From positions 12,862 to 76,861 of the forward strand of contig JBOHRW010000150.1 in NCBI GenBank assembly GCA_050732935.1: a stretch of DNA of 64,000 nucleotides, written 5' to 3'. Source of the stretch: Gemmatimonadota bacterium. Its GTDB lineage: Bacteria; Gemmatimonadota; Gemmatimonadetes; JACCXV01; JAHWKZ01. The notes under the pieces were generated by a model. That model was not told where the DNA came from. It saw nothing but the letters and a program-made list of their open reading frames with translations, and did not search any database. How positions within the stretch are numbered: position 1 is the first letter of the stretch; the number at the start of each line of letters is the position of its first letter. A program made the position numbers and the translations under genes. This document shows positions 1 to 64,000 of this stretch, one piece after another.

Positions 1-190
1 GCAGCGTCATCCGCCGGGCGAGGCTCGAGCTGTCGGTGGCCGACACCGACCACGCGGCCGGCGAGATCACGGCGCTGGCCGATCCTGCCCGTCAGCCTCC
101 TCGTGGTCGTGCCGATGCTCTTCGGGAGCCGCCTGCTTCGTCGACGAGCGTGATAACGGCTGGCGATGGAATGGTCGCCGGAGCGTCACC

Positions 191-1084
191 TTACGGACGC
201 AGGCGTCGACCCACGGCCTCCCAAAAAAAGCCGACGGTGCTTGCTAGTTGAGAGAAGCCGATCAGCGCGGAATGCCTCAGTGCCCGAAAGCCGGACTGCT
301 CGGCGAAGGGGAATCGCAGCATATCGGCGTAGAACGAAAGCGGCTCGATCGGCAGGGGCGGGACGCCGCGTCCAGATCGCGCGCGGCGAAACTCTACCGC
401 TCCTCGCCCGTAGTTGAAGTGCTGTCGCCAGAATCCGCCCGGGGTGAGAGCGTGGGCATGGCGGATGACGGCGTCCGGAACGTAACGCAACCGGTACCCG
501 AGGGATATCCAGTGGTCACATAGCTCCCGGTCTTCCGCCGCGGCGCGGGTTTGGACTGTGTTGAATCCACCGATCTCCAAAAAAAGACGCGCTGGCACCG
601 CCATGTTGTTGGAGGCGAAGAAACGGGCCTCATCGGGATCGCGATTGTAATACGCGTAGACATAGCTCACGAGGAGCTGGCTGGCCGTCGCGTAAGGGTT
701 TGTCGTAAGAACGCCGATGGTTTGCCCCCCGAGCAGGGCCTCGGGGTAGGATCGAAATGTCCCCGCCAGCGCGCTCAGCCAACCGGGGTCTGGGACACAG
801 TCATCGTCGGTGAAAGCGAGCAGGGCGCCTCTCGCCCGTGCCGCTCCCGTATTGCGAGCCAGGGAGGGACCGGCATTGGACTGGCGGAGCAAGGTCAGCT
901 CGATGTGCGCTCGGAAAGCGTCGACCACAGGGTTCAGGGGAGACGGGCTGCCGTCGTCCACGACGATCACCTCGAACCGATCGCAGGGATAGCGCTGATC
1001 CGCCAGGGCCCGCAAACAGGTGGCAAGTTGGTCCGGCCGGCTGTAGGTGGGAATGATGATGGAGAGAAAAGGGAGGGAGGACAT
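191..1084 (-). CDS. Glycosyltransferase family 2
   Basis: The N-terminus LSIIIPTYSRPDQLATCLRALADQ...EVIVVDDGS is a classic GT2 signature. An internal DDD/DXD-like motif (AFTDDDCVP) is also present. Confidence 0.8.
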   Translation of the reverse strand: MSSLPFLSIIIPTYSRPDQLATCLRALADQRYPCDRFEVIVVDDGSPSPLNPVVDAFRAHIELTLLRQSNAGPSLARNTGAARARGALLAFTDDDCVPDPGWLSALAGTFRSYPEALLGGQTIGVLTTNPYATASQLLVSYVYAYYNRDPDEARFFASNNMAVPARLFLEIGGFNTVQTRAAAEDRELCDHWISLGYRLRYVPDAVIRHAHALTPGGFWRQHFNYGRGAVEFRRARSGRGVPPLPIEPLSFYADMLRFPFAEQSGFRALRHSALIGFSQLASTVGFFWEAVGRRLRP

Positions 1085-2043
1085 CAGGGCAAGTCAACGC
1101 GCTCCAGGCGGGCATAGCGAACGCGATGAAACTCGATGTCGACCAGATGCTGCATCGCCGAGCCGGCGCCGGTTGCATAACCGACGAGCTGGCCCAAGCC
1201 GTCGATCAGAAGTCCGAAGAACAACACCGGCGTCACGCGAACCATGAGGCCCCAGCGTTGAAGACGGGTCGTCGCTCGGAGGGTGCGCACGAGGCGAACG
1301 AAGGGAATCAGGGGGGAGGCGGCAAGAAAGAAGAGGCGTTTCCAGTGGGGCGCGCACTGCACCCGCTGGGCTGCAAAGAGGCGACCGTTGTGGAACTGCG
1401 CGCGCGTCCACACCCCCGGCATCGCGTAGTTCATGTGGGCCAGCCTGGCGGCCGGCTCCAGATACAGCCGCTCGCCGTTGGCCCGCAGGTCCCAGTGCAT
1501 CACCGTTTCGGCGTCCAGCATGTCTTCGAGCGCAGGCCCGTAGGCCAGGAGCAGATCGCGCTTGTAGGATGAGTTATGGCCGGGCAGGAAGTCCACGATC
1601 CCGCCGGGGTGCGGCTCCAGCCAAGGCCCGTAGCCGATGAGCAGGTCGGCCCAGCTGATTAGGGTGTTCGGGTTGGCGTTGTGGACCACAGGGCCGACGG
1701 CGGCCCATGGACCCTCGTGCGCGAGCAGCAGGGCTTCAGCCCAGAGCGGTCCGGGAAAGGCATGATCCTCACCGAAAGCGATGACCGGGGCTTTGCTGCG
1801 CCGGACGCCCGCGACCCTGGCTTCTGACGAGGACCGTATCGGCCCTGTCGCAATCACTTGCCAGCCATGGAGGCCTTCGACGTCCGATACTACCAGGCCG
1901 ATGTCGTCGGAGGGAGCCACCAGGATCAATTCGAGCCGATCGCAGACGGTTTGCCGTGCGAGGTGGCGCACCGTGGTTCGGACGGTCGCGTAGTCATCGG
2001 GTGTAACCAGGATGACGGAGAGGAGGGGCGTGGCCGATGGCAT
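1084..2043 (-). CDS. GT2-like glycosyltransferase with C-terminal membrane helices (paralog A)
   Basis: The N-terminus LSVILVTPDDYATVRTTVRHLARQT...ELILVAP looks like a GT-A fold. It is collinear with the next ORF along the whole length (FGEDHAFPGP, ISWADL, GPW motifs shared). Confidence 0.55.
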   Translation of the reverse strand: MPSATPLLSVILVTPDDYATVRTTVRHLARQTVCDRLELILVAPSDDIGLVVSDVEGLHGWQVIATGPIRSSSEARVAGVRRSKAPVIAFGEDHAFPGPLWAEALLLAHEGPWAAVGPVVHNANPNTLISWADLLIGYGPWLEPHPGGIVDFLPGHNSSYKRDLLLAYGPALEDMLDAETVMHWDLRANGERLYLEPAARLAHMNYAMPGVWTRAQFHNGRLFAAQRVQCAPHWKRLFFLAASPLIPFVRLVRTLRATTRLQRWGLMVRVTPVLFFGLLIDGLGQLVGYATGAGSAMQHLVDIEFHRVRYARLERVDLP

Positions 2044-2049
2044 TCGGGC

Positions 2050-3072
2050 TCAACTCTTGATTCGCACGAACGAACGGTCAGGATCCAACAGGTCGCGCCG
2101 GTCGGCCTCGGTCATGAACCGGTATCGACGGAATTCAAGATCGAATTTCGTTTCCTTGGCTCGCCCCGCCCCGAACGTGTATCCCACAAACTCGCCGAAT
2201 CCGTTGGCGACCAGGCCCAGCGCCAGCGCGGGCAGGAGACGGGGCAGCAGGCCCAGGCGCTCCGAGCGCCGCAGGTCATGCAGGATGCTGCGAAAACGAG
2301 TGGCCTGAACGAGCGGAGCGGAACAGGCGTGCAGCCATTGCCTCCAGACCGGCATGGGCTCGGCCTGGACCGACCCGAAAATGCGACCGTTGACGTACTG
2401 CTCCCGGAGAAAGAAGCTCGGACGGGAAAAGTTGTAGTGATGAATCCGCGTCGCCGGGGTAATCCTCAGGGTATGGCCGTTCTCGACCAAACGGTCATGC
2501 CACAGCATTTCCACTTCGAGTAGATGCGGGAGGTCGGCCTCGTGTCCAGCGAAAGCCTCGCGGCGAAAGCACGCGTTGTGCCATGGCAGATGGTCGAGAG
2601 CCGTCGCACTCGTGTGGTCCACAAACGGCCCGAAGTTCATATAGACATCCGCCCAGCTCGTCAGGGTACGCGGGTTTCCGTTCGAGATGGATGGCACGAT
2701 CGCCCCCGCCTCGGGATGTCGATGAAACGCATCTAGCAAGGCTTCCGCCCAGTCCGGCTCCGGGAAGCAGTGGTCCTCGGCCAACACCACGAAGGGGGCC
2801 GACGCGTGCCGAATTCCCGCCGCCCGTGCGGGTCCCCCCCGGCTGAGTCGGGGGAGCTCGATCAAGCGCCAGGCCCCAAAACCCTGCAGCGCGACCTTGT
2901 CCACCGCGGCCTCGTCGGCCGAGGCGGCAACGAGGATGATCTCGAGCCGCTCGGCAATCGTCTGGGCCTGGAGATGCCGGACGGTTTTGGCTATCCCGTC
3001 GAAACTGTCCGGCATGATCAGCACGACGGAGAGGGTCGACATCGAATGAGTTGTCTGCGCCGGTATTCCCAT
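2050..3072 (-). CDS. GT2-like glycosyltransferase (paralog B of the preceding gene)
   Basis: LSVVLIMPDSFDGIAKTVRHLQAQT...EIILVAAS, and LAEDHCFPEPDWAEALL matching FGEDHAFPGPLWAEALL of the neighbour. This is a tandem duplication. Confidence 0.55.
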   Translation of the reverse strand: MGIPAQTTHSMSTLSVVLIMPDSFDGIAKTVRHLQAQTIAERLEIILVAASADEAAVDKVALQGFGAWRLIELPRLSRGGPARAAGIRHASAPFVVLAEDHCFPEPDWAEALLDAFHRHPEAGAIVPSISNGNPRTLTSWADVYMNFGPFVDHTSATALDHLPWHNACFRREAFAGHEADLPHLLEVEMLWHDRLVENGHTLRITPATRIHHYNFSRPSFFLREQYVNGRIFGSVQAEPMPVWRQWLHACSAPLVQATRFRSILHDLRRSERLGLLPRLLPALALGLVANGFGEFVGYTFGAGRAKETKFDLEFRRYRFMTEADRRDLLDPDRSFVRIKS

Positions 3073-3108
3073 GAGATGAACGAGGTTTTGGGAAATGGAA
3101 CAGCGAAC

Positions 3109-4092
3109 CTACAGGAGCCCCTCCTGAAGATACCAGTTGACGGTTTGCTGCATCGCATCTTCGATGGAGACCCGGGGATCATAACCCAGTTCGCGTCGGG
3201 CCCGCTCGATGGAGAAGGCCCGGTCGGCCTGGAAGAATTCGAGCGCATGGGTCCGTGGCAGAGAGAGCCCCAGGCGTCGATAGAGGGCGTCGCCGAGCCG
3301 ATGGTACAGCCGTAGGGGCAAGGCGGGCAGACGCCTGGGGGTGGCGGAAACATCCAGTGAGCGGGCTATAGCCGCGATCGCCCGGTTGATGGAAACGCAG
3401 TCCGGTCCGGTGAAGAGGTAGGTCCGTCCCTCGATGCCAGGGATTTCCGCGCACAGGCGCAGCGCGTCGACCGCATCGGAAACCGCCGTCAGAGGCACCC
3501 GGTTGCTTCCCGAGCCGACCACGAAGACGCGGCCGGCGGCGATGTCGCGCACCCACGGCAGCCAACCCCTCGCGCGTGCACCGAGCATGCTGGGCAGGCG
3601 TGCGATGACAGCCGGCAAGCCTTGGCTCTTGACCGCGTCATGCACGATTTGTTCGGCCCGCCACTTCGATATTCGATAGGCCGTGTTCGGTTGTGGCGGC
3701 GTTCGCTCATCGGCCGGAGGCTGGGGAACGCGGCCGAAACCCCCCAGCGTGCTCGCGAACACGAATCGACGGATGCCGGCTGCAACCGAGGCCTGCGTCA
3801 TGTGACGCGTGCCGGTTTCGTTGATCACCCGGTAGTCTTCCGTCGAGGGATGGCTGCGGGCCGTCGCGGCGGCGAGGTGGTAGACGTGCGTGCAGCCGTC
3901 CACGGTCCGGCCCACAGCGTCTTCATCCAGCAGATCGGCGTGGACGATCTCGACGCCAAGGGCCGCGAGGTGCGTGGTGTCGCTGGAGGCACGGGCCATG
4001 GCCCGGACAGCGTATCCGTCCGCTACGAGACGCTCGGACAGGTGACTGCCCACGAAGCCGGTGGCGCCGGTTACAAGCGCGAGATCAGGCAT
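3109..4092 (-). CDS. NAD-dependent epimerase/dehydratase (SDR family)
   Basis: LVTGATGFVGSHLSERLVADGYAV is a Rossmann GxxGxxG motif. Its length (327 aa) is typical of a nucleotide-sugar epimerase. Confidence 0.85.
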   Translation of the reverse strand: MPDLALVTGATGFVGSHLSERLVADGYAVRAMARASSDTTHLAALGVEIVHADLLDEDAVGRTVDGCTHVYHLAAATARSHPSTEDYRVINETGTRHMTQASVAAGIRRFVFASTLGGFGRVPQPPADERTPPQPNTAYRISKWRAEQIVHDAVKSQGLPAVIARLPSMLGARARGWLPWVRDIAAGRVFVVGSGSNRVPLTAVSDAVDALRLCAEIPGIEGRTYLFTGPDCVSINRAIAAIARSLDVSATPRRLPALPLRLYHRLGDALYRRLGLSLPRTHALEFFQADRAFSIERARRELGYDPRVSIEDAMQQTVNWYLQEGLL

Positions 4093-5158
4093 CGCGGGGC
4101 ACCGCCTGGAGCGAAACGGGCCGGTTCGTCGCGGCCGATTCGAGGGCGGCGAGGGTGATCTGCAACGCCCGTCGGCCGTCGCTCAGCGTGGCCGGGGGCG
4201 AGTGATCCTGCCGGATGCAATCGATGAACGCCTGCCATTCGGAGCGGTAGGAGGCCATGAAGTCACCGCCGTACCGCAGGTTGGGCAAGGCGGCCGGCAG
4301 CCGGCGGACCGGTTGCATCACTTGGTTGGCCAGGTGCCGGATTCCGCCGAGGTGATCGGCTGTCGCATACTGCCGAAGGCCGTCGAACTGGTAGCAGGAA
4401 ACCACGATACGGCCGTTGCTGCCGTGAAACTCGAGCTGGTTCTGGTCGGCCGTCGCCTGGGAGAAGACTCCGGTGGCCAGCACGCCGTTGGCGAGGCGGG
4501 CGGAGACCGTCGCCATGTCATCCTCGCGCTCCGCGGTGCGGGATTGCACGAAGACTTCCTCGACCTCGGCATCGAGCAGGTACCGCCACAGGTCGAAATG
4601 ATGAACGCCCAGCTCGAACAGCACGCCGCCTCCGGTGGCGCGCCGGCGGCGCCAGTCCGGCAAGGTCTGGCGGTGGGCGATGCCGCTGGTGAACGCGGAG
4701 CGTACGAAGGCGGGGGTGCCCAGCGCGCCGTCCCGGAGAGCCGCATGGACTCGGCGGATCAGCCGGTGATGCCGCAGGTTGAAGCCCACCGTGGCCTTCC
4801 CGGGCGACCGGGCGTCGTGGGCCATCAACCGGTCCGCTTCATCGAGGGTCAGCGAGAGCGGCTTCTCGATGAGTACGTGTTTTCCGGCATCCAGCGCGGC
4901 AATCGCGACTTCGGCGTGCTGCGCCACCGGCACGCACACAGCGACGATATCCACATCTGGATCCGCGAGCAGGGTATCCGCATCCAGGTACGACCGAAGT
5001 ATGCCGAATCGGCTCGTCACCATATCCAGGCGGCCGGCATCCCGGTCGGCGGCGGCCGTCACCCGGGCATCCGGCACGTGGCGCAGGGCCGGCAGATGAA
5101 GCTGCTCGGTGACCCGTCCACAGCCGATCAGCCCGATTCCCAGGGGAGAAGAAGACAT
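4085..5158 (-). CDS. Gfo/Idh/MocA family oxidoreductase
   Basis: MSSSPLGIGLIGCGRVTEQ...VDIVAVCVP...EKP is the Gfo/Idh/MocA N-terminal NAD-binding motif. The start was moved from the track's 5197 to the ATG at 5158 because the extra 13 codons run into an AT-rich promoter-like stretch. Confidence 0.8.
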   Translation of the reverse strand: MSSSPLGIGLIGCGRVTEQLHLPALRHVPDARVTAAADRDAGRLDMVTSRFGILRSYLDADTLLADPDVDIVAVCVPVAQHAEVAIAALDAGKHVLIEKPLSLTLDEADRLMAHDARSPGKATVGFNLRHHRLIRRVHAALRDGALGTPAFVRSAFTSGIAHRQTLPDWRRRRATGGGVLFELGVHHFDLWRYLLDAEVEEVFVQSRTAEREDDMATVSARLANGVLATGVFSQATADQNQLEFHGSNGRIVVSCYQFDGLRQYATADHLGGIRHLANQVMQPVRRLPAALPNLRYGGDFMASYRSEWQAFIDCIRQDHSPPATLSDGRRALQITLAALESAATNRPVSLQAVPRDA

Positions 5159-5240
5159 ATACGCATAGTATACGGCTATTACCGACATTTCGATCACTTC
5201 GGCCGGTCCTCGACTTTCCTACCCGACCGACCCGGGAAGC
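5159..5240. promoter_or_regulatory. AT-rich divergent promoter region between the oxidoreductase operon (-) and lat (+)
   Basis: catatacgcatagtatacggctattaccgacatttcgatcac is strikingly AT-rich for a 70% GC genome. It lies immediately upstream of the minus-strand start. Confidence 0.3.
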
Positions 5241-5340
5241 GGTATCCTCTGTCGGTGCTTATCCCCCGGACCGACACCCACTCCCGCCTCCGGCTGCCCC
5301 GCCAGGCCCGGCCCGGCATCTTCGCGCCCCCCAATGGGCC

Positions 5341-5363
5341 AGCGGACGCCATGGGCGTCCGCT
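5341..5363 (+). promoter_or_regulatory. Perfect 10-bp inverted repeat (agcggacgcc-atg-ggcgtccgct) in the lat leader
   Basis: Read directly from the sequence, about 107 nt upstream of the lat start. It could be an operator palindrome or an RNA hairpin. Confidence 0.3.
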
Positions 5364-5469
5364 CGACAGCCGCCGCGGCCCGGTAGCGCGTCCCCTCCGG
5401 GCGCCTCTCCGGAGCGCCGTGGTCCCGTTCGTCTCCCGCGTTACGAACCGTCGGTCCCAGGAGGGCGCC

Positions 5470-6825
5470 ATGTCCCGTATCCAAGTTTCCGCCGAACGTG
5501 TCTTTCCGATCCTCAAGCAGAGCATCCTCGTCGACGGCTTCCACATCGTTATCGATCTCGAGAAGTCCCATGGCACGACCATGGTCGACGCGCTGACGGG
5601 GAAGGAATACCTGGACTGCTACGCCTACTTCGCAACTCTGCCGATCGGGCACAACCATCCGGGTATGGACGACGAGGGCTTCCGCGAGTCGCTCATGCGG
5701 GCGGCCCTCGCCAACCCGGCCAACAGCGATGTCTACAGCCGGGAGTACGCGGCGTTCGTGGAGATCTTCCGGCGGGTTGCGGTGCCGGCGCCCTTCGAGC
5801 ACCTGTTCTTCATCGCCGGCGGCGCGTTGGCGGTCGAGAACGCCATGAAGGCGGCCTTCGACTGGAAGGCGCAGAAGAATCGCGCCCGAGGGATCGAGGG
5901 AGGCGCCGACAAGGTCCTTCACTTCGTCGACGCGTTCCACGGCAGGAGCGGGTACACGCTCTCGGTGACCAACACCGACCCCGCCAAGACGCGCGATTTC
6001 CCGAAGTTCGACTGGCCTCGCGTTTCCAACCCCAAGCTCAGCTTTCCCATCGATGACGAAGCGATCGAGGAAGCCGAGGCCGGAGTGGTTGCCGAGATCG
6101 AGGCGGTGTTCGAGAAGGATCCGCACGGGATCGCCGCGATCCTGATCGAGCCGATTCAGAGCGAGGGGGGTGACCACCACTTCCGTCCCCAGTTCCTGCA
6201 GGCTCTCCGCCGTCTCGCCGACGAGCATGAGGCGCTCCTCATTTTCGACGAGGTCCAGACCGGGATGGGGGTCACCGGGACGATGTGGGCCTTCGAGCAG
6301 ATGGGCATGGCCCCCGACATCGTCGCCTTCGGCAAGAAGGCGCAGGTGTGCGGGATCATGGTGGGTCCACGGATCGACGAGGTCGAGAAGAACGTCTTCC
6401 GCGTCTCCTCGCGCATCAATTCGACGTGGGGCGGCAACCTGGTCGACATGGTGCGCTGCGCGCGCTACCTGGAGATCATCGAGGAGAAGGAGCTGGTCGA
6501 GAGCACGGCGCGGGTCGGCGACACTTTCCTGGAGCTGCTCCAGGGGGTCCAGGCCGAGTTCCCGGAGATCGTCTCCAATACCCGCGGCCGGGGTCTGCTG
6601 CTCGCCTTCGATCTGCCCGACACGGCGACCCGGAGCGCCATCCGCCAGAAGTGCTGGGACGAGGGGTTGGCGACCCTGGCTTGCGGTCCGCGCAGCCTGC
6701 GCTTCCGGCCGTCTCTGATCTTCAGCGAGGACGACGCCGAGCGGGCGGTCGACATCCTGCGCCAGGTCCTGGCCTCCCGCCCCGTCGAGGGGGCGGACAT
6801 GGTGAGTACCGGCAAGGCCATCTGA
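5470..6825 (+). CDS. lat: Class-III aminotransferase, L-lysine 6-transaminase-like
   Basis: A good RBS (caggaggg) precedes the ATG at 5470. The N-terminal region HIVIDLEKSHGTTMVDALTGKEYLDCYAYFATLPIGHNHP is collinear with L-lysine epsilon-aminotransferases, and the length is right for the class-III PLP fold. Confidence 0.8.
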   Translation: MSRIQVSAERVFPILKQSILVDGFHIVIDLEKSHGTTMVDALTGKEYLDCYAYFATLPIGHNHPGMDDEGFRESLMRAALANPANSDVYSREYAAFVEIFRRVAVPAPFEHLFFIAGGALAVENAMKAAFDWKAQKNRARGIEGGADKVLHFVDAFHGRSGYTLSVTNTDPAKTRDFPKFDWPRVSNPKLSFPIDDEAIEEAEAGVVAEIEAVFEKDPHGIAAILIEPIQSEGGDHHFRPQFLQALRRLADEHEALLIFDEVQTGMGVTGTMWAFEQMGMAPDIVAFGKKAQVCGIMVGPRIDEVEKNVFRVSSRINSTWGGNLVDMVRCARYLEIIEEKELVESTARVGDTFLELLQGVQAEFPEIVSNTRGRGLLLAFDLPDTATRSAIRQKCWDEGLATLACGPRSLRFRPSLIFSEDDAERAVDILRQVLASRPVEGADMVSTGKAI

Positions 6826-6929
6826 GCGCCGGCACGGATCGTCGCTCGGGTAGCGTGGGTATGAACGGAGATCGCCCCGCGGTCGTCATAAAGCCTGAAC
6901 CCGCACCGCATCCCATTCCAGGAGAGCCG

Positions 6930-9221
6930 ATGAACCGCCTTTCGATCCGCTTCGTGTCCGTCTTCGTCTTCGGGCTGCTCGCGGCCGCCCCGCTGCCCGC
7001 GCAGGAGGCCGACCCCGGAATCCTCACCCTCGAGCGCATCTTCTCGTCGGACGACTTCCAGAGGGAGCGGTTCGGTCCGGCGCGCTGGCTGGAGGGCGAA
7101 GGCGCGTACACGACGGTCGAGCCCTCCGAGGCCGTCGAGAATGGGCAGGACATCGTGCGTTACGACGCGCGGACGGGTGAGCGCGAGGTCATGATCCCGG
7201 CTTCGCAGCTGATCCCGGAGGGCGGCAACGAGGCGCTCGAGATCGAGGACTATTCGTGGTCGCCGAACGGCCAGCGGCTCCTGATCTTCACCAACTCCGA
7301 ACGCGTCTGGCGGGACAACACGCGGGGCGACTACTGGATCCTCGATCGCGGTTTGGAGACCCTGCGGAAGCTGGGCGGTGACGCGCCCGAATCGACGCTC
7401 ATGTTCGCCAAGTTCTCGCCGGACGCCTCCCGCGTTGGCTATGTCCGCTACGACGAGAACGACATCTACGTCGAGGATCTGGCGAGCGGCGAGATCACCC
7501 GACTCACGACCGATGGCTCGCGGACCATCATCAATGGCACCTTCGATTGGGTCTACGAGGAGGAGCTGAACCTCCAGGATGGCTGGCGCTGGAGCCCGGA
7601 CGGGGAGCGGATCGCCTACTGGCAGCTCGACGCCAGCGGTGTCGGTGAGTTCCTGCTCCTCAACTCCACCGACTCGCTCTACTCGTTCACGATCCCCATC
7701 CAGTACCCCAAGGCGGGAACCACCAACTCCGCGGGGAGGGTGGGTGTCGTGAGCTCGACCGGCGGCGAGACGACGTGGATGGATGTCCCGGGGGATCCGC
7801 GAAACAACTACATCGCCCGCATGGACTGGGCGGCGAGTCCCGACGAGCTCGTGCTTCAGCATCTCAACCGCCTTCAGAACACGCTCCAGATCATGCTCGC
7901 CGACGCGTCGACCGGAGAGGTGCGGACGATCCACACCGAGAGCGATCCCGATGCCTGGGTCGATATGCGCGTGGAGCTCTTCGACTGGATCGACGACGGG
8001 CAGCGCTTCCTCTGGATCAGCGAGTCGGACGGCTGGCGCCACGCCTACGTCATCTCCAGGGACGGCGAGGAGCAGCGGCTGATCACGCCCGGCGAATACG
8101 ACATCATCGACGTGGTGGGCGTCGACACGGCGGAGGAGTGGCTTTACATCCTCGCCTCGCCCGACGACCCCAAGACGCGCTACCTGTACCGGGTCCGGAT
8201 CGACGGTACGGGCGAGGAGGAGCGGCTGACCCCGGAGGAGACGGGCAGCCACGCCTACGACATGGCTCCCTCCGGCGACTGGGCGTTCCACACCTTTTCC
8301 TCCTTTGGTGTGCCGCCCGTCATCGACCTCGTGACGCTACCCGCGCACGAGTCCGTGCGGACGCTCGTCGACAACGCCGGGCTCCAGGCCACGATGGAGG
8401 CGCTCGACCGCGGCCCGGTGGAGTTCTTCCGCGTACCGAGCGCCGCGGAAGGGCTGATGCTGGACGGCTGGGTGATGAAGCCGCCCGGATTCGACGAGTC
8501 ACGGGAGTATCCCGTCCTCTTCTACGTCTATGGGGAGCCATGGGGCCAGACGGTGACCGACTCCTGGGGCGGGGAGAGGTATCTCTGGCACCTTTACCTG
8601 ACCCAGCAGGGCTACCTCGTGGCGAGCGTCGATCCCCGCGGCACGCCGGCACCCCGCGGCAGCCACTGGCGGAAGGTCATCTATCAGCGGATCGGGACCC
8701 TGACAGCGGCCGATCTGGCGGCCGCGGCCGAGGCGTTCGTCGAGCGGCCGTGGGTCGACGAGACGCGGGTCGGGATCTGGGGCTGGAGCGGTGGCGGCTC
8801 GCAGACCCTGAACGCGCTGTTCCGGTACCCGGAGATCTTCGACCTGGGGATGGCGGTCGCTCCCGTTCCCGACATCCGCCTCTACGACACGATCTATCAG
8901 GAGCGCTATATGGGCCTGCCGCAGGAGAGCCCGGAGGCCTACGCCGAGTCCAGCCCGGTCACCTATGCCGATCAGCTCGAGGGGGATCTCCTGGTCGTCC
9001 ACGGCACCGGCGACGACAACGTCCACTTCCAGGGGACCCAGCGGCTGATCGACGCCCTGGTGGCGGCCAACAAGCCGTTCACGATGATGGCCTACCCGAA
9101 CCGCACGCACGGCATCTTCGAGGGGAAGAACACGACCCTGCACCTGTTCAGCCTGCTCACCCGCTACCTGGAGGAACATCTGCCGGTGCGGGCGGCGGAG
9201 CCGGTCGCGGTCGGCCGCTAG
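6930..9221 (+). CDS. S9B family dipeptidyl-peptidase IV / prolyl tripeptidyl peptidase (secreted)
   Basis: A signal peptide MNRLSIRFVSVFVFGLLAAAPLPA|QEA begins at the internal ATG 6930. The track ORF's 5' part overlaps lat in another frame. A beta-propeller region is followed by the catalytic GWSGGG serine motif, and the gene ends DGTGDDNVHF...HGI. Confidence 0.85.
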   Translation: MNRLSIRFVSVFVFGLLAAAPLPAQEADPGILTLERIFSSDDFQRERFGPARWLEGEGAYTTVEPSEAVENGQDIVRYDARTGEREVMIPASQLIPEGGNEALEIEDYSWSPNGQRLLIFTNSERVWRDNTRGDYWILDRGLETLRKLGGDAPESTLMFAKFSPDASRVGYVRYDENDIYVEDLASGEITRLTTDGSRTIINGTFDWVYEEELNLQDGWRWSPDGERIAYWQLDASGVGEFLLLNSTDSLYSFTIPIQYPKAGTTNSAGRVGVVSSTGGETTWMDVPGDPRNNYIARMDWAASPDELVLQHLNRLQNTLQIMLADASTGEVRTIHTESDPDAWVDMRVELFDWIDDGQRFLWISESDGWRHAYVISRDGEEQRLITPGEYDIIDVVGVDTAEEWLYILASPDDPKTRYLYRVRIDGTGEEERLTPEETGSHAYDMAPSGDWAFHTFSSFGVPPVIDLVTLPAHESVRTLVDNAGLQATMEALDRGPVEFFRVPSAAEGLMLDGWVMKPPGFDESREYPVLFYVYGEPWGQTVTDSWGGERYLWHLYLTQQGYLVASVDPRGTPAPRGSHWRKVIYQRIGTLTAADLAAAAEAFVERPWVDETRVGIWGWSGGGSQTLNALFRYPEIFDLGMAVAPVPDIRLYDTIYQERYMGLPQESPEAYAESSPVTYADQLEGDLLVVHGTGDDNVHFQGTQRLIDALVAANKPFTMMAYPNRTHGIFEGKNTTLHLFSLLTRYLEEHLPVRAAEPVAVGR

Positions 9222-9301
9222 CGGGCGGTGGATCTGATCGCGGGCCCTTTTCAACGCGACCGCGGTGTGCGTTCCTCGGCAGGTCTCCGTATAATCGGCC
9301 C

Positions 9302-9691
9302 ATGACCGAAGGCAGCGTCGAGTCCGTCCCTTCGCCCCGGATCGAGGGGCTCGAGTGGGGCCGCATCGAGGTCGAGGGGGCGCGGGCTCCGTACAAGGAC
9401 GCCAAGCTCTGGCCGGGCGGCTCACGCGAGTGGGACTGGAACGAGACCGGGACCCGCCACGAGCCGGGCGTGCAGCCCGCCGACGTGGAGGAGCTCCTCG
9501 AGCACGGGGCGACGACGGTGGTTCTCTCGCGCGGCATCCAGCGCCGGCTCCGGGTCCGCGCCGATACCCTCGAGATGCTGGAGGAGAGAGGCGTTCGGAG
9601 CCACGTCGTTCAGACCCTGGAGGCGGTCCGCCTCTACAACGAGCTGCGGGAGCGGGAGGCGGTGGGCGGGCTCTTCCATTCGACGTGCTGA
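9302..9691 (+). CDS. Mth938-like domain protein (DUF498 family)
   Basis: 129 aa. The motif pattern IEGLEWGRIEVEG...YKDAKLWPGGSREWDWNETGTRH is typical of Mth938/NDUFAF3-like proteins. Confidence 0.6.
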   Translation: MTEGSVESVPSPRIEGLEWGRIEVEGARAPYKDAKLWPGGSREWDWNETGTRHEPGVQPADVEELLEHGATTVVLSRGIQRRLRVRADTLEMLEERGVRSHVVQTLEAVRLYNELREREAVGGLFHSTC

Positions 9692-10092
9692 AACGCGGGC
9701 TCCTCTTCGTAATGGCGGCGATCGTTGTCACGAGTGGCTGTGCCGATACGGATGGTCTGACCGGCGAGTGGCAGGCGGTCAGCGACAACGCCGAGGGCTC
9801 GGCGTTCGTCTTCCGCGAGGACGGCACCGCGCTCTGGCTCCTGCCCGACACGTTCCAGGTCCGCTACGAGGCCGATTTCGGGGCTTCGCCGCATGCGCTG
9901 GACCTGTCCGAGTTCGAGACCGGCCCGCTCGAGGGGTACGTGCTGTACTGCATCTTCGAGCTCGAAGGCGACGCTACGCTGCGGCTCGACTGCGAGCCGG
10001 GAGTCCCCGGCGAGCGAGGGGCGAACATCCGGCCCGAGGAGTTCGGCGCCCGGCAGACCCAGACGTTCGTGCGCCGGGGAGGCGGAAGCTGA
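9685..10092 (+). CDS. Hypothetical lipoprotein
   Basis: A GTG start overlaps the previous stop. The lipobox is LLFVMAAIVVTSGC. No recognisable domain. Confidence 0.45.
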   Translation: MLKRGLLFVMAAIVVTSGCADTDGLTGEWQAVSDNAEGSAFVFREDGTALWLLPDTFQVRYEADFGASPHALDLSEFETGPLEGYVLYCIFELEGDATLRLDCEPGVPGERGANIRPEEFGARQTQTFVRRGGGS

Positions 10093-10310
10093 TGACCGCG
10101 GACGCATCCCGGCCGGGCCTGCGGCGGAGTCGCGAGCAGCGGATGATCGCCGGCGTCGTCGGTGGCCTGGCCGAACGCTACGATCTGAACGTGACGATGC
10201 TGCGTATTGTGTATGTGGTCGTCTCGATCCTGAGCGCTGCCTTCCCCGGCATCCTCGTGTACCTCCTCCTCTGGATCATCGTGCCGCTGGAGCCCCCGCG
10301 GCCCCGGTGA
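10092..10310 (+). CDS. PspC-domain membrane protein
   Basis: RSREQRMIAGVVGGLAERYDLNVTMLRIVYVVVSIL is the PspC signature (R-x-x-x-x-GV-x-GLA-x-Y). The ATG overlaps the upstream stop. Confidence 0.6.
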   Translation: MTADASRPGLRRSREQRMIAGVVGGLAERYDLNVTMLRIVYVVVSILSAAFPGILVYLLLWIIVPLEPPRPR

Positions 10311-10816
10311 AGCGGTCGAAGCCCGAGTCCGATCTGGAGGCCCGGGAGCGGGTCCGAAAGCGGGCGCTACGGCTCCTCTCGGGCCGCGAGCACACGGTCC
10401 GCGAGCTGGGCGAGAAGCTCCGGGCGAAGGGCGAGGCGGACGAGGACGTCGTGCGCACGGTCGTCGAAGAGTTGGCCCGGAAGGACCTGGTCAGCGACGA
10501 GCGCTTCGCGCGCGCCTTCGCGCTGGACGCCGTGCGCATGAAGCCCCGCGCGCGGCGCCGGATCGTGAGCCAGCTGGTCGAGCGAGGCGTCCCGGCGGCC
10601 GCGGCGGGTCACGCGGTGGACGCGGCGTTCGACGAGGAGGAGGTCGACGACCGGGCTCTGGCCCGGCGTATCGCCAAGGCCCAGCTGCCGCGTGTCGCCG
10701 ACGCGTCCGACGAGACCCGCTGGCGCCGGGTCGCCACCCATCTCCAGAGACGCGGCTTCGACAACACGCTCATCTACGACGTCTGTAGGGACATCCTGCC
10801 CGAGCCGGAGGCGTGA
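10307..10816 (+). CDS. recX: Recombination regulator RecX
   Basis: Three-repeat helical pattern: ALRLLSGREHTVRELGEKLRAKG...VVEELARKDLVSDERFARAFA...RIVSQLVERGV. GTG start overlapping the upstream stop. Confidence 0.7.
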   Translation: MKRSKPESDLEARERVRKRALRLLSGREHTVRELGEKLRAKGEADEDVVRTVVEELARKDLVSDERFARAFALDAVRMKPRARRRIVSQLVERGVPAAAAGHAVDAAFDEEEVDDRALARRIAKAQLPRVADASDETRWRRVATHLQRRGFDNTLIYDVCRDILPEPEA

Positions 10817-10907
10817 TCGCCGGCCGCGAGGCGATCGCCGCGAGGTGGCGCGCGTGGATGGTCGCGGACTGCGCGGGGTACTTCGATGAACGAGAGGAGC
10901 GGAACTG

Positions 10908-11999
10908 ATGCCTCGCGCCGCCGTCATGACGGCGCCCGGGGCGCCGATCGAGGTCCAGGATCTGCCCGATGCCCGGATCGAGCCCGGCGGGATCCTGCTG
11001 GAGACGATCTATAGCGAGGTCTGCGGAACGGACGTCCACCTGTGGCATGGTCGTCTCGCGGGCGTGCCGTACCCGATCGTCCCGGGTCACGTGTCGGTCG
11101 GCCGGGTGGCGGAGGCGGGCGGCCGAGTGATCGACCTCGACGGACGACCGATCGAGGTCGGCGACGTGGTGACCTTCCACGACGTCCACGAGACCTGCCA
11201 TCGATGCTGGTTCTGCCGGATGGGAGCGCAGAACCGGTGCCCTCATCGCAAGGTCTACGGCATCACCTACGGCGTCTCGGACGGCCTCCTGGGTGGCTGG
11301 TGCGAAGCGATCCATCTGAAGCCCGGGGTCGGCGTGATCCCGCTGCCCGAGGAGGTCGACGCCCGGCTCCTGATCGCTGGCGGTTGCGGGCTCGCCACCG
11401 CCCTTCACGCGGTTGACCGGGCCGCGATCCGGATCGGCGACCGCGTGGCGGTGCAGGGAGCGGGACCTGTGGGTCTCAGCGCGGCGATCCTGGCCCTGAT
11501 GTCGGGTGCCGGGCGGGTGATCGTCGTGGGGGGGCCCGATTCGCGGCTCGCGATCGCGCGGTCGATGGGCGTCGACGAGACGGTCCCCCTCGATGCGACG
11601 TCGCCCGACGAGAGGATCGAGCGGGTCCGGGAGCTGACCGGAGGTCGCGGCGCCGATGTCACGATCGAGGCCAGCGGATCGCCGGCGGCGATCCCGGAGG
11701 GCATGCTCATGACGCGGGACGCCGGACGCTACGTGGTCGCCGGGCAGTACACGGACGCCGGTGACGCCACGATCAACCCCCACGGCATGATCAACCGGAA
11801 GCACCTCGACGTGCGCGGGGTCTGGGGCGTGGGGTACGACCACTTCCACCGCATGGTCGACGTGCTCGCGCGGCATGGCGACCGGATCGGCTGGGAGCGG
11901 ATGATCGGCCGCGCGTACGGGCTCGACCAGATGAACGAGGCGCTGGCCGACGTCGAGGCGGGCCGGGTCGTGAAGGCGGTGGTCGCGCCCAACGGGTGA
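10908..11999 (+). CDS. Zinc-dependent alcohol dehydrogenase family (MDR)
   Basis: EVCGTDVHLWHG and a GHVSVGRV zinc-site context, a structural-zinc Cys cluster CHRCWFC...C, and the Rossmann motif VQGAGPVGL. Confidence 0.85.
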   Translation: MPRAAVMTAPGAPIEVQDLPDARIEPGGILLETIYSEVCGTDVHLWHGRLAGVPYPIVPGHVSVGRVAEAGGRVIDLDGRPIEVGDVVTFHDVHETCHRCWFCRMGAQNRCPHRKVYGITYGVSDGLLGGWCEAIHLKPGVGVIPLPEEVDARLLIAGGCGLATALHAVDRAAIRIGDRVAVQGAGPVGLSAAILALMSGAGRVIVVGGPDSRLAIARSMGVDETVPLDATSPDERIERVRELTGGRGADVTIEASGSPAAIPEGMLMTRDAGRYVVAGQYTDAGDATINPHGMINRKHLDVRGVWGVGYDHFHRMVDVLARHGDRIGWERMIGRAYGLDQMNEALADVEAGRVVKAVVAPNG

Positions 12000-12037
12000 G
12001 CCGCGGTCGGAACGGAGCTCATGGAAAACGGAAAGGA

Positions 12038-12607
12038 ATGGCGACCCCTTTGGAGATCCCGCTCGAGACCTGCACGATCCGGAGCTGGCGGAAGGACGAC
12101 GCCGAGTCGATCGCCCGGCTCGCCGACAATCGCGCCGTCTGGCGCAACCTGCGCGACCGCTTCCCGCATCCCTACGCCACGAAGGACGCCCGGGTCTGGA
12201 TCCGGACCGCCCGCCGGGCCGACCCCGAGACCTTCTTCGCGATCGACGTGGAGGGCGAAGCGGTGGGAGGGATCGGACTGCATCCCCAGTCGGATATCCT
12301 GCGCCGGTCGATGGAGATCGGTTACTGGCTGGGGGAGCCGTTCTGGGGTCGGGGGATCGCCACCGAGGCGGTCGTCGCGTTGACCCGCTACGCCTTCGCG
12401 CATTTCGACATCGCGCGCCTGTACGGGTACGTCTTCGAGTGGAACCCGGCCTCGGCCCGGGTCCTCGAGAAGGCCGGCTATCGGCTCGAGGGCCGGCTTC
12501 GGAAGGCGGTCACCAAGGACGGGACGACGATGGACATGCTGGTCTACGGGTTCACGAAGGACGATCGGGCGGAAGCCGCCGGCCGGGTGGGGGAGGAGCG
12601 CGGGTGA
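12038..12607 (+). CDS. GNAT family N-acetyltransferase (RimJ/RimL-like)
   Basis: GYWLGEPFWGRGIATEAV...ARVLEKAGYRLEGRLR is the acetyl-CoA-binding motif of GNATs. The start is at an ATG with an aaggaa RBS. Confidence 0.75.
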   Translation: MATPLEIPLETCTIRSWRKDDAESIARLADNRAVWRNLRDRFPHPYATKDARVWIRTARRADPETFFAIDVEGEAVGGIGLHPQSDILRRSMEIGYWLGEPFWGRGIATEAVVALTRYAFAHFDIARLYGYVFEWNPASARVLEKAGYRLEGRLRKAVTKDGTTMDMLVYGFTKDDRAEAAGRVGEERG

Positions 12608-13233
12608 CTGCGCGCACCCGCTGCGGCTGGGCCCGCACCGAGCTCTCGATCCCCTACCACGACCAGGAGTGGGGCGTCCCGTGCCGGGACGACCGCCTCC
12701 TCTTCGAGCACCTGCTCCTGGACTGCGCGCAGGCCGGTCTCTCGTGGGAGATCATACTCAGGAAGCGCGAGGGCTATCGCCGGGCGTTCGCCGGGTTCGA
12801 TCCGGAGAAGGTGGCCCGCTTCAACCGGCGCAGCGTGCAGCGCCTCCTGAAGGATACCGGCATCGTCCGGAACCGTCAGAAGATCGAGAGCGCGATCGGG
12901 AACGCGCGCGCCTTCCTGGACGTGCAGGACGAGTTCGGTAGCTTCGCGGACTACCTGTGGGGCTTCGTCCATGACGAGCCGATCCGGAACCGCTGGCGGA
13001 AGATCGAGCAGATCCCCGCCCGGACGCCCTTGGCGGAGACCGTCAGCAAGAACCTCAAGGGGCGCGGGTTCTCGTTCGTCGGCCCCACGATCGTCTACGC
13101 GTTCCTGCAGGCGACCGGGGTCGTGAACGACCACCTGGTGGGCTGCTTCCGTCACGCGGAATGCGCGCGGCTCGCTCGCGGAACGAGGGGCGGAGCAGGA
13201 CCGCGCAGGCCTTCGAAGGGAGCGAGAGGATGA
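12604..13233 (+). CDS. tag: DNA-3-methyladenine glycosylase I
   Basis: CGWARTELSIPYHDQEWGVPCRDDRLLFEHLLLDCAQAGLSWEIIL...GPTIVYAFLQATGVVNDHLVGCF is a near-canonical Tag sequence including the zinc ligands. GTG start overlapping the upstream stop. Confidence 0.75.
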   Translation: MTARTRCGWARTELSIPYHDQEWGVPCRDDRLLFEHLLLDCAQAGLSWEIILRKREGYRRAFAGFDPEKVARFNRRSVQRLLKDTGIVRNRQKIESAIGNARAFLDVQDEFGSFADYLWGFVHDEPIRNRWRKIEQIPARTPLAETVSKNLKGRGFSFVGPTIVYAFLQATGVVNDHLVGCFRHAECARLARGTRGGAGPRRPSKGARG

Positions 13234-13569
13234 GTCACCCAACATCGCAGCAAGCCTCCCGCGACCGGACGAACGGTCCGCATACGGGGCGCTCTCCCTG
13301 GGCATCATACGGCTCACGTCCTGGGCGTGGTGGGGCGCCTTGCTTGCCACTGTCTTCTGGCATCTATCGGGTTACTTCGCCCTGCGCATGGGGTGGGAAG
13401 ATCTACTGAACGAGATGGCCCTCTCCTGGCACTTCTCTTCCATGTCCGGCGATACTTCCAGGGCCAGGTTCCGGCTCGTCCTCCCCGCCGGGCCGCCCTA
13501 GATTGACCGCATCTGCAGGCGCGTCGTTGAGCCGGCTCGGGGCCGGCCGGCCCTTTCCCGATTGCAGCC

Positions 13570-16191
<2,622 letters not shown>

Positions 16192-16201
16192 GCGCGGCGA
16201 C

Positions 16202-16969
16202 GTGAATCCTCGCGATCTCGTGGCGAGCGGGGAGCCCGAGGCCGTCCGGAGCTTCGCCGGGATCCTGGCCGACTGGCTGGCGAGCTTCACGATGCCGGCT
16301 CCGCTGGGGGCCGAGATGGCGGACGCGATGGAGGCGGGCTCGGACTGGGTCGGCGCGATCGCCTCCACGGTCGTGCGACGGGCGGGCTGGCCCGACGCCG
16401 AGTCGGTCGCCTGGGGGATCTGCGTGGCGGCGCTCTCCGGTGCGCTCGAGTCCGCACGCCGCAGCCTGGACGGAGCGCCGGGCCGCCGCGACCCTGGCGC
16501 CACGGCCGACGGCCCGGCGCGATCGCTCCTCGCCGCCGATGGGCTGATCGCCGCGGCCCACGAGACCCTGGCGGCGCTGGGTGAGGAGCGGCTGCTCACG
16601 GCGCTCGACGCGCTCGAGGGGACATTCGGGGACGGCGGGCCGTGGCGCGGCCTCTCCGGCCGGACTCTCGGAGACGCCGCCTCGACCGACCATGATCCAC
16701 CGGCCTGGCCGGCGTTCGTGGCCCTCGCTCTCGCTCCCGCGGCGTCCGATCGGCCCGATGGTCCGTGGGCGGATCTGGCGTCGGCCTGGAAGGAGCGTTA
16801 CGCGGCCCGCCAGGACGACGACGCGGCGGAGCCGGCGAACCGGGATCTCCATGACAACGAGGGCCTCTACCGCCACTCCGCCCTGGACGAGTCGACGGGC
16901 GCACTGCTTCAAGCGGCGGCCGCGGCAGCCCGGCGACCGGGCAGGAACGGGACCCTTGCCGGCACCTGA
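16202..16969 (+). CDS. Hypothetical Ala-rich acidic protein
   Basis: This is the only sense-looking ORF in the 790-nt gap between alaS and the SIS gene. The opposite-strand ORF is Arg-rich junk. No domain recognised. Confidence 0.3.
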   Translation: MNPRDLVASGEPEAVRSFAGILADWLASFTMPAPLGAEMADAMEAGSDWVGAIASTVVRRAGWPDAESVAWGICVAALSGALESARRSLDGAPGRRDPGATADGPARSLLAADGLIAAAHETLAALGEERLLTALDALEGTFGDGGPWRGLSGRTLGDAASTDHDPPAWPAFVALALAPAASDRPDGPWADLASAWKERYAARQDDDAAEPANRDLHDNEGLYRHSALDESTGALLQAAAAAARRPGRNGTLAGT

Positions 16970-17558
16970 GGGCGTCGCCGGCGGCGGACGCGACGAGGCC
17001 GGGCTCGAAACGGCCTCCACCGAGCTTCGCGATCTGATCGATCGCATCGCTGGCGAGGCCGGGGACACGCTCGAGCGAATGATCGACGGGTGCGTCCGGT
17101 CGCTCGAGGCGGGAAACAAGCTCCTCTTCGTCGGGAACGGCGGCTCCGCCGCCCAGTGCCAGCACCTGGCGACCGAGCTGGTGGGGCGCTTCGCCCTCGA
17201 CCGGCGGCCCTACGCCGCCCTCGCCCTCACCACCGACACCTCGTTTCTGACGGCGTTCTCCAACGACTACGGCTTCGGGGATGTCTTCGCTCGCCAGGTC
17301 GAGGCCCTTGGCCGGCCGGGCGACGTGCTCATGGCCCTGTCGACCGGAGGCCGCTCGCCGAACGTCCTGACGGCAGTGGAGGCGGCCCGGGCCGCGCGGA
17401 TCACGGTCTTCGGCCTTACCGGGGCGAAGGGTGACCCACTGGCCGCGATCTGCGACGAGGCCTTCGTCGTGCCCCACACCGACCCCGCGCGGATCCAGGA
17501 GGTGCACCTGTTCCTGGGGCATCTGCTGTGCGGCGGCATCGAAAGGCGGCTCTCCTGA
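16956..17558 (+). CDS. SIS-domain phosphoheptose isomerase / DiaA-like protein
   Basis: LLFVGNGGSAAQCQHLATELVGRF...ALSTGGRSPNVL is the GmhA/DiaA SIS motif. The inferred TTG start at 16956 gives about 200 aa. Confidence 0.75.
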   Translation: MPAPEGVAGGGRDEAGLETASTELRDLIDRIAGEAGDTLERMIDGCVRSLEAGNKLLFVGNGGSAAQCQHLATELVGRFALDRRPYAALALTTDTSFLTAFSNDYGFGDVFARQVEALGRPGDVLMALSTGGRSPNVLTAVEAARAARITVFGLTGAKGDPLAAICDEAFVVPHTDPARIQEVHLFLGHLLCGGIERRLS

Positions 17559-17561
17559 CCA

Positions 17562-18812
17562 CTACGTCTTCGCCCGCGACAGCAAGATCAGCCCCACCAC
17601 CCCGAAGATCCCGTTCGCGAGCCAGGCCGCGGCGACCGGGGGCAGGCCGCCACCGTAGCCGATTCCCTGGCTGACCCGCAGGAAGCCCCAGAAGATGATC
17701 GTCAGGAACAACGCGAGGCCGAAGCCCATTCCGGCCCCGCGCCGGCTGAGGTGGGTCGCCGAACCCACCAGGGCGACCCCGAAGAGAGCGATGACGAAGT
17801 TGGCGAAGGGGTACGAGAGCTTCATCTGCAGATCGACCCGCTCGGTGAGCGTGTCGGCCCCGAGCCGCTCCTCCTTCGCGATGTAGGTCTGGAGATCCTG
17901 ATATCCCATCTCCTCGGGCTCCTTCTCCTCGGCGAGTAGCTCGCTCGGCGGATCGGCGAGGCTCGGGGACCGGAGGAGACTGAACCCGTACATCCGCTCC
18001 TCCCCGCCCTCGGGGAAGACGCGGAGCTCGCCACGGCGCAGGACCCATGTCCCGCTCGACGGCTCCCACACCATCTGCGGGGCGTTGATCCGGATAAAGG
18101 TCCCGTCGTCGAGTCGGCGCTGGATCTCCACCTGTTCGGCGGAGGCCTCGACTCCCATCCGCGGAGCGGTCTCCGCTGGCAGCTCGCTCGGTTCCCCTTC
18201 CTCGGCGGCCTCTGCGGCGGCCGCGAGCCCGGCCGCCTGACGCCGCTGCGCCAGCCTGAGGGCTTCCTCGGCGGCCGTGACAGCGGTGTCCGGGAGTAAT
18301 CCCTCCTCCACGAACAGGGAGCGCACGATGTACGTGTACCCCTCGTCGTTCTGATAGACGAAGTTCCCGCGGAAGTTCTCCCGCGCCGGCGGCTCACCGC
18401 GTATATCCTCCTCGTAGACCTGATTCACGCGTTCGTTGAGCCGCGGCACGACGGTCTCGCCGAGGGCGAGAACGGCGAGGCTTAGAAACAACGCGAACGA
18501 GAGCACCGGCAGGACGATCCGGTAAAGGCTCACGCCGCTCGCCTTCATCGCCGCCAGCTCACCGTGCCGGCCGAGCTCCCCGAGCGAGAGGATCGTCGCG
18601 ACCAGCACCGCCATCGGCATGGTGAGGAGGAGATTGTACGGGGTCTGGTAGAAATAATACCTGCCGATCGCCGACCAGCCCGCGCCCTCGTCGAGGTACA
18701 GGTCGATGTGATCCATCAGGTGGACGAGGACGAAGATCGCCGTGAGGGAGATGAGCGAGAGAATGAGCATGCGAATGAACTCGCCCATGACGTAACGGTC
18801 GAGGAGACGCAT
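17562..18812 (-). CDS. lptG: LPS export ABC permease, LptG-like (YjgP/YjgQ family)
   Basis: MRLLDRYVMGEFIRMLILSLISLTAIFVLVHL...AAMKASGVSLYRIVLP. The start is the internal ATG at 18812. The track's 265-aa N-terminal extension is antisense junk. It is second in a two-gene minus-strand operon. Confidence 0.7.
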   Translation of the reverse strand: MRLLDRYVMGEFIRMLILSLISLTAIFVLVHLMDHIDLYLDEGAGWSAIGRYYFYQTPYNLLLTMPMAVLVATILSLGELGRHGELAAMKASGVSLYRIVLPVLSFALFLSLAVLALGETVVPRLNERVNQVYEEDIRGEPPARENFRGNFVYQNDEGYTYIVRSLFVEEGLLPDTAVTAAEEALRLAQRRQAAGLAAAAEAAEEGEPSELPAETAPRMGVEASAEQVEIQRRLDDGTFIRINAPQMVWEPSSGTWVLRRGELRVFPEGGEERMYGFSLLRSPSLADPPSELLAEEKEPEEMGYQDLQTYIAKEERLGADTLTERVDLQMKLSYPFANFVIALFGVALVGSATHLSRRGAGMGFGLALFLTIIFWGFLRVSQGIGYGGGLPPVAAAWLANGIFGVVGLILLSRAKT

Positions 18813-18817
18813 CCCGA

Positions 18818-20263
18818 TCAGCCCCCGACGCCGACCCGATCGCCGCGCCGCTCCAGGCTCGTCTCGCGGACCTCGGGCTCGTCCCGCCGCCAAGGCCACA
18901 GGCGGGACCACCTCCAACGCCGACCTCCGGTTTCCCGGGTGGTGGCGCGCAGCAGCACCAGCCCGATCGCCAGGAACACGATGTTCGCCAGCCACATCGA
19001 CACCCACGGCGGCAGCAACCGTCGGTCGGCGAGGTCCTCGCCTCCGGTCAGGAACAGGTAGTAGAAGACGAAGACCAGCGTGCTGACGCCCATCGCGAAG
19101 CCGAACCCGCCACGTCGCGAGCGCACGCCAACGGGAGCGCCGATCAAGACAAAGACGATGCAGGCGATGGGAATGGCGAACTTCTTGTGATACTCCACCA
19201 GGAACTTGTTGCGCTGCCGCTGGGCGTAGTCGATGGCCTGGCTGAGACGCTGGACCATGCTCCGCCGGTAGCGCTCCTGCTCGACGGGCTCCCGTGGTCC
19301 GAGCGTCGTCGCCGCCCCGCTGTCCGACAGGGAGACGCTCAGCGAATCTCCCAGCAGGATCGCCAGATGGTCGACGACCGTCTTCTCGAGGTCCGCCTGG
19401 GCCTTGGCGATCCGGTCTTCCTCGTTTCGCACGTTGGCGAGAAGCGTCCCCAGGTCCATCTCGCGATCGCTGCGCATGGCGCTGATCTCCTGGCTTCGAT
19501 CCATGGTGGAGCCCACTCCGCGCAGGAGGATCTGCTGAGTCTCGAACGCGAGCACTTCGTACTCGCCGGGACTGGAGATGTCCCGCTGGTGGATCTTTCC
19601 GTTCCACAGGGTCAGCACGGCGTCTTCGCGATTGGTCGTGTAGTCCATGCGCCCGCTGTCGGCCAGAATGGTCCGCTGATCCTGCACATCTGACATGTCG
19701 AAGATCCTGAGGCCGTACATCATGTTGGTCTGCCGGTCGAGGCGCTGGGGCTCGATCCAGAAATCCCCCAAACCGGTGGGGTCGTTGAACCGTTTTTCCT
19801 CCAGGACCACGGTCGGCTTGGTGCGCTGGATGTCCTGCATGAGCTGGCTGAGCCGGTGGTTGCTCTCCGGGAGGATCGTGTCGTTGAACCAGACGGAGAG
19901 CCCGGCCACCACGATGGCGGCCGCCAGGGTGGGCGTGATGATCTGGTGGAGCCCGATCCCATTGGCCCGCATCGCGGTGATCTCGTTGTCACCGGACAGG
20001 CGGCCAAAAGCGGCCATCGTTCCCACCAGCACCGCCATCGGGATCGTCACGGCAACGGTCAGCGGCACCGACAGGGCGAAGATCTCGACGATCACCTGAG
20101 CTCCGAGGCCCTTGCCGGCCAGGTTCTGGAACTGGCGAGCCACCTGGTTCATGAGCATGATGAACGTGAAGACGATCAGCGCGAACACGAACGGTCCCAC
20201 ATGCTCGCGCAGGGCGTACAGCGAGAGGATTCGGGCACTGAACAAATCGCGGATTCCACGCAT
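18818..20263 (-). CDS. lptF: LPS export ABC permease, LptF-like (YjgP/YjgQ family)
   Basis: MRGIRDLFSARILSLYALREHVGPFVFALIVFTFIMLMNQ...TAMRANGIGLHQII. First gene of the pair, with a 5-nt gap to the lptG-like gene. Confidence 0.7.
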   Translation of the reverse strand: MRGIRDLFSARILSLYALREHVGPFVFALIVFTFIMLMNQVARQFQNLAGKGLGAQVIVEIFALSVPLTVAVTIPMAVLVGTMAAFGRLSGDNEITAMRANGIGLHQIITPTLAAAIVVAGLSVWFNDTILPESNHRLSQLMQDIQRTKPTVVLEEKRFNDPTGLGDFWIEPQRLDRQTNMMYGLRIFDMSDVQDQRTILADSGRMDYTTNREDAVLTLWNGKIHQRDISSPGEYEVLAFETQQILLRGVGSTMDRSQEISAMRSDREMDLGTLLANVRNEEDRIAKAQADLEKTVVDHLAILLGDSLSVSLSDSGAATTLGPREPVEQERYRRSMVQRLSQAIDYAQRQRNKFLVEYHKKFAIPIACIVFVLIGAPVGVRSRRGGFGFAMGVSTLVFVFYYLFLTGGEDLADRRLLPPWVSMWLANIVFLAIGLVLLRATTRETGGRRWRWSRLWPWRRDEPEVRETSLERRGDRVGVGG

Positions 20264-20586
20264 TCCTGGACCTTCAGGCTCGGTTGACCGTGGGGGGGGT
20301 CGACCTATATTCCGAGGCGTGCGACGACGCCATCTAAATTCCACGCGGAGCGGCATTTACGGCCGCAGCGGGCGGCCCGGACCGAGGCCAAGCTAACATT
20401 CGACATTTCCCGCGAACAATCACGGAGCCGCGCTGCCTGATACCCGCGGGGAGGCCTTCGGCTCCCTCGTGCACGACTCGGGCGGCGTCGCTCGGCGCTC
20501 TGGCGATCGTCCTTCTGGTCACCCCGCCGGCGCTCGCCCAGGAACCGGGCGCGCGCGCCCCGGCCCTCGAATGGCGGCACGCACCC

Positions 20587-23500
20587 GTGCCGGACGTCGA
20601 GAACCTGCCGTTCGATTCGATGCTCGCCTTCGATCCGTGGCTGGGCGCCGTGGTGCCCGGTCGGCCGACCCCCCTGCCCGCCCGGGAGGGGCTTCCGGTG
20701 GTGAGCGGGCTCGACGTGCTGGACTACCTCCGGGAGGTCCGGCTCCGCCGCGAGGCCCGTCTCTGGAGGCAGGTCGTGGCCGATCGTCTTGCCGGTCGTA
20801 GCCAGGAGGATGAGGGGCTCATCCCCGAGCTCGAGAATCCGCTCCGGATTCCCGAGCCGCTCGCCAGGGTTTTCGGCGAAGGCTCGGAGTTCGACATCCA
20901 GGGCCGGCTGCACCTAGGCGCGCTCGGAGCGCGCTCGAAACAGAATCCCGATCTGCGGACCGAGCTTCTCCGCCGGACCTCCGGCACTTTCGATCTCGAC
21001 CTGGACCAGACCCTCGACCTCAAGATCCTGGGGACGGTCGGGACGAAGCTCGACGTGGCGGTCGACTTCAACTCGCAGCGCGAGCTGGAGTCCAGACAGC
21101 TCATCACCGCCGCCTACACGGGGAGCGAAGACGAGATCCTCCAGAAGGTGGAAATGGGGGACATCAGCGTCGCGCTGCCACCCTCCCGTTTCCTCGGAGG
21201 CTCGGTGGGGACGGGGACCTTCGGCGCTCAGGCAGTCGCCCAGCTCGGGCCCATGGACTTCCGGGTCCTGGGCACGCGCAAGGAGGGGGAGAGCACGACG
21301 CGGTCCCTCTCGATCACCCCCAGCGGCGAGGGCGTGCTGTCGGATGTCACGCTCGATATCAAGGACACCCAGTTCCAGCGCGACCGGTTCTTCCTGCTGT
21401 TCCACCCCGATTCCCTGGCCTCGGTCCGCCTGAGCTTCCCGAATCCGGGGACCACGCTCGAGAACCCTGCTTCCCAGCCCGCGCTCGGGTCGCTCAACGT
21501 CTGGCTCGACGATGGGAATTTCTCGAACAACCGGGAGCAGAACTCCAAGCGTGGCGAGGCGCTGGTCAATCCGACCGATCCGGGCGCTTTCCCGGAACAG
21601 ACCTACGTGGGCTTTTTCGACCTCCTCGTCGAGGGGCAGGATTATGTCGTCACCGACGGGATCGTGCTGCAGATGCGGCGCCAGCTCAACGACTCCGAGG
21701 TGCTGGGGGTGTCATACGTCACCAGCGGGGGGACGCAGGTCGGGACGACTCAAGACGCCGAGGAGCAGGTTCTCAAGCTGATCAAGCCGACGAATCCCGA
21801 CACGCTGGACTTCACCTGGGACTACACCCTTCGGAACGTCTATTCCCTGCGCGAGCCGAACATCCAGCTCGGTTCCCTGGAGCTGGAGATCTATCGCGGC
21901 AACCAGGACCTCCGCCAGACCTTCGAGTCGATCGGGGGCCAGTCGCGTAAGTACTCGCGCATCTTCGGTCTCACCGACGCCAACAGTCGCGTCAACCTGC
22001 CGCGCATCCTGCGCGATCCGTTCCAGGGACCGGACTTCATCGTCTTCCCGGACGTCCGCCCGTTCTTCCAGCCCACCGACGAAACGGGTGCGGCGATCCC
22101 GATCGAGCGTCCCAACCGGCAGCTCTATTTCAACAGCGATCCGAACCGGACCGCGCTCGACGACCAGGTCTACTTCATCGAGGCCCGGTACCTGTCGCGC
22201 GGCGGACTGAGCGGCGAGATCGAGCTGGGGTCGGCCAACGTCATCGAGGGGTCGGAGCGGGTGTCGATCGGGGCGGAGACCCTGCTCCGCGGCGAGGACT
22301 ACCAGATCATCTACGAGCTCGGCCGACTCGTCCTGACCGACCCGGCCGGGCTGGCCGAGCGACATCCCAACGACCGTCTGGCCATCGAGTACGAGGTGGC
22401 TCCGCTGTTCAACCTCGCTCCGACGACGCTGTACGGCGCCGCGGGCTCCTACCATCTCGCAGAGGGGGCCGTCCTGAACTCGACCATCATGCTGCAGCGC
22501 AAGGAGAGCCTGGCCAACCGGCCGATCCTCGGCGCGGAGCCGACGCAGGCGCTGATCGCCGAGGTGGACGGTTCCTGGTCGCGGCCGCTGACCTTCATGG
22601 ACCGCTGGCTGGATGGCCTCCCCGGCTCGACCGGCGAGACGCCCTCCTCGTTCTCCCTGCGCGGGGAGATGGCCTTCAGCCGTCCGGACCCCAACACCGA
22701 CGGCGAGGTTTTCCTGAACGACTTCGAGAACATCGAGATCGCCAAGCGGCTGAGCCTGTTCTTCCGGATCTGGTACATCTCTTCGATACCCACGCAGGCC
22801 GGGCTCTCGCTCACCGATGTCGCGGATGCCCGATGGTTCACGTTCTTCATCCCGAGCGAGCAGGTCACCGGAGAACGCCGCAGGGAGGTGGATGTCGGGG
22901 AGAACAACTTCGTGATCCAGTTCGACCCGGTCGGGGAGGCCCCGACCGACCGGATGGCCTCCTGGCGCTCGATCGAGACCGTGCTGTCGACCACCGGCGA
23001 GGATCTGACGCGACAGGAGTTCATCGAGTTCTTCGTCCGTGGGGTCGAGGGCGAGATCATCGTCGATCTGGGCGTCGTGGACGAGGACGCCGTGCGGCTG
23101 GACGAGAATCGGGCGCCGGTCGGTGTCGGAGAGCTCGATACCGAGGAGGCGAATCCCGACACGCGGGACAACAACCTGGACGTCAACGAGGACACGGGTC
23201 TCGACGCCGTGCGTGGGCAGGATGCCGCCGATGTGCCCGGGGACGACGGGACGGATGATTTCAGCGAGGTCTTTGGTGCGAATTCCTTCCCGATCAATCC
23301 CAACGGGACCGAGAACAACAGCGTCCTGGACACCGAGGACAGCAACCTGAACGGGATCCTCGACCGCCAGGAGAATCTGCTGCGCTGGGAGGTCGATCTG
23401 ACGGGCGACCGCTACGTCGTCCCGGGCAGCCGAACCTCGACGGGGTTCCGGCGCATCCGCCTTCCGCTCGTGACGCCCGACCAGGTGGTGGGAAGTCCCG

Positions 23501-26250
23501 ATCTGCGGAATGTCCGGATCCTGAGGATGACGTTCACCGGCCTCGAGGACTCCACCGACTTCGAGATCGTGGATCTCGAGATCGTGGGGTCGACCTTCCT
23601 GAAGCGCGGGATCGTGGCGGCGGATGGCACCCCGCTGGCGGGACAGGAGACCGACAGCCTGCAAGTGACTGCCATCAGCGACCGCGAGAACCCGGGTTAC
23701 GAGAGTCCGCCGGGCGTGATCGCCGAGCAGGACCGGGCCGACCAGGTGGCGGGGCTGAGCGGCATCGTCCGCGAGCAATCGCTGGAGCTCACCTACAGGG
23801 GGCTTCCCCAGGGCGCGCGCGGGACGATCTTTCGCCCGCTGTTCGATCGCGAGTCGTACATCGACTACGAGCACATGCGGGTGTGGGTGCAGGGTCGTGA
23901 GGTGGAGGGGGCGGGTCAGCCCAGCTTCTTCGTCTCGTTCGGTATCGACACCCTGAACGTCTACGAGTATGCGGCTCCGCTGCGCGACATGGAGTGGGAG
24001 GAGCACGTCATCGACTTCGCGGTGTTCACCGAGCTCAAGCGGGCGCTGCTGGACAGCCTCGCCGAGGCGGGAGCCGACACCGGGACCCGCGTGTCCGAAG
24101 ATGGCCGCTACCGGGTCCGGTTGGACAACGCGGGCACCCCTCCGCCCACGCTGACCGAGGTGGCGCAGCTCACGATCGGCGTGGAGAACTCGACCGGTGC
24201 ACCGGTCACCGGCTCCTTCTGGGTCGACGAGTGGCGGCTGACCGCGCCGCTGCGGGACGGCGGGGCCGCCGCTTACCTGAACGCGCAGATGGACTTCGCG
24301 GACGTGGGGCAGGTGAACGTCTCGTACGAAACGCGGAGCGGACGATACCGCAACCTGAACGCCAACCGGAACAATTTCGACAGCGGAGATCTGGACGTGA
24401 ACGCGCTGCTTCGTCTGGACCGGTTTCTTCCCGAGGCGTGGGGTGTCTCCGTACCTCTCACCTGGAACCACTTCGGGGCGAGCGACATCCCGCTCTACCG
24501 CGTGGGTTCGGACATCCTGGTGACGAGCGGCGCGGAGCGCGACTCCATCGAGCGGAGCAGTCAATCAGACCTGATCGCCCTGCGGGCCTTCCGTACCCGG
24601 CAGTCGTCCAATCCGTTGATCGCCGCGACGCTGGACCGCCTGGAGCTCCGGATGACGTATCGGAACGACGACTTCGGCTCGGTCGACCTCGACAGCGAGC
24701 GCGGACGCTGGGATACGTACATCGGCTACCGAAACGGCTTTCGCAAGCGGGCCCTCCCCCTGGGACTGGGTTGGCTGGCCGGGCTTCCGTGGCCGTCGTT
24801 CCTGAAGGACAGCCAGCTTCTCCAGCGGCTCGCCTCGGCCGATTTGAACCTCGTGCCGGCCGACGTCACGGTGAGCGCGACGACCGACTTCGAGGAGCGA
24901 GCACAGAGCAAGCTGTTCGCCGACGGAACCGATTTTACCGCGGACACGACCCGCAACCTGAGGGGACAGGCGGCGGTCGAGTTCCAGCCATTCGCGTCCA
25001 TGCGCGCCCGGGTGGGTTGGGATTCCACGCGAGACCTGGTGTTTCCCCAGACGGTCTTCCACCGTGGCACGCTCGGAACCGAGGCCCTGCGGTCCCAGAA
25101 TCTCGACTTCGACTGGTCGCCCCCCATCGCGACGTGGCTGACTCCCCGGTACACCTACACTAGCTCTTTCTCCAAGAATCACACCCGCGAGGCGAGCCGG
25201 AGCCTGGACAGCCTCGATGTCCGTGACTTCGGGGTATCGATCAACCACACCTTGAGCGTCCAGATCGGGCTCCCCGAGCTGGTCGGGCTTCTGCAATCCG
25301 ACGAGGGCGGCGAGGCCGGCCCGGTGGCGACCTCCTCCGGGGAGAGCTGGTGGGAGCAATTGCTCGAGCCCATCCGCTATGACGCCCGACGACGCGAGAA
25401 CGTCTTCTACGTCCAGGAAGAGGACGATCCCACATTTGGATTCGGATGGGGCTTTGGCGACCTCGACGAGGAGAACCGGAGCCGCCCGCAGAGCTTCGGG
25501 CGCTACGACGAGTGGGGCCTCTCGACCGGTCTCGAGCCCCTCGATGGGCTGCTGATGCGCGGCAGCTATCGTGAGACCGACGACACCCGGCGCTATCTGG
25601 AGGGCGTCAACCTGAGCTCGTCCCGCGTGTGGCCGAGCATCGACCTCCAGTGGCGGAACATCCAGCTCCCCGGTTTTCTCGAGTCATGGGTGGCGACCAC
25701 CTCCCTGACCTCGGCGTTCGAGCGCCGGACCAGCGACAACATAGGCAACGGCCAGCTCCTCAGCGATTCCGATCGCCGGCAATGGGACCCCATTCTGTCG
25801 GTCGGCTTTACGCTGCGAAACGGCCTGTCGACCGACATCCGGGCGGTCAACAGCCAGGTCTTCACGACCCAGATCCTGGGCGGCTCGGTCGACAGCCGTC
25901 GCGAGGAGAACTCGACGGACTACCTGCTCAGCCTCGACTACAACATCCGGCCCGGGACGACGCTGTACATCCCGTTCCCGACCCTTTGGGGGGTGAAGCT
26001 GAAGCAGCCGCTCCTGACCTCGCTCACCTTCGCGCGCCGCTACCGTCTGGACGAGACGAACACGCCCCAATCGGAGACGCCGGTGGTCAATCTCGAAACC
26101 GTCACGACCGAGGTCCGCCCGTCCATCGCCTACGAGTTCGGCCGCGTCGTATCGGGGTTCGCGATCAACTATCTGTCGCGGAAGGACGAGAAGCGGGATA
26201 TACGGAATACGACCATCGGGATGGAAGCCTTCCTCGACTTTTTGTTCTAG
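20587..26250 (+). CDS. sprA: SprA-family giant outer-membrane beta-barrel (type IX secretion translocon homolog)
   Basis: 1,887 aa. The N-terminal block DLDQTLDLKILGTVGTKLDVAVDFNSQRELESRQLITAAYTGSEDEILQKVEMGDISVALP...FGAQAVAQLGPMDFRVLGTRKEGESTTRS is collinear with Flavobacterium SprA (DFDQRISMSLMGKIGTRLEVNANYDTQ...YTPSEDDIIQKIEVGNVSMPL...FGVKTQLQFG). The sequence is Gly/Asn/Asp-rich beta-strand throughout. The coordinate uses the first canonical start (GTG). A signal-peptide-like sequence is encoded in frame upstream; see findings. Confidence 0.7.
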   Translation: MPDVENLPFDSMLAFDPWLGAVVPGRPTPLPAREGLPVVSGLDVLDYLREVRLRREARLWRQVVADRLAGRSQEDEGLIPELENPLRIPEPLARVFGEGSEFDIQGRLHLGALGARSKQNPDLRTELLRRTSGTFDLDLDQTLDLKILGTVGTKLDVAVDFNSQRELESRQLITAAYTGSEDEILQKVEMGDISVALPPSRFLGGSVGTGTFGAQAVAQLGPMDFRVLGTRKEGESTTRSLSITPSGEGVLSDVTLDIKDTQFQRDRFFLLFHPDSLASVRLSFPNPGTTLENPASQPALGSLNVWLDDGNFSNNREQNSKRGEALVNPTDPGAFPEQTYVGFFDLLVEGQDYVVTDGIVLQMRRQLNDSEVLGVSYVTSGGTQVGTTQDAEEQVLKLIKPTNPDTLDFTWDYTLRNVYSLREPNIQLGSLELEIYRGNQDLRQTFESIGGQSRKYSRIFGLTDANSRVNLPRILRDPFQGPDFIVFPDVRPFFQPTDETGAAIPIERPNRQLYFNSDPNRTALDDQVYFIEARYLSRGGLSGEIELGSANVIEGSERVSIGAETLLRGEDYQIIYELGRLVLTDPAGLAERHPNDRLAIEYEVAPLFNLAPTTLYGAAGSYHLAEGAVLNSTIMLQRKESLANRPILGAEPTQALIAEVDGSWSRPLTFMDRWLDGLPGSTGETPSSFSLRGEMAFSRPDPNTDGEVFLNDFENIEIAKRLSLFFRIWYISSIPTQAGLSLTDVADARWFTFFIPSEQVTGERRREVDVGENNFVIQFDPVGEAPTDRMASWRSIETVLSTTGEDLTRQEFIEFFVRGVEGEIIVDLGVVDEDAVRLDENRAPVGVGELDTEEANPDTRDNNLDVNEDTGLDAVRGQDAADVPGDDGTDDFSEVFGANSFPINPNGTENNSVLDTEDSNLNGILDRQENLLRWEVDLTGDRYVVPGSRTSTGFRRIRLPLVTPDQVVGSPDLRNVRILRMTFTGLEDSTDFEIVDLEIVGSTFLKRGIVAADGTPLAGQETDSLQVTAISDRENPGYESPPGVIAEQDRADQVAGLSGIVREQSLELTYRGLPQGARGTIFRPLFDRESYIDYEHMRVWVQGREVEGAGQPSFFVSFGIDTLNVYEYAAPLRDMEWEEHVIDFAVFTELKRALLDSLAEAGADTGTRVSEDGRYRVRLDNAGTPPPTLTEVAQLTIGVENSTGAPVTGSFWVDEWRLTAPLRDGGAAAYLNAQMDFADVGQVNVSYETRSGRYRNLNANRNNFDSGDLDVNALLRLDRFLPEAWGVSVPLTWNHFGASDIPLYRVGSDILVTSGAERDSIERSSQSDLIALRAFRTRQSSNPLIAATLDRLELRMTYRNDDFGSVDLDSERGRWDTYIGYRNGFRKRALPLGLGWLAGLPWPSFLKDSQLLQRLASADLNLVPADVTVSATTDFEERAQSKLFADGTDFTADTTRNLRGQAAVEFQPFASMRARVGWDSTRDLVFPQTVFHRGTLGTEALRSQNLDFDWSPPIATWLTPRYTYTSSFSKNHTREASRSLDSLDVRDFGVSINHTLSVQIGLPELVGLLQSDEGGEAGPVATSSGESWWEQLLEPIRYDARRRENVFYVQEEDDPTFGFGWGFGDLDEENRSRPQSFGRYDEWGLSTGLEPLDGLLMRGSYRETDDTRRYLEGVNLSSSRVWPSIDLQWRNIQLPGFLESWVATTSLTSAFERRTSDNIGNGQLLSDSDRRQWDPILSVGFTLRNGLSTDIRAVNSQVFTTQILGGSVDSRREENSTDYLLSLDYNIRPGTTLYIPFPTLWGVKLKQPLLTSLTFARRYRLDETNTPQSETPVVNLETVTTEVRPSIAYEFGRVVSGFAINYLSRKDEKRDIRNTTIGMEAFLDFLF

Positions 26251-26299
26251 GCTGCTCTTCAGGTCTGGCTTCGCTCGGGTGGACCTCTATCTTCCGTGG

Positions 26300-27268
26300 A
26301 TGTTTCGAACCCGGATTCGTCGCCCGCAGGCGCTGTGGACGCTGGTGCTGGCGGCGCTCGCTCTGGTGCTCGCCTGCGGGGACGACGGAGGGCCGGAGCC
26401 CGTCGCAGGTGCGAGCTTCAGTGGAGAGCTGGCCGACAGCCTGGTCCGCCAGCTCGTGGCCTTCGGACCGCGGGTCCCGGGGACCGCGGCGCACGCAGAG
26501 GCGCTCGCCTGGATGACCGACTACCTGCGCGAGCGCACGGACGTCGTCGAACAGCGTCCGTTCACACACGTGACGCAGACCGGGGACACCCTCGAGCTGA
26601 CCAACCTGTGGGCTCAGTTCAATCCTCAGGCCGGGCAGCGCATCCTGGTGACCGGTCACTGGGACTCGCGGCCGGTGGCCGAGAAGGAGGCCGACCCGGC
26701 GAACCGCGACCGGCCGATCCCGGGAGCCAACGATGGCGGCTCGAGCGCGGCCGTGATCCTCGCCCTGGCCGATGTCCTGGCGGAGGATCCTCCCGCCATC
26801 GGCGTCGATCTCCTGCTGACCGATGGCGAGGACTGGGGCCACGACCCGGCCACCTTCAGCACGTTCGTCCCCGACATGTTCCTCGGAGCCAGGCACTTCG
26901 CCGCCAACGACGGCGCCGACTATCGGCCCCTGTTCGGCATCCTGCTGGACATGGTGGGGGAGGAGGGCGCGCGGTTCCCGATAGAGCAGAACAGTGAAGA
27001 GTTCGCCCCCGAGGTCGTGAGCCGGGTCTGGGAGGCCGCCGCGGACCTCGGCTATGGCGAGATCTTCGAATCGCGGGTCGGCCGGCCCGTCACCGACGAC
27101 CACGTCATCCTGAACCAGGCGGGAATCCGCACCATCGACATCATCGACTTCGACTACCCGTTCTGGCACACGCTGGAGGACACCCCCGACAAGCTGTCGG
27201 CGGCCACCATGGACGCTGTCGGCGACGTCGTCCTCGAAGTCATTCGTCGTCAGGCGGTAGGGGAGTAG
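26300..27268 (+). CDS. Glutaminyl-peptide cyclotransferase-like M28 zinc enzyme (lipoprotein)
   Basis: Lipobox LVLAALALVLAC. The motifs GHWDSRP...GANDGGSSAAVILALADVL...LLLTDGEDWG...GARHFA match animal-type QC motifs (HYDSK, GATDSAV, FFDGEE, GSRHLA). They do not match the aminopeptidase EExGLxGS motif. Confidence 0.65.
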   Translation: MFRTRIRRPQALWTLVLAALALVLACGDDGGPEPVAGASFSGELADSLVRQLVAFGPRVPGTAAHAEALAWMTDYLRERTDVVEQRPFTHVTQTGDTLELTNLWAQFNPQAGQRILVTGHWDSRPVAEKEADPANRDRPIPGANDGGSSAAVILALADVLAEDPPAIGVDLLLTDGEDWGHDPATFSTFVPDMFLGARHFAANDGADYRPLFGILLDMVGEEGARFPIEQNSEEFAPEVVSRVWEAAADLGYGEIFESRVGRPVTDDHVILNQAGIRTIDIIDFDYPFWHTLEDTPDKLSAATMDAVGDVVLEVIRRQAVGE

Positions 27269-27339
27269 CGTCGGTCCGGGACGCCGCGCGGCCCGACTCT
27301 TGATCCGGTCGGGCCCGGAGGGCGCGGAACGTCGGCTTC

Positions 27340-28089
27340 ATGACACCTGGCTGGCTGGACGAGAGGCTGACACCCGCCGAGCGCCAGGTCCTGGTAAGCC
27401 TGGCGGCGGCGTGGGCGTTCGGCGTGGTGGCCGGATGGATGGGCGTGCCGGAGCGGCTGGTGGATTGGTCGGAGCGGCGTCTCCATCCGCCCCTGCCAAC
27501 GCCGGAGGAGCTGGCCCGCGGGCTGTCGCCCGACGATCCACGTCCGGCCCTCTACGCCACCGGTCTCGCGGCCCGACGGGAGAAGGAGCGGGCGGCGGGC
27601 AAGCCCGTCCCGATCGATCCCAACACGGCCGATCGCGCGGCCTGGGTCCGACTACCGGGAATCGGCCCGCGCACGGCGGCCGCCATCCTGGAGCATCGAG
27701 CGGCCCGCGGGCCGTTCCGGCGGTCGGAGGACCTGCTGGCGGTGCGGGGGATCGGCCCGGTGACGCTCGAGAAGCTCCGGCCCTGGCTCCGATGGCCTCC
27801 TGGCGCGGCGGCCACGGGGCGCCCCGGTGGGCGAGGAGCGGGTTCCGGGCCCCCCGATCTCAACGAGGTGGACGCGGCGTTCCTGGAGGGGCTGCCCGGA
27901 ATCGGTCCAGAACTTGCTAGATCCATAGTCGAAGTTCGCCGACGGCGGCGTGGTTTTCGTGCCTGGCCGGAGGTCCTCGAAGTCGAAGGGATCGGACCGG
28001 CGAAGCTGCGCGTCTTGCAAAACGCGACGCGGCTCGAAAGGGCGCGCCCCGCAGCGCCTGCCGACCCTGTACGGCGAGAGACCGACTAG
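27340..28089 (+). CDS. ComEA-like competence protein with tandem helix-hairpin-helix domains
   Basis: An N-terminal membrane anchor is followed by two HhH modules: DPNTADRAAWVRLPGIGPRTAAAILEHRAARGPFRRSEDLLAVRGIGPVTLEKL and a second copy VDAAFLEGLPGIGPELARSIVEVRR...VEGIGPAKL. Confidence 0.7.
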   Translation: MTPGWLDERLTPAERQVLVSLAAAWAFGVVAGWMGVPERLVDWSERRLHPPLPTPEELARGLSPDDPRPALYATGLAARREKERAAGKPVPIDPNTADRAAWVRLPGIGPRTAAAILEHRAARGPFRRSEDLLAVRGIGPVTLEKLRPWLRWPPGAAATGRPGGRGAGSGPPDLNEVDAAFLEGLPGIGPELARSIVEVRRRRRGFRAWPEVLEVEGIGPAKLRVLQNATRLERARPAAPADPVRRETD

Positions 28090-28100
28090 GAAGGCCGACG

Positions 28101-29864
28101 ATGATTCACACCGCACCCACACCGGCGACGGCGACCGGACGGACGGCCGAGACGGCCCGCGGCCCCATCCGGAGCCGACCCACCATGACCGCCATTTTGC
28201 TCCAGGAAGGGCACATCACGGCCGACCAGATCTCGAGGGCGCTGGCGCGCCAGCGCTCCAACGGCCATCGGCTGGGCTACAACCTGATCGAGCTCGGGTT
28301 CGTCGATCCGCGAACGATCCGGGAGGTTCTCGAGCGTCAGCTGGGCGTCAAGGGGGTCGAGCTGGCCGCCCTCGAGACCGATCCCTCCGTCCTCAAGGTG
28401 ATTCCCGGCGAAATCGCCCGGCGATACGAGGTGTTCCCGATCCGCCGCCAGGGGGACACGATCGTCCTCGCCATGTGCAACCCGATCGACTGGATGGCGA
28501 TCGACGACCTCAAGTTCCTGACCGGCTACGAGATCGAGCCGCTGCTGGCGGACGAGTATTCAGTCATCGAGGCGATCGAGGCCCACTACGACGAGGACGA
28601 GAACTCGTACCAGAAGCTGCTCGACAACCTGGGGGAGTACGAGCTGGAGGTCATCGAGGAGGAGGAGGACGAAGATCCGACCGCCCTCGCCGCCCAGGTC
28701 GAGGCGGCGCCGGTCGTCAAGTTCATCAACTCGCTGCTGGCCGACGCCGTGAATCACGGCGCCTCGGACGTCCACATCGAGCCCTACGAGGACGAGCTCC
28801 GGATCCGCTACCGGGTCGACGGCGTGCTGCGCGAGACGCTGAGCCCGCCGCTCAAGATGAAGGCCGCGCTGATCTCGCGGATCAAGATCCTCGCGGACCT
28901 CAACATCGCCGAGCGGCGCTTCCCGCAGGACGGCCGCATCAAGCTCAAGATGGGGGATCGGGTCATCGATTTCCGCGTCTCCACGCTGCCCACCCTGTAC
29001 GGTGAGAAGATCGTGCTCCGGATCCTGGACGTCGGGCGGGTCGCGCTCGACCTGGAGGAGCTGGGTCTCTCCGAGGCGAGTCTCCAGGATCTGGTCCGTA
29101 GCGTGGAGTCGCCGTTCGGGATCCTGCTGGCGACCGGGCCGACCGGGTCGGGCAAGACGACGACCCTCTATTCGGCGCTGACCCGGCTCAACCAGCCGGG
29201 CGTCAACATCATGACGGTCGAGAACCCGGTCGAGTACAACCTCAAGGGGATCAACCAGGTCCAGGTACGCGAGGACATCGGGCTCGACTTCGCTCAGGCG
29301 CTGCGAGCGTTCCTGCGTCAGGACCCGAACATCATCATGGTCGGCGAGATCCGCGATCCCGAGACCGCCTCGATCGCCATCAAAGCCGCGCTGACTGGAC
29401 ATCTCGTCCTCTCTACGGTCCACACGAACGATGCACCATCGACGGTCAGCCGGCTGGTGGACATGGGCGTTCAGCCGTTTCTGGCGGCGAGCGCCCTCAA
29501 CTGCGTGGTGGCCCAGCGCCTCGTGCGACGGATCTGCGAGTCCTGCAAGCGCGCGCGGCGCTACCCGCGCGCCGTCCTCGAGGACGCCGGCTTTCCGGAG
29601 TCCGATCTCGGAGCCTCCTTCCACGAGGGCGCGGGTTGCGCGGAATGCGAGGAGACCGGCTACCGGGGGCGGATCGGCCTGTTCGAGGTCATGTCGATCA
29701 GCCGCCCGCTGCGGCGGCTGATCACCGAGCACGCCACCACCGAGGACATCCGCCGACAGGCGCTCGAGGACGGCATGATCACCCTGCGGGAGGACGGCCT
29801 CGGCAAGGTGAAGGCCGGGATCACCACACTCGACGAGGTGCTTCGTGAAACCGCTCTGGCCTGA
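28101..29864 (+). CDS. pilB: Type IV pilus assembly ATPase PilB (GspE family)
   Basis: GspII_E N-domain (EGHITADQISRAL...LIELGFVD), Walker A GPTGSGKTTTLYSAL, Asp box, His box, and a C-terminal tetracysteine CESC...CAEC. Confidence 0.9.
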   Translation: MIHTAPTPATATGRTAETARGPIRSRPTMTAILLQEGHITADQISRALARQRSNGHRLGYNLIELGFVDPRTIREVLERQLGVKGVELAALETDPSVLKVIPGEIARRYEVFPIRRQGDTIVLAMCNPIDWMAIDDLKFLTGYEIEPLLADEYSVIEAIEAHYDEDENSYQKLLDNLGEYELEVIEEEEDEDPTALAAQVEAAPVVKFINSLLADAVNHGASDVHIEPYEDELRIRYRVDGVLRETLSPPLKMKAALISRIKILADLNIAERRFPQDGRIKLKMGDRVIDFRVSTLPTLYGEKIVLRILDVGRVALDLEELGLSEASLQDLVRSVESPFGILLATGPTGSGKTTTLYSALTRLNQPGVNIMTVENPVEYNLKGINQVQVREDIGLDFAQALRAFLRQDPNIIMVGEIRDPETASIAIKAALTGHLVLSTVHTNDAPSTVSRLVDMGVQPFLAASALNCVVAQRLVRRICESCKRARRYPRAVLEDAGFPESDLGASFHEGAGCAECEETGYRGRIGLFEVMSISRPLRRLITEHATTEDIRRQALEDGMITLREDGLGKVKAGITTLDEVLRETALA

Positions 29865-29961
29865 CGTGGCGCGGACGGACGCCCTGGCGCCGAGCGACCC
29901 GGCTCCACACCTGCCGGACGGGACGAGCGACCTGGAGATGGATGCCCAGGATAGCTGTTCC

Positions 29962-31038
29962 ATGTCCGCGCTCCTGCGCGAGCTCGTGGAAGCCGGGGGC
30001 TCGGACCTCCACCTGACGGTGGGCCTCCCCCCACGGCTCAGGATCGACGGCGAGCTCGTGAACAGCCGGATTGCCGATCGCGCGCTGAGCCCCGAGCAGA
30101 CGCTGGCCCTCGCCAGCTCGCTCCTCAACGAGCGACAGCAGGCGGCGTTCGAGGCCACGAACGAGCTGGACTTCTCGTTCGGGATCGCCGGTCTGGCCCG
30201 GTTCCGCGCCAGCGTCTACCGCCAACGCGGGGCGGTGGGGGTCGCGATCCGCCAGATCCCTTACGAGATCCGGGGCTTCGACAGCCTTGGCCTGCCCGCC
30301 CACGTGGTCGACTTCGCGAAGCATCAGAACGGCCTGGTCCTAGTGACGGGGTCCACCGGCTCGGGGAAGTCGACCACCCTGGCGGCGCTGATCGATCGTA
30401 TCAACCACGAGCGCAAGGTCCACATCCTCACCATCGAGGATCCCATCGAGTTCGTGCACCACCATGGCCTGGCGATGGTGAACCAGCGCGAGGTGGGAAC
30501 CGATACGCGCTCCTTCGCGAGCGCGCTCAAGCACGCTCTGCGCCAGGACCCGGACGTCGTACTGATCGGGGAGATGCGCGACAACGAGACGATCGCCGCG
30601 GCGATCACGACCGCCGAGACCGGGCACCTCGTGCTGGCGACCCTGCACAGCAACTCGGCGGCCGAGTCGATCGACCGCATGATCGACGTCTTCCCGCCCG
30701 AGCAGCAGCCGCAGATACGCACGCAGCTCGCCTCCGTCCTCGAGGGGATCGTCACCCAGCAGCTGCTCCCGCGTATCGGCGGCGGGCGCGCCCTGGCGGC
30801 CGAGGTTCTCGTGGTGACCCCGGCCATACGGGCCCTCATCCGCGACGACAAGGCCCACCAGATCTACACCGCCATGCAGGCGGGCTCGAAGCACGGCATG
30901 CAGACCATGAACCACTCCCTGCTCGCGCTTCACCGCACGGGAGCCGTGAGCCGCGAGGAGATCCTGAGCCGGAGCGAGGATCCCGAAGAGCTGCGTCGGA
31001 TGATCCAGCTCGTCCCGGGCGGGTTCGACGGGAGCTGA
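29962..31038 (+). CDS. pilT: Twitching motility retraction ATPase PilT
   Basis: Start at the internal ATG MSALLRELVEAGGSDLHLTVGLPP. Walker A GSTGSGKSTTLAALI, and AIRALIRDDKAHQIYTAMQAGSKHGMQTMN matching the PilT AIRNLIRE motif. Confidence 0.9.
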   Translation: MSALLRELVEAGGSDLHLTVGLPPRLRIDGELVNSRIADRALSPEQTLALASSLLNERQQAAFEATNELDFSFGIAGLARFRASVYRQRGAVGVAIRQIPYEIRGFDSLGLPAHVVDFAKHQNGLVLVTGSTGSGKSTTLAALIDRINHERKVHILTIEDPIEFVHHHGLAMVNQREVGTDTRSFASALKHALRQDPDVVLIGEMRDNETIAAAITTAETGHLVLATLHSNSAAESIDRMIDVFPPEQQPQIRTQLASVLEGIVTQQLLPRIGGGRALAAEVLVVTPAIRALIRDDKAHQIYTAMQAGSKHGMQTMNHSLLALHRTGAVSREEILSRSEDPEELRRMIQLVPGGFDGS

Positions 31039-31040
31039 GC

Positions 31041-32240
31041 GTGCGGACATTTGTCTACAGGGCGCGCGCGGCGGACGGCACCAGCCAGTCCGGCGAGATC
31101 ACGGCCGGCAGCGAGGCCGAGGTCGCGGGTCAGCTCCGCAGCCGACGGCTAGTCGTGGTCAGCGTGAGGCCCAAGCCGCGCACGATCGAGATTTCCCTCA
31201 AGCGCGGACCGGGAACCAAGGATCTGGTCGTCTTCACCCGTCAGTTCGCGACGATGATCGGCGCCGGTCTGCCGCTGGTGCAGTCGCTGGACACGCTGGC
31301 CGCGCAGCAGAGCAAGCCTCGCGTCTCCGGGAAGATCCGCGCCGTGCTCCGCGAGGTGCAGGCGGGAGCCACGCTGGCCGACGCCATGCGGCGGCAGCGG
31401 GACTTCTTCGGCGAGATCTACGTCAGCATGATCGCCGCGGGCGAGGTCGGCGGCGTCCTCGACACGATCCTGAGTCGGCTGGCGGACTACCTGGAAGACG
31501 CGGCCCGTTTGAAGCGCAAGGTCCGTGGGGCGATGGTCTATCCGGTGACGGTCTTCGCGTTCGCCGGCATCGCCGTCTCGGTGCTCCTGATCTTCGTGAT
31601 CCCGACCTTCGCCCAGTTCTTCGTAGCCGCCGGTGTCCCGCTCCCTCTGCCGACCCGCATCGTGATCGCCGCCTCGAACCTCCTGCTCGCCTGGTGGTGG
31701 GCGGTGGCGGCGGGCATCGGCCTGGCGCTCTGGCTGGTCCGGGCCTGGTATCGGACGCCGGATGGACGGCTCGCGATCGACCGCTGGCTCCTCCGTGTCC
31801 CGGTCCTGGGGCCCGTACTGAGGAAAGCGGCCATCGCCCGCTTCAGCCGCACGCTGGGGTCGCTCGTGGAGAGCGGGGTCCCGATCCTCGAGGGGCTGGA
31901 GATCACCGCCCGGACCGCCGGGAACCGGGTCATCGAGGACGCGGTGCTCGCGAGCCGGGTTTCGATCGCCGGCGGCGACACGATCAGCGATCCGCTCCGC
32001 CGGAGCGGGGTCTTCCCGCCCATGGTCACCCAGATGATCAACGTCGGCGAGCACACCGGTGGGCTGGATGGCATGCTCGCCAAGATCTCCGACTTCTACG
32101 AGGACGAGGTCGAGGCCGCCGTGGGGGCGCTGACGTCGATCATCGAGCCGATCATGATCGTAGTGCTGGGAGCGATCGTGGGCGGAATGGTGGTGGCGAT
32201 GTATCTGCCGATCTTCGACCTCATCCAGACCGTGCAGTAG
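31041..32240 (+). CDS. pilC: Type IV pilus inner-membrane platform protein PilC (GspF family)
   Basis: Two GspF repeats (LATMIGAGLPLVQSLDTL and LGSLVESGVPILEGLEI) and three TM segments. Confidence 0.85.
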   Translation: MRTFVYRARAADGTSQSGEITAGSEAEVAGQLRSRRLVVVSVRPKPRTIEISLKRGPGTKDLVVFTRQFATMIGAGLPLVQSLDTLAAQQSKPRVSGKIRAVLREVQAGATLADAMRRQRDFFGEIYVSMIAAGEVGGVLDTILSRLADYLEDAARLKRKVRGAMVYPVTVFAFAGIAVSVLLIFVIPTFAQFFVAAGVPLPLPTRIVIAASNLLLAWWWAVAAGIGLALWLVRAWYRTPDGRLAIDRWLLRVPVLGPVLRKAAIARFSRTLGSLVESGVPILEGLEITARTAGNRVIEDAVLASRVSIAGGDTISDPLRRSGVFPPMVTQMINVGEHTGGLDGMLAKISDFYEDEVEAAVGALTSIIEPIMIVVLGAIVGGMVVAMYLPIFDLIQTVQ

Positions 32241-32309
32241 CGGCCGCACTGGACGGCGAATCTCTGCGTGCGCGCCTCGTCGGGGCACTCACCCTCCGGG
32301 CGGCCGCCT

Positions 32310-32435
32310 TCAGCGCAGCGACGTGACGAGCTCGGGCCGGGTCCAGGCCTCGAACACGATGCGCGCCGGCCCGTTGAACGTGCGCGCGATGAAGATCTCG
32401 CGATCCGACTTGAGCTCCATCGACGTGCGGTTCAT
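32310..32435 (-). pseudogene. Truncated SRPBCC/Aha1-like gene fragment (41 codons)
   Basis: An RBS plus ATG are followed by MNRTSMELKSDREIFIARTFNGPARIVFEAWTRPELVTSLR*. This is the conserved N-terminus of Aha1/SRPBCC proteins (IxRxFxAPxxxVWxAWTxPELV). The ORF stops after 41 codons, only 70 nt from the pilC stop. Confidence 0.4.
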
Positions 32436-32719
32436 GGTGGCGGGCTCACTTCCTTTTCTTGCGACCATGGGACTTTTCCTCCTCCTTGAGCTCTTCGATG
32501 AGTCCGTCCAGTTCCTCGAAGCGCGCATCCCAGACCTGGCGATAGCGCTCGAGCCAATCGTGAAGCTGGCGAAGAGGTTGCGCGCGGTGGGCGTGGCTTC
32601 GCCCTGAGCGTGCCGCTTGCCGAGCGCCGTGATCAGCGTAATCCTCGTGCTCGAAGGAGCTGTCCTGTGCTGTGGGGTGCGCGGCCAGGGTGGCCTTGAA
32701 TCTTGAGGGGAGGAGGTCC

Positions 32720-33526
32720 ATGAAGCACAGCCTGATCCTCGCCGTGGGGGTTACCACGATCCTGTCGGCATCGCCCGGACGGGCCCAGGACCCGCACGAG
32801 CACGGCGCGCCCGATTCAGCCAGGATCGGGACCGTCCACTTCGCGACCTCGTGTGACGCCGCGACACAGCCGGACTTCGATCGCGCGGTGGCGCTTCTCC
32901 ACTCGTTCTGGTTCGGCGCCTCCATCGACGGGTTCCAGGGGGTGCTCTCGGAGGATCCCGGCTGCGCCATGGCGTGGTGGGGGATCGCGATGGCGGAGTG
33001 GGGCAATCCGTTCGGGGGGATCCGATCGACCGCGGCGCTCGAGCGCGGAGCGGCGGCGGTCCAGAAGGCGGAGCTGGAGCGGCTGCGGCAGGTCCTCGAA
33101 GGCAGGGACGACGACTACTGGGCCGGGCAGGTCGAGATCCAGCGCCGGGTGGCGAGCGCGTGGCTGGCGCAGGCCGAGGGTCGCGAAGAAGAGGCGGTGG
33201 AGCTCCTTCGGTCCGCTGCCGACATGGAGGACGGGACCGAGAAGAGCGCCATCACCCCAGGCCCGCTGGCCCCGGCGCGCGAGCTCCTGGGCGAGATGCT
33301 GGTCGAGCAGGACCGGCCGGAGGATGCTCTGGTGGAGTTCGAGGCGAGCCTCCAGAGCGGGCCCGACCGGTTCCGCTCCCTCTATGGGGCGGCCCGCGCG
33401 GCCGAGCTCGGCGGCGACCTTCAGAAGACCCGGCTCCACTACGACGAGTCGCGGCGGCTGTGCCAGGGGGGTGACGGCCCCGAGCGCGACGAGCTCGTGA
33501 CCGCGCGGGCGTTTCTCGGGCGGTGA
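32720..33526 (+). CDS. Exported TPR-like protein (conserved hypothetical)
   Basis: A strong RBS (ggaggaggt) and a signal peptide MKHSLILAVGVTTILSASPGRA|QDP. The HFATSCDAATQPDFDRAVALLHSFWF...DPGCAMAWWGIAM motif is typical of a conserved TPR-like exported family. Confidence 0.6.
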   Translation: MKHSLILAVGVTTILSASPGRAQDPHEHGAPDSARIGTVHFATSCDAATQPDFDRAVALLHSFWFGASIDGFQGVLSEDPGCAMAWWGIAMAEWGNPFGGIRSTAALERGAAAVQKAELERLRQVLEGRDDDYWAGQVEIQRRVASAWLAQAEGREEEAVELLRSAADMEDGTEKSAITPGPLAPARELLGEMLVEQDRPEDALVEFEASLQSGPDRFRSLYGAARAAELGGDLQKTRLHYDESRRLCQGGDGPERDELVTARAFLGR

Positions 33527-34611
33527 ACCCGCGACGTGCGTTCGGAGGGGATGTGAACCGCTGGCTTCCTTCGCTGCTCCTTCTCGGCGCCGGCTGCGCG
33601 CTTTACGGCGACCGGTCCGGCCCCGGCGCGGTGCCCGATCCCGAGAGTTCGCTCGAGCAGGCCGTCGCCACGATCACGGCCGAGGACATGCTGGACCGGA
33701 TCGCGTTCCTGGCGAGCGACGAGATGGGTGGGCGCGCGACCCCCAGTCCGGGGCTGGAGATGGCGGCCGAGTACCTGGCGGAGGAGTTTCGAGCGCTGGG
33801 GCTCGACCCGGGTGGCGACGACGGGACCTTCCTGCAGCGGTACCCGCTCCCGGTTCAGGTCTCCGACTCGGCGAGCGGGACGACGACCGTCCGCACGGCT
33901 CACCCGCCGAACGTTGTCGCCATCCTGCCGGGCCGCGACCCGATCCTGCGTGACTCCTACGTCGTTTTCAGCGCGCACATGGATCACGTGGGGATGGGCA
34001 CGCCCGATGCCTCCGGCGACTCCATCTACAACGGGGCCGACGACGACGCCTCGGGAACGGCGGCGCTGGTCGAGGTGGCGGAGGCGTTCGCGGCTCTTCC
34101 CGAGCCGCCCGGCCGGTCGCTCGTCTTTCTCGCCGTCAGCGGAGAGGAGAAGGGGCTCCTCGGCTCGCACTGGTTCAGCGAGCACCCTCCGATGCCGATC
34201 TCGTCGATCGTCGCCAACCTCAACGTCGACATGATCGGCCGCAATGCGCCCGACTCGATCGTCGTGATCGGCCAGGAGTACTCGTCCCTTGGCCCTCTCG
34301 TGCGCGAGGTCGCGATCCGCAGAGACGGCCTGGGCCTCACCGTGATCGCCGATCCATGGCCTGAGCAGCGCTTCTTCTTCCGGAGCGACCATTTCAACTT
34401 CGCCCGCAAGGAGATCCCCGCCCTGTTCTTCTTCGCCGGCACCCATGAGGACTACCACCGCCCTTCGGACGAGGTGGAGAAGATCGATCCGGACAAGGCG
34501 TCACGTGTGGCGCGCCTCGTGTTCCACACCGCTCTTGCCATCGCGGAGGCCGCCGAGCCCCCGCGCTGGACTCCAGAAGGTCTCGAGGCGATCCGGGCCC
34601 TGACGCCGTAG
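33523..34611 (+). CDS. M28 family aminopeptidase lipoprotein
   Basis: Lipobox LLLLGAGC. HMDHVG, DDDASG and FLAVSGEEKGLLGS are the canonical M28 zinc and Glu motifs. Confidence 0.8.
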   Translation: MNPRRAFGGDVNRWLPSLLLLGAGCALYGDRSGPGAVPDPESSLEQAVATITAEDMLDRIAFLASDEMGGRATPSPGLEMAAEYLAEEFRALGLDPGGDDGTFLQRYPLPVQVSDSASGTTTVRTAHPPNVVAILPGRDPILRDSYVVFSAHMDHVGMGTPDASGDSIYNGADDDASGTAALVEVAEAFAALPEPPGRSLVFLAVSGEEKGLLGSHWFSEHPPMPISSIVANLNVDMIGRNAPDSIVVIGQEYSSLGPLVREVAIRRDGLGLTVIADPWPEQRFFFRSDHFNFARKEIPALFFFAGTHEDYHRPSDEVEKIDPDKASRVARLVFHTALAIAEAAEPPRWTPEGLEAIRALTP

Positions 34612-34657
34612 GGCGGGGGCTGTCGCACATCCGGCCGGATGATCATGTTTAGGATCG

Positions 34658-36361
34658 ATGGCACGTCCGTTCCGGCCCGTGCACCACGCTCTCGACGAGC
34701 GCAGGATCCTGGCGGGGGTCTATGCCGCCCGGCTCGCCATCGCCAACGCGCTGGCGGTGGCGGCGACGGTCGTGCGGACCCAGGCCGAGGGGCTCACCTG
34801 GCTTCCGCTGGCGGTGCTGGTCGTCGGGATTCCGACGGCCTGGACGATCGTCTCCGTCCTCTACAGCCGTCATCGCCCCATCGGGTGGCGCTTCCTCGCC
34901 GTCCAGGTCCTGCACGATCTCGTCCTGGCGACGGTGGCGGTCCTCCTGACCGGCGGGCTGGGCAGCGAGTTTGTCCTGATTTACATCCTGCTGATCGCGG
35001 TCTCGGGGCTGCTGCTCGGCTTGCGGGGGGCGATCGTGACCGCGTTGGCCTGCGTGGCCGTCTATCTGGGGATCGCCTACCTGCAGATCGCCCCCGCCCT
35101 GGCGCGATCCCCGGGTCTGATCGAGCTCCCCAATCTTTCCGGCCGTCCCACGACGATCCTCTGGAGCCTTTCCCTCACCTCGCTGGTCTTTGTCCTGGTC
35201 GGGGTCGTGGCCGGTATCGTCGGGCGCCGTCTGCGCCTCCAGCGGGAACGGCTCACCGAGCTCGAGCAGGAGCTGGCGGCCTCCCGGATCGACGCCCAGG
35301 ACATCCTGGACACGATCGAGAGCGGGATCCTCTCGATCGACGCCGACGAGAACATCGACTTCGTGAACGTCACGGCGCGCTCCCAGCTCGGCATTACCGG
35401 CTTGCCCGAGGGGGAGGACCCGAGAGGCGACCACCGCGCCCTCGGCATTCTCTACAACCTCCTTCTCCAAACCCTGCGCCGTGAGGAGGAGGTCGAGTAC
35501 TCGGAGCTGGCGCTCACCGACGTCGACGGACACGCGCGCACCTACAGCGTTACTACCACCGTCCTGTACGATCCGCGGGGAAGGAAGCGCGGGGCGGCGG
35601 CCATCATGAGCGACCTCGATCAGCGGCAACGCTTCGAGGACCTGGCTCGCCAGACGGACCGGCTCCAGGCCATGCACGAGCTGGCCGCGGGGCTCGCCCA
35701 CGAGATTCAGAATCCCCTCGCCGCGATCCGCTCGGCGGTGGAGCTGATGGAAGGCGACGACCCGGCGGAACCCCAGGCCCGCCGCCTGATGGATCTGGTC
35801 GTCCGCGAGGCCGACCGGTTGGCGGCGCTGGTCGAGGATTTCAAGGCTTTCTCGGCGATGCGCATCCGGGACCGCAAGCGGCTGGATCTCAGGGAGGTGC
35901 TGGAGGACGCGATCGAGATCGAACGGATGGTCGCCAGGGCCGACCACGTCCGGGTCACGTTCGTACGCCACCGGGCCCCGATCGTGGTCGAGGGGGACCA
36001 CAATCTGCTCAAGCAGGTCTGTGTCAATCTGCTGTCCAACGCGCGCCACGCCGTGGAGGGGTCGCGAGATCCCCAGATCGAGATCCACGTCGGGCTGGAA
36101 GGCTTGTTGCCGGAGCTGGAGCGGGCCGGCCCGTTTGCCGCCCTCGAGGTCCGCGACAACGGTGTCGGGATCGGCGAGGAAGCGAAGAAGCGCATCTTCG
36201 ACCCGTTCTTCACCACGCGGACGGGCGGTTTCGGGATGGGGCTGGCCATCGTCCACCGGATCGTGGAGCTCCATGGCGGGATGGTCTGGGTCGACAGCGA
36301 GCCGGGACGGGGATCGAACTTCCGGATCGCGCTACCCCGTCTTGGCGCCCCCGCCGAATAG
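34658..36361 (+). CDS. pilS: PilS-like sensor histidine kinase (six TM helices + PAS + HisKA + HATPase)
   Basis: Six N-terminal hydrophobic helices and a PAS-like segment. H-box LAAGLAHEIQNPLAAI, N/G boxes. Located immediately upstream of pilR and pilA. Confidence 0.75.
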   Translation: MARPFRPVHHALDERRILAGVYAARLAIANALAVAATVVRTQAEGLTWLPLAVLVVGIPTAWTIVSVLYSRHRPIGWRFLAVQVLHDLVLATVAVLLTGGLGSEFVLIYILLIAVSGLLLGLRGAIVTALACVAVYLGIAYLQIAPALARSPGLIELPNLSGRPTTILWSLSLTSLVFVLVGVVAGIVGRRLRLQRERLTELEQELAASRIDAQDILDTIESGILSIDADENIDFVNVTARSQLGITGLPEGEDPRGDHRALGILYNLLLQTLRREEEVEYSELALTDVDGHARTYSVTTTVLYDPRGRKRGAAAIMSDLDQRQRFEDLARQTDRLQAMHELAAGLAHEIQNPLAAIRSAVELMEGDDPAEPQARRLMDLVVREADRLAALVEDFKAFSAMRIRDRKRLDLREVLEDAIEIERMVARADHVRVTFVRHRAPIVVEGDHNLLKQVCVNLLSNARHAVEGSRDPQIEIHVGLEGLLPELERAGPFAALEVRDNGVGIGEEAKKRIFDPFFTTRTGGFGMGLAIVHRIVELHGGMVWVDSEPGRGSNFRIALPRLGAPAE

Positions 36362-36432
36362 CGCCGCCGCGATGAAGGACGCTATACTCTAACGCTCTCC
36401 CGTTGCCACCGACGATCCCTGGAGTCGTAGCC

Positions 36433-37863
<1,431 letters not shown>

Positions 37864-38006
37864 ACCGCATCGCAATCTGCGAGGAGGCGACTTCGCCATC
37901 TTTCCGGCCTTCCCGATCGGAAGCGTCGCGTCCGGGCTTCATTTCAAACCCCTAAACCATTGCAGAAATACAGTTTGGGCGGTGCGGGTCGTCTCGGGAC
38001 ACCGTA

Positions 38007-38022
38007 TGGCACCCCTCTTGCT
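38007..38022 (+). promoter_or_regulatory. Sigma-54 (-24/-12) promoter of pilA
   Basis: TGGCACccctcTTGCT is an exact GG-N10-GC match with TGGCAC and TTGC. It lies about 85 nt upstream of the pilA ATG and directly downstream of pilSR. Confidence 0.75.
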
Positions 38023-38106
38023 GCAGGGAACTTCGATCGCGGGCTCCCGTACTTCGACGTGGACCGGCTGACACTGCACCGAAGGAGACAAGGAGATCTG
38101 TCAACC

Positions 38107-38487
38107 ATGAGAATCCGACGGAACCAAGGTTTTACCCTCATCGAGCTGCTGATCGTCGTCGTGATCATCGGCATCCTGGCGGCGATCGCCATCCCGCGCT
38201 TCGCGGGGACGAAGGAGAAGGCGTTCGACGCGGCCGCCAAGAGCGACCTGCGCAACGCCATGACCGCCCAGGAGGCGTACTTCGCCGACAACCAGACGTA
38301 CTCCTCCGACGAAACCCTGCTCGAGTGGCAGGCTTCCCAGGGCGTCACGCTCACGGTCAATGCGGCGGATGCCACGGGATACGACATGACGGCCGCCCAC
38401 TCCTCGAGCGGCAATTCGTTCTGCGTGGAAACCGACGTGGGCCAGATCTGCAAGGTCGGGGACGCGGCCTGCACCTGCGGCTCGTAG
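38107..38487 (+). CDS. pilA: Major type IV pilin PilA (type IVa)
   Basis: MRIRRNQGFTLIELLIVVVIIGILAAIAIP is the prepilin leader with the G|FTLIE processing site. A C-terminal disulfide pair (CVETDVGQICKVGDAACTC) is present. A double aaggag RBS precedes the start. Confidence 0.9.
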   Translation: MRIRRNQGFTLIELLIVVVIIGILAAIAIPRFAGTKEKAFDAAAKSDLRNAMTAQEAYFADNQTYSSDETLLEWQASQGVTLTVNAADATGYDMTAAHSSSGNSFCVETDVGQICKVGDAACTCGS

Positions 38488-38510
38488 TCCTCGATCCGGC
38501 ATAGCGACCA

Positions 38511-38540
38511 GGCGGCGACGGCAAGGCCCCGACCGCCGCC
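38511..38540 (+). terminator. GC-rich stem-loop downstream of pilA (ggcggcg...cgccgcc)
   Basis: A 7-bp GC stem lies 24 nt after the pilA stop. There is no U-tract, which is expected in high-GC genomes. Confidence 0.3.
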
Positions 38541-38737
38541 TCAGGGTCGTCTGCCCTGCGTCTTTGGGGCGGGCCAGGCTCTCGGCAGGTGTCGATTTCT
38601 CGACACGATCGACCGCCGGAGCCGGCCGGGACGCGGCGGCTCTCGCGCGTGGATTCGCCGGCCCCCTCCTTGCTGAGGCGAGCGTCGACACGCGAGCCTC
38701 CCCGCCAGCCCCGTCTCCCTCGTACGAGAATTCCGAC

Positions 38738-39187
38738 ATGTCCCACCCACCCCGCCGGTCCCGCGGGTTCACGCTGCTGGAGTTGCTTCTCGCGCTGATC
38801 GTCTTCGGAATCCTGGTGGCCCTGGTCGCCCCTTCCCTGGTCAGTGGCGAGCGCCGTTGGGCCGCCTACGTCGCGGTCCGGACTCTCGCTTCGGACGTGG
38901 CCCGAGCCCGACAGAGAGCGATCCAGGACCGCGCCACCGTCCGGGTCGTTCTCGACACGCTGGCGGGTGCCTGGCACGTACGCCTCGCCAGCGGCGAGAC
39001 GGTCTCCAGGCGGAAGCTGCGGTCCGGCCTGGCTCTCGGGACCAGCGCCCATCTCCAAGAGATCCTCTTCAGCGCGCGAGGGACCAGCAACCTCTACTCG
39101 GCGGCCTGGGTCGTCGTCCGCGACGATCCACTCGCACGCGAGCATCGGATCCGGGTGCTGCCGACGGGCGCCATCGAGCTCCAGTGA
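38738..39187 (+). CDS. Minor pilin, FimT/GspH-like (set 1)
   Basis: Prepilin N-terminus RGFTLLELLLALIVFGILVALVAP. The size and the position as first gene of a minor-pilin operon fit FimT/FimU. Confidence 0.7.
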   Translation: MSHPPRRSRGFTLLELLLALIVFGILVALVAPSLVSGERRWAAYVAVRTLASDVARARQRAIQDRATVRVVLDTLAGAWHVRLASGETVSRRKLRSGLALGTSAHLQEILFSARGTSNLYSAAWVVVRDDPLAREHRIRVLPTGAIELQ

Positions 39188-39198
39188 CCGGGCCTTCC

Positions 39199-39567
39199 AT
39201 GACCAGAAGCGGCGCGTCCCTGCTGGAGGTGGTGGTGGCCGTCCTCCTCCTCGGGGTCGGTGCGCTGGCGCTCGTCGGGTCGATCGCGTACGCCCTCCGC
39301 GCCCGGGAGCTGTCGGTCTCCACGGCCCTCGCCGCGGTCGCGGCAGAAGCCTGGATCGAGCGCTGGCGCGGCCAGACCTGGCAAGGCGAAGGAGGGGGAT
39401 CGACCGCGGTCGCGTGGGGCGCGCGCCGGGGAAGTCTGGAGTGGGCGCTCGAGGACGTGGGTGCGTGCCTGCAGGAGGCGCGCGTGACGGCCGTGGCCGG
39501 TCGCGGCGAGGGTGTCAGGGTCGTGGTGGCCACGCGGCGCTTCCGGGAAGGCGCGGTCGGGTGCTGA
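39199..39567 (+). CDS. Minor pilin, PilV-like (set 1)
   Basis: N-terminus ASLLEVVVAVLLLGVGALALVGS matches the PilV motif (G-F-S/T-L-I/L-E-V-L-V-A). Confidence 0.6.
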   Translation: MTRSGASLLEVVVAVLLLGVGALALVGSIAYALRARELSVSTALAAVAAEAWIERWRGQTWQGEGGGSTAVAWGARRGSLEWALEDVGACLQEARVTAVAGRGEGVRVVVATRRFREGAVGC

Positions 39568-40142
39568 AGGCGTCCGATGCCCGGGGGTTCACGACGATCG
39601 AGGTCCTGGTGGCCCTGACCCTGGGTCTGGTCGTGGCGCTGGCCGCCCTCGTCCTCTGCTCCTCCGGAAACCGGGTCGTGGCCGACTTGATCCGCTCGCA
39701 GGCGTCGCTCCAGGAGCTTCTTGCCGCGGCGGAGCTGTGGCGCGCCGAGTGGCGGGGGGTCGGCCACGATCCCGCGGGCACCGCCGGCGCGGGAATCTCA
39801 CGGGCCACCGCCGAGACGCTCGAGTTCAGCGCCGACTGGAACGGAGACGGCGGTCTCCTGCCCACCGCGTCGAACCCCAACGAGCGGCTGGCGCACGCCC
39901 TTTCCCCGGGCGTGTGGAGGAGGGGAGTCAACGCGGGTCCGCGGTTGCCGCTGGCCTGGCCGGATTCGGCGCGCTTCGTGTACCGCGACACGAGCGGTGC
40001 GGATCTGGGGCCGCGCCCGGAGAAGGGGCGCATCGCGAGCGTCGAGGTGCGGGCGTTCCTCCGCTCGGGGGGTCCCGGGTTCGCCGTCTCCTGGGTCGCG
40101 GCGCGACGAGTCCGGTCCGAAGACGAGGGCCCCGGACCGTGA
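39564..40142 (+). CDS. Minor pilin, PilW-like (set 1)
   Basis: GTG start overlaps the upstream stop. RGFTTIEVLVALTLGLVVALAAL is a prepilin N-terminus. Confidence 0.6.
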   Translation: MKASDARGFTTIEVLVALTLGLVVALAALVLCSSGNRVVADLIRSQASLQELLAAAELWRAEWRGVGHDPAGTAGAGISRATAETLEFSADWNGDGGLLPTASNPNERLAHALSPGVWRRGVNAGPRLPLAWPDSARFVYRDTSGADLGPRPEKGRIASVEVRAFLRSGGPGFAVSWVAARRVRSEDEGPGP

Positions 40143-40546
40143 GCTCGACGGGACGCCCGGCGAGAGAGCGCGGGACCGCGCTCGCCATCGTATTGTGGGC
40201 GCTCGTCGCGCTGGCCGCGCTGTCGACCGCCGCCGTCGTGACCTCGATCACCGACCTGGCCCTGGCCCGCGCCCACCGCGACCATGCGGCGGCCCTGGGG
40301 CTGGCCGAGGCGGGGCTGGCGGAGGCGCTGGCGGTCCTGGCCGCAGATCCTCTTGCCGCGGGGCGGTCCGACAGCCTGTCGGGAGCCCTTTCGAGCGGTT
40401 CCTATCAGACGTCCTGGGCACCGGTCGGGGGTCGCGCGCGGATTGTCTCGACGGGCGAGAGCCGCGGCCTCCGCCGCCAGGTCGAAGCGTGGGTGGTGAC
40501 GGGAGAGAGAGTGCGCGTCGTGGCCTGGCGGGAGGCCTGGCGTTGA
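40139..40546 (+). CDS. PilX-like minor pilin (set 1)
   Basis: The N-terminus RGTALAIVLWALVALAALSTAAVVTS resembles the PilX N-domain (RGxALxVxLxxLxxLxxLG). GTG start overlapping the upstream stop. Confidence 0.5.
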   Translation: MSSTGRPARERGTALAIVLWALVALAALSTAAVVTSITDLALARAHRDHAAALGLAEAGLAEALAVLAADPLAAGRSDSLSGALSSGSYQTSWAPVGGRARIVSTGESRGLRRQVEAWVVTGERVRVVAWREAWR

Positions 40547-40743
40547 AAAGTGGCCGCGACCCGCTTCGCGGGTGCCCCGGGCCCCCCGGGCGTTTCGCTC
40601 GCGCCTTGATCCTGGCCGCTTTGGAACGCCAGGCCACCGATCGATAATAGTCGAAGCTACCTACTTGTTCCAAACTGCGGAATGAAGCTTGCACTCCGGA
40701 GAGTGGTACCCGGTCACCACCGGCCCTTCGACTCCGGAGCTTC

Positions 40744-41238
40744 ATGGAATCACGACCCACGTGGCCCTCCCCGATCCCGACCCGCGGGCCGTACGCCGCG
40801 AACGGGCTGACCTTCCTCGAGCTGCTGCTCGTCCTGACCCTTCTGGGGGTGTTCGTCACCATCGCCCTCCCGAGCCTCAGCGGGGGTACGAGATCCCACC
40901 GTGTAGTGCGGCAGGCTCGCGAAGTCCACGCCGCGCTGGCCCAGATCCGGGCGCGCGCTGTCGCCGAGCAGCGGCCGCATCGGTTCCTGGTGCTGGCCGA
41001 CGGGCGCTATCGACTCCAGTTCCAGAACGACGCCGCGGGCTGGACCGCCTACCGCACCTCGCTCGCCGCCGACGACCCGATCCAAGTGGTCGGCGGGAGC
41101 GGCGGAAACACGGTGGTGTTCGAGCCCGATGGGCGGGTGGAAGCGCCGGCCACCGTCCGGGTCGGCGTGCCACCCCGTCGCCACGAGATCCACATCCTCG
41201 CCGGCGGGCTGCTCCGGTGGAGCGGCCCTTCATCGTGA
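40744..41238 (+). CDS. Minor pilin, FimT/GspH-like (set 2)
   Basis: NGLTFLELLLVLTLLGVFVTIALP is a prepilin N-terminus with a GspH-like body. Confidence 0.65.
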   Translation: MESRPTWPSPIPTRGPYAANGLTFLELLLVLTLLGVFVTIALPSLSGGTRSHRVVRQAREVHAALAQIRARAVAEQRPHRFLVLADGRYRLQFQNDAAGWTAYRTSLAADDPIQVVGGSGGNTVVFEPDGRVEAPATVRVGVPPRRHEIHILAGGLLRWSGPSS

Positions 41239-41630
41239 TCGAGGACCGTCCGGCGCGCCCGCTCCCGGTTGGAGAGAGGGGATCCACCCTCATCGAGGTG
41301 ATGGTGGCGCTCGTCATCTTCCTGATCGGCGCCCTCGCGGTGGCGGCCTTTCTCCTCCTGTCGACGCAGGCCCAGGGAGGAGCGAACCGCCGCGGCCAGG
41401 CGGACCAGCTCCTCCAGGCCAAGGTCGAGGAGCTGTTGACCCTGCCGTACGAGGAGATCGTGGACGGCTCCGACCAGCGAACTGTCGGAGGATTGACCTT
41501 CGAGCGCAGCTGGTCGGTGATCGAGGACGAGCCTATCTCCCGCGTGAAGACCATCGAGCTGGAGGCTTCCTGGCGCGAGCGCGAGCGCGACTTCGTGGCT
41601 CACGCCGCAACCCTGAGGAGCGCCGAGTGA
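41235..41630 (+). CDS. Minor pilin, PilV-like (set 2)
   Basis: RGSTLIEVMVALVIFLIGALAVAAF. GTG start overlapping the upstream stop. Confidence 0.6.
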   Translation: MIEDRPARPLPVGERGSTLIEVMVALVIFLIGALAVAAFLLLSTQAQGGANRRGQADQLLQAKVEELLTLPYEEIVDGSDQRTVGGLTFERSWSVIEDEPISRVKTIELEASWRERERDFVAHAATLRSAE

Positions 41631-42211
41631 GCGCGCCGAGCGTGTCCCAGGGTGCTCGAGCGACCGGCCGGGGTCAGGGTTTCACTCTGGTCGAGCTACT
41701 CCTGGCGATGGTGCTCACCGGCTTCCTGGGGATGGCCGCGGTCCGGCTCTTCGTGGTTCAGCACCAGGCCTTCGTGCGACAGGGCGAGGGAATCCGGCGC
41801 ACGCAGAACGCTCGTGCCGGCTTCGACCTCATGACGCGGGAGATGCGCAACGCCGGCTACGACCCGCGCGGAACGGCGGAGGCGGCGGTGACTATCTGGA
41901 CCGCGGAGGCGTTCGCGTGGACCGCGGATCTGGACGCGGATGGCGACACGAACGACGCGGGCGAGAGCCTGGGCTACCGCCTGGGGGAGGACGGAACGCT
42001 CGTTCGCCGGGAAGGGCTGGTCGAGGTGATGGTCGCCGAGCACGTGATCGAGCTGGCCTTCACCTACTTCTCCGACGGGGGGAAGTCACCGGCCGGCTCG
42101 GCGGACGACATCGAACAGATCGGCGTCCGACTCGACTACGACACCCCAGGCGGGGCCGCCGCGGCGGTCCTGGAGACGCGCGTGGCGCTCCGCAACCAGG
42201 TCTGGCGATGA
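41627..42211 (+). CDS. Minor pilin, PilW-like (set 2)
   Basis: QGFTLVELLLAMVLTGFLGMAAV. GTG start overlapping the upstream stop. Confidence 0.6.
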   Translation: MSAPSVSQGARATGRGQGFTLVELLLAMVLTGFLGMAAVRLFVVQHQAFVRQGEGIRRTQNARAGFDLMTREMRNAGYDPRGTAEAAVTIWTAEAFAWTADLDADGDTNDAGESLGYRLGEDGTLVRREGLVEVMVAEHVIELAFTYFSDGGKSPAGSADDIEQIGVRLDYDTPGGAAAAVLETRVALRNQVWR

Positions 42212-43428
42212 AGGGCCAGGGGTCGCTTCGGAGCCGATCGGGCTTTGTCCTTCCCGCGGTCCTCGTGATCCTGATCGCCCTGGGCCTGATCGGGGGGGCC
42301 TCGGCGCTCCTCACCTCGACCGAGGTCCGGGTCGCCGGGCTGACCGGTCTGGGGCATCGCGCGTCCGCCGCGGCGGCGGCGGGGATCGAGCACGCCGTGG
42401 CCCACTTCGGCGCCGAGGGCGACGCCGCCGGCTGGCCGGTGCAGGGCGAGATCGACGGCTTCGACTACAGCGTGACGATCGGGCCCGACAGCTTCGACTT
42501 CGGGGACGGTCGGGTCCCGGTGTCGTGGAGCGCCGATGCGGGGACCAACGGGAATGGCGAGGGGCAGCCCGTCTGGGTACTGGTATCGCGGGCCGAGAGA
42601 GGGGCCTACCGGGCGTCCCAGACGCTCCGGCTGACGGCCGGAGGTCTCGAGATCCGAACGGACGCGGCGATCACCGCCAGCGGCTCGTTCAGGCTCCGGG
42701 GCAACGTGACGGTCTCGGGCGTGAACGTGGACGAGGACGGTCAGCCGGTCGATCCTGACGACGACGCCACCAGCGGCGCCTGTCAGGAGAACAAGGCCGC
42801 CTTCGTGGCCGAGGACGGGGATTCCGTCGACCCCCAGGGGTCGGTCGACCTCGATGGCAATCCCGCGTACGCCGGCAATGACCCGCCCTACGTCGTCGGC
42901 GACCTGGAGGCCGGACCGGTGACGCCGGAGGAGGTCCTCGGTCTCCCCGACGGGTGGCTCGATCCCTACCAGACCACGCCCGCGGAGTTCGCGGCCGATC
43001 CGATCGTGCCGCTGGCCGACATCGTGTACGTGACCGGCGACTTCGGGACCGGGGGGGGATCGGGTCCCAAGCTCAACGGCTCGGGAATTCTGATCGTCCA
43101 CAACCCGCTCTTCGATCCCCGTGAGCACGACCCCCAGCATCCCCTGTACGACCCGGCGAAGGTCGCCGATCCGTCCTACCGGCCAGCCACTCTCGGCAAC
43201 GTCACCGGCGGCACGTTCCACGGCCTCATCATCGCCGACCGGATGGACAAGCTCACCGGCCAGGCGGAGGTTTACGGGTCGGTCGTCACGCTCAGCCGGA
43301 CCCACGAGAGCTCGATGGCGGGGAAGGCTTTGATCCAGTACTCCTGCGCCGCCGTGCAGACCGCTTCCCGGACCGTCCTGCTTCCCAGACGCCTTGCCTG
43401 GGTCTCTGGCCTCGAATTTGCACCGTAA
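42208..43428 (+). CDS. PilX-N-domain protein, 406 aa (set 2; possible tip/adhesin-associated component)
   Basis: N-terminus SGFVLPAVLVILIALGLIGGASALLTSTEVRVAG (PilX N-terminal domain) followed by a 370-aa Gly/Asp-rich body. ATG overlaps the upstream stop. Confidence 0.5.
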   Translation: MKGQGSLRSRSGFVLPAVLVILIALGLIGGASALLTSTEVRVAGLTGLGHRASAAAAAGIEHAVAHFGAEGDAAGWPVQGEIDGFDYSVTIGPDSFDFGDGRVPVSWSADAGTNGNGEGQPVWVLVSRAERGAYRASQTLRLTAGGLEIRTDAAITASGSFRLRGNVTVSGVNVDEDGQPVDPDDDATSGACQENKAAFVAEDGDSVDPQGSVDLDGNPAYAGNDPPYVVGDLEAGPVTPEEVLGLPDGWLDPYQTTPAEFAADPIVPLADIVYVTGDFGTGGGSGPKLNGSGILIVHNPLFDPREHDPQHPLYDPAKVADPSYRPATLGNVTGGTFHGLIIADRMDKLTGQAEVYGSVVTLSRTHESSMAGKALIQYSCAAVQTASRTVLLPRRLAWVSGLEFAP

Positions 43429-43460
43429 GGGCTGACAGCCTGCCCCATCCGCCAGAGAGA

Positions 43461-43475
43461 GGCAGAAAGACTGCC
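43461..43475 (+). terminator. Short stem-loop ggcag-aaaga-ctgcc after the minor-pilin operon
   Basis: Inverted repeat read from the sequence, 33 nt after the stop. It is weak (5 bp, extendable with one mismatch). Confidence 0.2.
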
Positions 43476-43543
43476 CCTCCGCGACGTACCCGTGCGCGTC
43501 GGGCCCGCGAAAAAGGCCCGTCTGCGCGTCGTGAGAGGAGACG

Positions 43544-44587
43544 ATGATTCTTCGACGATCCAGCACCTCGATTGCCGTCGACCTGGGGTCGCGGCACATC
43601 CGTCTCGTGGCCATCGAGAGGAAAAGCTCGAGGCCGCGTCTCGTGGCTTACGAGCGCGAGCCCATCGAGCCCGAGACCGTCGTGGCCGGGGAGATCATGG
43701 ACTTCCACGGATTGGCCGAGGCGCTGCGGCGGGTCCGCGAGCGTTCCGGGATCCGCCGACGGCCGGCCGCCACCTCGGTATCCGGTCGGGATGTCATCGT
43801 CAAGCGCGTTCGGATGGACCGCATGCGGGAAGCCGAGGCGCGGCAGATCATGCGCTGGGAGGCGGAGCAGCACGTTCCCTTCGACATCGACAGCGTGAGC
43901 ATCGATTTCGAGATCCTCGATCCCGAGGCCGACGGTCGGCAGATGGAGGTCGTCATCGTCGCCGCCAAGAAGGACCTCGTGGAGAGCCGCATGCGGCTGC
44001 TCGACGAGGGCGGCTTCGAGCCCGCGATCATCGACATCGACGCCTTCGCCGTTCAGACCACATTCGAGCACGGCCACGAACGCGCGCGCTATGGCACCTT
44101 CTGTCTCGTCAACGTCGGCTACGAGATCACCAGCGTGAGCCTGGTCCGTGACGGGCGTCCGCTGTTGACTCGCGACATCGCGACGGGGGAGCGTCGGTTC
44201 GAGGAGGCCCTGGTCGAGACGTTGGGCGTGACGATGGAGGAGGCCCGCCAGCGGCTCCGCGACCCGGACGGCCCGGACCCGCTGGCCCGGCACACGCTGG
44301 CATCGGTCGTCGACGGGTTCGTGACCCCGATCGAACGTGCCCGCGGGTATCTCTCCACGAGCGAGGGCGAAGCCCGGGAGCTGGACGAGGTCGTGCTCTC
44401 CGGAAGCGGGGCCGGACTTCCGGGTCTCCGGAACGCCTTGGCGGACCGGCTCGGGGTGCCGGTCACGATCCTCGATCCACTGACCCAGCTGGAAGTCGAC
44501 CCGGCGATCCGGGCGAGCCTGCTCGACGTGGGGGCCCGGGCCTCGCTGGCCATCCCGGTCGGCCTGGGACTGCGAGAGGGAGGATGA
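43544..44587 (+). CDS. pilM: Type IV pilus assembly protein PilM (actin-like ATPase fold)
   Basis: IAVDLGSRHIRLVAIE...IIDIDAFAV...VLSGSGAGLPGL are FtsA/actin-like motifs. A gagaggag RBS precedes the start. Confidence 0.85.
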   Translation: MILRRSSTSIAVDLGSRHIRLVAIERKSSRPRLVAYEREPIEPETVVAGEIMDFHGLAEALRRVRERSGIRRRPAATSVSGRDVIVKRVRMDRMREAEARQIMRWEAEQHVPFDIDSVSIDFEILDPEADGRQMEVVIVAAKKDLVESRMRLLDEGGFEPAIIDIDAFAVQTTFEHGHERARYGTFCLVNVGYEITSVSLVRDGRPLLTRDIATGERRFEEALVETLGVTMEEARQRLRDPDGPDPLARHTLASVVDGFVTPIERARGYLSTSEGEARELDEVVLSGSGAGLPGLRNALADRLGVPVTILDPLTQLEVDPAIRASLLDVGARASLAIPVGLGLREGG

Positions 44588-44591
44588 AGCC

Positions 44592-45257
44592 GTGGCGCGC
44601 GTGAACCTGATCCCGCAGGCTCGGCGACGGGATATGCGGAGGCGGCGCGTCGCCCTGCCCCAGGGGCGCCCCGGCGCCGAGCTGATCCTGGGCGCTTTCG
44701 TTCTGATCCTCCTGATCGGTTCGGTGGCTGCCTTCGCGGTCGAGCGCCGGAGCCTGTCCGAGGCGCGGGCCGCGGTCGTCGTGGCCCAGGCCGACAGCGC
44801 GCGGCTGCACGGGGTGGTGGAGCAGGTCGAGCGCATCCAGCGCGCTCAGACCCGCATGGCGGAGCGAATCGAGCTCCTGGAGAGCGTGATCGACGGCAGG
44901 CTCTACTGGCCGCGCCTCATGGAGACCCTGTCGCGGACGCTGCCTGCCTACGTGTGGCTGGAGCGGGTCGATCGGCAGGAGCCGGGGGCCGGGCGGATCC
45001 AGATCGCGGGCGCGTCGTTCGCGAACGCCGCCATCACCGACTTCATGCATGGCCTGGAGGCTTCGCCGGAGCTGCGGGACGTTGCCCTGGTCGAGGTCAG
45101 TCGGAGCCTGCGGGACTCCCTGGATGTCCAGCAGTTCACGGTCGTGGCGACGGAGGAAGATCGGCGGATCCCGGACGTGGCGCCGGACTCGACGACCGTA
45201 GACGGCCGCCCCGAGATCGATCCGGTGGAGAGACCTTCAAATGGAGGGGAGAGATGA
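44592..45257 (+). CDS. pilN: Type IV pilus assembly protein PilN
   Basis: VNLIPQARRR followed by a single TM and coiled coil. Sits between pilM and the pilO-pilQ genes. Confidence 0.75.
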   Translation: MARVNLIPQARRRDMRRRRVALPQGRPGAELILGAFVLILLIGSVAAFAVERRSLSEARAAVVVAQADSARLHGVVEQVERIQRAQTRMAERIELLESVIDGRLYWPRLMETLSRTLPAYVWLERVDRQEPGAGRIQIAGASFANAAITDFMHGLEASPELRDVALVEVSRSLRDSLDVQQFTVVATEEDRRIPDVAPDSTTVDGRPEIDPVERPSNGGER

Positions 45258-45775
45258 GGCGCCCGAACGCTCGCCTGCACTGGCTGGGGCTGGTTCTCGC
45301 GGTCACTCTCGCGACGACGTGCGAGCCCGACGAGGTGCAGAACTCCGCCAACGAGGCGGTGATCATGGTGCAGTTCTTCGCCTCGCGGACGAACCGCGTG
45401 CCGGTGGCGGGCGTGCGCATGATCGTGGAGTCGCCGGGCGACCAGCAGGACCAGACGCAGGGCCGGCCCTACAACGGACCCGACATCCTGGCCATCTCCG
45501 GCGACGACGGCATCGCGATCGCGCGTGTCTTTCCAGGGTTCGACGATTCCGGTCAGAACGGTGAAGGCGGAGGCGACGAGGAGGGCTCGCAGGGCCAGGG
45601 GCCGGAGAACCCGCTCGACCTGCCCCCACCGCTCATCTTCGCGGACGTGGCGATCACGTTCATCCATCAGGGGGAGATCGTCCCGTTCATCGCGAGCGGC
45701 TTCACGATCGGCTCCGGACTGCTCTACGACCTGGGCCCCATCTTTCTCGACGAGCTCGGGCTGACCGTGGAGTGA
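45254..45775 (+). CDS. Hypothetical lipoprotein inserted between pilN and pilO
   Basis: Lipobox LAVTLATTC. A low-complexity acidic/Gly segment DDSGQNGEGGGDEEGSQGQG. ATGA overlap with pilN and GTGA overlap with pilO. Confidence 0.5.
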   Translation: MRRPNARLHWLGLVLAVTLATTCEPDEVQNSANEAVIMVQFFASRTNRVPVAGVRMIVESPGDQQDQTQGRPYNGPDILAISGDDGIAIARVFPGFDDSGQNGEGGGDEEGSQGQGPENPLDLPPPLIFADVAITFIHQGEIVPFIASGFTIGSGLLYDLGPIFLDELGLTVE

Positions 45776-46443
45776 TGCTCGGTCTCGATTCCCCCGACCG
45801 TCAGCGGATGGCGCTGTTCGGCCTGTTGCTCGTGGGCGGCGCGGTGCTGTTCCACCGCTACGTGTGGTCGCCCCTCCACGACGACCGGATCGCGACGGAG
45901 ACGCATCTCGCGCGCCTCGATCGGACCAACCGTCAGGCGCGGGCGCTGACCCAGCCCACTCGCATCTCCGAGCTCGAGCGGCTCGAGAGTGAGTACGAGG
46001 TGGCGCTGGCGGCATACGAGCCTCTGTTCCCTCACCGCTCCGAGGCCATGGGACTGCTCGCCGGTGTCTCCAGCGCGGCTCTGTCCGCCGACGTCGAGAT
46101 CGTGAGCTTCGCCCCGCGGGAGAAGATCGAGGGGAAGGTGCTCGTGGAGATTCCCTACGAAGTGGAGGTCCAGGGCTCGTATCACGACATCGGTCGGTTC
46201 CTGGCCGGCGTGATCAACCTGCCGCAGATCGTTCGACCGGAGGTCATCAACCTGGCGGGCGTCTTCGACGACGACCCCGATCGCGGGGAGCTCGAGCATC
46301 AGGTCCTGGGGACGCTGGTGCTCTCGGCGTACGTGCGCGCGTCGCAGGAGATCCGCATCGAGCCGGCTCGCAACGCGGCGCTCCCGGAGTCGTCCGGCGG
46401 AGTCCACGCGGTCCGTAGCGCGGGAGGGCCCGATGAAGGCTAG
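45772..46443 (+). CDS. pilO: Type IV pilus assembly protein PilO
   Basis: N-terminal TM (LFGLLLVGGAVLF), a coiled coil, and a C-terminal ferredoxin-like region (YEVEVQGSYHDIGRFLAGVINLPQIV). Confidence 0.7.
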   Translation: MMLGLDSPDRQRMALFGLLLVGGAVLFHRYVWSPLHDDRIATETHLARLDRTNRQARALTQPTRISELERLESEYEVALAAYEPLFPHRSEAMGLLAGVSSAALSADVEIVSFAPREKIEGKVLVEIPYEVEVQGSYHDIGRFLAGVINLPQIVRPEVINLAGVFDDDPDRGELEHQVLGTLVLSAYVRASQEIRIEPARNAALPESSGGVHAVRSAGGPDEG

Positions 46444-46951
46444 CGCTGTCCTGCTCTTCCTCGTGGTCCTCTCGGTCCCGGCGCATGCCTTGGCCCAGCA
46501 GGAGATCGAGCCGGTGGAGGTGAAGGCCCTGGCCTCCCCCGTCACCCCGGCGGCCTACGTCTCGGACGGTCGGCGGGATCCGTTCCTGCCGCTCACCGGG
46601 ATCTACGCCTCGCAGGAGGACGGCGCACCGCGCCTCGAGCAGCTCGAGCTGACCGGGATCTTCATGGGCGCGCCCGGCAACAGCCTGGTCGTGCTCGAGG
46701 ATCACACCCGCCGCGGACACTTCGTGCGGGTCGGGGAGTCGCTGGGTAACGCGCGGCTGCTCGAGATCCTGCCCGACGCGGCCGTCTTCGAGGTCGATGG
46801 CTACGGGATCCTCCGTCGCGACACCCTGCGCCTGGTGCCGGATCGGCGGACCGCCGACGAACCGCCGGAGTCGTCCCCGGACCCGCCACCCGCAGGATCC
46901 CCGCCGGCGCGGCCTGAGCCGCCCCAGCCGCAAGCCGGGGAGGGCCCGTGA
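46433..46951 (+). CDS. pilP: Type IV pilus assembly protein PilP (secretin-binding)
   Basis: Signal peptide ...AHALA|QQE. RRDPFLP (the PilP DPF motif). A Pro-rich C-terminal tail. Confidence 0.65.
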   Translation: MKASAVLLFLVVLSVPAHALAQQEIEPVEVKALASPVTPAAYVSDGRRDPFLPLTGIYASQEDGAPRLEQLELTGIFMGAPGNSLVVLEDHTRRGHFVRVGESLGNARLLEILPDAAVFEVDGYGILRRDTLRLVPDRRTADEPPESSPDPPPAGSPPARPEPPQPQAGEGP

Positions 46952-48915
46952 TCGGCCGGCTCGGCCTTCCGCTGATCGTGGCGGCGCTCCTGGGCGCCGA
47001 GGCGAAGCCGCTCGGGGGCACCCCGTCCCCGCAGACCGGCCGCGCGACCGAGGTGGTGCGCGGTTTCCGCGTGGTCAGCGACGGAGACGTCACCCGTATC
47101 GTCATCGAGACCACGGGCGCCGTCGCCTATCGCGACGACTTCCAGCCGCTGCCGCCCCGGCTCACGATCGAGCTTCTGGGCGTCCGCCCCGGGCTGCCGC
47201 TCCAGGAGTACGACGGGATCCGGCGCGGAGGCGTGCGCTACGTAGTCGCCAGCGCGCCGTCGCCGGACCGCGTCAGGCTCGACATCGCGCTGACGGGAGT
47301 CACCGCCTACGCGGTCTATCAGCAGGGATCGCAGGTCCATGTCACCTTCGACAACCCCGGCGCGGCATTCAGCGCCTTCGTCGCGGATGGCGACGCGCGG
47401 GAGGCGCCCGGTGGCAGCGTGACGAGGGTCTCCTCGTCTCCGTCCTCCTACGGGACGGCGCTCCAGGGGTCGGACCCCGGTCTGGACGGCGTCGACGGCG
47501 AGCCGATCTCGCTCTCCTTCCAGGGCGCCGACATCGAGACCGTGATCCGCGCCTTCGGCGAGATCAGCGGTCGTTCGATCGTCGCCGGGACGGGAGCGCG
47601 CGGCATCCGCATCACCGCCGACATCCGCGACCGCCCCTGGGACGAGGCGCTGGTGGCCGTCATGCACGCCAACGGCCTCGAGGTGCGCCATCAGAACGGC
47701 ATCATCCGCGTCGACACCGTCCAGAACCTGCGCGAGACCGAGCAGCTCGTGGATCTCGGCACGATCGTGCTCCAGCTCAACTACATCGCGGCCGCGGACG
47801 TGGTCCCGGTCCTGGCGCCGCTCAAGTCCGAGCGCGGCAGCGTCACCGCCGACGCCAAGACGAACTCGCTGGTCATCACCGACATCCCCACCCGCGTGCG
47901 GCGGATCACCGACATCGTGCGCGAGCTCGACGTCCAGACCCCGCAGGTCACGATCAAGGCCAAGATCGTATTCGTGAACAAGGTCGACCTGCGGGATCTG
48001 GGGGTGAAGTGGCGGATGGAGAACCTGCGCGACCCGACGGTGGACACCCACGTGCTCGCCAACACCGAGGGCACGCTGGCGGATCCGTTCCTCGACCTGT
48101 CACTCGGAACGCTGGCCTCGGGCCTCAACATCGGCGGTCTCCTGCAGGCGCTCGAGCAGCGCGAGCTGGCGGACATCCAGGCCGAGCCCCAGACGACGGT
48201 GCTCAACAACCTGCCGGCCGAGGTATTCGTGGGGGAGCGAACGCCCATCCGCGTCCTCGACGTGGGCGCCGACACGCCCGAGGCCCGGGCCAGCGTGGAG
48301 CTGATCGAGACCGGCATCATCCTCAGGGTCACCCCGCACATCACCGCCAACGGCAAGGTGCTCATGGAGCTCCACGCCGAGCGCTCGGGCGTGGCGATCT
48401 CCGACCCGGCTATCGGCGTGACGTTCAACACGCAACGCGCGACCTCGCAGATCCTGGTGGACGACGGCGAGACCGCGGTCATCGGCGGGCTCACCGTGGA
48501 GGATGTGTCGACCGTTCGGCGTGGCATCCCCATCCTCAAGGACATCCCGATTCTGGGCGCGCTGTTTCGGAGCGAGCGGAAACGCGAGGAGAAGCGCGAC
48601 CTGCTGATCTTCGTGACGCCCTACGTCATGCCGGTGGACGATCCCGAGCCGGAGACCGTCTCGGCGGTCTGCCTCGAGGACCAGCCCTGGTACCGGAGCG
48701 ACCAGGCGATCGTCCACAACGGGGAGCGGTGGCTCCGCTACGGATCGCCGCGGCGGATGAATCCGCGCGGCCTGGTGGCGGTCGGCAATTTCCGCGGCGT
48801 GCCGATCTACACGGCGGTGGAGACGGCGGCCCTCGAGATCTACCTGCCGCTCTGCTCGGAGGGCTTGTTCCAGGCCTATCGGATGGTCCCCGAGCTGCGG
48901 GGGACGAACGGATGA
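46948..48915 (+). CDS. pilQ: Type IV pilus secretin PilQ with AMIN and N-domains
   Basis: N-domains SFQGADIETVIRAFGEISGRSIVAG. Secretin core VTPHITANGKVLMEL...AVIGGL...GIPILKDIPILGALFRSERKREEKRDLLIFVTPYVM. An extra 90 aa with two Cys follows the secretin domain. Confidence 0.85.
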   Translation: MIGRLGLPLIVAALLGAEAKPLGGTPSPQTGRATEVVRGFRVVSDGDVTRIVIETTGAVAYRDDFQPLPPRLTIELLGVRPGLPLQEYDGIRRGGVRYVVASAPSPDRVRLDIALTGVTAYAVYQQGSQVHVTFDNPGAAFSAFVADGDAREAPGGSVTRVSSSPSSYGTALQGSDPGLDGVDGEPISLSFQGADIETVIRAFGEISGRSIVAGTGARGIRITADIRDRPWDEALVAVMHANGLEVRHQNGIIRVDTVQNLRETEQLVDLGTIVLQLNYIAAADVVPVLAPLKSERGSVTADAKTNSLVITDIPTRVRRITDIVRELDVQTPQVTIKAKIVFVNKVDLRDLGVKWRMENLRDPTVDTHVLANTEGTLADPFLDLSLGTLASGLNIGGLLQALEQRELADIQAEPQTTVLNNLPAEVFVGERTPIRVLDVGADTPEARASVELIETGIILRVTPHITANGKVLMELHAERSGVAISDPAIGVTFNTQRATSQILVDDGETAVIGGLTVEDVSTVRRGIPILKDIPILGALFRSERKREEKRDLLIFVTPYVMPVDDPEPETVSAVCLEDQPWYRSDQAIVHNGERWLRYGSPRRMNPRGLVAVGNFRGVPIYTAVETAALEIYLPLCSEGLFQAYRMVPELRGTNG

Positions 48916-50063
48916 GTGGGTTGGCGATCCGCTGCGCCCGCGGGCCGGCCCCGCCGGCCGCCCGGCTCGTCGCCGTCGGTCTCGTCGCCTGGCTCGCGGT
49001 GTCGGGTTGCGACGACGCGCTCGTCGACGACGCACCCGGGGGCGGACATCCGGACCGTCTGGTGGCGATCTCGGGTCAGACCCTGGTCGCCCAGCTCGGC
49101 GCCTCGACGGGCGCCTTCCTGCGGCTCAAGGTGGTGGACCGCCGGGCGCGCCCGGTCAGGGCCGCCGTCGTGCGATACGTGGTTCTCTCCGGCGCCGGCG
49201 TCTTCTCGTCGGACAGCACGCTCACCGACGACCAGGGGTTCACGCAGGTCGAGTTCCGGCCGTTCACGGCCGGGACCGCGATCGTCGAGGCGCGGACCGA
49301 GACCGCCGACGGGGTCCTGGGCCTCCAGTTCCAGATCCAGGTGCTCAGCGACCCGCGCGAGGCCGCTGTCCTGGAAAAGACCGGGGGCGACGGCCAGAGC
49401 GGACCGGCTGGCTCCTTCCTGGCCGATCCGCTCGAGGTGCGGGTGCTGAACCCGGACGGACTGCCGGTGGTCGAGCATCCCGTCACGTTCACGCTCGAGC
49501 AGGCGCCGGGGCCGTCGGCGGGCGTAGCTTCAGCGCGCGAAGGCACGACCGCGGGCCAGATCCAGGTCGTGACCGACGCCGCCGGGCTCGCCCGCGCCTT
49601 CCTGCGGCTCGGGACCCGGGTCGGGGCCTATTCGGTCGCCGCCCGCGCGCTGTCAGGCACGGGAGCGGATCCGACCGCCTTCGAGGTGACGTTCACCGCC
49701 ACCGCCACCGCCGCCCCCGCGGCCCGGCTCGTGGTGATCGCGGGCGGCGACCAGACGGCCGTGATCGACACCCTGAACGCCCCCGACAGCCCCGACTTCC
49801 GGGGCCGCGACGCCAACCCGTTCGTGGCCCAGGCGCTGGACGCCTTCGACCAGCCGGCGGCCGGCGTGGCGGTCCAGTGGGTGGTCTCGGACGGCGGAGG
49901 AACGCTGCTCGCCACGATCACAGTGACCGACGCGTTCGGGCTAGCCCAGAACCAGCTCTTCGAGGCGACCGAGGGCCGGAACGCGGTCGTGGCGATCGCG
50001 GCCGGCACGAACGCGGTCGAGTTCGTGGTGACGGGGGTAGTGCACCAGCCGGAAGGGGAGTAA
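48912..50063 (+). CDS. Lipoprotein with tandem bacterial Ig-like (Big-1-type) repeats, coupled to pilQ
   Basis: Lipobox LAVSGC. Repeated beta-rich modules (AQLGASTGAFLRLKVVDRRARPVRAAVVRYVVLSGAGVF... and VEHPVTFTLEQAPGPSAGVASAR...). ATGA overlap with the pilQ stop. Confidence 0.55.
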   Translation: MSGLAIRCARGPAPPAARLVAVGLVAWLAVSGCDDALVDDAPGGGHPDRLVAISGQTLVAQLGASTGAFLRLKVVDRRARPVRAAVVRYVVLSGAGVFSSDSTLTDDQGFTQVEFRPFTAGTAIVEARTETADGVLGLQFQIQVLSDPREAAVLEKTGGDGQSGPAGSFLADPLEVRVLNPDGLPVVEHPVTFTLEQAPGPSAGVASAREGTTAGQIQVVTDAAGLARAFLRLGTRVGAYSVAARALSGTGADPTAFEVTFTATATAAPAARLVVIAGGDQTAVIDTLNAPDSPDFRGRDANPFVAQALDAFDQPAAGVAVQWVVSDGGGTLLATITVTDAFGLAQNQLFEATEGRNAVVAIAAGTNAVEFVVTGVVHQPEGE

Positions 50064-50064
50064 C

Positions 50065-50082
50065 CGCGTCCTGAAGGACGCG
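50065..50082 (+). terminator. Stem-loop cgcgtcc-tgaa-ggacgcg immediately after the pilus-locus stop codon
   Basis: A 7-bp GC stem with a 4-nt loop starts 2 nt after the TAA. It probably terminates the pilMNOPQ operon. Confidence 0.4.
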
Positions 50083-50295
50083 CTGTGTGGACTACCAGAT
50101 AATCTCGATCCCGGCGGCGTCTCCGATGTCGGGATCCCTCGTGACGAGAGGCAATCCCAGCTGAACGGCCGTGGCCGATGACCGCAGCCGTGCTGAGGCA
50201 AATCACCGTGAGACGACACCGGTCCCGACCGAGGGGGGAGCTGGGATCGAGACGGCAGCCGTGAACCACCCGCCCGGGCGCGTATATTACCCGCC

Positions 50296-53016
50296 ATGAC
50301 CGCTAAAACCCGCAAATCCACCCGCCGCAAGGCCGCGCCCAACCTGGTGATCGTGGAATCGCCGGCCAAGGCGCGCACGATCGAGCGCTTCCTGGGCTCC
50401 GAGTTCGTCGTCGAGGCGTCGATCGGCCACGTCCGCGACCTGCCGCGCGGGGCGAAGGAGGTGCCGGCACGCTTCAAGGACGAGCCCTGGGCGCGGCTGG
50501 GCGTCAACGTCGACGAAGGGTTCGAGCCCATCTACGTCACCGTTGAGGGGAAGTCCAAGCAGATCAACAGGCTGCGCGGGCTGCTGAAGAACGCCGAGGC
50601 GCTCTGGCTGGCGACCGACGAGGACCGCGAGGGGGAGGCGATCAGCTGGCACCTCTGTGAGCTGCTGAAGCCGGACGTCCCGGTGCGGCGGCTCGTCTTT
50701 CACGAGATCACGCGCGAGGCCATCGACCGCGCGCTGGAGAGCCCGCGGGGGATCGACGAGGGACTGGTCAGGGCCCAGGAGGCCCGCCGCATCCTGGACC
50801 GCCTGTATGGCTACGAGGTGTCGCCGCTCCTGTGGCGGAAGATCGCGCCCAAGCTGTCGGCGGGTCGGGTCCAGAGCGTCGCCGTCCGCCTGGTCGTCCA
50901 GCGCGAGCGCGAGCGGCGGAAGTTCGTGGCCGCCACCTGGCACGACCTCCTGGGCACGTTCTCGCCCCGGGAGGCCGCCTCCGAGGATGCTACCGAGGGG
51001 GGCGACGCTTTCGAGGCCGGGTTGGTCTCGGCGGACGGCCTGCGCGTGCCGACCGGGAAGGACTTCGACTCCGCGACCGGGCGACCCCAGGGGGAGGGAC
51101 TGCTCCTGCTCGACGAGACGGCCGCGGCCGGGCTGGCCGAGCGTCTGGGAGGGGCCGACTTCCGCGTCACGGCGGTCGAGGAGAAGCCGTACACGTCGCG
51201 GCCGGCCCCGCCCTTCACCACCAGCACGCTCCAGCAGGAAGCCAACCGCAAGCTCGGCTTCTCGGCCCGGCGCACCATGCGGGTGGCCCAGAGCCTCTAC
51301 GAAAGCGGCCACATCACCTACATGCGGACGGACTCGACCCACCTGGCGGGGGTCGCGATCGAGGCGGCGCGCGAGCTCGTGAGGGCCGAGTACGGCGAGC
51401 GGTATCTGCCGAAGGAGCCCCGGACCTACCAGTCGAAGGTCAAGAACGCCCAGGAGGCCCACGAGGCGATCCGCCCGGCGGGCCATCCCTTCGAGCTTCC
51501 CGAGGCGCTCCGAGGCCAGCTCGACCACGATCCGTACCGGCTCTTCGAGCTGGTCTGGAAGCGAACCGTGGCTAGCCAGATGGCCGACGCGCGTGGTCGG
51601 CGCATGACCATCACGATCGAGGGCGGCGGCGCGGCCTTCGAGGTCCGCGGGAAGACGATCGACTTTCCCGGCTATCTGCGGGCGTACGTCGAGGGGAGCG
51701 ACGACCCCGACGCCGAGCTCGCCGACCAGGAGACGCTCCTCCCGCCGGTCCAGGAGGGCCAGACCCTCGATTGCCTGGGTCTCGAGGTCAAGGGCCACAC
51801 GACCCAGCCGCCCGCGCGGTACACCGAGGCGTCGCTCGTCCGAGCGCTCGAGCAGCGCGGGATCGGTCGCCCCAGCACGTACGCCTCGATCCTGGAGACC
51901 ATCCAGGAGCGCGAGTACGTGTTCAGGAAGGGGAACGCGCTCGTCCCGACGTGGGTGGCGATCTCGGTGACGCGGCTTCTCGAGCGTCACCTGGCGGAGC
52001 TCGTCGACTACGAGTTCACCGCCGGGATGGAGGACGAGCTGGACGCGATCAGCCGGGGCGAGCTCGGGCACGTCGACTACCTGCGCCGGTTCTACTTCGG
52101 GAACGGGGACACCGGGCTCAAGGAACTGCTGGAGAACAAGGTCGACGAGGTCGACGCGCGGGCGGTGTGCACGATCCCGATCGGCACGCCCGAGGGCGGG
52201 GAGCCGGTCGTGGTCCGGGTCGGGCGCTACGGGCCCTACCTCCAGCAGGGAGAGGACCGGCGCGCCTCGCTGCCGGAGGACCTGCCGCCGGACGAGCTGT
52301 CGCTCGATCTGGCGATCGAGCTGCTCCGTCAGGGTGAGCTCGCCGACCAGCCGCTCGGCCACCATCCAGAGTCGGGCGAGCCGGTCTTCGTGAAGACGGG
52401 CCGCTACGGACCGTACGTCCAGCTCGGCGAGGGGAGTGACGAGGGAAAGCCGAAGCGCGCGTCGCTACTCGAGGGCATGGACCCGGAGACAGTCGACCTC
52501 GAGACGGCGCTGGGGCTCCTCTCCCTGCCGAGGAAGCTGGGCGAGGACCCAGGGACGGGAGAGACGGTCGAGGTCCACACGGGGCGCTACGGCCCGTACG
52601 TGAAGCAGGGAGAGGAGACGCGCTCCCTGGCGCCCGGCGCGTCACCGCTGGAAGTCACCCTGGAGCAGGCGATCGAGCTTCTCGCCCAGCCCAAGCGGGG
52701 CCGGTCGCGGGGCGGCGCCCGCAGGGAGCCGCTCCGGACTTTCGACCCGTCGCCTGCGACCGGCAACCCGATCGAGCTCCGCGACGGCCGCTACGGTCCC
52801 TACGCGACCGACGGGGAGACGAACGCCTCGCTGCCCAGGGACATGGCGATCGAGGAAGTGACCCACGAGCTCGCCGTCCAGCTGCTCGCCGAGCGGGCCG
52901 CGCGCGGGCCGGGCCGCCGGCGCGGATCCTCCAGGAAGTCGCGCAAGTCGAAGAAGAAGTCCAAGAGAAAGGCCTCGAAGAGGAAGTCCTCCAGGAAGAA
53001 GTCGAAGGAATCGTGA
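50296..53016 (+). CDS. topA: DNA topoisomerase I with Lys/Ser-rich basic C-terminal tail
   Basis: TOPRIM domain (LVIVESPAKARTIERFLG), catalytic Tyr region (GHITYMRTDST), a C-terminal repeat domain, and a tail [26 protein letters not shown]. Confidence 0.95.
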   Translation: MTAKTRKSTRRKAAPNLVIVESPAKARTIERFLGSEFVVEASIGHVRDLPRGAKEVPARFKDEPWARLGVNVDEGFEPIYVTVEGKSKQINRLRGLLKNAEALWLATDEDREGEAISWHLCELLKPDVPVRRLVFHEITREAIDRALESPRGIDEGLVRAQEARRILDRLYGYEVSPLLWRKIAPKLSAGRVQSVAVRLVVQRERERRKFVAATWHDLLGTFSPREAASEDATEGGDAFEAGLVSADGLRVPTGKDFDSATGRPQGEGLLLLDETAAAGLAERLGGADFRVTAVEEKPYTSRPAPPFTTSTLQQEANRKLGFSARRTMRVAQSLYESGHITYMRTDSTHLAGVAIEAARELVRAEYGERYLPKEPRTYQSKVKNAQEAHEAIRPAGHPFELPEALRGQLDHDPYRLFELVWKRTVASQMADARGRRMTITIEGGGAAFEVRGKTIDFPGYLRAYVEGSDDPDAELADQETLLPPVQEGQTLDCLGLEVKGHTTQPPARYTEASLVRALEQRGIGRPSTYASILETIQEREYVFRKGNALVPTWVAISVTRLLERHLAELVDYEFTAGMEDELDAISRGELGHVDYLRRFYFGNGDTGLKELLENKVDEVDARAVCTIPIGTPEGGEPVVVRVGRYGPYLQQGEDRRASLPEDLPPDELSLDLAIELLRQGELADQPLGHHPESGEPVFVKTGRYGPYVQLGEGSDEGKPKRASLLEGMDPETVDLETALGLLSLPRKLGEDPGTGETVEVHTGRYGPYVKQGEETRSLAPGASPLEVTLEQAIELLAQPKRGRSRGGARREPLRTFDPSPATGNPIELRDGRYGPYATDGETNASLPRDMAIEEVTHELAVQLLAERAARGPGRRRGSSRKSRKSKKKSKRKASKRKSSRKKSKES

Positions 53017-54344
53017 GCCGGATTGCGATCATCGGCGGCGGGCTGGCCGGCAGCGAGGCCGCCCTCCAGTGCGCGCGGCAGGGGGTCCCGGTGACCCTGT
53101 ACGAGATGCGCCCCGCCAGCGCGACCCCCGCCCACCGGACCGACCGGCTGGGCGAGCTCGTCTGCTCGAACTCCTTCAAGACGACCGATGTGGAGAACGC
53201 CCACGGGCTCCTCAAGGCGGAGCTGGAGCGTCTGTCGTGCGCGCTCCTGGAGATCGCGCACGAGAGCCGGATCCCGGCCGGCGCGGCCCTGGGGGTCGAT
53301 CGCGAGCGCTTCGCCGAGGGGGTGACGGCGGCGGTCCTGGCGGAGCCGCTGATCGAGGTGGTCCGCGAGGAGCGGAGCGCGCTCGATCCCGACGAGGTCA
53401 CGATCGTCGCGACGGGACCCCTCACGTCGGACGGGCTGACTCGGCGGATCGAGGAGATCCTGGGTTCCGAGAGCCTCGCCTTCTACGACGCCATCAGCCC
53501 GATCGTCGCCCACGACTCGCTCGTCGAGGGTGAGTGGTGGGCGGCGTCCCGGTACGGGAAGGGCGGGGCCGACTACCTGAACTGCCCGCTGGACCGCGAC
53601 ACGTACGGGCGGTTCGTGGACGCGCTCCTGGAGGCCGAGCTCTATCCGCTCAAGGACTTCGAACGGGCGATGTTCTTCGAAGGCTGCCTCCCGATCGAGG
53701 AGATGGCGCGCCGCGGCCGGGACACCCTGCGGTTCGGTCCCATGAAGCCGGTCGGCCTCGTGGATCCGCGCACAGACGCACAGCCGCATGCGGTTCTCCA
53801 GCTCCGCCGTGAGAACGCGGACGGGACGATGTTCAACATGGTCGGGTGCCAGACCCGGCTGCGGTACGGGGATCAGAAGCGGGTCTTCGGCCTCGTGCCG
53901 GCGCTGGCGCGGGCCGAGTTCCTGCGCCACGGCCAGGTCCACCGCAACACTTTCCTCCAGCACCCGACCGCGCTCGACGGCTTCGGGCGCCCGCGGGAGG
54001 GCTGGCCCGGGCTCTTCTTCGCCGGCCAGCTGACCGGGGTCGAGGGCTACGTGGAGTCGATCATGAGCGGGCTCATGGCCGGCCGGAACGCGGTTCGCGC
54101 GCTCCAGAATCGCGAGCCGGCACTGCCGCCCCGCGGCACGATGATCGGCGCACTCTACCACTACCTCCGGTCGGCGGATCCGAAGAGCTTCCAGCCCATG
54201 AACGCCAACTTCGGCCTTCTGCCCTCGCCGGAGCCGGGGATCCGCGACAAGCGGGCGCGCCGTCGGGCTCAGGTCGCCCGCGCGCTGGAGACGCTGGAGG
54301 GGTGGGCCCTTCAAAGCCAACCGGCGCTGGCGGGGGTCGCTTGA
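53013..54344 (+). CDS. trmFO: Methylenetetrahydrofolate--tRNA-(uracil-5-)-methyltransferase TrmFO (Gid)
   Basis: [21 protein letters not shown]...LVCSNSFK matches the TrmFO N-terminus. About 440 aa. Confidence 0.9.
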
Positions 54345-55252
54345 GCGCCTCCCGTCCGCAGGAAGCGCGTATCGAGGACTACCTGCGCTACCTGACTTCG
54401 GTCCGCCGCTACCGGCCGAACACGGTGGCGGCCTACCGGCGCGACCTCGAGGCGTGGCTCCGGTTCTGCACCGAGCACCTGGGGACGACCCGGATCGATC
54501 TGGACGCCATCGACGCGGCGACCGTGCGGGCGTTCCTCGGCTACGGTCGCCGGGAAGGCCTCGCCCGGAGGTCGGTGGCCCGCCGGCTGGCCGCGCTCAG
54601 GGGATACTTCCGGCATGCCTGCCGCGAGGGATGGACGCACCGCAACCCGGCCCAGGCGATCGCCATGCCGCGCCGGGGTCGAGCCCTTCCCGAGGTGCTC
54701 GGCGTGGACACGCTCGTCGATCTGCTGGAGCGGGCCTCTCGGGGCGAGGGATTCTACGCCCGCCGGCTGGCGGCGCTGCTCGAGGTCACCTACGGCGCTG
54801 GCCTGCGGGTCGGCGAGGTCGCCGGGCTCGGCTGGTCGGACGTGGACGCGGGGGGCGCGACGGTGCGCGTCCTCGGCAAGGGCGACAAGGAGCGGCGCGT
54901 GCCGCTGACCGGAAAGGCGGGGAACGCCCTCGCCGCGTGGCGGGCGGAGGCGGACCAGGTCTGCGGCGGAGTGCCGGAGGCCATCTTCGTGGCCCGGAGC
55001 GGCCAGCCCCTGTCGGTGCGCCAGATCCAGCGCGTGATCACGAGCGCGCTCGCCCGGATCGCCGAGCGGAGCGGGGTCTCGCCCCACACGCTGCGCCACT
55101 CCTTTGCCACCCACCTGCTCGACCGGGGAGCGGACATCATGGCGGTGAAGGAGCTGCTGGGTCATGCCTCGCTTTCGACGACGCAGCTCTATACCCATCT
55201 TTCGCGGGAGCGGTTGAAGGCCGCTTACGATCTCGCGCACCCGCGCGCCTGA
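54341..55252 (+). CDS. xerC: Tyrosine recombinase XerC/XerD family
   Basis: [10 protein letters not shown]...[11 protein letters not shown] (N-terminal core-binding domain). Catalytic residues R...HxxR...Y ([38 protein letters not shown]). TTG start overlapping the trmFO stop. Confidence 0.8.
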
Positions 55253-55333
55253 CAGGTCTCCGGCCGTCTCGACCTTGGCCATTCCCGAGGACCTGCTATC
55301 ATCCCACGGGTGAAACCCCTCGCGGAGGAACCG

Positions 55334-55882
55334 ATGCGGAACGTGTCGCCACATGCCACGACGATCCTGGGAGTACGCCGGGACGGCGCGGTCGCCCTGG
55401 GCGGCGACGGCCAGGTCACGTTCGGCGACACGGTGATGAAGGGCCGGGCGAACAAGGTCCGACTCATGCACGACGGGGCGGTCCTGTCCGGCTTCGCGGG
55501 GTCGACCGCCGACGCGCTCACCCTGTTCGAGAAGTTCGAGGAGAAGATGCAGCGCTACCCCGGGAACCTGCCACGGGCGGCCGTCGAGCTGGCGAAGGAC
55601 TGGCGATCGGACCGGGTGCTGCGGCGCCTGGAGGCCATGCTGGCCGTGTGCGATCGCGAGCACAGCCTGCTGGTCTCGGGCAACGGGGACGTGATCGAGC
55701 CCGACGACGGCATCCTGGCGATCGGCTCGGGTGGCCCCTACGCCCTGGCGGCGGCGCGGGGGCTTCTGACGCACTCGGGCCTGGACGCGCGGTCGATCGT
55801 GCAGCGGTCGCTCGAGATCACCGGAGAGATCTGCATATACACGAACACCGAGATAACCATACTGGAGCTGAAGACCGAATGA
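55334..55882 (+). CDS. hslV: ATP-dependent protease subunit HslV (ClpQ)
   Basis: [35 protein letters not shown]...[14 protein letters not shown]...[14 protein letters not shown] is near-identical in pattern to E. coli HslV. A short N-terminal propeptide (MRNVSPHA) precedes Thr, as in CodW. Confidence 0.9.
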
Positions 55883-57369
55883 ACGAACCCATCATCGAGG
55901 AGCAGGAGGCCCCGCCGGCCGTGGACGCGGCCGGCAGCGCGAGCGGAGAGACGGCGGAGGATCCCTACGAGGCGTTGACCCCCCGCGAGATCGTCGCCGA
56001 GCTCGACAAGTACATCGTGGGACAGGATGACGCCAAGCGGGCGGTCGCCATCGCGCTTCGGAACCGCTGGCGCCGCCTCCGGGTCGCCGAGGACCTGCGG
56101 GACGAGATCCTCCCCAACAACATCATCATGATCGGACCGACGGGTGTCGGCAAGACCGAGATCTCGCGCCGGCTGGCGCGCCTCGCGGACGCCCCGTTCG
56201 TGAAAGTGGAGGCCTCCAAGTTCACGGAGGTGGGTTACGTGGGCCGGGACGTGGAGTCCATCGTCCGCGACCTGATGGAGATCTCGGTGAGCATGGTTCG
56301 GCAGGAGTGGGAAGACGAGGTCTACGATCGGGCCGAAGAGAACGTGGAGGAGCGCCTGCTCGATCTGCTGCTGCCCCCGCTGCGGCCGGTTGAGGAAATG
56401 GGTGGGGGACGGCGCTATCTGGTGGATCGCAGCGGGGCCATCCAGGAGGCCGAGTCGGGGGAGTCGTTCGAGCGGCTGAGGCAGCAGCGCGAGCGCTCGC
56501 GAGACAAGCTCCGCAAGCTGCTCGCGGACGGGAAGCTGGAGGACCGCAAGGTCGAGGTCGAGACGACGTCCGGCCGAATGCCCTTCTTCGAAGTCCTCTC
56601 GCCGATGGGGCTGGAGGAGATGGACGTCAACGTCGGTGAGATGCTGGAGGAGATCCTTCCCAAGCGGAAGAAGCGCCGGCAGGTGACGGTGTCGGAGGCG
56701 CGGCGGATCCTGCTGCAGGAGGAGCTCGGCAAGCTGATCGACATGGACGAGGTCGTGAACGAGGCCGTGTATCGGACCGAGAACTCCGGTATCGTCTTCC
56801 TCGACGAGATCGACAAGATCGCGGGCGAGAAGATGAGCGGCGGGCCGGATGTCTCGCGGGAGGGTGTGCAGCGAGACCTCCTGCCCATCGTCGAGGGATC
56901 CAACGTCCAGACCAAGTACGGCCTCATCCGCACCGATCACGTCCTGTTCATCGCCGCCGGGGCGTTCCACGTCTCCAAGCCGAGCGACCTGATCCCGGAG
57001 CTCCAGGGCCGGTTTCCCATCCGGGTGGAGCTGAGGAGCCTGACGGCGAAGGACTTCGAGCGGATCCTCATCGAGCCGCAGAACGCCCTCACCCTGCAAT
57101 ATCGAGCGATGCTCGAGACGGAGGGCGTCGGGCTCGCCTTCACCGACGACGGCATCCGGGAGATCGCGCGCATCGCCGCGGAGGTGAACGACCTTATGGA
57201 GAACATCGGTGCCCGGCGGCTGCATACGGTGATGACGCGGCTTCTCGACGACATCCTGTTCGACGTGCCGGACGTGCAGTCCGGGGACGTCAGGATCGAC
57301 GCACGGGCCGTGAGCGAGAGGCTGAAGGGGATCGTGGAGGATCAGGACCTCCGAAAGTACATCCTTTGA
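55879..57369 (+). CDS. hslU: ATP-dependent protease ATPase subunit HslU (ClpY)
   Basis: [33 protein letters not shown]...[15 protein letters not shown]...[14 protein letters not shown] overlaps the hslV stop. Confidence 0.9.
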
Positions 57370-58466
57370 CCGGCCTGAAGCGCACGGGCTTCGCCGATAT
57401 CCACGAGCGGCTGGGGGCGAAGATGGTCCCCTTCGCCGGCTTCCTGATGCCCGTCCAGTACGAATCGATCACCGAGGAGCATCGCGCCGTGCGCGAGCGA
57501 GCCGGGCTCTTCGACGTCAGCCACATGGGGGAGTTCGCCTTCTTCGGCGCGCGCGCCGGGGAGAGCGTCCAGCGGGTCACCGTCAACGACGTGGCCGCGC
57601 TCGATGTCGACCAGGCCCAATACTCGGCGATCGTGAATGAGGACGGCGGGATCGTGGACGATTGCGTGGTCTATCGCGTGGCGGAGGACCGCTACCTGAT
57701 GGTGGTGAACGCGGCCAACATCGAGAAGGACAAGGACCACATCCGTCGCCGCGTGCCGGACGCGGAGATGCGCGACGAATCGGAGCCGACGTCGCTCCTC
57801 GCCCTCCAGGGGCCACGCGCCGGGGAGATCCTGAGGGCGGTGGCGGACATCGACCCGGCGGAGATCGGGTTCTACTGGAAGCGGGACGGCGAGGTGGCCG
57901 GTGTCCCGGCGATCGTGAGCCGGACCGGGTACACGGGCGAGGACGGCTTCGAGCTCTACTTCGAGCGGGCCGCCTCGGAGACGGTCTGGGAAGCCCTCAT
58001 GGAGTCCGGACGGGATCTCGGCCTCGAACCGTGCGGCCTGGGGGCCCGCGACACGTTGCGTCTGGAGATGAAGTACGCTCTGTACGGCAACGACATCGAC
58101 GAATCGACCAACCCCTTCGAGGCCGGACTGGGCTGGATCGTGAAGCTCGACAAGGGCGAGTTCGTAGGCCGGGATGCCCTGGCGGCGATCCGCGAGCGCG
58201 GTCCCACGCGCAAGCTGGTCGGCTTCCGCCTCCACGAGCGGGGTTTCCCGCGTCCCGGCTATGAGGTTCGGCTGGACGGCGACACGGTCGGCGAGGTGCG
58301 GAGCGGGACGATGAGCCCCACCCTGGGGTACGGCATCGGGACCTGCTATCTGCCGGCCGACCGCTCATCTCCGGGGATCTCGATCGAGATCGATGTCCGC
58401 GGGCGGGGGATCCCGGCCGAGGTCGTGAAGACCCCGTTCTATACGGATGGGTCGCTCGAGCGCTGA
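57366..58466 (+). CDS. gcvT: Glycine cleavage system T protein (aminomethyltransferase)
   Basis: [35 protein letters not shown] is a canonical GcvT N-terminus. Confidence 0.9.
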
Positions 58467-60279
58467 GTCGAGCCCGCGCCCCACGATCGTCATCGGGGCC
58501 GGCCCCGCCGGACTGACCGCCGCCCACGAGCTCGTCGAGCGCGGCCTTCCCGCCGTCGTCTGTGAGCGGGATGACCAGGTCGGCGGTCTGGCGCGCACGG
58601 TCCGGTTCAAGGGCTACCGCTTCGACATCGGCGGGCACCGCTTCTTCACCAAGGTCGGCTCCATCCAGAACCTGTGGGAGGATGTCCTCGGGGACGACCT
58701 GCTCATCCGCCCCCGGCTTTCGCGGATCTTCTATCGGGATCGCTTCTTCGATTACCCGCTGAGGCCGCTGAACGCGCTGAGCGGCCTGGGGCCGGTGGAG
58801 ACGATCCGCGTCCTGGCGAGCTACGCGCGGGCGCGGGTGTTTCCAGAGACCGAGGAGCGCACCTTCGAGCAATGGGTGGTCAACCGGTTCGGTCGACGCC
58901 TGTTCGAGATCTTCTTCCGCACCTACACGGAGAAGGTGTGGGGCGTGCCGTGCAGCGAGATCGGTGCGGACTGGGCCGCCCAGCGAATCAGGAACCTCGA
59001 TCTGAGGACCGCCATCCTGAGCGCCGTGGTCGGAACCCGCGCCAGGAACGACGGCCGGCTCGTCACGACATTGATCGACCGCTTCCACTATCCGCGCCTG
59101 GGGCCGGGTATGATGTGGGAGCGGATGGGCGACCGCCTGGAGAGGCGCGGGGTGGACATCGCCCTGGGCGCCGAGGTCGTCCGTCTTCGGCACGCCGGGG
59201 GCCGGGTGAAGACAGCGGTGTTCCGGCGAACGGGTCGTGAGGTGGAGATCGAGGTGAACGGCGCGATCTCCTCGATGCCCCTGGGCGCCCTCGTAGACGC
59301 CCTCGACCCCGCGCCGCCCGACCACGTGCTCGAGGCCGCCGATCGCCTCCGCTACCGGGACTTCCTGACCGTGGTCCTGATCGTCGAGCGCGGCGACGTC
59401 TTCCCCGACAACTGGATCTACGTCCATTCCCCGGAGGTTCGCGTGGGTCGGATCCAGAACTTCAAGAACTGGAGTCCCGAGATGATCCCCGACCCGTCCA
59501 CGACCTCGCTCGGGCTCGAGTACTTCGTGCATGAGGGGGACGATCTGTGGTCGAAGCCCGACGACGAGCTCGTCGCTCTGGGTGCCCTGGAGGTGGAGCG
59601 GCTGGGACTGATCCGCCAGAGCGAGGTTCGTGAAGGCACGGTGGTGCGGATGCCCAAGGCCTATCCCCTCTACGACTCCGACTATGCCGGCGCCGTGGCC
59701 ACCATTCGCGACTGGCTGGGTGGAATCTCCAACCTGCATACCGTCGGACGCAACGGCCAGCATCGCTACAACAACCAGGACCATTCCATGCTGACGGGGA
59801 TGCTGGCCGCCCGCAACCTCGCGGGTGAGCGCAACGACGTGTGGGACGTCAACGTGGAACCCGAGTACCACGAGGAGACCCGTCGTGAGGACGACGGCGG
59901 GGGCGGCCGGGCGGTCCCGGAGACCGCCTCCCTGCCGACGCTGGAGGACCTGCTCGGCGCCGCCTTCGCCCGCTACGACCCGCTCGCCCTCGGGGCCTCG
60001 GTCGGGGTGGTGCTGGGTGTCGGGCTCTTCCTCCTGACCGCTACGGATCTGGTCCGGGGTGGGTCGGCGGGTCTGCCTCTCTCTCTGCTGGGCCATTACC
60101 TCTACGGGTACCGGGTCACGTGGAGCGGAGCCGTCATCGGGCTGATCGAGACGGTCGCGGCGGGGTTTCTGTTCGGCGCCCTGCTGGCGGGCCTCATCAA
60201 CCTCTTCGTCGGGTGGCAGAAAACCTTGCTCGAGCGCGAGCTCGAGGCGCTGTCGCTCTACCCGCTGGAGTCCGATTGA
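58447..60279 (+). CDS. UDP-galactopyranose-mutase-like FAD/NAD(P)-binding protein with C-terminal membrane extension
   Basis: Rossmann motif IVIGAGPAGLTAAHEL...DQVGGLA. The middle region FEQWVVNRFGRRLFEIFFRTYTEKVWGVPCSEI is collinear with Glf ([27 protein letters not shown]). An extra ~150 aa at the C-terminus contains two or more hydrophobic helices. Confidence 0.55.
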   Translation: MGRSSAESSPRPTIVIGAGPAGLTAAHELVERGLPAVVCERDDQVGGLARTVRFKGYRFDIGGHRFFTKVGSIQNLWEDVLGDDLLIRPRLSRIFYRDRFFDYPLRPLNALSGLGPVETIRVLASYARARVFPETEERTFEQWVVNRFGRRLFEIFFRTYTEKVWGVPCSEIGADWAAQRIRNLDLRTAILSAVVGTRARNDGRLVTTLIDRFHYPRLGPGMMWERMGDRLERRGVDIALGAEVVRLRHAGGRVKTAVFRRTGREVEIEVNGAISSMPLGALVDALDPAPPDHVLEAADRLRYRDFLTVVLIVERGDVFPDNWIYVHSPEVRVGRIQNFKNWSPEMIPDPSTTSLGLEYFVHEGDDLWSKPDDELVALGALEVERLGLIRQSEVREGTVVRMPKAYPLYDSDYAGAVATIRDWLGGISNLHTVGRNGQHRYNNQDHSMLTGMLAARNLAGERNDVWDVNVEPEYHEETRREDDGGGGRAVPETASLPTLEDLLGAAFARYDPLALGASVGVVLGVGLFLLTATDLVRGGSAGLPLSLLGHYLYGYRVTWSGAVIGLIETVAAGFLFGALLAGLINLFVGWQKTLLERELEALSLYPLESD

Positions 60280-60593
60280 GCCTTCGTCGCCGGCCCGCGG
60301 AGGAGCGCGAAGCGCTGGCGATCCGGGCCGCGATCGCCCGCCTCCGGGTGGGGATCATGGCCATCGTGTTCGGCATGCTGGGGGGATTCGTGCTGTTCCT
60401 GGCGACCGCCTGGCTCCTGATCCTCGGCGGCCCCAACGTGGGGCGGACGCTGGGGCTCCTGGCCCACTATTTTCCGGGCTACTCGGTCACCTGGCCGGGT
60501 GCCGTCGTCGGCCTCGTCTATGGTGCGCTGACCGGGGCGTTGGCCGGGGGTTCGCTGGCGTGGATATACAATCGGATCGCCCTCCGGTCCTGA
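60276..60593 (+). CDS. Small membrane protein paralogous to the C-terminal module of the preceding flavoprotein
   Basis: LAHYFPGYSVTWPGAVVGLVYGALTGALAGG matches LGHYLYGYRVTWSGAVIGLIETVAAGFLFGA in the upstream protein. TTG start overlapping the upstream stop; an alternative ATG is at 60357. Confidence 0.4.
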   Translation: MSLRRRPAEEREALAIRAAIARLRVGIMAIVFGMLGGFVLFLATAWLLILGGPNVGRTLGLLAHYFPGYSVTWPGAVVGLVYGALTGALAGGSLAWIYNRIALRS

Positions 60594-61606
60594 GTTCGTC
60601 GGTGCCACTCGTCTCGGTCGTCGTGCCGGTTCTGAACGGCGGGACCGACTTCGAGCGCTGTCTGGCGGCGCTGGCCGGCAGCGAGTTCCGCGATTACGAG
60701 CTCATCGTCGTGGACGACGGTTCGATGGACGGCTCGCCCGGGCTCGCCGCTACCTACGGGGCACGGGTCGTGCGGAGTGCCGGACGCCGCGGCCCAGGAG
60801 CGTCACGGAACCAGGGCGTGGTCCACGCCCGGGGGGAGATCGTCCTCTTCCTCGACGCCGACTGCGAGGTCCACGCCGACACCCTCGGTCGGGCGGCGGC
60901 CGCCTTCCGGACCTCGCCGCCGCCGGACGCCGTCTTCGGGAGCTACGACGACGCGCCCGCGGCGGACGGCATGGTGACGGTGTTCAAGAACCTGCAGCAC
61001 CATTACGTCCATCAGCAAGGCCGGTCGGAGGCGCGGACGTTCTGGGCCGGGTGCGGCGCCGTCAGGCGTTCGGTGTTCCAGGAGGTCGGGGGGTTCGACG
61101 GGGAACTATTCCCGCGACCGAGCATAGAAGACATCGAGCTGGGCTACCGGCTGCGCGAGCGCGGGTTCACGGTCCGGCTGTGCCCGGCGATGCAGGTCAA
61201 GCATCTCAAGCGATGGACGCTCGCGGGTCTGATTCGTACCGATGTTCTCGATCGAGGGGTTCCATGGACGCGCCTCATGCTTTCTCGCGGCTTTCTGGAG
61301 ACCGATCTCAACCTGGGATGGCGTCACCGGATCGGTGTGGCGCTTGCATGGACGCTCTTCGCCCTCCTCCTGCTCTCGCCGTTCGCCCCGCTCCTTCTCG
61401 GGGGCGCGGCGGCCGCCGTCGTCACGCTGTTCGCGGTCAACCTCGACTTCTACCGCTTTCTCGCCGAGCGGCAGGGAGTGGGTTTCGCCGTCCGCGCCAT
61501 TCCCCTGCACTGGCTCCATTACCTCTACAGCGGACTGGCCTTCGGATGGGGGCTTCTGGCTCACATGTGGTCGCGATTGACCGGCCGGCGCATCGTTCGT
61601 CTGTGA
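60560..61606 (+). CDS. GT2 glycosyltransferase with C-terminal TM helices (GtrB/ArnC/DPM1-like polyprenol-phosphate glycosyltransferase)
   Basis: VSVVVPVLNGGTDFERCLAAL...YELIVVDDGS...LFLDADCEV is the GT2 DXD signature. Two C-terminal hydrophobic helices are present. Confidence 0.75.
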   Translation: MDIQSDRPPVLSSSVPLVSVVVPVLNGGTDFERCLAALAGSEFRDYELIVVDDGSMDGSPGLAATYGARVVRSAGRRGPGASRNQGVVHARGEIVLFLDADCEVHADTLGRAAAAFRTSPPPDAVFGSYDDAPAADGMVTVFKNLQHHYVHQQGRSEARTFWAGCGAVRRSVFQEVGGFDGELFPRPSIEDIELGYRLRERGFTVRLCPAMQVKHLKRWTLAGLIRTDVLDRGVPWTRLMLSRGFLETDLNLGWRHRIGVALAWTLFALLLLSPFAPLLLGGAAAAVVTLFAVNLDFYRFLAERQGVGFAVRAIPLHWLHYLYSGLAFGWGLLAHMWSRLTGRRIVRL

Positions 61607-62103
61607 GCGCCCGCGCGCCGGTGGCGCCGCTCGGACGAGTCCGCCAGTTCGTCGTCGCCAGCTTTCTCCTGGCGGTCGCCTCGGGCCTCGCTGCCGGCAA
61701 GGGATTCGCCCAGGGGAATCCCGACACCGAGACGTTCTCGTGCACGGTCGCCTTCGTGATCGACGGCGACTCGTTCAACTGTCGCAGCGGGATCAAGGTG
61801 CGCCTGCTGCTGGTGAACGCGCCCGAGGACGGGCCGTTCGGCGACCTTGCCCGTGGCGCGCTGGCTGGCCTGCTGCCGGCCGGTGAGCGCTTCCGCATCG
61901 AAACCGATCGTCGCCGCCAGGATAAGCAGGGGCGTGTCATGGGCTATGTATTCCTGCCTGACGGGCAGATGGTGAACGAGATGATGATCCGCCAGGGCTA
62001 CGCCTTCCTCAAGCCCGACGAGACCAACCAGAGGTACCTGACCGAGCTGCGTGAGGCCGAGGCCGCCGCCCGGGAGACCGAGCGGGGTCTCTGGGCGCGC
62101 TGA
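61603..62103 (+). CDS. Secreted thermonuclease (SNase/micrococcal-nuclease-like)
   Basis: Signal peptide ...AAGKGFA|QGN. VIDGDSFNCR...VRLLLVNAPE...GR.MGYVFL.DG..VNEMMIRQGYA is the SNase fold signature. Confidence 0.65.
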   Translation: MSARAPVAPLGRVRQFVVASFLLAVASGLAAGKGFAQGNPDTETFSCTVAFVIDGDSFNCRSGIKVRLLLVNAPEDGPFGDLARGALAGLLPAGERFRIETDRRRQDKQGRVMGYVFLPDGQMVNEMMIRQGYAFLKPDETNQRYLTELREAEAAARETERGLWAR

Positions 62104-62258
62104 GTCACTCCTCGTCGCGCCTCGCCCCCACGGGGCGCTTCGGCGCTCCGGGTGCCAGAACGAACCTCTGAATCAGGACCCTGGACCACCCAGGTCATCA
62201 TCGGGACTCGCCAGCCGAGGGGCTGGCCCCCGACCCCCGGGTCGGTATCTTCCGACCG

Positions 62259-62792
62259 ATGACTGCCGAAATGGCACACCACCCCCGGCGTGCGGCCGTG
62301 GTCACGGTAAGCGACCGGGTCGCCGCGGGAACCGCCCAAGACCAGTCGGGACCGCGGCTCGCTCAGCTCCTGATTGACGCGGGCTGGATCGTCGCCGCGA
62401 CCGAGGTGACGTCCGACGACGCCGACGCGATCGCCGGGGTCCTGACCCGATTGGCCGATCAAGGCGGGATCGCGCTGGTCCTCACCACGGGTGGCACCGG
62501 CCTCGGTCCGCGCGACGTGACCCCGGACGGCACGCGGCGGATCGCGGAACGTGAGGTCCCAGGGATCGCCGAGGCTCTGCGCTCGTTCTCGATCGAGCGC
62601 ACGCCGCACGCGATGCTTTCGCGGGCCACGGCCGCGATCCGGGGCCGGACGCTGATCATCAACCTGCCGGGAAGCCCCCGCGCCGTCTCGCAGACCTTCG
62701 ACGTGCTGGCTCCTGTCCTCGACCACGCGGTGAGCCTGGTCGCCGGTGGGACGCCGACCCCGGACGAGCACCGGGCGGTGGACCACGGATGA
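62259..62792 (+). CDS. mogA: Molybdopterin adenylyltransferase MogA/MoaB
   Basis: AAVVTVSDRVAAG...DQSGP...VLTTGGTGLGPRDVTP...INLPGSPRA is the MogA/MoaB signature. Confidence 0.85.
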   Translation: MTAEMAHHPRRAAVVTVSDRVAAGTAQDQSGPRLAQLLIDAGWIVAATEVTSDDADAIAGVLTRLADQGGIALVLTTGGTGLGPRDVTPDGTRRIAEREVPGIAEALRSFSIERTPHAMLSRATAAIRGRTLIINLPGSPRAVSQTFDVLAPVLDHAVSLVAGGTPTPDEHRAVDHG

Positions 62793-64000
62793 CCGCCGTG
62801 CAGCGGCCGGATGGACGGGTCCTCGTCAGTCGCTACGACCCGGAGTACGCGGTTCAGGCCGAGCGCATCCTGGCGGGCTCCGGGCTCGACGTCGAGATCC
62901 TCGATTCGTTGAAGGAGATGAAGGAGCGCGCCGTGGGTGCCGAGAGCGAGGCGCTCATCGTTCTGACCGGTGGCCTGTCGGAGCCGACGACGACGGATTT
63001 CCTGAGGGGGGTGGCGGAGGCCTCGGCCCCGGTCGCCATTCTGGGGCTCGTCGATCGCGCGGAGCCCGAATGGTCCGAGCGCTATCGGCGGCTCGGCATC
63101 GACGAGCTCCTCGGCAAGCCGTTCGACGCGGATGAGTTGACGATGATCGCGAGGCGCCTGCTCGCCCGCGAGCGCCTGGTCGGGCGGACCCACATCGTGG
63201 GGCGCTCCGAGGCGATCAAGGTGGTCCTCGAGCGCGTCGCTCAGTTCGCGCCCGTGAGCAGCACGGTGCTGATCGAGGGCGACAGCGGCACCGGGAAGGA
63301 GCTGATCGCTCGCGCGATCCACGACCTGTCGCCGCGGGCCGAGCGCCCGTTCATCCCGGTGAACTGTGCGGCCCTCACCGAGAGCTTGCTGGAGTCGGAG
63401 CTCTTCGGTCACGAGAAGGGGGCCTTCACGGGGGCCGCCAGCCTCCGGAAGGGCCGTTTCGAGATCGCCGACCGGGGCACCCTTTTCCTCGACGAGGTGG
63501 GGGAGATGGCGCCATCGACGCAGGTCAGGCTCCTGCGCGCGATCGAGGAACGCGAGTTCATGAGGGTGGGCGGATCCGCGCCGATCCGCGTCGACGTGCG
63601 CGTGATCGCCGCGACCAACAAGGATCTCGCCGCGGCCGTGGAAGCCGGGGAGTTCCGCCGGGATCTCTACTATCGGCTCAACGTCCTCGCGGTCCGCGTG
63701 CCGCCGCTCCGCGAGCGGCGCGAGGACATCCCGCTTCTCATCCACCACTTCGTGCAGCGGTTCTGCCGCGAGAACGACCGGCGGTTCGTGGGAATCACGG
63801 ACGAAGCGATGGCCATCCTTCAGAACTACGACTGGCCCGGCAACGTCCGCGAGCTCCGCAATCTGGTCGAGAGCATGCTGGTCCTGACGCCAGGGACGAA
63901 GATCCGTCCGCGGGACATCCCCGAAGAGATCTACGAGCGGGCCAAACCGGAACGGCTGCTCCCCGTCGCCCTGGGTGAGACCGGAGCCGGGGAAGGGGCA
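62789..64000 (+). CDS. Sigma-54-dependent activator with degenerate (Asp-less) receiver domain; 3' partial
   Basis: An N-terminal 125-aa receiver-like fold retains the KPF motif but lacks the acidic pocket and the phospho-Asp (LIVLTGGL in place of LLDxxMP). It is followed by an AAA+ sigma-54 domain (GDSGTGKE, GAFTGA, ESELFGHEKG, arginine finger). It runs off the window with no stop. Confidence 0.85.
   Translation, partial: MTAVQRPDGRVLVSRYDPEYAVQAERILAGSGLDVEILDSLKEMKERAVGAESEALIVLTGGLSEPTTTDFLRGVAEASAPVAILGLVDRAEPEWSERYRRLGIDELLGKPFDADELTMIARRLLARERLVGRTHIVGRSEAIKVVLERVAQFAPVSSTVLIEGDSGTGKELIARAIHDLSPRAERPFIPVNCAALTESLLESELFGHEKGAFTGAASLRKGRFEIADRGTLFLDEVGEMAPSTQVRLLRAIEEREFMRVGGSAPIRVDVRVIAATNKDLAAAVEAGEFRRDLYYRLNVLAVRVPPLRERREDIPLLIHHFVQRFCRENDRRFVGITDEAMAILQNYDWPGNVRELRNLVESMLVLTPGTKIRPRDIPEEIYERAKPERLLPVALGETGAGEGA

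What the first reader, a model, noticed from the sequence alone, without database searches (positions are those of the whole stretch)
6930..61700. All predicted signal-peptidase-I substrates in the window have Gln at +1 (Q-rule), and the matching QC gene is present
Predicted cleavage sites, read directly from the sequence:
- DPP-IV: ...APLPA|QEA
- SprA: ...PPALA|QEP
- TPR exported protein: ...SPGRA|QDP
- PilP: ...AHALA|QQE
- thermonuclease: ...GKGFA|QGN

That is five of five non-lipoprotein signal peptides. This pattern is known as the Bacteroidetes Q-rule. It is coupled to periplasmic glutaminyl cyclase, which is encoded here at 26300-27268. It indicates genome-wide N-terminal pyroglutamylation in this organism.
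Basis: partly seen in the sequence, partly recalled or inferred. Interest (0 to 1): 0.55.

Follow-up and report, generated by a model that had tools for sequence, protein, structure and literature searches.

The report
Q-rule and glutaminyl cyclase in Gemmatimonadota
A Gemmatimonadota genome fragment shows the "Q-rule" known from Bacteroidetes, where exported proteins start with glutamine after signal-peptide removal, and it encodes the matching glutaminyl cyclase, so a known trait extends to a phylum where it had not been reported.

Summary
All five quoted cleavage contexts are in the sequence, and each places a CAG (Gln) codon right after a small residue. The gene at 26300-27268 is a bacteroidal-type (type II, M28-fold) glutaminyl cyclase. 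It is a lipoprotein with every active-site hallmark checked except the Phe294 equivalent.

"Five of five" is overstated in three ways:
- A sixth SPI substrate, the PilQ secretin, has Lys at +1.
- The SprA signal peptide has no in-frame ATG, GTG or TTG. The only candidate start is an invariant CTG or ATA.
- The PilP site is ambiguous to a +1-blind rule. Orthologue conservation is what settles it.

The organism is a Gemmatimonadota MAG, not a Bacteroidetes species.

The pattern holds beyond the window:
- Gln at +1 is kept in 110/111 DPP-IV homologues, 36/36 nuclease homologues, 7/7 PilP orthologues and 13/16 SprA orthologues.
- A crude +1-blind pipeline gives 33/79 Gln in Gemmatimonadota loci against 5/52 in controls.
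- After curation, 13 of 17 SPI protein families have Gln.

The QC gene lies directly downstream of sprA in Gemmatimonadota, Ignavibacteria, Zixibacteria and Eisenbacteria, but not in the Bacteroidota loci sampled.

This is a known mechanism in a new phylum. Pyroglutamylation itself is inferred, not shown.

The parts
6930..9221 (+). DPP-IV (S9 peptidase). Signal peptide 6930-7001 (MNRLSIRFVSVFVFGLLAAAPLPA), Gln codon CAG at 7002-7004.
   Evidence: Pfam DPPIV_N 6e-87 and Peptidase_S9. The +1-blind best site is A|Q. 110/111 full-length homologues have [AGS]Q in the 22 residues before the mature anchor motif. Coordinates verified.
20437..26250 (+). SprA/Sov-like T9SS translocon gene (ORF open from 20338). 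Signal-peptide-like segment 20437-20538 (L/M-IPAGRPSAPSCTTRAASLGALAIVLLVTPPALA), Gln codon at 20539-20541. There is no canonical start codon before it. CTG 20437 and ATA 20440 are the candidates.
   Evidence: Pfam SprA_N 1.3e-20. Sequence read. The same arrangement occurs in L001 and L004, with an invariant CCTGATACCC. 13 of 16 Gemmatimonadota orthologues have best-site Gln and 15 of 16 have an allowed Gln site.
20307..20455 (+). About 150 nt of sprA leader that is almost invariant between the window, L001 and L004. Function unknown.
   Evidence: Alignment A1. No Rfam match. No unusual fold, z = -1.09.
26300..27268 (+). Glutaminyl cyclase, bacteroidal type II (M28 fold), lipoprotein. Lipobox LVLA|C26, Zn ligands Asp145(-Gly146), Asp178 and His290, catalytic Glu177, Asp217, Trp289. 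Starts 49 nt after the sprA stop codon.
   Evidence: PDB hits TfQC 4e-56, PdQC 3tc8, BtQC 4fuu and PgQC 4e-49, with alignments. Motifs located. Hallmarks as listed in PMC7948796. No terminator-like site between sprA and QC. Gap measured.
32720..33526 (+). Exported TPR protein. Signal peptide 32720-32785 (MKHSLILAVGVTTILSASPGRA), Gln codon at 32786-32788.
   Evidence: Weak Pfam TPR_16/TPR_19 hits, below the gathering score. The +1-blind best site is A|Q. All three family members, window plus L001 and L002, have an allowed A|QDPHEH site.
46433..46951 (+). PilP-like protein, named by its position between pilO and pilQ. Signal peptide 46433-46495 (MKASAVLLFLVVLSVPAHALA), Gln codon at 46496-46498.
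   Evidence: No Pfam hit. The +1-blind rule ranks AHA|L 3.25 against ALA|Q 2.95. All 7 orthologues keep [AGS]|Q while the flanking residues vary.
46948..48915 (+). PilQ secretin. Signal peptide 46948-47004 (VIGRLGLPLIVAALLGAEA), +1 = Lys (AAG).
   Evidence: Pfam Secretin, Secretin_N and AMIN. Site prediction. Relatives L087-L089 also lack Gln(+1). L090, L091 and L095 have ALA|QQ.
61603..62103 (+). Thermonuclease (SNase). Signal peptide 61603-61710, Gln codon at 61711-61713.
   Evidence: Pfam SNase 4.7e-18. The +1-blind best site is A|Q. All 36 full-length close homologues (P0241-P0276) carry A|Q 8-12 residues before the conserved SCTVAFVIDGD motif.
33553..34611 (+). Second M28 protein. A true aminopeptidase-type lipoprotein (LLGAG|C) that serves as an internal contrast to the QC.
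   Evidence: PDB hits are aminopeptidases only. It has the motifs GADDD, GEE and YH where the QC has GANDG, GED and WH.
27340..28089 (+). ComEA-like membrane-anchored HHH protein directly downstream of QC. It is not an SPI substrate, and it was the main false positive of the crude predictor.
   Evidence: Pfam HHH_3 1.7e-29. A 12-member orthologue family with a non-Gln 'site'.

Best explanation
The window comes from a Gemmatimonadota bacterium that follows the Q-rule.

Most Sec/signal-peptidase-I substrates are built so that cleavage after a small residue (A, G or S) exposes an N-terminal glutamine. A lipoprotein glutaminyl cyclase of the bacteroidal type II (single-zinc, M28-fold) class sits on the periplasmic side of a membrane. 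It converts that glutamine to pyroglutamate. By analogy with Porphyromonas gingivalis, this protects exported proteins from aminopeptidases and dipeptidyl peptidases. The window itself encodes two such enzymes, an exported DPP-IV and an M28 aminopeptidase lipoprotein.

Shown here: the Gln(+1) bias, its conservation across orthologues, and the QC's identity, lipobox and active-site residues. Inferred: that cleavage happens at the predicted sites, that Gln is cyclised in vivo, and that cyclisation stabilises the proteins.
For: - Five of six SPI substrates in the window have Gln at +1.
- A site rule that ignores +1 picks the Gln site in four of them.
- Gln(+1) is conserved while the signal peptide varies: DPP-IV 110/111, SNase 36/36, PilP 7/7, SprA 13/16 at the best site and 15/16 at any allowed site, TPR 3/3, M20 peptidase 3/3.
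- The same crude pipeline gives 33/79 Gln in Gemmatimonadota against 5/52 in Planctomycetota, Chloroflexota, Sinorhizobium and Ralstonia (Fisher p = 4e-5).
- After removing annotated non-SPI families, 13 of 17 families are Gln.
- QC is 4e-56 to TfQC and 4e-49 to PgQC. It has the lipobox, Asp-Gly, Glu-Asp, LLDMVG, DDH and Trp-His. These motifs are kept in 102-112 of 112 homologues.
- A paralogous M28 in the same window carries the aminopeptidase versions Asp-Asp, Glu-Glu and Tyr-His.
- The discriminating residues come from PMC7948796.
Against: - No SignalP or LipoP was available. My predictor is crude: about half of its raw 'SPI' calls in the window were false positives before I tightened it.
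- Moving mis-sited orthologues to the Gln site uses hindsight.
- The sample is about 0.6 Mb of loci, largely syntenic, so only 17 independent families stand behind the estimate.
- PilQ is a clear exception.
- SprA needs a non-canonical start codon.
- No mass-spectrometry or enzymatic data exist for any Gemmatimonadota.
- The Phe294 equivalent of PgQC cannot be placed, because the loop before Trp-His is shorter.
Confidence: 0.8

Rival explanations
1. The Gln is a feature of particular protein families rather than an organism-wide rule. It would have been inherited with each gene, possibly by transfer from Bacteroidota. The mature N-terminus of DPP-IV, SprA and the others simply begins with a conserved Gln in every phylum.
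For: DPP-IV homologues labelled Blastocatellia/Acidobacteriota, KSB1 and Rhodothermales also carry A|Q. SprA orthologues in some Zixibacteria and Ignavibacteria loci also start with Gln.
Against: Thirteen unrelated families in Gemmatimonadota loci show Gln. They include a lipocalin, an M20 peptidase, a nuclease, a TPR protein and PilP. Within PilQ and SprA the Gln comes and goes between lineages, so it is not a fixed part of the fold. In the KSB1 locus all six signal peptides have Gln, which points to organism-level rules there too.
Confidence: 0.1
2. The gene at 26300-27268 is an ordinary M28 aminopeptidase. N-terminal Gln is either left free or cyclises spontaneously.
For: Public annotation calls it 'M28 family peptidase'. 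Pfam sees only Peptidase_M28. Solved bacteroidal QCs were themselves first deposited as 'leucine aminopeptidase'.
Against: All top solved relatives are demonstrated or reassigned QCs, with E 1e-47 to 1e-56. True aminopeptidases barely register, the only one being YwaD 6hc6 at E 1.4e-4. The QC-specific residues Asp-Gly, Glu-Asp and Trp-His are present. The window's other M28 has the aminopeptidase set (criteria from PMC7948796).
Confidence: 0.06
3. The pattern is chance, or comes from choosing cleavage sites to fall before a Gln.
For: For PilP an equally good AXA site lies two residues upstream. Gln at +1 is not rare in the controls, at 4/27 in the two proteobacterial replicons.
Against: A +1-blind rule still selects Gln in four of six proteins. 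The binomial p is 5.5e-5 to 1.6e-3. Orthologue conservation is independent of site choice. Gemmatimonadota differ from controls at p = 4e-5.
Confidence: 0.03

Closest known systems
Bacteroidetes Q-rule (Bochtler et al. 2018, PMC5837995; 2023 follow-up, PMC10653852)
   Same: There is a strong excess of Gln immediately after SPI cleavage sites: 5/6 in the window and about 13/17 families in related loci. The published mean for Bacteroidetes is 71%. Lipoproteins are exempt because they have Cys at +1. A membrane-anchored QC is encoded. Exported peptidases such as DPP-IV are themselves substrates.
   Different: The host phylum is Gemmatimonadota. The 2018 paper does not mention this phylum in its text or its held supplements. 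No paper in the library links it to QC or applies the Q-rule to it. The QC gene sits directly behind sprA, which was not seen in the Bacteroidota loci sampled. There is no proteomic proof of pGlu.
Bacteroidal type II glutaminyl cyclases PgQC, TfQC, PiQC, BtQC and PdQC (Taudte et al. 2021, PMC7948796; PDB 6qql, 6qro, 4fuu, 3tc8)
   Same: Full-length alignment at E 1e-49 to 1e-56. N-terminal lipobox Cys. Zn ligands Asp(-Gly), Asp (replacing human Glu202) and His. Catalytic Glu. The LLDMVG Asp. Trp before the His.
   Different: There is a seven-residue deletion in the loop before Trp-His, so the PgPhe294 equivalent is uncertain. The sequence is high-GC and comes from another phylum. Activity is untested.
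M28 double-zinc aminopeptidases (Vibrio/Aeromonas AAP, SgAP)
   Same: Same Pfam family (PF04389) and the same fold class.
   Different: The QC has Asp-Gly, Glu-Asp and Trp-His where aminopeptidases have Asp-Asp/Asn, Glu-Glu and Tyr-His. The window's own aminopeptidase-type paralogue (33553-34611) shows the latter set.

Membership tests
Q-rule organism (as defined by Bochtler 2018) | Most SPI substrates have Gln at +1. The published Q-value is above 48% in 332 of 334 Bacteroidetes species. | tested here: met
   Window 5/6. Gemmatimonadota loci 33/79 raw and 13/17 curated families, against 5/52 in controls. This used a crude predictor on a sample, not a proteome.
Q-rule organism (as defined by Bochtler 2018) | A glutaminyl cyclase is encoded in the genome. 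| tested here: met
   26300-27268.
Q-rule organism (as defined by Bochtler 2018) | The organism belongs to the phylum Bacteroidetes/Bacteroidota. | tested here: not met
   100%-identical proteins lie on an NCBI contig labelled Gemmatimonadota. All close QC homologues are from Gemmatimonadota or Longimicrobiaceae.
Q-rule organism (as defined by Bochtler 2018) | Mature N-termini are pyroglutamate, as shown by MS or Edman blockage. | not testable with these tools
   Needs proteomics.
Bacteroidal type II glutaminyl cyclase (PgQC-like) | Full-length similarity to solved bacteroidal QCs, well above the similarity to aminopeptidases. | tested here: met
   TfQC 4e-56 and PgQC 4e-49. The only aminopeptidase among the hits, YwaD, scores 1.4e-4.
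Bacteroidal type II glutaminyl cyclase (PgQC-like) | Single-zinc ligand set: Asp followed by Gly, Asp in place of human Glu202, and His. | tested here: met
   GAND145-G146, GE177-D178, W289-H290. Criteria from PMC7948796.
Bacteroidal type II glutaminyl cyclase (PgQC-like) | Catalytic Glu (HsGlu201 equivalent), Asp (HsAsp248 equivalent), and Trp preceding the zinc His. | tested here: met
   Glu177, Asp217 in LLDMVG, Trp289.
Bacteroidal type II glutaminyl cyclase (PgQC-like) | Phe equivalent to PgPhe294 lining the active site. | tested here: inconclusive
   The loop is seven residues shorter. Phe288 sits next to Trp289, but the alignment is ambiguous.
Bacteroidal type II glutaminyl cyclase (PgQC-like) | N-terminal lipid anchor (lipobox Cys). 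| tested here: met
   MFRTRIRRPQALWTLVLAALALVLA|CGDD. 54 of 112 homologues are called SPII by the crude rule, and many of the rest are N-terminally truncated or mis-started.
Bacteroidal type II glutaminyl cyclase (PgQC-like) | Cyclase activity on N-terminal Gln peptides. | not testable with these tools
   Needs an enzyme assay.
T9SS translocon SprA/Sov | A very large (about 1900-2400 aa) exported protein with the SprA_N domain. | tested here: met
   About 1900 aa, SprA_N 1.3e-20. Other T9SS components were not looked for.

The most novel reading that the evidence does not exclude
The Q-rule and its bacteroidal-type QC may not be a Bacteroidetes speciality. They may be an older trait of a wider FCB-related group that includes Gemmatimonadota and KSB1, and possibly some Acidobacteriota. 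In the non-Bacteroidota lineages sampled, the QC gene lies directly downstream of the T9SS translocon gene sprA on the same strand. That adjacency across phyla would point to a functional link between the T9SS translocon and N-terminal pyroglutamylation. Bochtler et al. raised such a link from phylogenetic co-occurrence and could not establish it.
Probability: 0.3. Interest if true: 0.6.

Novelty: new member of a known kind. Interest (0 to 1): 0.4.

Why it matters
The Q-rule and its cyclase are presented in the literature as Bacteroidetes-specific, and the cyclase is being pursued as a selective drug target in oral pathogens.

Finding the same signal-peptide design and an orthologous cyclase in Gemmatimonadota changes the evolutionary picture. 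This is a widespread soil and sediment phylum, and there are hints of the same trait in KSB1 and beyond. The trait becomes either ancestral to a larger FCB-related group or repeatedly acquired.

There are practical consequences. Signal-peptide predictors and N-terminomics for these phyla should expect blocked pGlu N-termini.

The conserved sprA-QC adjacency gives a concrete, testable handle on the unexplained co-occurrence of type IX secretion and high Q-values.

Tried and rejected
- **Exact look-up of PilP:** not on record. Look-ups at the window ends added only about 8 kb of mostly cytoplasmic genes.
- **Metagenome scan with PilQ:** returned only 16 loci, 9 of them close relatives. These were useful for PilP and PilQ orthologues but not for a broad sample.
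- **First two versions of my signal-peptide rule:** too loose. They called TopA, Rossmann N-termini, pilins, PilN, ComEA and PspC as SPI substrates. I tightened the rule. It is still imperfect, so I report raw, any-site and curated counts separately.
- **Ignavibacteria and other FCB loci:** 2/19 Gln. I treat this as uninformative. The sample is tiny, several calls are lipoproteins or doubtful, and Ignavibacterium album is published at 77%.
- **Rfam on the whole window and on the sprA leader:** no match. An RNA fold of the leader is no better than shuffles, z = -1.09, so I do not propose an RNA element.
- **Second M28 gene (33553-34611) as the QC:** rejected. Its PDB hits and motifs are of the aminopeptidase type.
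- **QC-like M28 homologues in Planctomycetota and Chloroflexota:** about 35% identity, but with different conserved neighbours and no Gln excess. I do not count them as the same system.
- **Structure prediction of the QC:** not run, because the sequence evidence was already decisive.


Full report
**What the window is.** The window is 68% G+C. I trained a codon-usage gene caller on its long ORFs, and it gives 58 genes with tight, mostly same-strand packing. The DPP-IV and the nuclease encoded here are 100% identical to proteins on one 84,298-bp NCBI contig named 'MAG: Gemmatimonadota bacterium'. The QC protein has a 99% match with the same label. All of its close homologues (50-88% identity) are from Gemmatimonadota or Longimicrobiaceae MAGs. 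The organism is therefore a member of Gemmatimonadota, not Bacteroidetes.

**Checking the observation.** All five quoted cleavage contexts exist, and each places a CAG codon directly after Ala:
- DPP-IV: 6930-9221, ...APLPA|QEAD.
- SprA: ORF 20338-26250, ...PPALA|QEPG.
- TPR protein: 32720-33526, ...SPGRA|QDPH.
- PilP-like protein: 46433-46951, ...AHALA|QQEI.
- Staphylococcal-type nuclease: 61603-62103, ...GKGFA|QGNP.

Pfam confirms DPPIV_N/Peptidase_S9, SprA_N, weak TPR and SNase. PilP has no Pfam hit and is named only from its place between pilO and pilQ.

I read the N-terminus of every called gene and applied a signal-peptide rule that ignores the +1 residue. PilQ (46948-48915; Secretin, Secretin_N and AMIN domains) starts at a GTG that overlaps the pilP stop codon. 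It has a clear signal peptide, VIGRLGLPLIVAALLGAEA|KPLG, with Lys at +1. The remaining N-terminal hydrophobic segments belong to other classes:
- Lipoproteins: 9685, the QC, the M28 aminopeptidase at 33553, 45254 and 48921.
- Type IV pilin-like proteins: 38107 to 42211.
- Membrane anchors: PilN, PilO, a ComEA-like protein, PspC, LptF/G-like permeases and a histidine kinase.

The correct count is five of six.

**Two caveats on the five.** First, the SprA signal peptide has no in-frame ATG, GTG or TTG upstream. The first canonical start, GTG 20587, lies after the peptide. The same holds in the nearest genome relative, L001. In the window, L001 and L004 the only candidate start is an invariant CCTGATACCC, which contains CTG 20437 and ATA 20440. 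More distant Gemmatimonadota SprA orthologues have ordinary starts and signal peptides ending ...A|Q.

Second, for PilP the +1-blind rule scores AHA|LA (3.25) just above ALA|QQ (2.95). Orthologues settle this. All seven PilP sequences keep [A/S/G]|Q at that boundary while the surrounding residues change.

**Is it more than chance?** For background Gln(+1) frequencies of 10-20%, five of six has p = 5.5e-5 to 1.6e-3. Conservation gives independent support:
- 110 of 111 full-length DPP-IV homologues have [AGS]Q in the 22 residues before the conserved mature motif.
- All 36 full-length close nuclease homologues have A|Q 8-12 residues before SCTVAFVIDGD.
- 13 of 16 Gemmatimonadota SprA orthologues have Gln at the best-scoring site, and 15 of 16 have an allowed Gln site.

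PilQ is instructive. Relatives at about 70% identity have ALA|QQ. The window's own clade has lost it.

**A wider sample.** I scanned one genome per species with the QC protein, which returned 80 loci. I then added PilQ loci from metagenomes and DPP-IV neighbourhoods. Every locus went through the same gene caller and the same +1-blind rule. Counts of predicted SPI sites with Gln at the best site:

| Group | Gln at best site | Gln at any allowed site |
|---|---|---|
| Gemmatimonadota (window plus 44 loci, about 0.6 Mb) | 33/79 | 45/79 |
| Planctomycetota | 1/17 | 3/17 |
| Chloroflexota | 0/8 | 0/8 |
| Sinorhizobium pSymB and Ralstonia megaplasmid (300 kb) | 4/27 | 6/27 |

Fisher's exact test for Gemmatimonadota against the pooled controls gives p = 4e-5.

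Many Gemmatimonadota hits are orthologues of each other, so I clustered them into 27 families. Ten are not SPI substrates by annotation or inspection: the ComEA anchor, PspC, two lipoprotein families, Ku, two membrane proteins and three doubtful ORFs. The other 17 break down as follows:
- 13 have Gln: SprA, PilP, DPP-IV, TPR, a 'QSETSE' family, the nuclease, an M20 peptidase, a lipocalin and five singletons.
- PilQ is mixed.
- One is ambiguous.
- Two are non-Gln.

That is about 76%, close to the 71% mean reported for Bacteroidetes. This estimate rests on a home-made predictor and some hindsight in re-siting orthologues. It is not a substitute for SignalP on a proteome.

**The cyclase.** The protein encoded at 26300-27268 matches solved bacteroidal QCs over its full length: TfQC 6qro at 4e-56, PdQC 3tc8, BtQC 4fuu and PgQC 6qql at 4e-49. 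Animal QCs follow at about 1e-6, and the only aminopeptidase among the hits, YwaD, is at 1.4e-4. It carries the features Taudte et al. list as hallmarks of bacteroidal type II QCs (PMC7948796):
- A lipobox Cys (LVLA|C26).
- The zinc Asp followed by Gly (Asp145-Gly146).
- The catalytic Glu followed by the bacteroidal-specific zinc Asp (Glu177-Asp178).
- The Asp of LLDMVG (Asp217).
- Trp289-His290.

These motifs are present in 102-112 of 112 full-length homologues. The equivalent of PgPhe294 cannot be placed, because the preceding loop is seven residues shorter.

The window also holds a second M28 lipoprotein (33553-34611). It matches only true aminopeptidases and has the aminopeptidase versions of the same positions: Asp-Asp, Glu-Glu and Tyr-His. 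This gives an internal control for the assignment.

**Mechanism.** The best-supported reading is the published one, moved to a new phylum. Sec export and SPI cleavage expose Gln. The lipid-anchored QC cyclises it to pyroglutamate on the periplasmic side. The blocked N-terminus resists aminopeptidases and dipeptidyl peptidases (PMC5837995, PMC10653852). The window itself encodes an exported DPP-IV and an M28 aminopeptidase, and an M20 peptidase lies just outside it. The sequence bias and the enzyme's identity are shown here. Cleavage position, cyclisation in vivo and the protective role are inferred.

[quoted passage not shown] It reports a 'continuum' of Q-values elsewhere, from 2% to 77% for Ignavibacterium. 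It does not mention Gemmatimonadetes in the text or in the supplements held. [quoted passage not shown] No paper in the searchable library combines Gemmatimonad* with glutaminyl cyclase. The single paper holding both 'Q-rule' and 'Gemmatimonad*' only lists the phylum as a possible T9SS carrier. This is therefore a new member of a known kind: the same mechanism and an orthologous enzyme in an unreported phylum.

**Things found on the way.**
1. The QC gene lies directly downstream of sprA on the same strand. The gap in the window is 49 nt, with no terminator-like site. This holds in every Gemmatimonadota locus that has enough upstream sequence. It also holds in all five Ignavibacteria-labelled loci, both Zixibacteria loci, the Eisenbacteria locus and two unclassified loci. 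Pfam confirmed SprA_N for L030, L034, L036 and L044. It is absent from the three Bacteroidota loci, and from the Planctomycetota and Chloroflexota loci, which have other conserved neighbours. This bears on the T9SS/Q-value co-occurrence noted in 2018.
2. A KSB1 locus has Gln at +1 in all six signal peptides. An Acidobacteriota-labelled locus has it in both of its two.
3. The sprA leader is nearly invariant over about 150 nt in three species. It has no Rfam match and no unusual fold.

**Verdict.** The QC call is correct. The Q-rule interpretation is right in mechanism but wrong in assumed taxonomy. Interest is moderate. The biology is known, but the phylum is new, and the sprA-QC linkage is a lead worth testing.

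Noticed in passing
window 20338-27268; loci L001-L027, L030, L031, L034, L036, L038, L039, L043, L044, L046: The QC gene sits immediately downstream of the giant sprA gene on the same strand. This holds in all Gemmatimonadota loci with enough upstream sequence, and in Ignavibacteria, Zixibacteria, Eisenbacteria and two unclassified loci. It does not hold in the three Bacteroidota loci, nor in Planctomycetota or Chloroflexota.
   Followed up: partly
window 20307-20541; L001 3967-4215; L004: The SprA signal peptide has no in-frame ATG, GTG or TTG. An invariant CCTGATACCC (CTG 20437 / ATA 20440) is the only candidate start. It is preceded by about 150 nt that are almost identical in three species whose QC proteins are only 80-85% identical. 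There is no Rfam hit and no unusual RNA fold.
   Followed up: partly
L113 (KSB1, GCA_034505955.1) and L111 (Acidobacteriota-labelled, GCA_038040485.1): All six signal peptides in the KSB1 locus end in [AS]|Q. Both SPI candidates in the Acidobacteriota-labelled locus do too. DPP-IV homologues labelled Blastocatellia and Rhodothermales also carry A|Q. This suggests the Q-rule reaches further than Gemmatimonadota.
   Followed up: partly
L048-L080 (Planctomycetota, Chloroflexota): M28 proteins about 35% identical to the QC are widespread in Planctomycetota and Anaerolineae. They have their own conserved upstream neighbours (about 177 aa and about 450 aa respectively). The small local sample shows no Gln(+1) excess. 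Their function is unknown.
   Followed up: no
window 26300-27268 and 33553-34611: The window holds two M28 lipoproteins. One has the QC residue set (Asp-Gly, Glu-Asp, Trp-His) and the other the aminopeptidase set (Asp-Asp, Glu-Glu, Tyr-His). Together they form a ready-made contrast pair.
   Followed up: yes
window 46948-48915; L087-L095: PilQ has ALA|QQ in relatives at about 70% identity. It has lost Gln(+1) in the window's own clade (AEA|K; SVA|A or LAG|IQ). The rule is therefore not absolute, even within one orthologue group.
   Followed up: yes
window 27340-50063: There is a large type IV pilus region. It runs from a ComEA-like HHH protein next to the QC, through pilB, pilT and pilC, a sensor kinase and response regulator, and a major pilin plus about seven pilin-like genes. 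It ends with pilM-pilN-(conserved lipoprotein 45254-45775)-pilO-pilP-pilQ and a Big_1 lipoprotein.
   Followed up: partly

What the first reader, a model, noticed from the sequence alone, without database searches (positions are those of the whole stretch)
20587..27268. SprA (type IX secretion translocon) homolog paired with a lipoprotein glutaminyl cyclase in a Gemmatimonadota/Rhodothermota-like high-GC genome
The 1,887-aa ORF is collinear with Flavobacterium SprA over the diagnostic N-terminal block; compare DLDQTLDLKILGTVGTKLDVAVDFNSQ...YTGSEDEILQKVEMGDISVALP with DFDQRISMSLMGKIGTRLEVNANYDTQ...YTPSEDDIIQKIEVGNVSMPL. It is about 500 aa shorter than the Bacteroidetes proteins.

The next gene encodes a lipoprotein with animal-type glutaminyl-cyclase motifs (HWDS, GANDGGSSAAV, DGEDWG, GARHFA). 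In Bacteroidetes, SprA is the T9SS translocon, and a QC lipoprotein converts the N-terminal Gln of exported proteins to pyroGlu.

No gldK/L/M/N, porV, plug or PPI genes flank the gene here. On one side are divergent lptFG genes, on the other a type IV pilus locus. So the system's composition and cargo in this lineage are open. This is an unusual, under-characterised context for a T9SS core component.
Basis: partly seen in the sequence, partly recalled or inferred. Interest (0 to 1): 0.6.

Follow-up and report, generated by a model that had tools for sequence, protein, structure and literature searches.

The report
SprA translocon gene with glutaminyl cyclase
A soil-type Gemmatimonadota genome carries a compact version of the giant outer-membrane secretion pore SprA, followed directly by the enzyme that caps exported proteins with pyroglutamate. 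The pairing hints that a supposedly Bacteroidota-only envelope habit (the "Q-rule") is older and wider, though the genes themselves are known kinds.

Summary
The large ORF is a true SprA/Sov orthologue: NCBIfam TIGR04189 scores 443 bits against a cutoff of 200. It aligns collinearly end to end with Bacteroidota SprA. AlphaFold models of both halves hit only the F. johnsoniae SprA structures (E 3e-51 and 4e-33).

The next gene is a lipoprotein type II glutaminyl cyclase (QC). Its best solved relatives are the T. forsythia and P. gingivalis QCs (E 4e-56 and 4e-49), and the D-G, E-D and W-H signatures are intact.

The organism is a Gemmatimonadota MAG. Two starts need correcting. sprA begins at CTG 20437, not 20587, which restores a signal peptide ending ALA|QEP. 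The QC gene begins at ATG 26300.

New points:
- sprA-QC adjacency persists down to 32% SprA identity. It recurs in Marinisomatota/Fidelibacterota beside PorV/PorQ-family genes.
- The frame lptGF | sprA - comEA - pilBTC is conserved across all four Gemmatimonadota-type lineages sampled.

No other T9SS gene lies within about 72 kb, and the rest of the genome could not be searched. Verdict: a new member of known kinds, in a moderately interesting context.

The parts
17562..18700 (-). lptG-like permease gene (start approximate)
   Evidence: Pfam LptF_LptG E 4e-72. Conserved upstream of sprA in L001, L004, L006, L007, L009, L010 and L012.
18818..20356 (-). lptF-like permease gene, divergent from sprA
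   Evidence: Pfam LptF_LptG E 7e-86. 62-94% identical in L001-L006.
20284..20311 (+). sigma-70-like promoter match upstream of sprA (weak evidence)
   Evidence: TTGACC-16-TATATT, 10 of 12 matches. It is the only hit in 8 kb, against 0.5 expected in shuffles.
20437..26250 (+). sprA/sov orthologue, 1937-aa precursor (corrected start CTG 20437; stop included)
   Evidence: TIGR04189 443 bits against a cutoff of 200. Pfam SprA_N. PDB 6h3i/6h3j SprA E 2e-35. Collinear alignment with 14 SprA proteins. AF2 halves give Foldseek top hits 8gl8/8gl6/6h3i/6h3j at E 3e-51 and 4e-33.
20437..20538 (+). Sec signal peptide of SprA (34 aa, ...VTPPALA), followed by Gln codon CAG at 20539
   Evidence: Direct reading of the sequence. 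An A|Q junction is conserved in about 34 of 36 orthologues with at least 60% identity.
26300..27268 (+). Lipoprotein type II glutaminyl cyclase (322 aa; lipobox LVLA|C, Cys codon at 26375-26377)
   Evidence: Pfam Peptidase_M28. Best solved relatives are TfQC 6qro E 4e-56 and PgQC 6qql E 4e-49, against E above 1e-4 for aminopeptidases. The D-G, E-D and W-H signatures named by Taudte 2021 are present. There is a 49-nt gap after sprA and no terminator-like site between the genes.
27340..28089 (+). ComEA-like helix-hairpin-helix protein
   Evidence: Pfam HHH_3 E 2e-29. It follows sprA or the QC gene in the Gemmatimonadota-type loci L001, L003, L004, L005, L007, L009, L010 and L012.
28101..32240 (+). 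pilB, pilT, pilC (start of the type IV pilus locus)
   Evidence: Pfam T2SSE, T2SSE and T2SSF.

Best explanation
The region encodes a two-gene envelope unit in a Gemmatimonadota bacterium.

Gene 1 (20437-26250) is a full-length but compact orthologue of SprA/Sov. In Flavobacterium johnsoniae, SprA is the 36-strand outer-membrane beta-barrel that forms the pore of the type IX secretion translocon. The precursor is exported by Sec, signal peptidase I cuts after ...PPALA, and the mature protein starts with Gln.

Gene 2 (26300-27268) lies 49 nt downstream on the same strand and is probably co-transcribed. It encodes a membrane-anchored periplasmic lipoprotein of the mono-zinc, animal/Bacteroidota-type glutaminyl cyclase family. 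This enzyme converts N-terminal Gln exposed by signal peptidase I into pyroglutamate, which protects exported proteins from aminopeptidases.

[quoted passage not shown] The organism therefore appears to follow the 'Q-rule', and SprA is a likely QC client.

Shown: the identity, fold and architecture of both proteins, the conserved adjacency, and Gln at +1.

Inferred: that SprA works here as a protein-export pore with PorV-like carriers and a motor encoded elsewhere, that the two genes form an operon, and that the QC is active on these substrates.
For: SprA identity: NCBIfam TIGR04189 E 2e-132, 443 bits against a cutoff of 200. F. johnsoniae SprA is the only PDB sequence match. The alignment with Bacteroidota, Rhodothermales, WOR-3, Glassbacteria and Longimicrobiales SprA is collinear; the length difference is spread over 17 indels of 13-87 aa. 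The C-terminus ends ...LDFLF. AF2 models of residues 35-1100 (pLDDT 73.5) and 990-1937 (pLDDT 83, almost all long strands) hit only SprA chains, at E 3e-51 and 4e-33. The next-best hits are at E above 1e-6.

QC identity: with the diagnostic residues taken from PMC7948796. The lipobox is read directly from the sequence.

Q-rule: Gln follows the predicted cleavage site in SprA, DPP-IV (start 6930), the TPR protein (32672) and the PilP-like protein (46433), but not in PilQ. That is 4 of 5 in the window.

Linkage: sprA is followed by the QC gene in L001, L003, L004 and L005 (62-90% SprA identity). The same holds in L009 (44%, two tandem QC copies, stop and start overlapping) and in L012 (32%, 22-nt overlap). 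It recurs in Marinisomatota/Fidelibacterota locus L016 (25%, overlapping), where PorV/PorQ-family genes follow.

Mechanistic background: SprA from PMC10994853; QC and the Q-rule from PMC5837995 and PMC10653852.
Against: No GldK/L/M/N, PorV/Q/P/U/Z, SprE or SprT gene and no CTD-bearing cargo was detected by Pfam or NCBIfam in the 64-kb window, nor by precomputed Pfam in about 8 kb beyond its left end. No ORF in the fetched Gemmatimonadota loci carried a precomputed T9SS Pfam family. No Gemmatimonadota PorV homologue could be identified with the tools.

Other Gemmatimonadota (Longimicrobiales L007 and lineage L010) have sprA without an adjacent QC gene. The QC is phylum-wide, found in Longimicrobiaceae at 51-54% identity, so the pairing is not obligatory.

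Closure of a single 36-strand barrel was not modelled, because the protein exceeds the predictor's length limit. The signal-peptide calls are manual and heuristic, not SignalP predictions.
Confidence: 0.75

Rival explanations
1. The sprA-QC adjacency has no type IX-specific meaning. The QC is a general housekeeping enzyme for all Sec/SPase I substrates, and it sits next to sprA only through inherited gene order within a block of envelope-biogenesis genes (lptFG, sprA, comEA, pil).
For: QC orthologues occur throughout Gemmatimonadota, including lineages where the gene is not next to sprA. Gln at +1 is seen on proteins of unrelated function: DPP-IV, a TPR protein, a PilP-like protein and DUF5916. 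Bochtler et al. concluded experimentally that cyclization does not target proteins to the T9SS.
Against: The pair recurs with overlapping stop and start codons in lineages whose SprA proteins are only 25-44% identical, and in a second phylum with different surrounding genes. Neutral synteny predicts this poorly.
Confidence: 0.4
2. This is an orphan SprA-like barrel that works outside a canonical T9SS. It might act in outer-membrane or LPS biogenesis, or with the type IV pilus/ComEA DNA-uptake machinery, as its invariant neighbours would suggest.
For: lptG-lptF | sprA - comEA-like - pilB/T/C is conserved from this clade to Longimicrobiales, at 26% SprA identity. In WOR-3, sprA lies against pilMNOPQ. 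In Glassbacteria, an HHH_3 gene lies two genes downstream of sprA. No T9SS partner was found in about 72 kb.
Against: Both halves of the protein reproduce the SprA fold, including the capped-barrel wall. Abby et al. model several T9SS components in Bacteroidota as scattered 'loners'. In Marinisomatota the same gene pair lies beside PorV/PorQ-family genes. No known mechanism links SprA to Lpt or to type IV pili.
Confidence: 0.15
3. The 322-aa M28 protein is an ordinary di-zinc aminopeptidase rather than a glutaminyl cyclase.
For: NCBI names it and its orthologues 'M28 family peptidase'. Several PDB relatives were deposited as 'leucine aminopeptidase'.
Against: Those PDB entries (3tc8, 4fuu) were re-assigned as QCs on structural grounds (PMC7948796). 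The protein scores E 4e-56 and 4e-49 to proven QCs, against E above 1e-4 to true aminopeptidases. The second M28 gene in the window (33523-34611) shows the opposite pattern. The bacteroidal-QC-specific E-D zinc ligand pair, the D-G motif and the W-H motif are all present.
Confidence: 0.04

Closest known systems
SprA (Fjoh_1653) of Flavobacterium johnsoniae / Sov of Porphyromonas gingivalis, the T9SS outer-membrane translocon (PDB 6H3I, 6H3J, 8GL6, 8GL8)
   Same: Same family model (TIGR04189), and a collinear alignment from the N-terminal conserved block to the C-terminal Phe. Both halves have the same predicted fold. Both precursors have a Sec signal peptide followed by Gln. Bacteroidota-type SprA N-termini such as P0120, P0089 and P0092 also read A|Q.
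   Different: About 466 aa shorter, through 17 scattered loop-sized deletions. Only about 20% identical. It sits in a different phylum, with different conserved neighbours: lptFG and comEA-pil, instead of ruvA as in Bacteroidota locus L013. The partner proteins PorV, Plug, PPI, SprE and SkpA have not been identified.
Bacteroidal type II glutaminyl cyclases PgQC (PG2157 / PGN_0202, 6QQL) and TfQC (6QRO)
   Same: M28 fold family. The mono-zinc signature is intact (Asp-Gly, Glu-Asp, Trp-His). It has a lipoprotein signal and matches at E 4e-49 to 4e-56 over the whole catalytic domain. Its substrates carry Gln at +1 of signal-peptidase-I sites.
   Different: A 7-residue deletion lies in the loop before the W-H motif, and the Phe at position -5 of PgQC is not in register. 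The gene is directly linked to sprA; whether that is also the case in P. gingivalis was not checked here. The organism lies outside the phylum for which the Q-rule was defined.
The Bacteroidetes 'Q-rule' (Bochtler et al. 2018; Szczesniak et al. 2023)
   Same: Gln follows the predicted signal-peptidase-I site in roughly 70-80% of the small sample here, similar to the 71% phylum average reported for Bacteroidetes. The same type of QC is present.
   Different: The rule was described as exclusive to Bacteroidetes, with scattered high values elsewhere in the FCB group (Ignavibacterium 77%). Gemmatimonadetes is not mentioned in the main text or in the held supplements. The sample here is about a dozen proteins, judged by eye.
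SprA homologues already annotated in other FCB phyla
   Same: NCBI names relatives 'cell surface protein SprA' in Gemmatimonadota, Longimicrobiales, Glassbacteria, Calditrichaceae and Rhodothermales MAGs. These share the compact length of 1,825-2,170 aa.
   Different: The window's clade is only 25-28% identical to those proteins. The identical protein (P0001) is itself annotated 'hypothetical protein', in an N-terminally truncated gene model.

Membership tests
SprA/Sov family (NCBIfam TIGR04189, Pfam PF14349) | Whole-protein score above the curated family cutoff | tested here: met
   TIGR04189 443 bits against a cutoff of 200, E 2e-132. PF14349 74 bits against 27.
SprA/Sov family (NCBIfam TIGR04189, Pfam PF14349) | Full-length collinearity with characterised SprA, not merely a shared domain | tested here: met
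   The 15-sequence alignment is collinear from N- to C-terminus, and the differences are 17 indels of 13-87 aa. phmmer blocks map to F. johnsoniae residues 147-294, 657-882 and 1206-1646 or beyond.
SprA/Sov family (NCBIfam TIGR04189, Pfam PF14349) | Giant capped beta-barrel fold as in 6H3I | tested here: inconclusive
   The two half-models (pLDDT 73.5 and 83) hit only SprA chains, at E 3e-51 and 4e-33 with TM 0.5-0.56 on the query. Closure into one 36-strand barrel and the lateral opening could not be modelled, because the protein exceeds the 1200-aa limit.
SprA/Sov family (NCBIfam TIGR04189, Pfam PF14349) | Outer-membrane targeting: Sec signal peptide and a C-terminal aromatic beta-signal | tested here: met
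   The signal peptide ...LLVTPPALA|QEP appears once the start is corrected. The C-terminus is ...LDFLF.
Type IX secretion system (complete system) | Motor and ring components GldL/M and GldK/N (PorL/M/K/N) in the same genome | not testable with these tools
   None was found in the 64-kb window or in about 8 kb beyond its left end.
Type IX secretion system (complete system) | Carrier and attachment proteins PorV/PorQ/PorU/PorZ | not testable with these tools
   None was found in the window. A PorV/PorQ-family seed from Marinisomatota locus L016 (NF033709, 72 bits) retrieved no protein attributable to Gemmatimonadota.
Type IX secretion system (complete system) | [quoted passage not shown] | tested here: not met
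   No such domain was found in any scanned ORF of the window or in the precomputed Pfam of the fetched Gemmatimonadota loci. This covers about 60 genes only, so it says little about the genome.
Bacterial type II (animal-type) glutaminyl cyclase | Closer to proven QCs than to M28 aminopeptidases | tested here: met
   TfQC E 4e-56 and PgQC E 4e-49, against E 1.4e-4 or worse for aminopeptidases.
Bacterial type II (animal-type) glutaminyl cyclase | Mono-zinc site: Asp followed by Gly, Glu-Asp pair, Trp-His (PgAsp149/Gly150, PgAsp183, PgTrp298/His299) | tested here: met
   GANDGG, DGEDWG and FWHT align to GADDGG, DTEDYG and HWHT of PgQC. The residue roles come from PMC7948796.
Bacterial type II (animal-type) glutaminyl cyclase | Periplasmic lipoprotein | tested here: met
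   MFRTRIRRPQALWTLVLAALALVLA|CGDDGG has a lipobox. Orthologues in L001, L004, L009, L012 and L016 also have a lipobox Cys.
Bacterial type II (animal-type) glutaminyl cyclase | Cyclase activity on N-terminal Gln | not testable with these tools
   Requires an enzyme assay or N-terminal proteomics.

The most novel reading that the evidence does not exclude
The SprA-type translocon and the QC/Q-rule system may form one ancestral envelope module of the FCB superphylum rather than two Bacteroidota specialities. On this reading the recurrent, translationally coupled sprA-QC gene pair reflects a real dependence. One possibility is that the pyroglutamate cap protects the extended periplasmic N-terminus of SprA until it is assembled; in F. 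johnsoniae this is the segment held by the Skp-like chaperone SkpA. If so, Gemmatimonadota would run a reduced or differently powered SprA-based export pathway.
Probability: 0.2. Interest if true: 0.6.

Novelty: new member of a known kind. Interest (0 to 1): 0.42.

Why it matters
Nearly all of the T9SS literature treats the T9SS and the Q-rule as Bacteroidota traits, and their phylogenetic coincidence has been noted but never explained. Here both are documented in Gemmatimonadota, a cosmopolitan soil and freshwater phylum. The translocon gene and the cyclase gene are physically coupled in two FCB phyla, and the translocon's own mature N-terminus is Gln. This provides a concrete, testable genomic link between the two traits. 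It also argues that public annotation is wrong for this clade: a truncated 'hypothetical protein' for SprA and 'M28 family peptidase' for the QC. It does not reveal a new kind of machine.

Tried and rejected
1. Finding T9SS partners in the same genome. Walking out from the window ends gave only about 8 kb on the left, with no T9SS genes, and nothing on the right.

2. Using the Marinisomatota PorV/PorQ-like protein of L016 as a seed. The word-indexed search returned only Marinisomatota/Fidelibacterota/Calditrichota relatives. The exhaustive profile search gave 25,312 family members but no names. Ten high-GC-looking hits looked up by cluster carried no Gemmatimonadota label. This is inconclusive, not negative.

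3. Literature. No paper in the library links glutaminyl cyclase to Gemmatimonadota, and only one review sentence lists Gemmatimonadetes among phyla that 'may' have a T9SS. Kulkarni 2017 (PMC5446621), cited there, is not held.

4. The idea that the missing ~500 aa reflects loss of a discrete domain was rejected. The deficit is spread over 17 loops, and lengths of 1,825-2,170 aa are typical of non-Bacteroidota SprA.

5. The second M28 gene (33523-34611) was considered as another QC and rejected. It matches di-zinc aminopeptidases.

6. The TPR protein at 32672 was considered as a SprE/PorW analogue. No family support was found.

7. A full-length structure model was not possible, because of the 1200-aa limit.
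Full report
**What is there.** The window has about 68% G+C. Coding ORFs stand out by GC3 above 0.8.

Pfam and NCBIfam scans of essentially all plausible genes gave the following map:
- glycosyltransferases and sugar-modifying enzymes at 191-5197
- an aminotransferase, DPP-IV, ADH, GNAT and Tag
- AlaRS at 13570-16191 and a SIS protein
- two LptF/LptG permease genes on the minus strand at 17562-20356
- the two genes of interest
- a ComEA-like HhH protein, then PilB, PilT and PilC
- a TPR protein, a second M28 peptidase and PilS/PilR
- pilins, PilMNO, a PilP-like protein and the PilQ secretin
- TopA, TrmFO, HslU, GcvT and further genes

No family associated with type IX secretion other than SprA was found.

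**Organism.** A scan of one genome per species found six loci, all from Gemmatimonadota MAGs, with SprA 62-90% identical.

**SprA.**
- The protein scores 443 bits on NCBIfam TIGR04189, 'T9SS outer membrane translocon Sov/SprA', against a cutoff of 200.
- F. johnsoniae SprA is its only sequence match among solved structures.
- An alignment with SprA proteins from Bacteroidota, Rhodothermales, WOR-3, Glassbacteria and Longimicrobiales is collinear from end to end.
- The 466-aa deficit relative to a 2404-aa Bacteroidota protein is spread over 17 indels of 13-87 aa.
- Non-Bacteroidota SprA proteins generally measure 1,825-2,170 aa, so the short length is a lineage trait and not a truncation.
- The protein exceeds the structure predictor's length limit, so I modelled two overlapping halves with a 36-sequence alignment. 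The C-terminal 948 aa gave mean pLDDT 83 and is almost entirely long strands. The N-terminal 1066 aa gave pLDDT 73.5.
- Foldseek against the PDB returned the four F. johnsoniae SprA chains as the top hits for each half, at E 4e-33 to 3e-26 and 3e-51 to 3e-33. The next hits were at E above 1e-6.
- Fold-level homology is therefore established. Closure into a single 36-strand barrel is inferred.

**Corrected starts.** The sprA reading frame is open from 20338. No ATG, GTG or TTG is available there. CTG 20437 has GGAG 9 nt upstream. Orthologue L002 has GTG at the homologous codon, and L003 and L006 have ATG-initiated signal peptides. The public gene model of 1887 aa therefore lacks the export signal. 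The QC gene most likely starts at ATG 26300, as in L001, which leaves a 49-nt gap with no terminator-like hairpin.

**The cyclase.**
- The second protein is an M28-fold protein.
- Its best solved relatives are the proven glutaminyl cyclases of Tannerella forsythia (E 4e-56) and P. gingivalis (E 4e-49), together with Bacteroides and Parabacteroides entries since re-assigned as QCs.
- True aminopeptidases score above 1e-4.
- The residues that Taudte et al. give as diagnostic of bacteroidal QCs are conserved: Asp-Gly, the Glu-Asp pair with the QC-specific Asp zinc ligand, and Trp-His.
- The N-terminus carries a lipobox, LVLA|C.
- The other M28 gene in the window (33523-34611) shows the opposite pattern and is an ordinary aminopeptidase-like lipoprotein.
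- QC orthologues are abundant across Gemmatimonadota, including Longimicrobiaceae at 51-54% identity.

**Q-rule.** Once the sprA start is corrected, its mature N-terminus is Gln.
- The same holds for DPP-IV (...AAAPLPA|QEA), the TPR protein (...SPGRA|QDP) and the PilP-like protein (...AHALA|QQE). It does not hold for PilQ.
- Across the non-redundant signal peptides visible in all fetched Gemmatimonadota DNA, about 8 of 11 show Gln at +1.
- Among SprA orthologues with at least 60% identity, about 34 of 36 read A|Q.
- This matches the 'Q-rule' reported as a Bacteroidetes speciality with a 71% average.
- Gemmatimonadetes is not mentioned in those papers or their held supplements, and no held paper links QC to this phylum.
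- The sample is small and was judged without SignalP, so I treat this as a strong lead rather than a measurement.

**Synteny.** The arrangement lptG-lptF (minus) | sprA-QC-comEA-pilB-pilT-pilC (plus) holds in L001, L003, L004 and L005. Deeper lineages behave as follows:

| Locus | Lineage | SprA identity | After sprA |
|---|---|---|---|
| L009 | Gemmatimonadota | 44% | two tandem QC paralogues, stop and start overlapping |
| L012 | Gemmatimonadota-related | 32% | QC orthologue overlapping sprA by 22 nt |
| L007 | Longimicrobiales | 26% | same lptGF/comEA/pil frame, no QC |
| L010 | lineage with a 3.1-Mb genome | 26% | same lptGF/comEA/pil frame, no QC |
| L016 | Marinisomatota/Fidelibacterota | 25% | overlapping QC orthologue (42% identity, E 2e-61); see below |
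| L011 | Glassbacteria | 28% | no QC within 10 kb downstream |
| L015 | WOR-3 | 23% | no QC within 10 kb |
| L013 | Bacteroidota | 23% | no QC within 8 kb; ruvA precedes sprA |
| L014 | Rhodothermales-like | 22% | no QC within 8 kb; a Por_Secre_tail protein lies 1.5 kb downstream |

In L016, sprA and the QC gene are followed by a lipoprotein, then a BNR protein with a C-terminal FlgD_ig domain, then two PorV/PorQ-family genes (NF033709 72 bits, below the curated cutoff of 90 but with E 6e-20).

The sprA-QC pair therefore recurs in two phyla and is often translationally coupled. It is not universal.

**How it most likely works.** In F. johnsoniae, SprA is a 36-strand barrel capped outside, with a lateral opening. 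PorV docks on that opening and inserts loops that bind the cargo's C-terminal domain. Energy from the GldLM motor then pulls the PorV-cargo complex away. The extended SprA N-terminus is held by a Skp-like trimer (PMC10994853). I infer that the Gemmatimonadota protein forms the same kind of pore. The cyclase would act on Gln-terminated periplasmic and outer-membrane proteins in general, SprA included, and would protect them from aminopeptidases, as shown for P. gingivalis (PMC10653852).

Whether the coupling of the two genes has a type IX-specific meaning is open. Published experiments argue that cyclization does not direct type IX export. That supports the rival view that the adjacency is merely co-expression of envelope genes. 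The orphan-barrel rival cannot be excluded, because no partner gene could be searched for genome-wide. The invariant lpt and comEA-pil neighbours are its only support.

**Known or new.** SprA homologues in this phylum are already named in public annotation, and a 2024 paper lists Gemmatimonadetes among phyla that 'may' have a T9SS. JGI already calls the orthologues glutaminyl-peptide cyclotransferase. The finding is thus a new member of known kinds. Three things appear not to have been described: the conserved sprA-QC gene pair, the evidence for the Q-rule in Gemmatimonadota, and the wrong start in the public gene model.

**Limits.**
- About 72 kb of one genome was inspected.
- Attempts to find a Gemmatimonadota PorV with a Marinisomatota seed were uninformative.
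- Barrel closure, operon structure, enzyme activity and secretion function remain untested.

Noticed in passing
window 20338-20587: The public gene model for this SprA (identical protein P0001, 1887 aa, 'hypothetical protein') starts at GTG 20587 and lacks the signal peptide. The real start appears to be the non-canonical CTG at 20437, with a GGAG Shine-Dalgarno sequence 9 nt upstream. L001 and L004 also use CTG at this codon, whereas L002 uses GTG.
   Followed up: yes
window 6930, 20539, 32672-33526, 46433-46951; L002 2254-2799(-); L007 3547-6222(-); L009 1624-2064; L010 4582-7260(-): Gln directly follows the predicted signal-peptidase-I cleavage site in most exported proteins of these Gemmatimonadota loci, about 8 of 11. 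The published 'Q-rule' is described as exclusive to Bacteroidetes.
   Followed up: partly
window 17562-32240; L007, L009, L010, L012: The order lptG-lptF (minus) | sprA-(QC)-comEA-like-pilB-pilT-pilC (plus) is conserved across Gemmatimonadota lineages whose SprA proteins are only 26-44% identical. The reason for this deep linkage of an LPS exporter, SprA and type IV pilus/competence genes is unexplained.
   Followed up: partly
L016 10001-21585: A Marinisomatota/Fidelibacterota contig carries sprA and an overlapping QC gene. These are followed by a 'choice-of-anchor X' lipoprotein, a BNR protein with a C-terminal FlgD_ig domain (possibly a CTD-like sorting domain), and two PorV/PorQ-family genes. 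This is a compact T9SS-like cluster outside Bacteroidota.
   Followed up: partly
L009 11627-13613: The 44%-identity Gemmatimonadota lineage has two tandem QC paralogues after sprA, 59% and 56% identical to the window QC. Both are lipoproteins.
   Followed up: no
L015 5500-19836; L013 7363-15437: In a WOR-3 MAG, sprA is preceded by three parvulin-type PPIase genes and abuts a convergent pilMNOPQ operon. In a Bacteroidota contig, ruvA (another HhH protein) lies immediately upstream of sprA. HhH-protein genes also sit next to or near sprA in the Gemmatimonadota and Glassbacteria loci.
   Followed up: no
window 33523-34611 and 32672-33526: A second M28 lipoprotein (aminopeptidase-like, not a QC) and a small TPR protein with Gln at +1 are embedded between pilC and pilS. 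The pair is conserved at 79-90% identity in L001. Its role in the pilus locus is unknown.
   Followed up: partly
window 6285-9221: The DPP-IV/S9 peptidase ORF has a 215-codon upstream extension of odd composition. The real start is ATG 6930, which gives a signal peptide. The upstream extension overlaps the 3' end of the aminotransferase ORF (5419-6825).
   Followed up: partly
window 21712-24564 (-): A 950-aa ORF lies antisense to sprA. It fails the GC3/GC2 coding-composition filter that sprA passes, so it is probably a high-GC artefact and not a gene.
   Followed up: partly
window 39187-43428: Between the pilin genes and pilM lie ORFs with no family match (39512-40546, 42202-43428) and one with only a prepilin N-terminal motif (41129-42211). 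They are probably minor pilins or PilY1/PilX-like proteins, and the gene boundaries here are uncertain.
   Followed up: no

What the first reader, a model, noticed from the sequence alone, without database searches (positions are those of the whole stretch)
38738..43428. Two consecutive fimT-pilV-pilW-pilX minor-pilin sets and no PilY1
Eight prepilin-type genes follow pilA. They form two ordered sets, 38738-40546 and 40744-43428. Each set is GspH/FimT-like, then PilV-like, then PilW-like, then PilX-like, with overlapping GTG/ATG starts inside each set.

No roughly 1,000-aa PilY1 adhesin and no terminal PilE-like pilin is present. The second set instead ends with a 406-aa protein that has a PilX N-domain and a Gly/Asp-rich body.

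The sets may be a duplicated priming complex, for instance one for the pilus and one for a competence pseudopilus (a comEA-like gene opens the locus). The 406-aa protein may be a PilY1 substitute.
Basis: partly seen in the sequence, partly recalled or inferred. Interest (0 to 1): 0.5.

Follow-up and report, generated by a model that had tools for sequence, protein, structure and literature searches.

The report
Two alternative pilus-tip gene sets
A soil Gemmatimonadota bacterium carries two old, intact four-gene sets for the starter and tip complex of its type IV pilus, one ending in a small cap protein and one in a cap with a bulky beta-solenoid, an arrangement already known from Thermus, cyanobacteria and Myxococcus.

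Summary
Between pilA (38107-38487) and pilM there are eight pilin-type genes in two translationally coupled quartets, 38738-40546 and 40744-43428. Each runs GspH/FimT-like, PilV/GspI-like, PilW/GspJ-like, then a Glu5-less PilX/GspK-like cap. No PilY1-type gene lies in the 64-kb window.

The sets are not a recent duplication. Only the third genes are detectably similar (32% over 90 aa). All eight genes are intact, with dN/dS of 0.14-0.51.

The A+B tandem is conserved in about a dozen related Gemmatimonadota loci. In three other MAGs, set A sits at the pil locus while B-type quartets lie elsewhere, sometimes doubled. Set B has its own conserved sigma-54-type promoter (26 of 30 loci).

A4 (135 aa) models as a bare GspK-like cap. 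The 406-aa B4 models as a GspK-like pilin domain plus an acidic, ice-binding-protein-type beta-solenoid. Its only significant PDB Foldseek hit is ComZ, the Thermus tip pilin. It has no beta-propeller and no vWA domain.

Best reading: two alternative priming/tip modules for one type IVa pilus machine, with B4 as a solenoid tip plug or adhesin that does a PilY1-like job without being PilY1. This is a new member of a known kind. Which set serves which function is untested, and a PilY1 elsewhere in the genome is not excluded.

The parts
38007..38022 (+). sigma-54-type -24/-12 element TGGCACCCCTCTTGCT, 85 nt upstream of pilA
   Evidence: 11 of 12 consensus positions. The same element lies at the same distance in 12 of 13 related loci. 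pilS and pilR lie directly upstream.
38107..38487 (+). pilA, the only major-pilin candidate in the window (126 aa)
   Evidence: N_methyl E 2.3e-10; myxococcal PilA model E 5.9e-18 over the N-terminal 80 residues. Class-III signal G|FTLIE.
38659..38674 (+). weaker sigma-54-like element CGGCCCCCTCCTTGCT, 64 nt upstream of A1
   Evidence: 9 of 12 consensus positions. Conserved in the closest relatives only (8 of 14 loci at 9 or more). Function inferred.
38738..39187 (+). A1, GspH/FimT-type minor pilin (149 aa)
   Evidence: Pfam GspH 25.0 bits (cut-off 21) and N_methyl. dN/dS 0.14-0.28.
39184..39567 (+). A2, PilV/GspI-size minor pilin (127 aa; alternative start 39199)
   Evidence: G|ASLLE signal. 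TIGR02523 PilV 30.6 bits, below cut-off. Conserved Cys pair. dN/dS 0.22-0.42.
39561..40142 (+). A3, PilW/GspJ-class minor pilin (193 aa)
   Evidence: G|FTTIE signal. Aligns end to end with B3, with invariant R..G..P and AD.(N/D).(D/S)G motifs. dN/dS 0.16-0.30.
40139..40546 (+). A4, bare PilX/GspK-class cap pilin without Glu5 (135 aa)
40678..40693 (+). sigma-54-type element CGGAATGAAGCTTGCA, 50 nt upstream of B1, in the 197-bp gap between the sets
   Evidence: YGGAAY-N6-TTGCA is present 43-66 nt upstream of B1 in most loci: 26 of 30 score 9 or more. The four loci lacking it are all the second quartet of a tandem B-B pair. Controls upstream of internal genes: 0-2 hits. A sigma-70-like TTGGAA-16-GATAAT also lies at 40621-40648.
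40744..41238 (+). B1, GspH/FimT-type minor pilin (164 aa)
   Evidence: Pfam GspH 30.7 bits (cut-off 21). XpsH and GspH models E about 1e-9.
41235..41630 (+). B2, PilV/GspI-size minor pilin (131 aa; alternative start 41217)
   Evidence: G|STLIE signal. TIGR02523 PilV 31.2 bits, below cut-off. dN/dS 0.18-0.51.
41627..42211 (+). B3, PilW/GspJ-class minor pilin (194 aa), acidic
   Evidence: G|FTLVE signal. PpdC model E 4e-7 over residues 14-122; HpsC and GspJ hits in relatives. Net charge of the globular part has a median of -10 across 37 homologues.
42208..43428 (+). B4, modular cap pilin: PilX_N-type helix without Glu5, GspK-like sheet, acidic beta-solenoid (406 aa)

Best explanation
The region encodes two alternative 'core minor pilin' modules for a single type IVa pilus machine (pilB, pilT, pilC, pilS, pilR, pilA and pilMNOPQ in the same window). 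Each module is a four-gene operon in the order linker (GspH/FimT-like), GspI/PilV-like, GspJ/PilW-like, and a Glu5-less GspK/PilX-like cap.

By analogy with the GspHIJK and FimU-PilVWX complexes, each quartet is expected to assemble in the inner membrane. It would prime polymerisation of PilA and then ride at the pilus tip.

Set A ends in a minimal 135-aa cap. Set B ends in a 406-aa cap whose pilin domain carries a rigid, strongly acidic beta-solenoid. That solenoid would form the extreme tip and most likely acts as the bulky plug and adhesin or receptor, a role PilY1 plays in Proteobacteria.

Set B is a self-contained cassette with its own sigma-54 promoter, so the cell can decide which tip its pili carry.

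Shown here: gene content and order, signal motifs, predicted folds, conservation, purifying selection, conserved promoter elements, and co-occurrence of A and B sets in the same genomes.

Inferred: complex formation, tip location, alternative rather than joint use, and any specific function such as adhesion, motility or DNA uptake.
For: - Anatomy and family hits for all eight genes.
- A4 and B4 both model with confidence as GspK-class caps. A4 is bare. B4 adds an ice-binding-protein-type solenoid and resembles ComZ.
- The two cap families share the PilX_N-type N-terminus, and a distant B4 relative passes Pfam PilX_N.
- The sets are ancient paralogues, not copies.
- All genes have dN/dS of 0.14-0.51, like pilN, pilO and pilP.
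- The A+B tandem between pilA and pilM is conserved in L001, L006, L007, L010, L016, L017, L019, L020 and L022.
- In MAGs DASSPT, DASRVB and DASSBK, set A is at the pil locus and one or two B quartets are on another contig (with 37, 38).
- Stand-alone B quartets have no ATPase, platform, secretin or major pilin beside them, so they must use a machine encoded elsewhere.
- A conserved sigma-54 element lies upstream of B1 in 26 of 30 loci, against 0-2 for internal genes.
- B3 and B4 are strongly acidic in essentially all homologues, while A3 and A4 are near neutral.
- Precedents: three minor-pilin clusters serving one machine in M. xanthus (PMC7541494); ComZ as a solenoid tip pilin (PMC6561018); two core sets priming two pilus types, with solenoid PilX proposed as a PilY1 substitute, in cyanobacteria (10.64898/2026.02.12.705559).
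Against: - Everything functional is inferred; there are no expression, localisation or interaction data.
- The PilV and PilW assignments rest on position, size and sub-threshold hits.
- PDB profile searches found only the N-terminal helix.
- The link to ComZ and the ice-binding proteins is fold-level only. Foldseek TM-scores are low (0.16-0.19) because of the long helix and a different domain orientation.
- The sigma-54 element upstream of set A is weak and missing in part of the clade, so set A may be co-transcribed with pilA.
- No significant terminator hairpins lie between the units.
- PilY1 homologues exist in some Gemmatimonadota (PMC13190605), so set A could still work with a PilY1 encoded elsewhere.
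Confidence: 0.6

Rival explanations
1. Set A is the true T4aP priming set and works with a PilY1-type adhesin encoded elsewhere in the genome. Set B is an accessory tip set. This is partly compatible with the best explanation.
For: A4 is a small PilX like those that partner PilY1 in Proteobacteria and Myxococcus (PMC7541494). PilY1.3-clade homologues are reported from Gemmatimonadota (PMC13190605). Set A sits at the pil locus in the MAGs where B is elsewhere.
Against: No PilY1, vWA or propeller gene lies in the 64-kb window or within 10 kb of the sets in any fetched relative. In characterised systems pilY1 lies next to its minor pilins. In L036 and L037 a solenoid-type set, not set A, sits directly upstream of pilM.
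Confidence: 0.25
2. One of the two sets belongs to a different filament machine encoded elsewhere (a T2SS-like pseudopilus or a second type IV filament system), and merely sits beside the T4aP genes.
For: The best family hits for A1 and B1 are GspH/XpsH, and the cap folds match GspK/XcpX. B quartets occur far from pil genes in many genomes.
Against: No T2SS genes (GspD, E, F, L, M) or a second major pilin lie next to any B or A quartet examined. Neither cap has the GspK alpha-domain or a Pfam T2SSK hit. Set B carries the same type of sigma-54 promoter as pilA. In L036 and L038 a B-type set directly precedes pilMNOQ.
Confidence: 0.12
3. The two sets are functionally redundant back-up copies left by a duplication, with no specialisation.
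For: Same gene order and sizes for the first three genes. A3 and B3 are clearly homologous. In M. xanthus, cluster_1 or cluster_3 alone suffices for piliation (PMC7541494).
Against: Pairs 1, 2 and 4 show no significant similarity beyond the N-terminal helix. The caps differ by a 250-residue solenoid, and charge differs consistently between sets. Both types co-occur across genomes that have diverged to about 50% protein identity and are under purifying selection. Set B has its own promoter.
Confidence: 0.1
4. All eight proteins form one enlarged tip or priming complex.
For: The sets are adjacent and on the same strand in this clade.
Against: There are two Glu5-less caps, and only one can be terminal. 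The sets are unlinked in other genomes, and up to three sets occur per genome. They are separate promoter units.
Confidence: 0.05

Closest known systems
Thermus thermophilus ComZ with PilA2 (competence pilus tip; PDB 6QVI; PMC6561018)
   Different: No detectable sequence similarity. B4 is smaller (406 against about 550 aa) and strongly acidic. DNA binding is unknown. B4 is the last gene of an H-I-J-K quartet rather than sitting between pilA2 and pilA3.
Cyanobacterial dual core minor-pilin sets with beta-solenoid PilX (bioRxiv 10.64898/2026.02.12.705559)
   Same: Two conserved, deeply diverged core minor-pilin sets per genome that need not be colocalised. PilX carries an ice-binding-protein-like solenoid and is proposed to replace the PilY1 plug. 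There, one set serves competence pili and the other motility pili.
   Different: In cyanobacteria both PilX subfamilies carry solenoids. Here one cap is bare (A4) and one is solenoid-bearing (B4). The phylum differs, and the sigma-54 promoter upstream of set B has no reported counterpart. No functional data exist here.
Myxococcus xanthus minor pilin/PilY1 clusters 1-3 (PMC7541494; PMC8833165)
   Same: Several FimU-PilV-PilW-PilX sets serve one major pilin and one T4aP machine. PilX has PF14341 and lacks Glu5. The sets are differentially expressed.
   Different: Every M. xanthus cluster includes a PilY1 gene with a C-terminal propeller; none is present here. M. xanthus PilX proteins have no solenoid.
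T2SS minor pseudopilins GspH-GspI-GspJ-GspK (PDB 3CI0, 5VTM)
   Same: Same gene order and a Glu5-less terminal subunit. GspK/XcpX are the top or near-top fold matches for A4 and for the B4 pilin domain. A1 and B1 pass Pfam GspH.
   Different: No T2SS machine genes nearby. The caps lack the GspK alpha-helical insertion and the Pfam T2SSK domain. The sets are embedded in a pilA-pilMNOPQ locus.
Modular tip pilins of Streptococcus sanguinis (PilA/PilB/PilC; PDB 7O5Y)
   Different: Monoderm system; the grafted modules there are vWA and lectin domains, not a solenoid.

Membership tests
Core minor-pilin (priming/tip) set of type IVa pili / GspHIJK-type quartet | Four co-oriented, translationally coupled genes in H-I-J-K order inside or serving a T4aP locus | tested here: met
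   Both sets show 4- or 7-bp start/stop overlaps and lie between pilA and pilMNOPQ. The same structure is seen in relatives.
Core minor-pilin (priming/tip) set of type IVa pili / GspHIJK-type quartet | Class-III signal peptide with Gly-1 and Glu+5 in the first three subunits; the terminal subunit lacks Glu5 | tested here: met
   A1-A3 and B1-B3 match the G|xxxxE motif. A4 (G|TALAI) and B4 (G|FVLPA) lack Glu5.
Core minor-pilin (priming/tip) set of type IVa pili / GspHIJK-type quartet | First subunit belongs to the GspH/FimT/FimU family | tested here: met
   Pfam PF12019: 25.0 bits (A1) and 30.7 bits (B1), gathering score 21.
Core minor-pilin (priming/tip) set of type IVa pili / GspHIJK-type quartet | Second and third subunits belong to the PilV/GspI and PilW/GspJ families | tested here: inconclusive
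   Only sub-threshold hits: TIGR02523 about 31 bits against 52; PpdC 29.5 against 120; HpsC and GspJ in relatives. PDB profile search found only the N-terminal helix. The assignment rests on order, size and weak similarity.
Core minor-pilin (priming/tip) set of type IVa pili / GspHIJK-type quartet | Terminal subunit has the GspK/PilX cap fold | tested here: met
Core minor-pilin (priming/tip) set of type IVa pili / GspHIJK-type quartet | The proteins form a complex that primes pilus assembly and sits at the tip | not testable with these tools
   Needs genetics, pull-downs, cryo-ET or multimer modelling.
PilY1 / PilC tip adhesins | C-terminal PilY1-type beta-propeller (Pfam PF05567), usually about 1,000 aa, often with an N-terminal vWA domain | tested here: not met
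ComZ-like / beta-solenoid PilX modular tip pilins | GspK-like pilin domain plus a triangular beta-solenoid related to DUF3494 ice-binding proteins | tested here: met
ComZ-like / beta-solenoid PilX modular tip pilins | Solenoid inserted between the penultimate and last strands of the pilin sheet | tested here: inconclusive
   The order of secondary-structure elements fits: sheet 78-145, solenoid 153-377, helix 380-389, final strand 392-404. Model coordinates could not be inspected.
ComZ-like / beta-solenoid PilX modular tip pilins | Sequence homology to ComZ or to cyanobacterial PilX | tested here: not met
   A profile of 40 B4 homologues finds no ComZ or ice-binding protein in the PDB at E up to 10. 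Cyanobacterial PilX was not compared directly. The resemblance may be convergent or very remote.
ComZ-like / beta-solenoid PilX modular tip pilins | DNA binding, or an adhesin or plug function at the tip | not testable with these tools
   Only the charge is known: the B4 body has pI 4.2, and net charge has a median of -25 across homologues.
T2SS pseudopilus operon | GspK with the alpha-domain insertion (Pfam T2SSK) and adjacency to gspD/E/F/L/M and gspG | tested here: not met
   No T2SSK hit in A4 or B4, and no alpha-domain in the models. Neighbours are pilA and pilMNOPQ, or unrelated metabolic genes.

The most novel reading that the evidence does not exclude
Gemmatimonadota may run one PilY1-less type IVa pilus machine with exchangeable tips. 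A bare-capped set (A) would make a basic, general-purpose or DNA-uptake pilus. One or more portable, sigma-54-switched cassettes (B) would add a strongly acidic beta-solenoid tip that binds cations, minerals or polysaccharides. The B cassette would be a mobile tip module that has moved, doubled and docked next to set A within the phylum. Its solenoid belongs to an unnamed family (about 2,200 clusters at 50% identity) that extends into Ignavibacteria, Bacteroidota and Chlorobi.
Probability: 0.25. Interest if true: 0.5.

Novelty: new member of a known kind. Interest (0 to 1): 0.3.

Why it matters
Type IV pili of Gemmatimonadota, an abundant but barely cultured soil phylum, have not been studied. 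A full-text search for the phylum name with 'type IV pil' and 'minor pilin' returned one paper, which mentions the phylum only in passing.

This locus shows that the 'several priming sets, one machine' design and the solenoid-bearing PilX/ComZ-type tip pilin extend to a further phylum beyond Deinococcota and Cyanobacteria. That supports the view that a solenoid cap is a common alternative to PilY1 outside Proteobacteria.

It also offers a clean natural contrast, bare cap against solenoid cap on the same machine, for testing what the bulky tip actually does. The conceptual advance is modest, because each element already has a published precedent.

Tried and rejected
- **Recent tandem duplication: rejected.** A1/B1, A2/B2 and A4/B4 show no significant similarity beyond the pilin helix. 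Only A3/B3 are alike (32% over 90 aa).
- **Pseudogenisation of one set: rejected.** All ORFs are intact, with dN/dS of 0.14-0.51 against three relatives.
- **Beta-propeller or vWA in the 406-aa protein: rejected**.
- **Sequence-level link of B4 or A3/B3 to solved structures: none found.** Only N-terminal helix hits appeared.
- **Intrinsic terminators between pilA, set A, set B and pilM: not supported.** The scan found none. Predicted hairpins after pilA and after A4 are no more stable than shuffles (z -1.2 and -1.3). The one after B4 is marginal (z -2.3).
- **My first sigma-54 pattern had the wrong spacing** and gave a chance-level count. The corrected pattern gave 11 matches against 4.3 expected. 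The real support comes from conservation of position across loci.
- **The afdb50 fold library was unavailable**.
- **The simple rule 'set A is resident, set B is satellite' is not universal.** In L036 and L037 a solenoid-type set directly precedes pilM, with no set A or pilA within 6 kb.

Full report
**Source and context.** The window comes from a high-GC (about 69%) Gemmatimonadota metagenome-assembled genome. The 406-aa protein is 100% identical to NCBI entry ACREMD_09330 on an 84-kb contig.

The finding lies inside a complete type IVa pilus (T4aP) locus on the + strand:
- comEA-like gene 27340-28089 (HHH_3, E 1.7e-29)
- pilB 28101-29864, pilT 29845-31038, pilC 31041-32240
- a TPR protein and an M28 peptidase
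- pilS 34658-36361 and pilR 36403-37863
- pilA 38107-38487
- the eight genes of the finding
- pilM 43544-44587 and pilN 44592-45257
- an unassigned 173-aa lipoprotein-like gene, 45254-45775
- pilO 45772-46443, pilP 46433-46951, pilQ 46948-48915
- a Big_1 lipoprotein, 48912-50063

Set A:
- A1 38738-39187 (149 aa)
- A2 39184-39567 (127 aa)
- A3 39561-40142 (193 aa)
- A4 40139-40546 (135 aa)

Set B:
- B1 40744-41238 (164 aa)
- B2 41235-41630 (131 aa)
- B3 41627-42211 (194 aa)
- B4 42208-43428 (406 aa)

Within each set, each start overlaps the previous stop by 4 bp (7 bp for A2/A3). A 197-bp gap separates the sets. Independent gene calls in relatives give the same boundaries.

A motif scan of all six frames finds exactly seven class-III signal peptides in the 64 kb: pilA, A1-A3 and B1-B3. 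A4 and B4 have the same leader and hydrophobic helix but lack Glu5, the hallmark of PilX/GspK-type terminal subunits.

Family evidence for each position:
- A1 and B1 pass the Pfam GspH gathering score.
- A2 and B2 give sub-threshold PilV hits.
- A3 and B3 give sub-threshold PpdC, HpsC and GspJ hits. They align end to end with shared invariant motifs.
- A4 is weakly PilX_N, and many of its orthologues carry PF14341.
- B4 has no family hit. It shares its N-terminal 70 residues with the A4 family at profile level (probability 91%). A 27%-identical homologue passes Pfam PilX_N.

No PilY1 is present. Every large ORF with coding-type third-position GC is accounted for by another function, and no PilY1, vWA or propeller domain was hit.

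**Not a recent duplication, and not decaying.** Pairwise BLASTP between corresponding genes is significant only for A3/B3 (32% identity over 90 residues, E 1e-10). The other pairs share only the pilin helix.

Against orthologues in three relatives (B4 identity 81%, 70% and 56%), all eight genes have dN/dS between 0.14 and 0.51. That is the same range as pilN, pilO and pilP. Both sets are therefore old and maintained by selection.

**Comparative genomics.** The B4 family was found in 62 protein clusters at 90% identity and in 70 loci of GTDB representative genomes. Homemade HMMs for each gene were run over all fetched loci. The architectures were:
- **pilR-pilA-A1-A4-B1-B4-pilMNOPQ, as in the window:** L001, L006 (= L009), L007 (= L011), L010, L016, L017, L019, L020 and L022, with fragments in L012/13, L015 and L018.
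- **A B quartet alone among unrelated genes:** L003, L014, L023, L025, L028 and L030-L033.
- **Two B quartets in tandem:** L008, L024, L027 and L029.
- **A divergent solenoid-type quartet directly upstream of pilM:** L036 and L038. In L036 and L037 there is no set A or pilA within 6 kb upstream.

Searching with A4 and looking up its relatives showed pilA-A1-A4-pilMNOPQ loci without set B (L079-L083). Three of these come from the same MAGs that hold B quartets on other contigs:
- DASSPT: L080 with L029
- DASRVB: L081 with L024
- DASSBK: L083 with L032

So possession of a bare-cap set plus one or more solenoid-cap sets is a recurrent genomic state in this phylum. The window's clade has simply brought them side by side. 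Stand-alone B quartets have no ATPase, platform protein, secretin or major pilin beside them, so they must use a machine encoded elsewhere, most simply the T4aP machine.

**Transcription units.** pilA has a near-perfect sigma-54 promoter, TGGCACCCCTCTTGCT, at 38007-38022. It lies 85 nt upstream and is conserved at the same distance in 12 of 13 loci, which fits the adjacent pilSR genes.

A related element, YGGAAY-N6-TTGCA, lies 43-66 nt upstream of B1 in most loci. In the window it is CGGAATGAAGCTTGCA at 40678-40693. Of 30 loci, 26 score at least 9 of 12 consensus positions, and stand-alone cassettes score 11 of 12. All four loci that lack it are the second quartet of a tandem B-B pair. The same scan upstream of internal genes (A2-A4, B2-B4) gives 0-2 hits at 9 or more and none at 10 or more.

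Set A has a weaker element, CGGCCCCCTCCTTGCT at 38659-38674, conserved only in the closest relatives (8 of 14 loci). In the window as a whole the loose pattern occurs 11 times against 4.3 expected.

No convincing terminators were found. Set B is thus very probably its own sigma-54-dependent operon. Set A may have its own promoter or may read through from pilA.

By Foldseek the only significant PDB hits are the three chains of ComZ from Thermus thermophilus (E 4e-5 to 7e-5). No propeller or vWA fold appears.

ComZ is described as a GspK-like pilin with an ice-binding-protein-like solenoid inserted before the last strand. It is too bulky to fit anywhere but the pilus tip (PMC6561018). A 2026 preprint reports the same architecture for all cyanobacterial PilX proteins and proposes that it replaces the PilY1 plug (10.64898/2026.02.12.705559).

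The similarity of B4 to these proteins is structural only. A profile of the family finds nothing in the PDB by sequence.

Other features of the B4 family:
- Two invariant cysteines (192 and 380) and a conserved GILIVHNPLFDPREHDP motif.
- B3 and B4 are strongly acidic in essentially all homologues (median net charge -10 and -25). A3 and A4 are near neutral.
- The family is sizeable and unnamed: 2,229 clusters at 50% identity with E up to 1e-3 and 59 with E up to 1e-30. Weaker relatives of the solenoid body occur in Ignavibacteria, Bacteroidota and Chlorobi.

**Interpretation.** The best-supported reading is two alternative core minor-pilin modules for one T4aP machine. By analogy with GspHIJK and FimU-PilVWX, each quartet would prime PilA polymerisation and stay at the tip. 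Set A would give a bare-capped pilus. Set B would give a pilus tipped by an acidic solenoid that acts as plug and adhesin or receptor.

This mirrors M. xanthus, where three clusters serve one pilin and one machine and either of two clusters suffices (PMC7541494). It also mirrors cyanobacteria, where two sets prime competence and motility pili.

Gene content, predicted folds, conservation, promoter elements and co-occurrence are shown here. Complex formation, tip location, alternative use and the actual functions are inferred.

The charge data do not point to B4 as an obvious DNA binder, although ComZ also lacks a basic patch (PMC6561018).

**Limits.**
- PilY1.3-clade homologues are reported from Gemmatimonadota (PMC13190605), so a PilY1 elsewhere in this genome, possibly partnering the small PilX of set A, cannot be excluded.
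- The PilV and PilW assignments are positional and sub-threshold.
- All structural statements rest on predicted models.

**Verdict.** The system is a new member, in a new phylum, of known kinds: multiple minor-pilin sets, and ComZ-like or solenoid-PilX tip pilins. The mildly new feature is the pairing of a bare cap with a solenoid cap, with set B under its own conserved sigma-54 promoter. Interest is moderate to low.

Noticed in passing
window 45254-45775 (+): A 173-aa lipoprotein-like gene with no Pfam hit is wedged between pilN and pilO, with 4-bp overlaps on both sides. A 171-174-aa gene occupies the same slot in every related pilMNOPQ locus fetched. It may be an unrecognised alignment-subcomplex component.
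   Followed up: partly
window 48912-50063 (+): A 383-aa lipoprotein with Big_1 and MG4-like Ig domains directly follows pilQ, overlapping its stop. It is conserved in that position in all related loci (386-398 aa).
   Followed up: partly
window 43407-43422 (+): A sigma-54-like element, TGGCCTCGAATTTGCA, lies inside the last codons of B4, about 120 nt upstream of pilM. Eight of 17 loci have a match of 9 or more of 12 upstream of pilM (L001: TGGCACCGGAGTTGCA). pilMNOPQ may also be sigma-54 driven.
   Followed up: partly
L001 11215-11826 (-), also L015-L020 and L022: A sister clade carries an extra, reverse-oriented GspH-type pilin gene (203 aa; Pfam GspH 23.4 bits) between B4 and pilM. It is absent from the window.
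   Followed up: partly
L035 2917-9311 (Candidatus Zymogenaceae MAG): A related cassette follows a pilR-like gene. Its PilW-position gene encodes a 1,387-aa pilin with fn3 and Ig-like domains, followed by a 451-aa B4 homologue that passes Pfam PilX_N (44 bits). This is another way of building a bulky tip.
   Followed up: partly
L079, L080, L081 (upstream of set A): In genomes with set A alone at the pil locus, two pilin genes flank a block of PMT_2, YfhO, GT2 and methyltransferase genes. This suggests pilin glycosylation and a second major-pilin-like gene. Neither is present in the window.
   Followed up: no
L059, L057, L064-L066 (Bacteroidota / Ignavibacteria MAGs): Distant homologues of the B4 solenoid body (about 25% identity, 340-400 aa) are often tandemly repeated, with up to four copies in L059. 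The family has no Pfam model despite about 2,200 clusters at 50% identity.
   Followed up: no
window 39561-40142 and 41627-42211: Both PilW-class proteins keep an invariant AD-x-(N/D)-x-(D/S)-G motif (ADWNGDG and ADLDADG) and an R-x-x-G-x-x-P motif. The first resembles a calcium-binding loop. Its function is unknown.
   Followed up: no
window 20587-26250 (+): A 1,887-aa SprA-family protein (type IX secretion translocon; SprA_N, E 1e-20) lies 1 kb upstream of the comEA-pilB block. The genome therefore has both T9SS and T4aP surface machinery.
   Followed up: no

Follow-up and report, generated by a model that had tools for sequence, protein, structure and literature searches.

A predicted lipoprotein gene separating pilN from pilO in a Gemmatimonadota type IVa pilus operon

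The alignment subcomplex PilMNOP is regarded as an invariable set of four proteins, a module shared by type IVa pili and, via GspL/M/C, by type II secretion. The stretch of Gemmatimonadota DNA analyzed here, 64,000 nucleotides in length and referred to below as the window, carries in the middle of this module, between pilN and pilO, an additional open reading frame (ORF), here called gene X. The question arises whether it is a gene at all, how widely its position is shared, and what its product could contribute to the pilus machine. The initial annotation had described a lipoprotein gene coupled to both of its neighbours, and had proposed a lineage-specific structural component of the pilus alignment complex. 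The GC content of the window is 68.5% and the mechanical list of its ORFs is rich in spurious long ones, so the ORF needed to be tested as a gene.

The pil operon of the window and gene X

The window contains a complete type IVa pilus locus. Apart from the genes listed below, it encodes PilB (28101–29864), PilT (29845–31038) and PilC (31041–32240), as well as PilS, PilR and a pilin; probable minor pilin genes were placed by their slot, which in related loci is occupied by N_methyl/GspH genes. The part of the locus surrounding gene X is composed as follows:

43544–44587, plus strand: pilM (PF11104, E = 1.9e-58; TIGR01175)
44592–45257, plus strand: pilN (PF05137, E = 2.6e-15)
45243–45253, plus strand: Shine-Dalgarno-like sequence GGAGGGGAGAG, read within the 3' end of pilN, 0–10 nt upstream of the ATG of X
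45254–45775, plus strand: gene X, a 173-codon predicted lipoprotein gene between pilN and pilO
45772–46443, plus strand: pilO (PF04350, E = 1e-17)
46433–46951, plus strand: pilP, 172 aa (profile A4, with orthologues, against Myxococcus xanthus PilP 3jc8/3jc9, E = 3.6e-12; GRRDPF motif; NF041515, 2e-5)
46948–48915, plus strand: pilQ secretin (AMIN, N0, Secretin_N and Secretin domains in Pfam and NCBIfam)
48912–50063, plus strand: gene of an Ig-like (Big_1) lipoprotein, ATGA-coupled to pilQ and a member of the operon

PilP of the window has no Pfam hit, and in all loci inspected the N-terminus of PilP is hydrophobic and has no lipobox Cys. Judged by its profile match and motif, a true PilP is encoded two genes downstream of X, which makes X an addition to the operon and not a replacement. 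The possibility that X is itself a diverged PilP was rejected: it gives no PF04351 match, its hhalign comparison with the PilP alignment yields a probability of 0.5%, and it is the neighbouring gene that matches 3jc8. Nor is there support for X replacing a missing lipid anchor of PilP, as PilP is devoid of a lipobox in loci lacking X too.

Gene X starts with the ATG at 45254 and ends with the TGA at 45773–45775. Both junctions described initially can be read in the sequence: the stop codon of pilN and the ATG of X overlap as ATGA (45254–45257), and the stop codon of X and the GTG of pilO (45772) overlap as GTGA. A second candidate start of pilO is the ATG at 45775, with which the junction would be TGATG. 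In the mechanical ORF list the frame of X is stretched to a GTG at 44954; the starts of the homologues all correspond to the ATG. The GC content at the three codon positions of X, 0.69/0.44/0.90, follows the pattern of pilM, pilN, pilO, pilP, pilQ, and topA. The dN/dS values calculated against the orthologues of three related MAG loci are 0.37, 0.21, and 0.18, at or below those of pilN (0.33–0.39) and pilO (0.30–0.35) in the same comparison. With its coding-type GC3 of 0.90, these dN/dS values of 0.18–0.37 and its homologues, X is a real gene under selection; its coordinates, GC3, dN/dS and homologues all agree with the 173-codon ORF initially recognized between pilN and pilO.

A family of predicted lipoproteins with a transthyretin-like fold

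The product of gene X, annotated in the window as ACREMD_09345, belongs to a family of 165 proteins, all described as ‘hypothetical’ or just ‘Lipoprotein’. X has no family match in Pfam or NCBIfam, the window protein giving no Pfam hit at E ≤ 1, and a search of its profile against PDB sequences returned nothing beyond a chance match at E = 0.86. It founds a family without an existing annotation or a Pfam/NCBIfam model. In the literature nothing was found on a gene intervening between pilN and pilO or on the pilus operons of Gemmatimonadota or Glassbacteria; the undescribed X family and the extra pilN-pilO slot are what is new in an otherwise known pilMNOPQ machine. An AlphaFold2 model of X, based on 46 homologues, has a mean pLDDT of 77 and a pTM of 0.65. 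Together with the alignments it divides the protein as follows:

45254–45322, plus strand: predicted signal peptide and lipobox, residues 1–23 (LATT/C), with the Cys23 codon at 45320–45322 and helix 7–20 in the model
45323–45352, plus strand: acidic, Asn-rich post-Cys segment EPDEVQNSAN, with D26, N30, and N33 invariant and pLDDT below 50 at residues 23–30
45353–45538, plus strand: first half of the modelled beta-sandwich, strands 35–42, 55–59, 78–81, and 87–92, with a CarboxypepD_reg-like GV..VE...D..G motif
45539–45601, plus strand: low-complexity acidic Gly/Gln-rich loop FDDSGQNGEGGGDEEGSQGQG, residues 96–116, with pLDDT 43–55 and alignment gaps
45602–45772, plus strand: conserved GPxNPLDLPPP motif together with the remaining half of the sandwich, strands 129–138, 141–153, and 157–164, from conservation and the model

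The N-terminus of X is MRRPNARLHWLGLVLAVTLATTC; an Arg-rich start followed by a hydrophobic helix spanning residues 7–20 (MRRPNARLHWLGLVLAVTLATT) gives it the layout of a signal peptide, which is common to all aligned homologues. Cys23 is invariant in 46 aligned homologues (alignment A1) and also in the wide alignment (A2). The residue preceding it, at lipobox position -1, is Ala, Ser or Gly in 135 of 149 family members; the window protein and its closest relatives have Thr (LATT/C). The initial assignment of X as a lipoprotein, made on the motif LAVTLATTC, is consistent with the invariant Cys and a lipobox that is typical across the family, but the motif from which it was drawn is an atypical one, owing to the Thr. 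The predicted lipidation of the family as a whole is well supported at the level of sequence, with a slightly atypical site in the window's own copy.

At position +2 Asp is found in 101 of 149 members (68%), and Glu in the window protein (LATT/CEPDE). Asp at +2 is an inner-membrane retention signal in E. coli, a rule that may not hold in this phylum. The Big_1 lipoprotein encoded beside pilQ also has Asp at this position (C-D-D), so that in X the Asp may only mirror an acidic composition. Gene position and the common Asp weakly favour the inner membrane as the location of X.

Behind the signal-peptide helix the model consists of one beta-sandwich, a seven-stranded prealbumin-like fold of the transthyretin/CarboxypepD_reg-like kind. 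The acidic Gly-rich linker of the initial annotation is present at residues 96–116, but in the model it is not a tether; it is a disordered loop inside the sandwich, between strands 87–92 and 129–138. Its length and sequence are variable, and in the alignments it is far shorter in distant homologues. Mature X is very acidic, with a net charge of -19 and not a single Lys in the window protein and a mean charge of -13 in the family. Conservation in the wide alignment is confined to Cys23, some Gly residues, one Val and Glu59; nothing in it points to an active site, which suggests a scaffold rather than an enzyme.

The Pfam threshold of CarboxypepD_reg (PF13620) was not reached: two of 20 family members match it, weakly (best E = 0.0016). 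A Foldseek search against the PDB gave nothing at E ≤ 0.001, only generic transthyretin-like or dioxygenase sandwiches, and neither a pilotin nor any other structure of type IV pili or type II secretion systems was found among the structural neighbours. X resembles the transthyretin-like domains of carboxypeptidase D (TTL, 5aq0), SusC (NTE, 9hfj) and Kustc1130 (6hif_Y), as well as PF13620. It differs from PF13620 domains in the long disordered loop that splits the sandwich, in its own N-terminal and GPxNPLDLPPP motifs, in its predicted lipid anchor, and in a genomic context consisting solely of pil operons. As the fold is generic, it says nothing about the partner of X.

Distribution of the family and its possible origin

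A word-indexed search returned 77 homologues of X with 47–100% identity, all ‘hypothetical’ and, where named, derived from Gemmatimonadota MAGs. When each GTDB species was represented by a single genome, 27 X loci were obtained, all of them from Gemmatimonadota MAGs, and their gene order was established by tblastn with the six proteins of the window; a further locus (L040) came from a scan of metagenomes. As far as the contigs reach, the order pilM-pilN-X-pilO-pilP-pilQ is found in all 28 related Gemmatimonadota loci, and also in the contigs of two of the homologues (P0071 and P0033). PilM of the X-bearing relatives is 44–92% identical to that of the window, and all of them have X in the pilN-pilO slot; its own identity of 41–84% runs parallel to the identity of PilN and PilO across the loci. 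The overlap of pilN with X is 4 nt in 18 of 35 loci and 8 nt in nine, and the X-pilO junction ranges from -26 to +33 nt in the 26 loci in which it is measurable, falling between -4 and +1 in 16 of them. These overlapping junctions point to co-transcription of X with pilMNOPQ.

More distant members of the family came from a profile search of 1.84 billion representatives, which yielded only 31 clusters, comprising small lipoprotein-like proteins and one repeat protein. The distant homologues, 20–29% identical to X, are small lipoproteins that align with it from end to end, and cluster members bear the names Candidatus Glassbacteria or Glassiibacteriota; we take Glassbacteria to be a class of Gemmatimonadota in GTDB. 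Two contigs of Candidatus Glassbacteria (L009 and L120) have the order pilM-pilN-X-pilO-pilP-pilQ followed by a gene of a giant Big_1 protein. In four other contigs (L007, L037, L121, and L122) X comes directly after a fused PilM-PilN gene, and pilO, a gene for a PilP-like protein and pilQ come next. It is also worth noting that in two of these four PilM-PilN-fusion contigs the products of neighbouring genes contain a T9SS sorting domain. Among the Glassbacteria and PilM-PilN-fusion MAGs are GCA_054030035.1, GCA_015490555.1 and GCA_964529255.1.

The slot of X is thus kept in operons whose PilM is only 25–31% identical, and over 35 loci, belonging to three or more divergent lineages, encode X within the pilMNOPQ operon. 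None of the genomic contexts fetched places a family member outside a pil operon, and the homologue hits include no protein in which X is naturally fused to PilN, PilO or PilP. Conservation of the slot across such deep divergence makes X more than a curiosity: with a fifth protein encoded in the middle of it, and its place kept at this distance, the module appears more plastic than proteobacterial models suggest. In practical terms, the X family could receive a name and a profile model, and could then serve to mark this operon type. All carriers of X seen here are uncultured MAGs or metagenome contigs, which makes functional tests hard.

These data also bear on the notion that X is a passenger gene unrelated to the pilus, or a mis-called ORF in GC-rich DNA. 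The base composition of the window, with its many long non-genes, and the missing membership of X in any known family speak for it; the codon-position GC of a coding sequence, purifying selection, 165 homologues with an invariant lipobox Cys, a confidently modelled fold, a slot shared with operons of such divergent PilM, and the confinement of the family to pil operons in the contexts fetched all speak against it. It is hardly credible, and can be regarded as effectively refuted.

As a control, metagenomes were scanned with PilM instead of X as the anchor. Among the 80 loci obtained X is present in one, L040, whose PilM is 61% identical to that of the window. The other 79, with PilM 40–45% identical, contain no X-like ORF at E ≤ 10 with two family HMMs within about 5 kb on each side. 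In these X-less loci the gap between pilN and pilO is 0–9 nt in 54 of 59 measurable cases and 86 nt in one; four negative values are artefacts of longest-ORF calling. Near-identical PilM proteins of the X-less group are named ‘Gemmatimonadales bacterium’ at NCBI. Locus L036 carries X together with a PilM that, at 44% identity, is no closer to that of the window than the PilM proteins of the X-less group are.

The initial annotation had staked its case on conservation of the insertion in related genomes, and on X not being missing from close relatives. Every relative carrying X has it in the same slot, and all loci of the window's branch carry it; only a sister set lacks it, and the proposal is not refuted by this check. 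The lineage-specificity claimed for X has to be qualified: it is indeed absent from the sister loci named Gemmatimonadales, but the same slot is occupied in Glassbacteria and in the PilM-PilN-fusion lineages. The sister Gemmatimonadales loci build the same operon without X, hence the core machine does not need it. The existence of Glassbacteria and fusion-type homologues next to an X-less sister branch favours an old component that was lost in Gemmatimonadales, as far as can be judged from the sequences; alternatively, transfer of whole operons may have produced the observed distribution.

Possible roles of protein X

X is a real gene, conserved together with its unusual position, and its putative role as an accessory to the pilus is well motivated. 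In the preferred reading, to which about an even chance can be given, X is expressed as a small periplasmic lipoprotein and joins the type IVa pilus machine of its lineage as an accessory subunit. Its translation from the pilMNOPQ mRNA would be coupled to that of pilN, and the translation of pilO in turn to that of X; coupling on both sides suggests that the production of X keeps pace with that of PilN and PilO. The protein would be exported, cut at Cys23 and lipidated. The short conserved acidic segment would then tether it to a membrane, more likely the inner one, beside the transmembrane helices of PilN and PilO. Acting as a scaffold or spacer without enzymatic activity, its lone transthyretin-like sandwich could dock onto the periplasmic ring of PilN and PilO, and possibly PilP. 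Contacts might be made through the conserved post-Cys segment and through the GPxNPLDLPPP motif, and the variable acidic Gly-rich loop may form a solvent-exposed appendage reaching into the periplasm. Lipidation, the choice of membrane, binding to PilN and PilO and any need for X in pilus assembly are inferred; the place of X as a structural part of the alignment complex, proposed initially, is suggested by gene position, coupling and the rate of co-evolution.

A further-reaching form of this reading, possible and yet rather doubtful, would make X the seventh dedicated subunit of a type IVa pilus machine of the ‘Gemmatimonadota/Glassbacteria type’, namely a lipid-anchored sandwich forming a ring with PilN and PilO, ancestral and secondarily lost in Gemmatimonadales. 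If this were true, PilMNOP would have an alternative, older architecture in a part of the FCB-related bacteria. The family is in any case a concrete candidate to be placed in in situ maps of non-model pilus machines.

Among known components, proteobacterial PilP is an inner-membrane lipoprotein binding PilN and PilO. X can be compared with PilP (PF04351) and with the HR domain of GspC in being small, periplasmic, membrane-anchored, and beta-rich, all of this predicted in the case of X. As a lineage-specific protein encoded inside pilM–Q, PilW of Thermus thermophilus is the closest known parallel to X; it takes the place of pilP between pilO and pilQ (pilMNOWQ) in a system without PilP, has been described as an outer-membrane protein needed for the localisation of PilQ, and has no homologues in model organisms (PMC6325625). 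Compared by slot and description, both are lineage-restricted extra proteins encoded inside the pilM–Q operon of a non-proteobacterial type IVa pilus/competence system; X differs in lying in the pilN-pilO slot, in the retention of PilP and in being a predicted lipoprotein with a small beta-sandwich. The analogy with Thermus PilW drawn initially is a loose one: each operon contains an extra lineage protein, but PilW fills the pilP slot and X adds a new one.

This precedent, together with the pilotins and secretin partners (PilF/Tgl/Neisseria PilW, TsaP, GspS/AspS), raises another explanation, that X is an outer-membrane lipoprotein serving the secretin as a pilotin or a stabiliser of PilQ, in the manner of PilF, Tgl and Neisseria PilW or of Thermus PilW. 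Like the pilotins and secretin partners, X is a predicted lipoprotein of a secretin system, accessory and lineage-variable; as a small predicted lipoprotein within a secretin-containing operon it would suit such a role. No TPR lipoprotein pilotin was seen in the pil cluster of the window, the TPR protein at 32672–33526 having no lipobox Cys; PilP of the window is not lipidated, judging from its missing lipobox, and an outer-membrane site is compatible with X, as lipoprotein sorting rules may differ in this phylum. However, X has another fold than those proteins, with no TPR and no LysM domain of the TsaP type, and in every lineage it lies between the inner-membrane genes pilN and pilO and never adjoins pilQ. 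A TPR pilotin (PilF/Tgl/Neisseria PilW) in particular does not fit its all-beta model, and no TPR was found in Pfam scans. Moreover, PilQ of the X-less Gemmatimonadales, likewise of the AMIN type, is very similar and does without X, the lipoprotein coupled to pilQ is the Big_1/Ig-like one whether X is present or not, and Asp at +2 in 68% of the family argues against the outer membrane. Service to the secretin is therefore an unlikely function of X. The post-pilQ Big_1/Ig-like slot is also filled in L001, L003, L009, L120, and X-less loci; co-occurrence of X with the Big_1 lipoprotein was considered and rejected, an Ig-like lipoprotein following pilQ in X-less loci too.

The preferred reading of an accessory subunit has also to be weighed against one in which X is a periplasmic modulator and not a fixed subunit, for example by regulating extension and retraction, or as a cell-wall- or cation-binding spacer that fits the PilNO ring to the envelope of this lineage. 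The sister lineages, whose machine runs without X, would be consistent with this, as would the strong acidity of the mature protein and its variable acidic loop; the acidity of the periplasmic Pil components of X-bearing loci, not shared by PilM, hints at a difference in envelope or habitat. On the other hand, the fixed slot, together with translational coupling to either neighbour, favours a stoichiometric output with PilN and PilO, and no sugar-, peptidoglycan- or metal-binding family was detected in X with Pfam and NCBIfam. A modulator of this kind has a small chance of being the right answer.

As regards the acidity of the other components, loci with X encode consistently more acidic forms of PilN, PilP, and PilQ than loci without it, and the same mostly holds for PilO; cytoplasmic PilM shows no such shift. 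Charge pairing of the acidic X with PilN, PilO or PilP was rejected, as all of them are acidic in X-bearing loci; the difference between the two sets of loci may reflect the envelope or the habitat rather than X.

Acidity of the periplasmic Pil parts and the anchor of PilP

The charge comparison set pilN, pilO, pilP and pilQ of the window against the loci L101, L051 and L049. Where X, the predicted lipoprotein gene between pilN and pilO, is present, PilQ and the periplasmic portions of PilN and PilP are consistently more acidic than in X-less loci, while for PilO this is mostly, not always, the case. Net charges of the periplasmic PilN, PilO and PilP parts and of PilQ range from -4 to -34 in the X-bearing loci, with the exception of one PilO (+7), versus +7 to -13 in the X-less Gemmatimonadales loci. 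Cytoplasmic PilM, in contrast, shows the same acidity with and without X. The difference in the other proteins may stem from habitat or from envelope chemistry.

PilP of Proteobacteria is a lipoprotein, whereas in these lineages it lacks the lipobox Cys, in X-bearing and X-less loci alike:

window 46433-46951 (+): pilP, hydrophobic N-terminus, lipobox Cys absent

Both features are seen in the window gene and its alignment with orthologues (A4). PilP, which has a weak match to NF041515, may be held by an uncleaved helix in a GspC-like manner.

The lipoprotein gene following pilQ

window 48912-50063 (+): Big_1/MG4 Ig-like lipoprotein, 383 aa, LAVSG|C lipobox

This second 'extra' lipoprotein gene of the pil operon overlaps the pilQ stop with its ATG (ATGA) and is followed by topA. 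L001 and L003, two contigs reached through X homologues, likewise carry a Big_1 protein in the post-pilQ slot. Glassbacteria (L009, L120) have a Big_1 protein of 1335 aa there, and the Gemmatimonadales loci without X a different Ig-like lipoprotein (WAC|ET...). The post-pilQ Ig-like lipoprotein may be a secretin-associated component.

PilM-PilN fusions and other pilus genes

PilM and PilN form a single polypeptide of 526-574 aa in the low-GC lineages with distant X homologues (four loci):

L007 3254-4975: PilM-PilN fusion
L121 4256-5974: PilM-PilN fusion
L122 3107-4828: PilM-PilN fusion
L037 6473-8053: PilM-PilN fusion

Upstream of the fusion-type operon, three of the four carry genes for a protein with MshEN and Bac_DnaA domains, a response regulator and a PAS histidine kinase.

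Further pilus cluster genes of the window are:

28101-29864 (+): pilB ATPase, longest-ORF call
29845-31038 (+): pilT-like ATPase, longest-ORF call, start provisional
26279-27268, 32672-33526, 33523-34611 (+): two M28 peptidases and a TPR protein

On the longest-ORF calls, pilB and the pilT-like gene overlap by about 20 nt (29845-29864, +). No canonical TPR-lipoprotein pilotin was seen in the window pilus cluster, because its TPR protein has a signal peptide without a lipobox. The two M28 peptidase genes are interspersed in the cluster, and one encodes an LLGAG|C lipobox.
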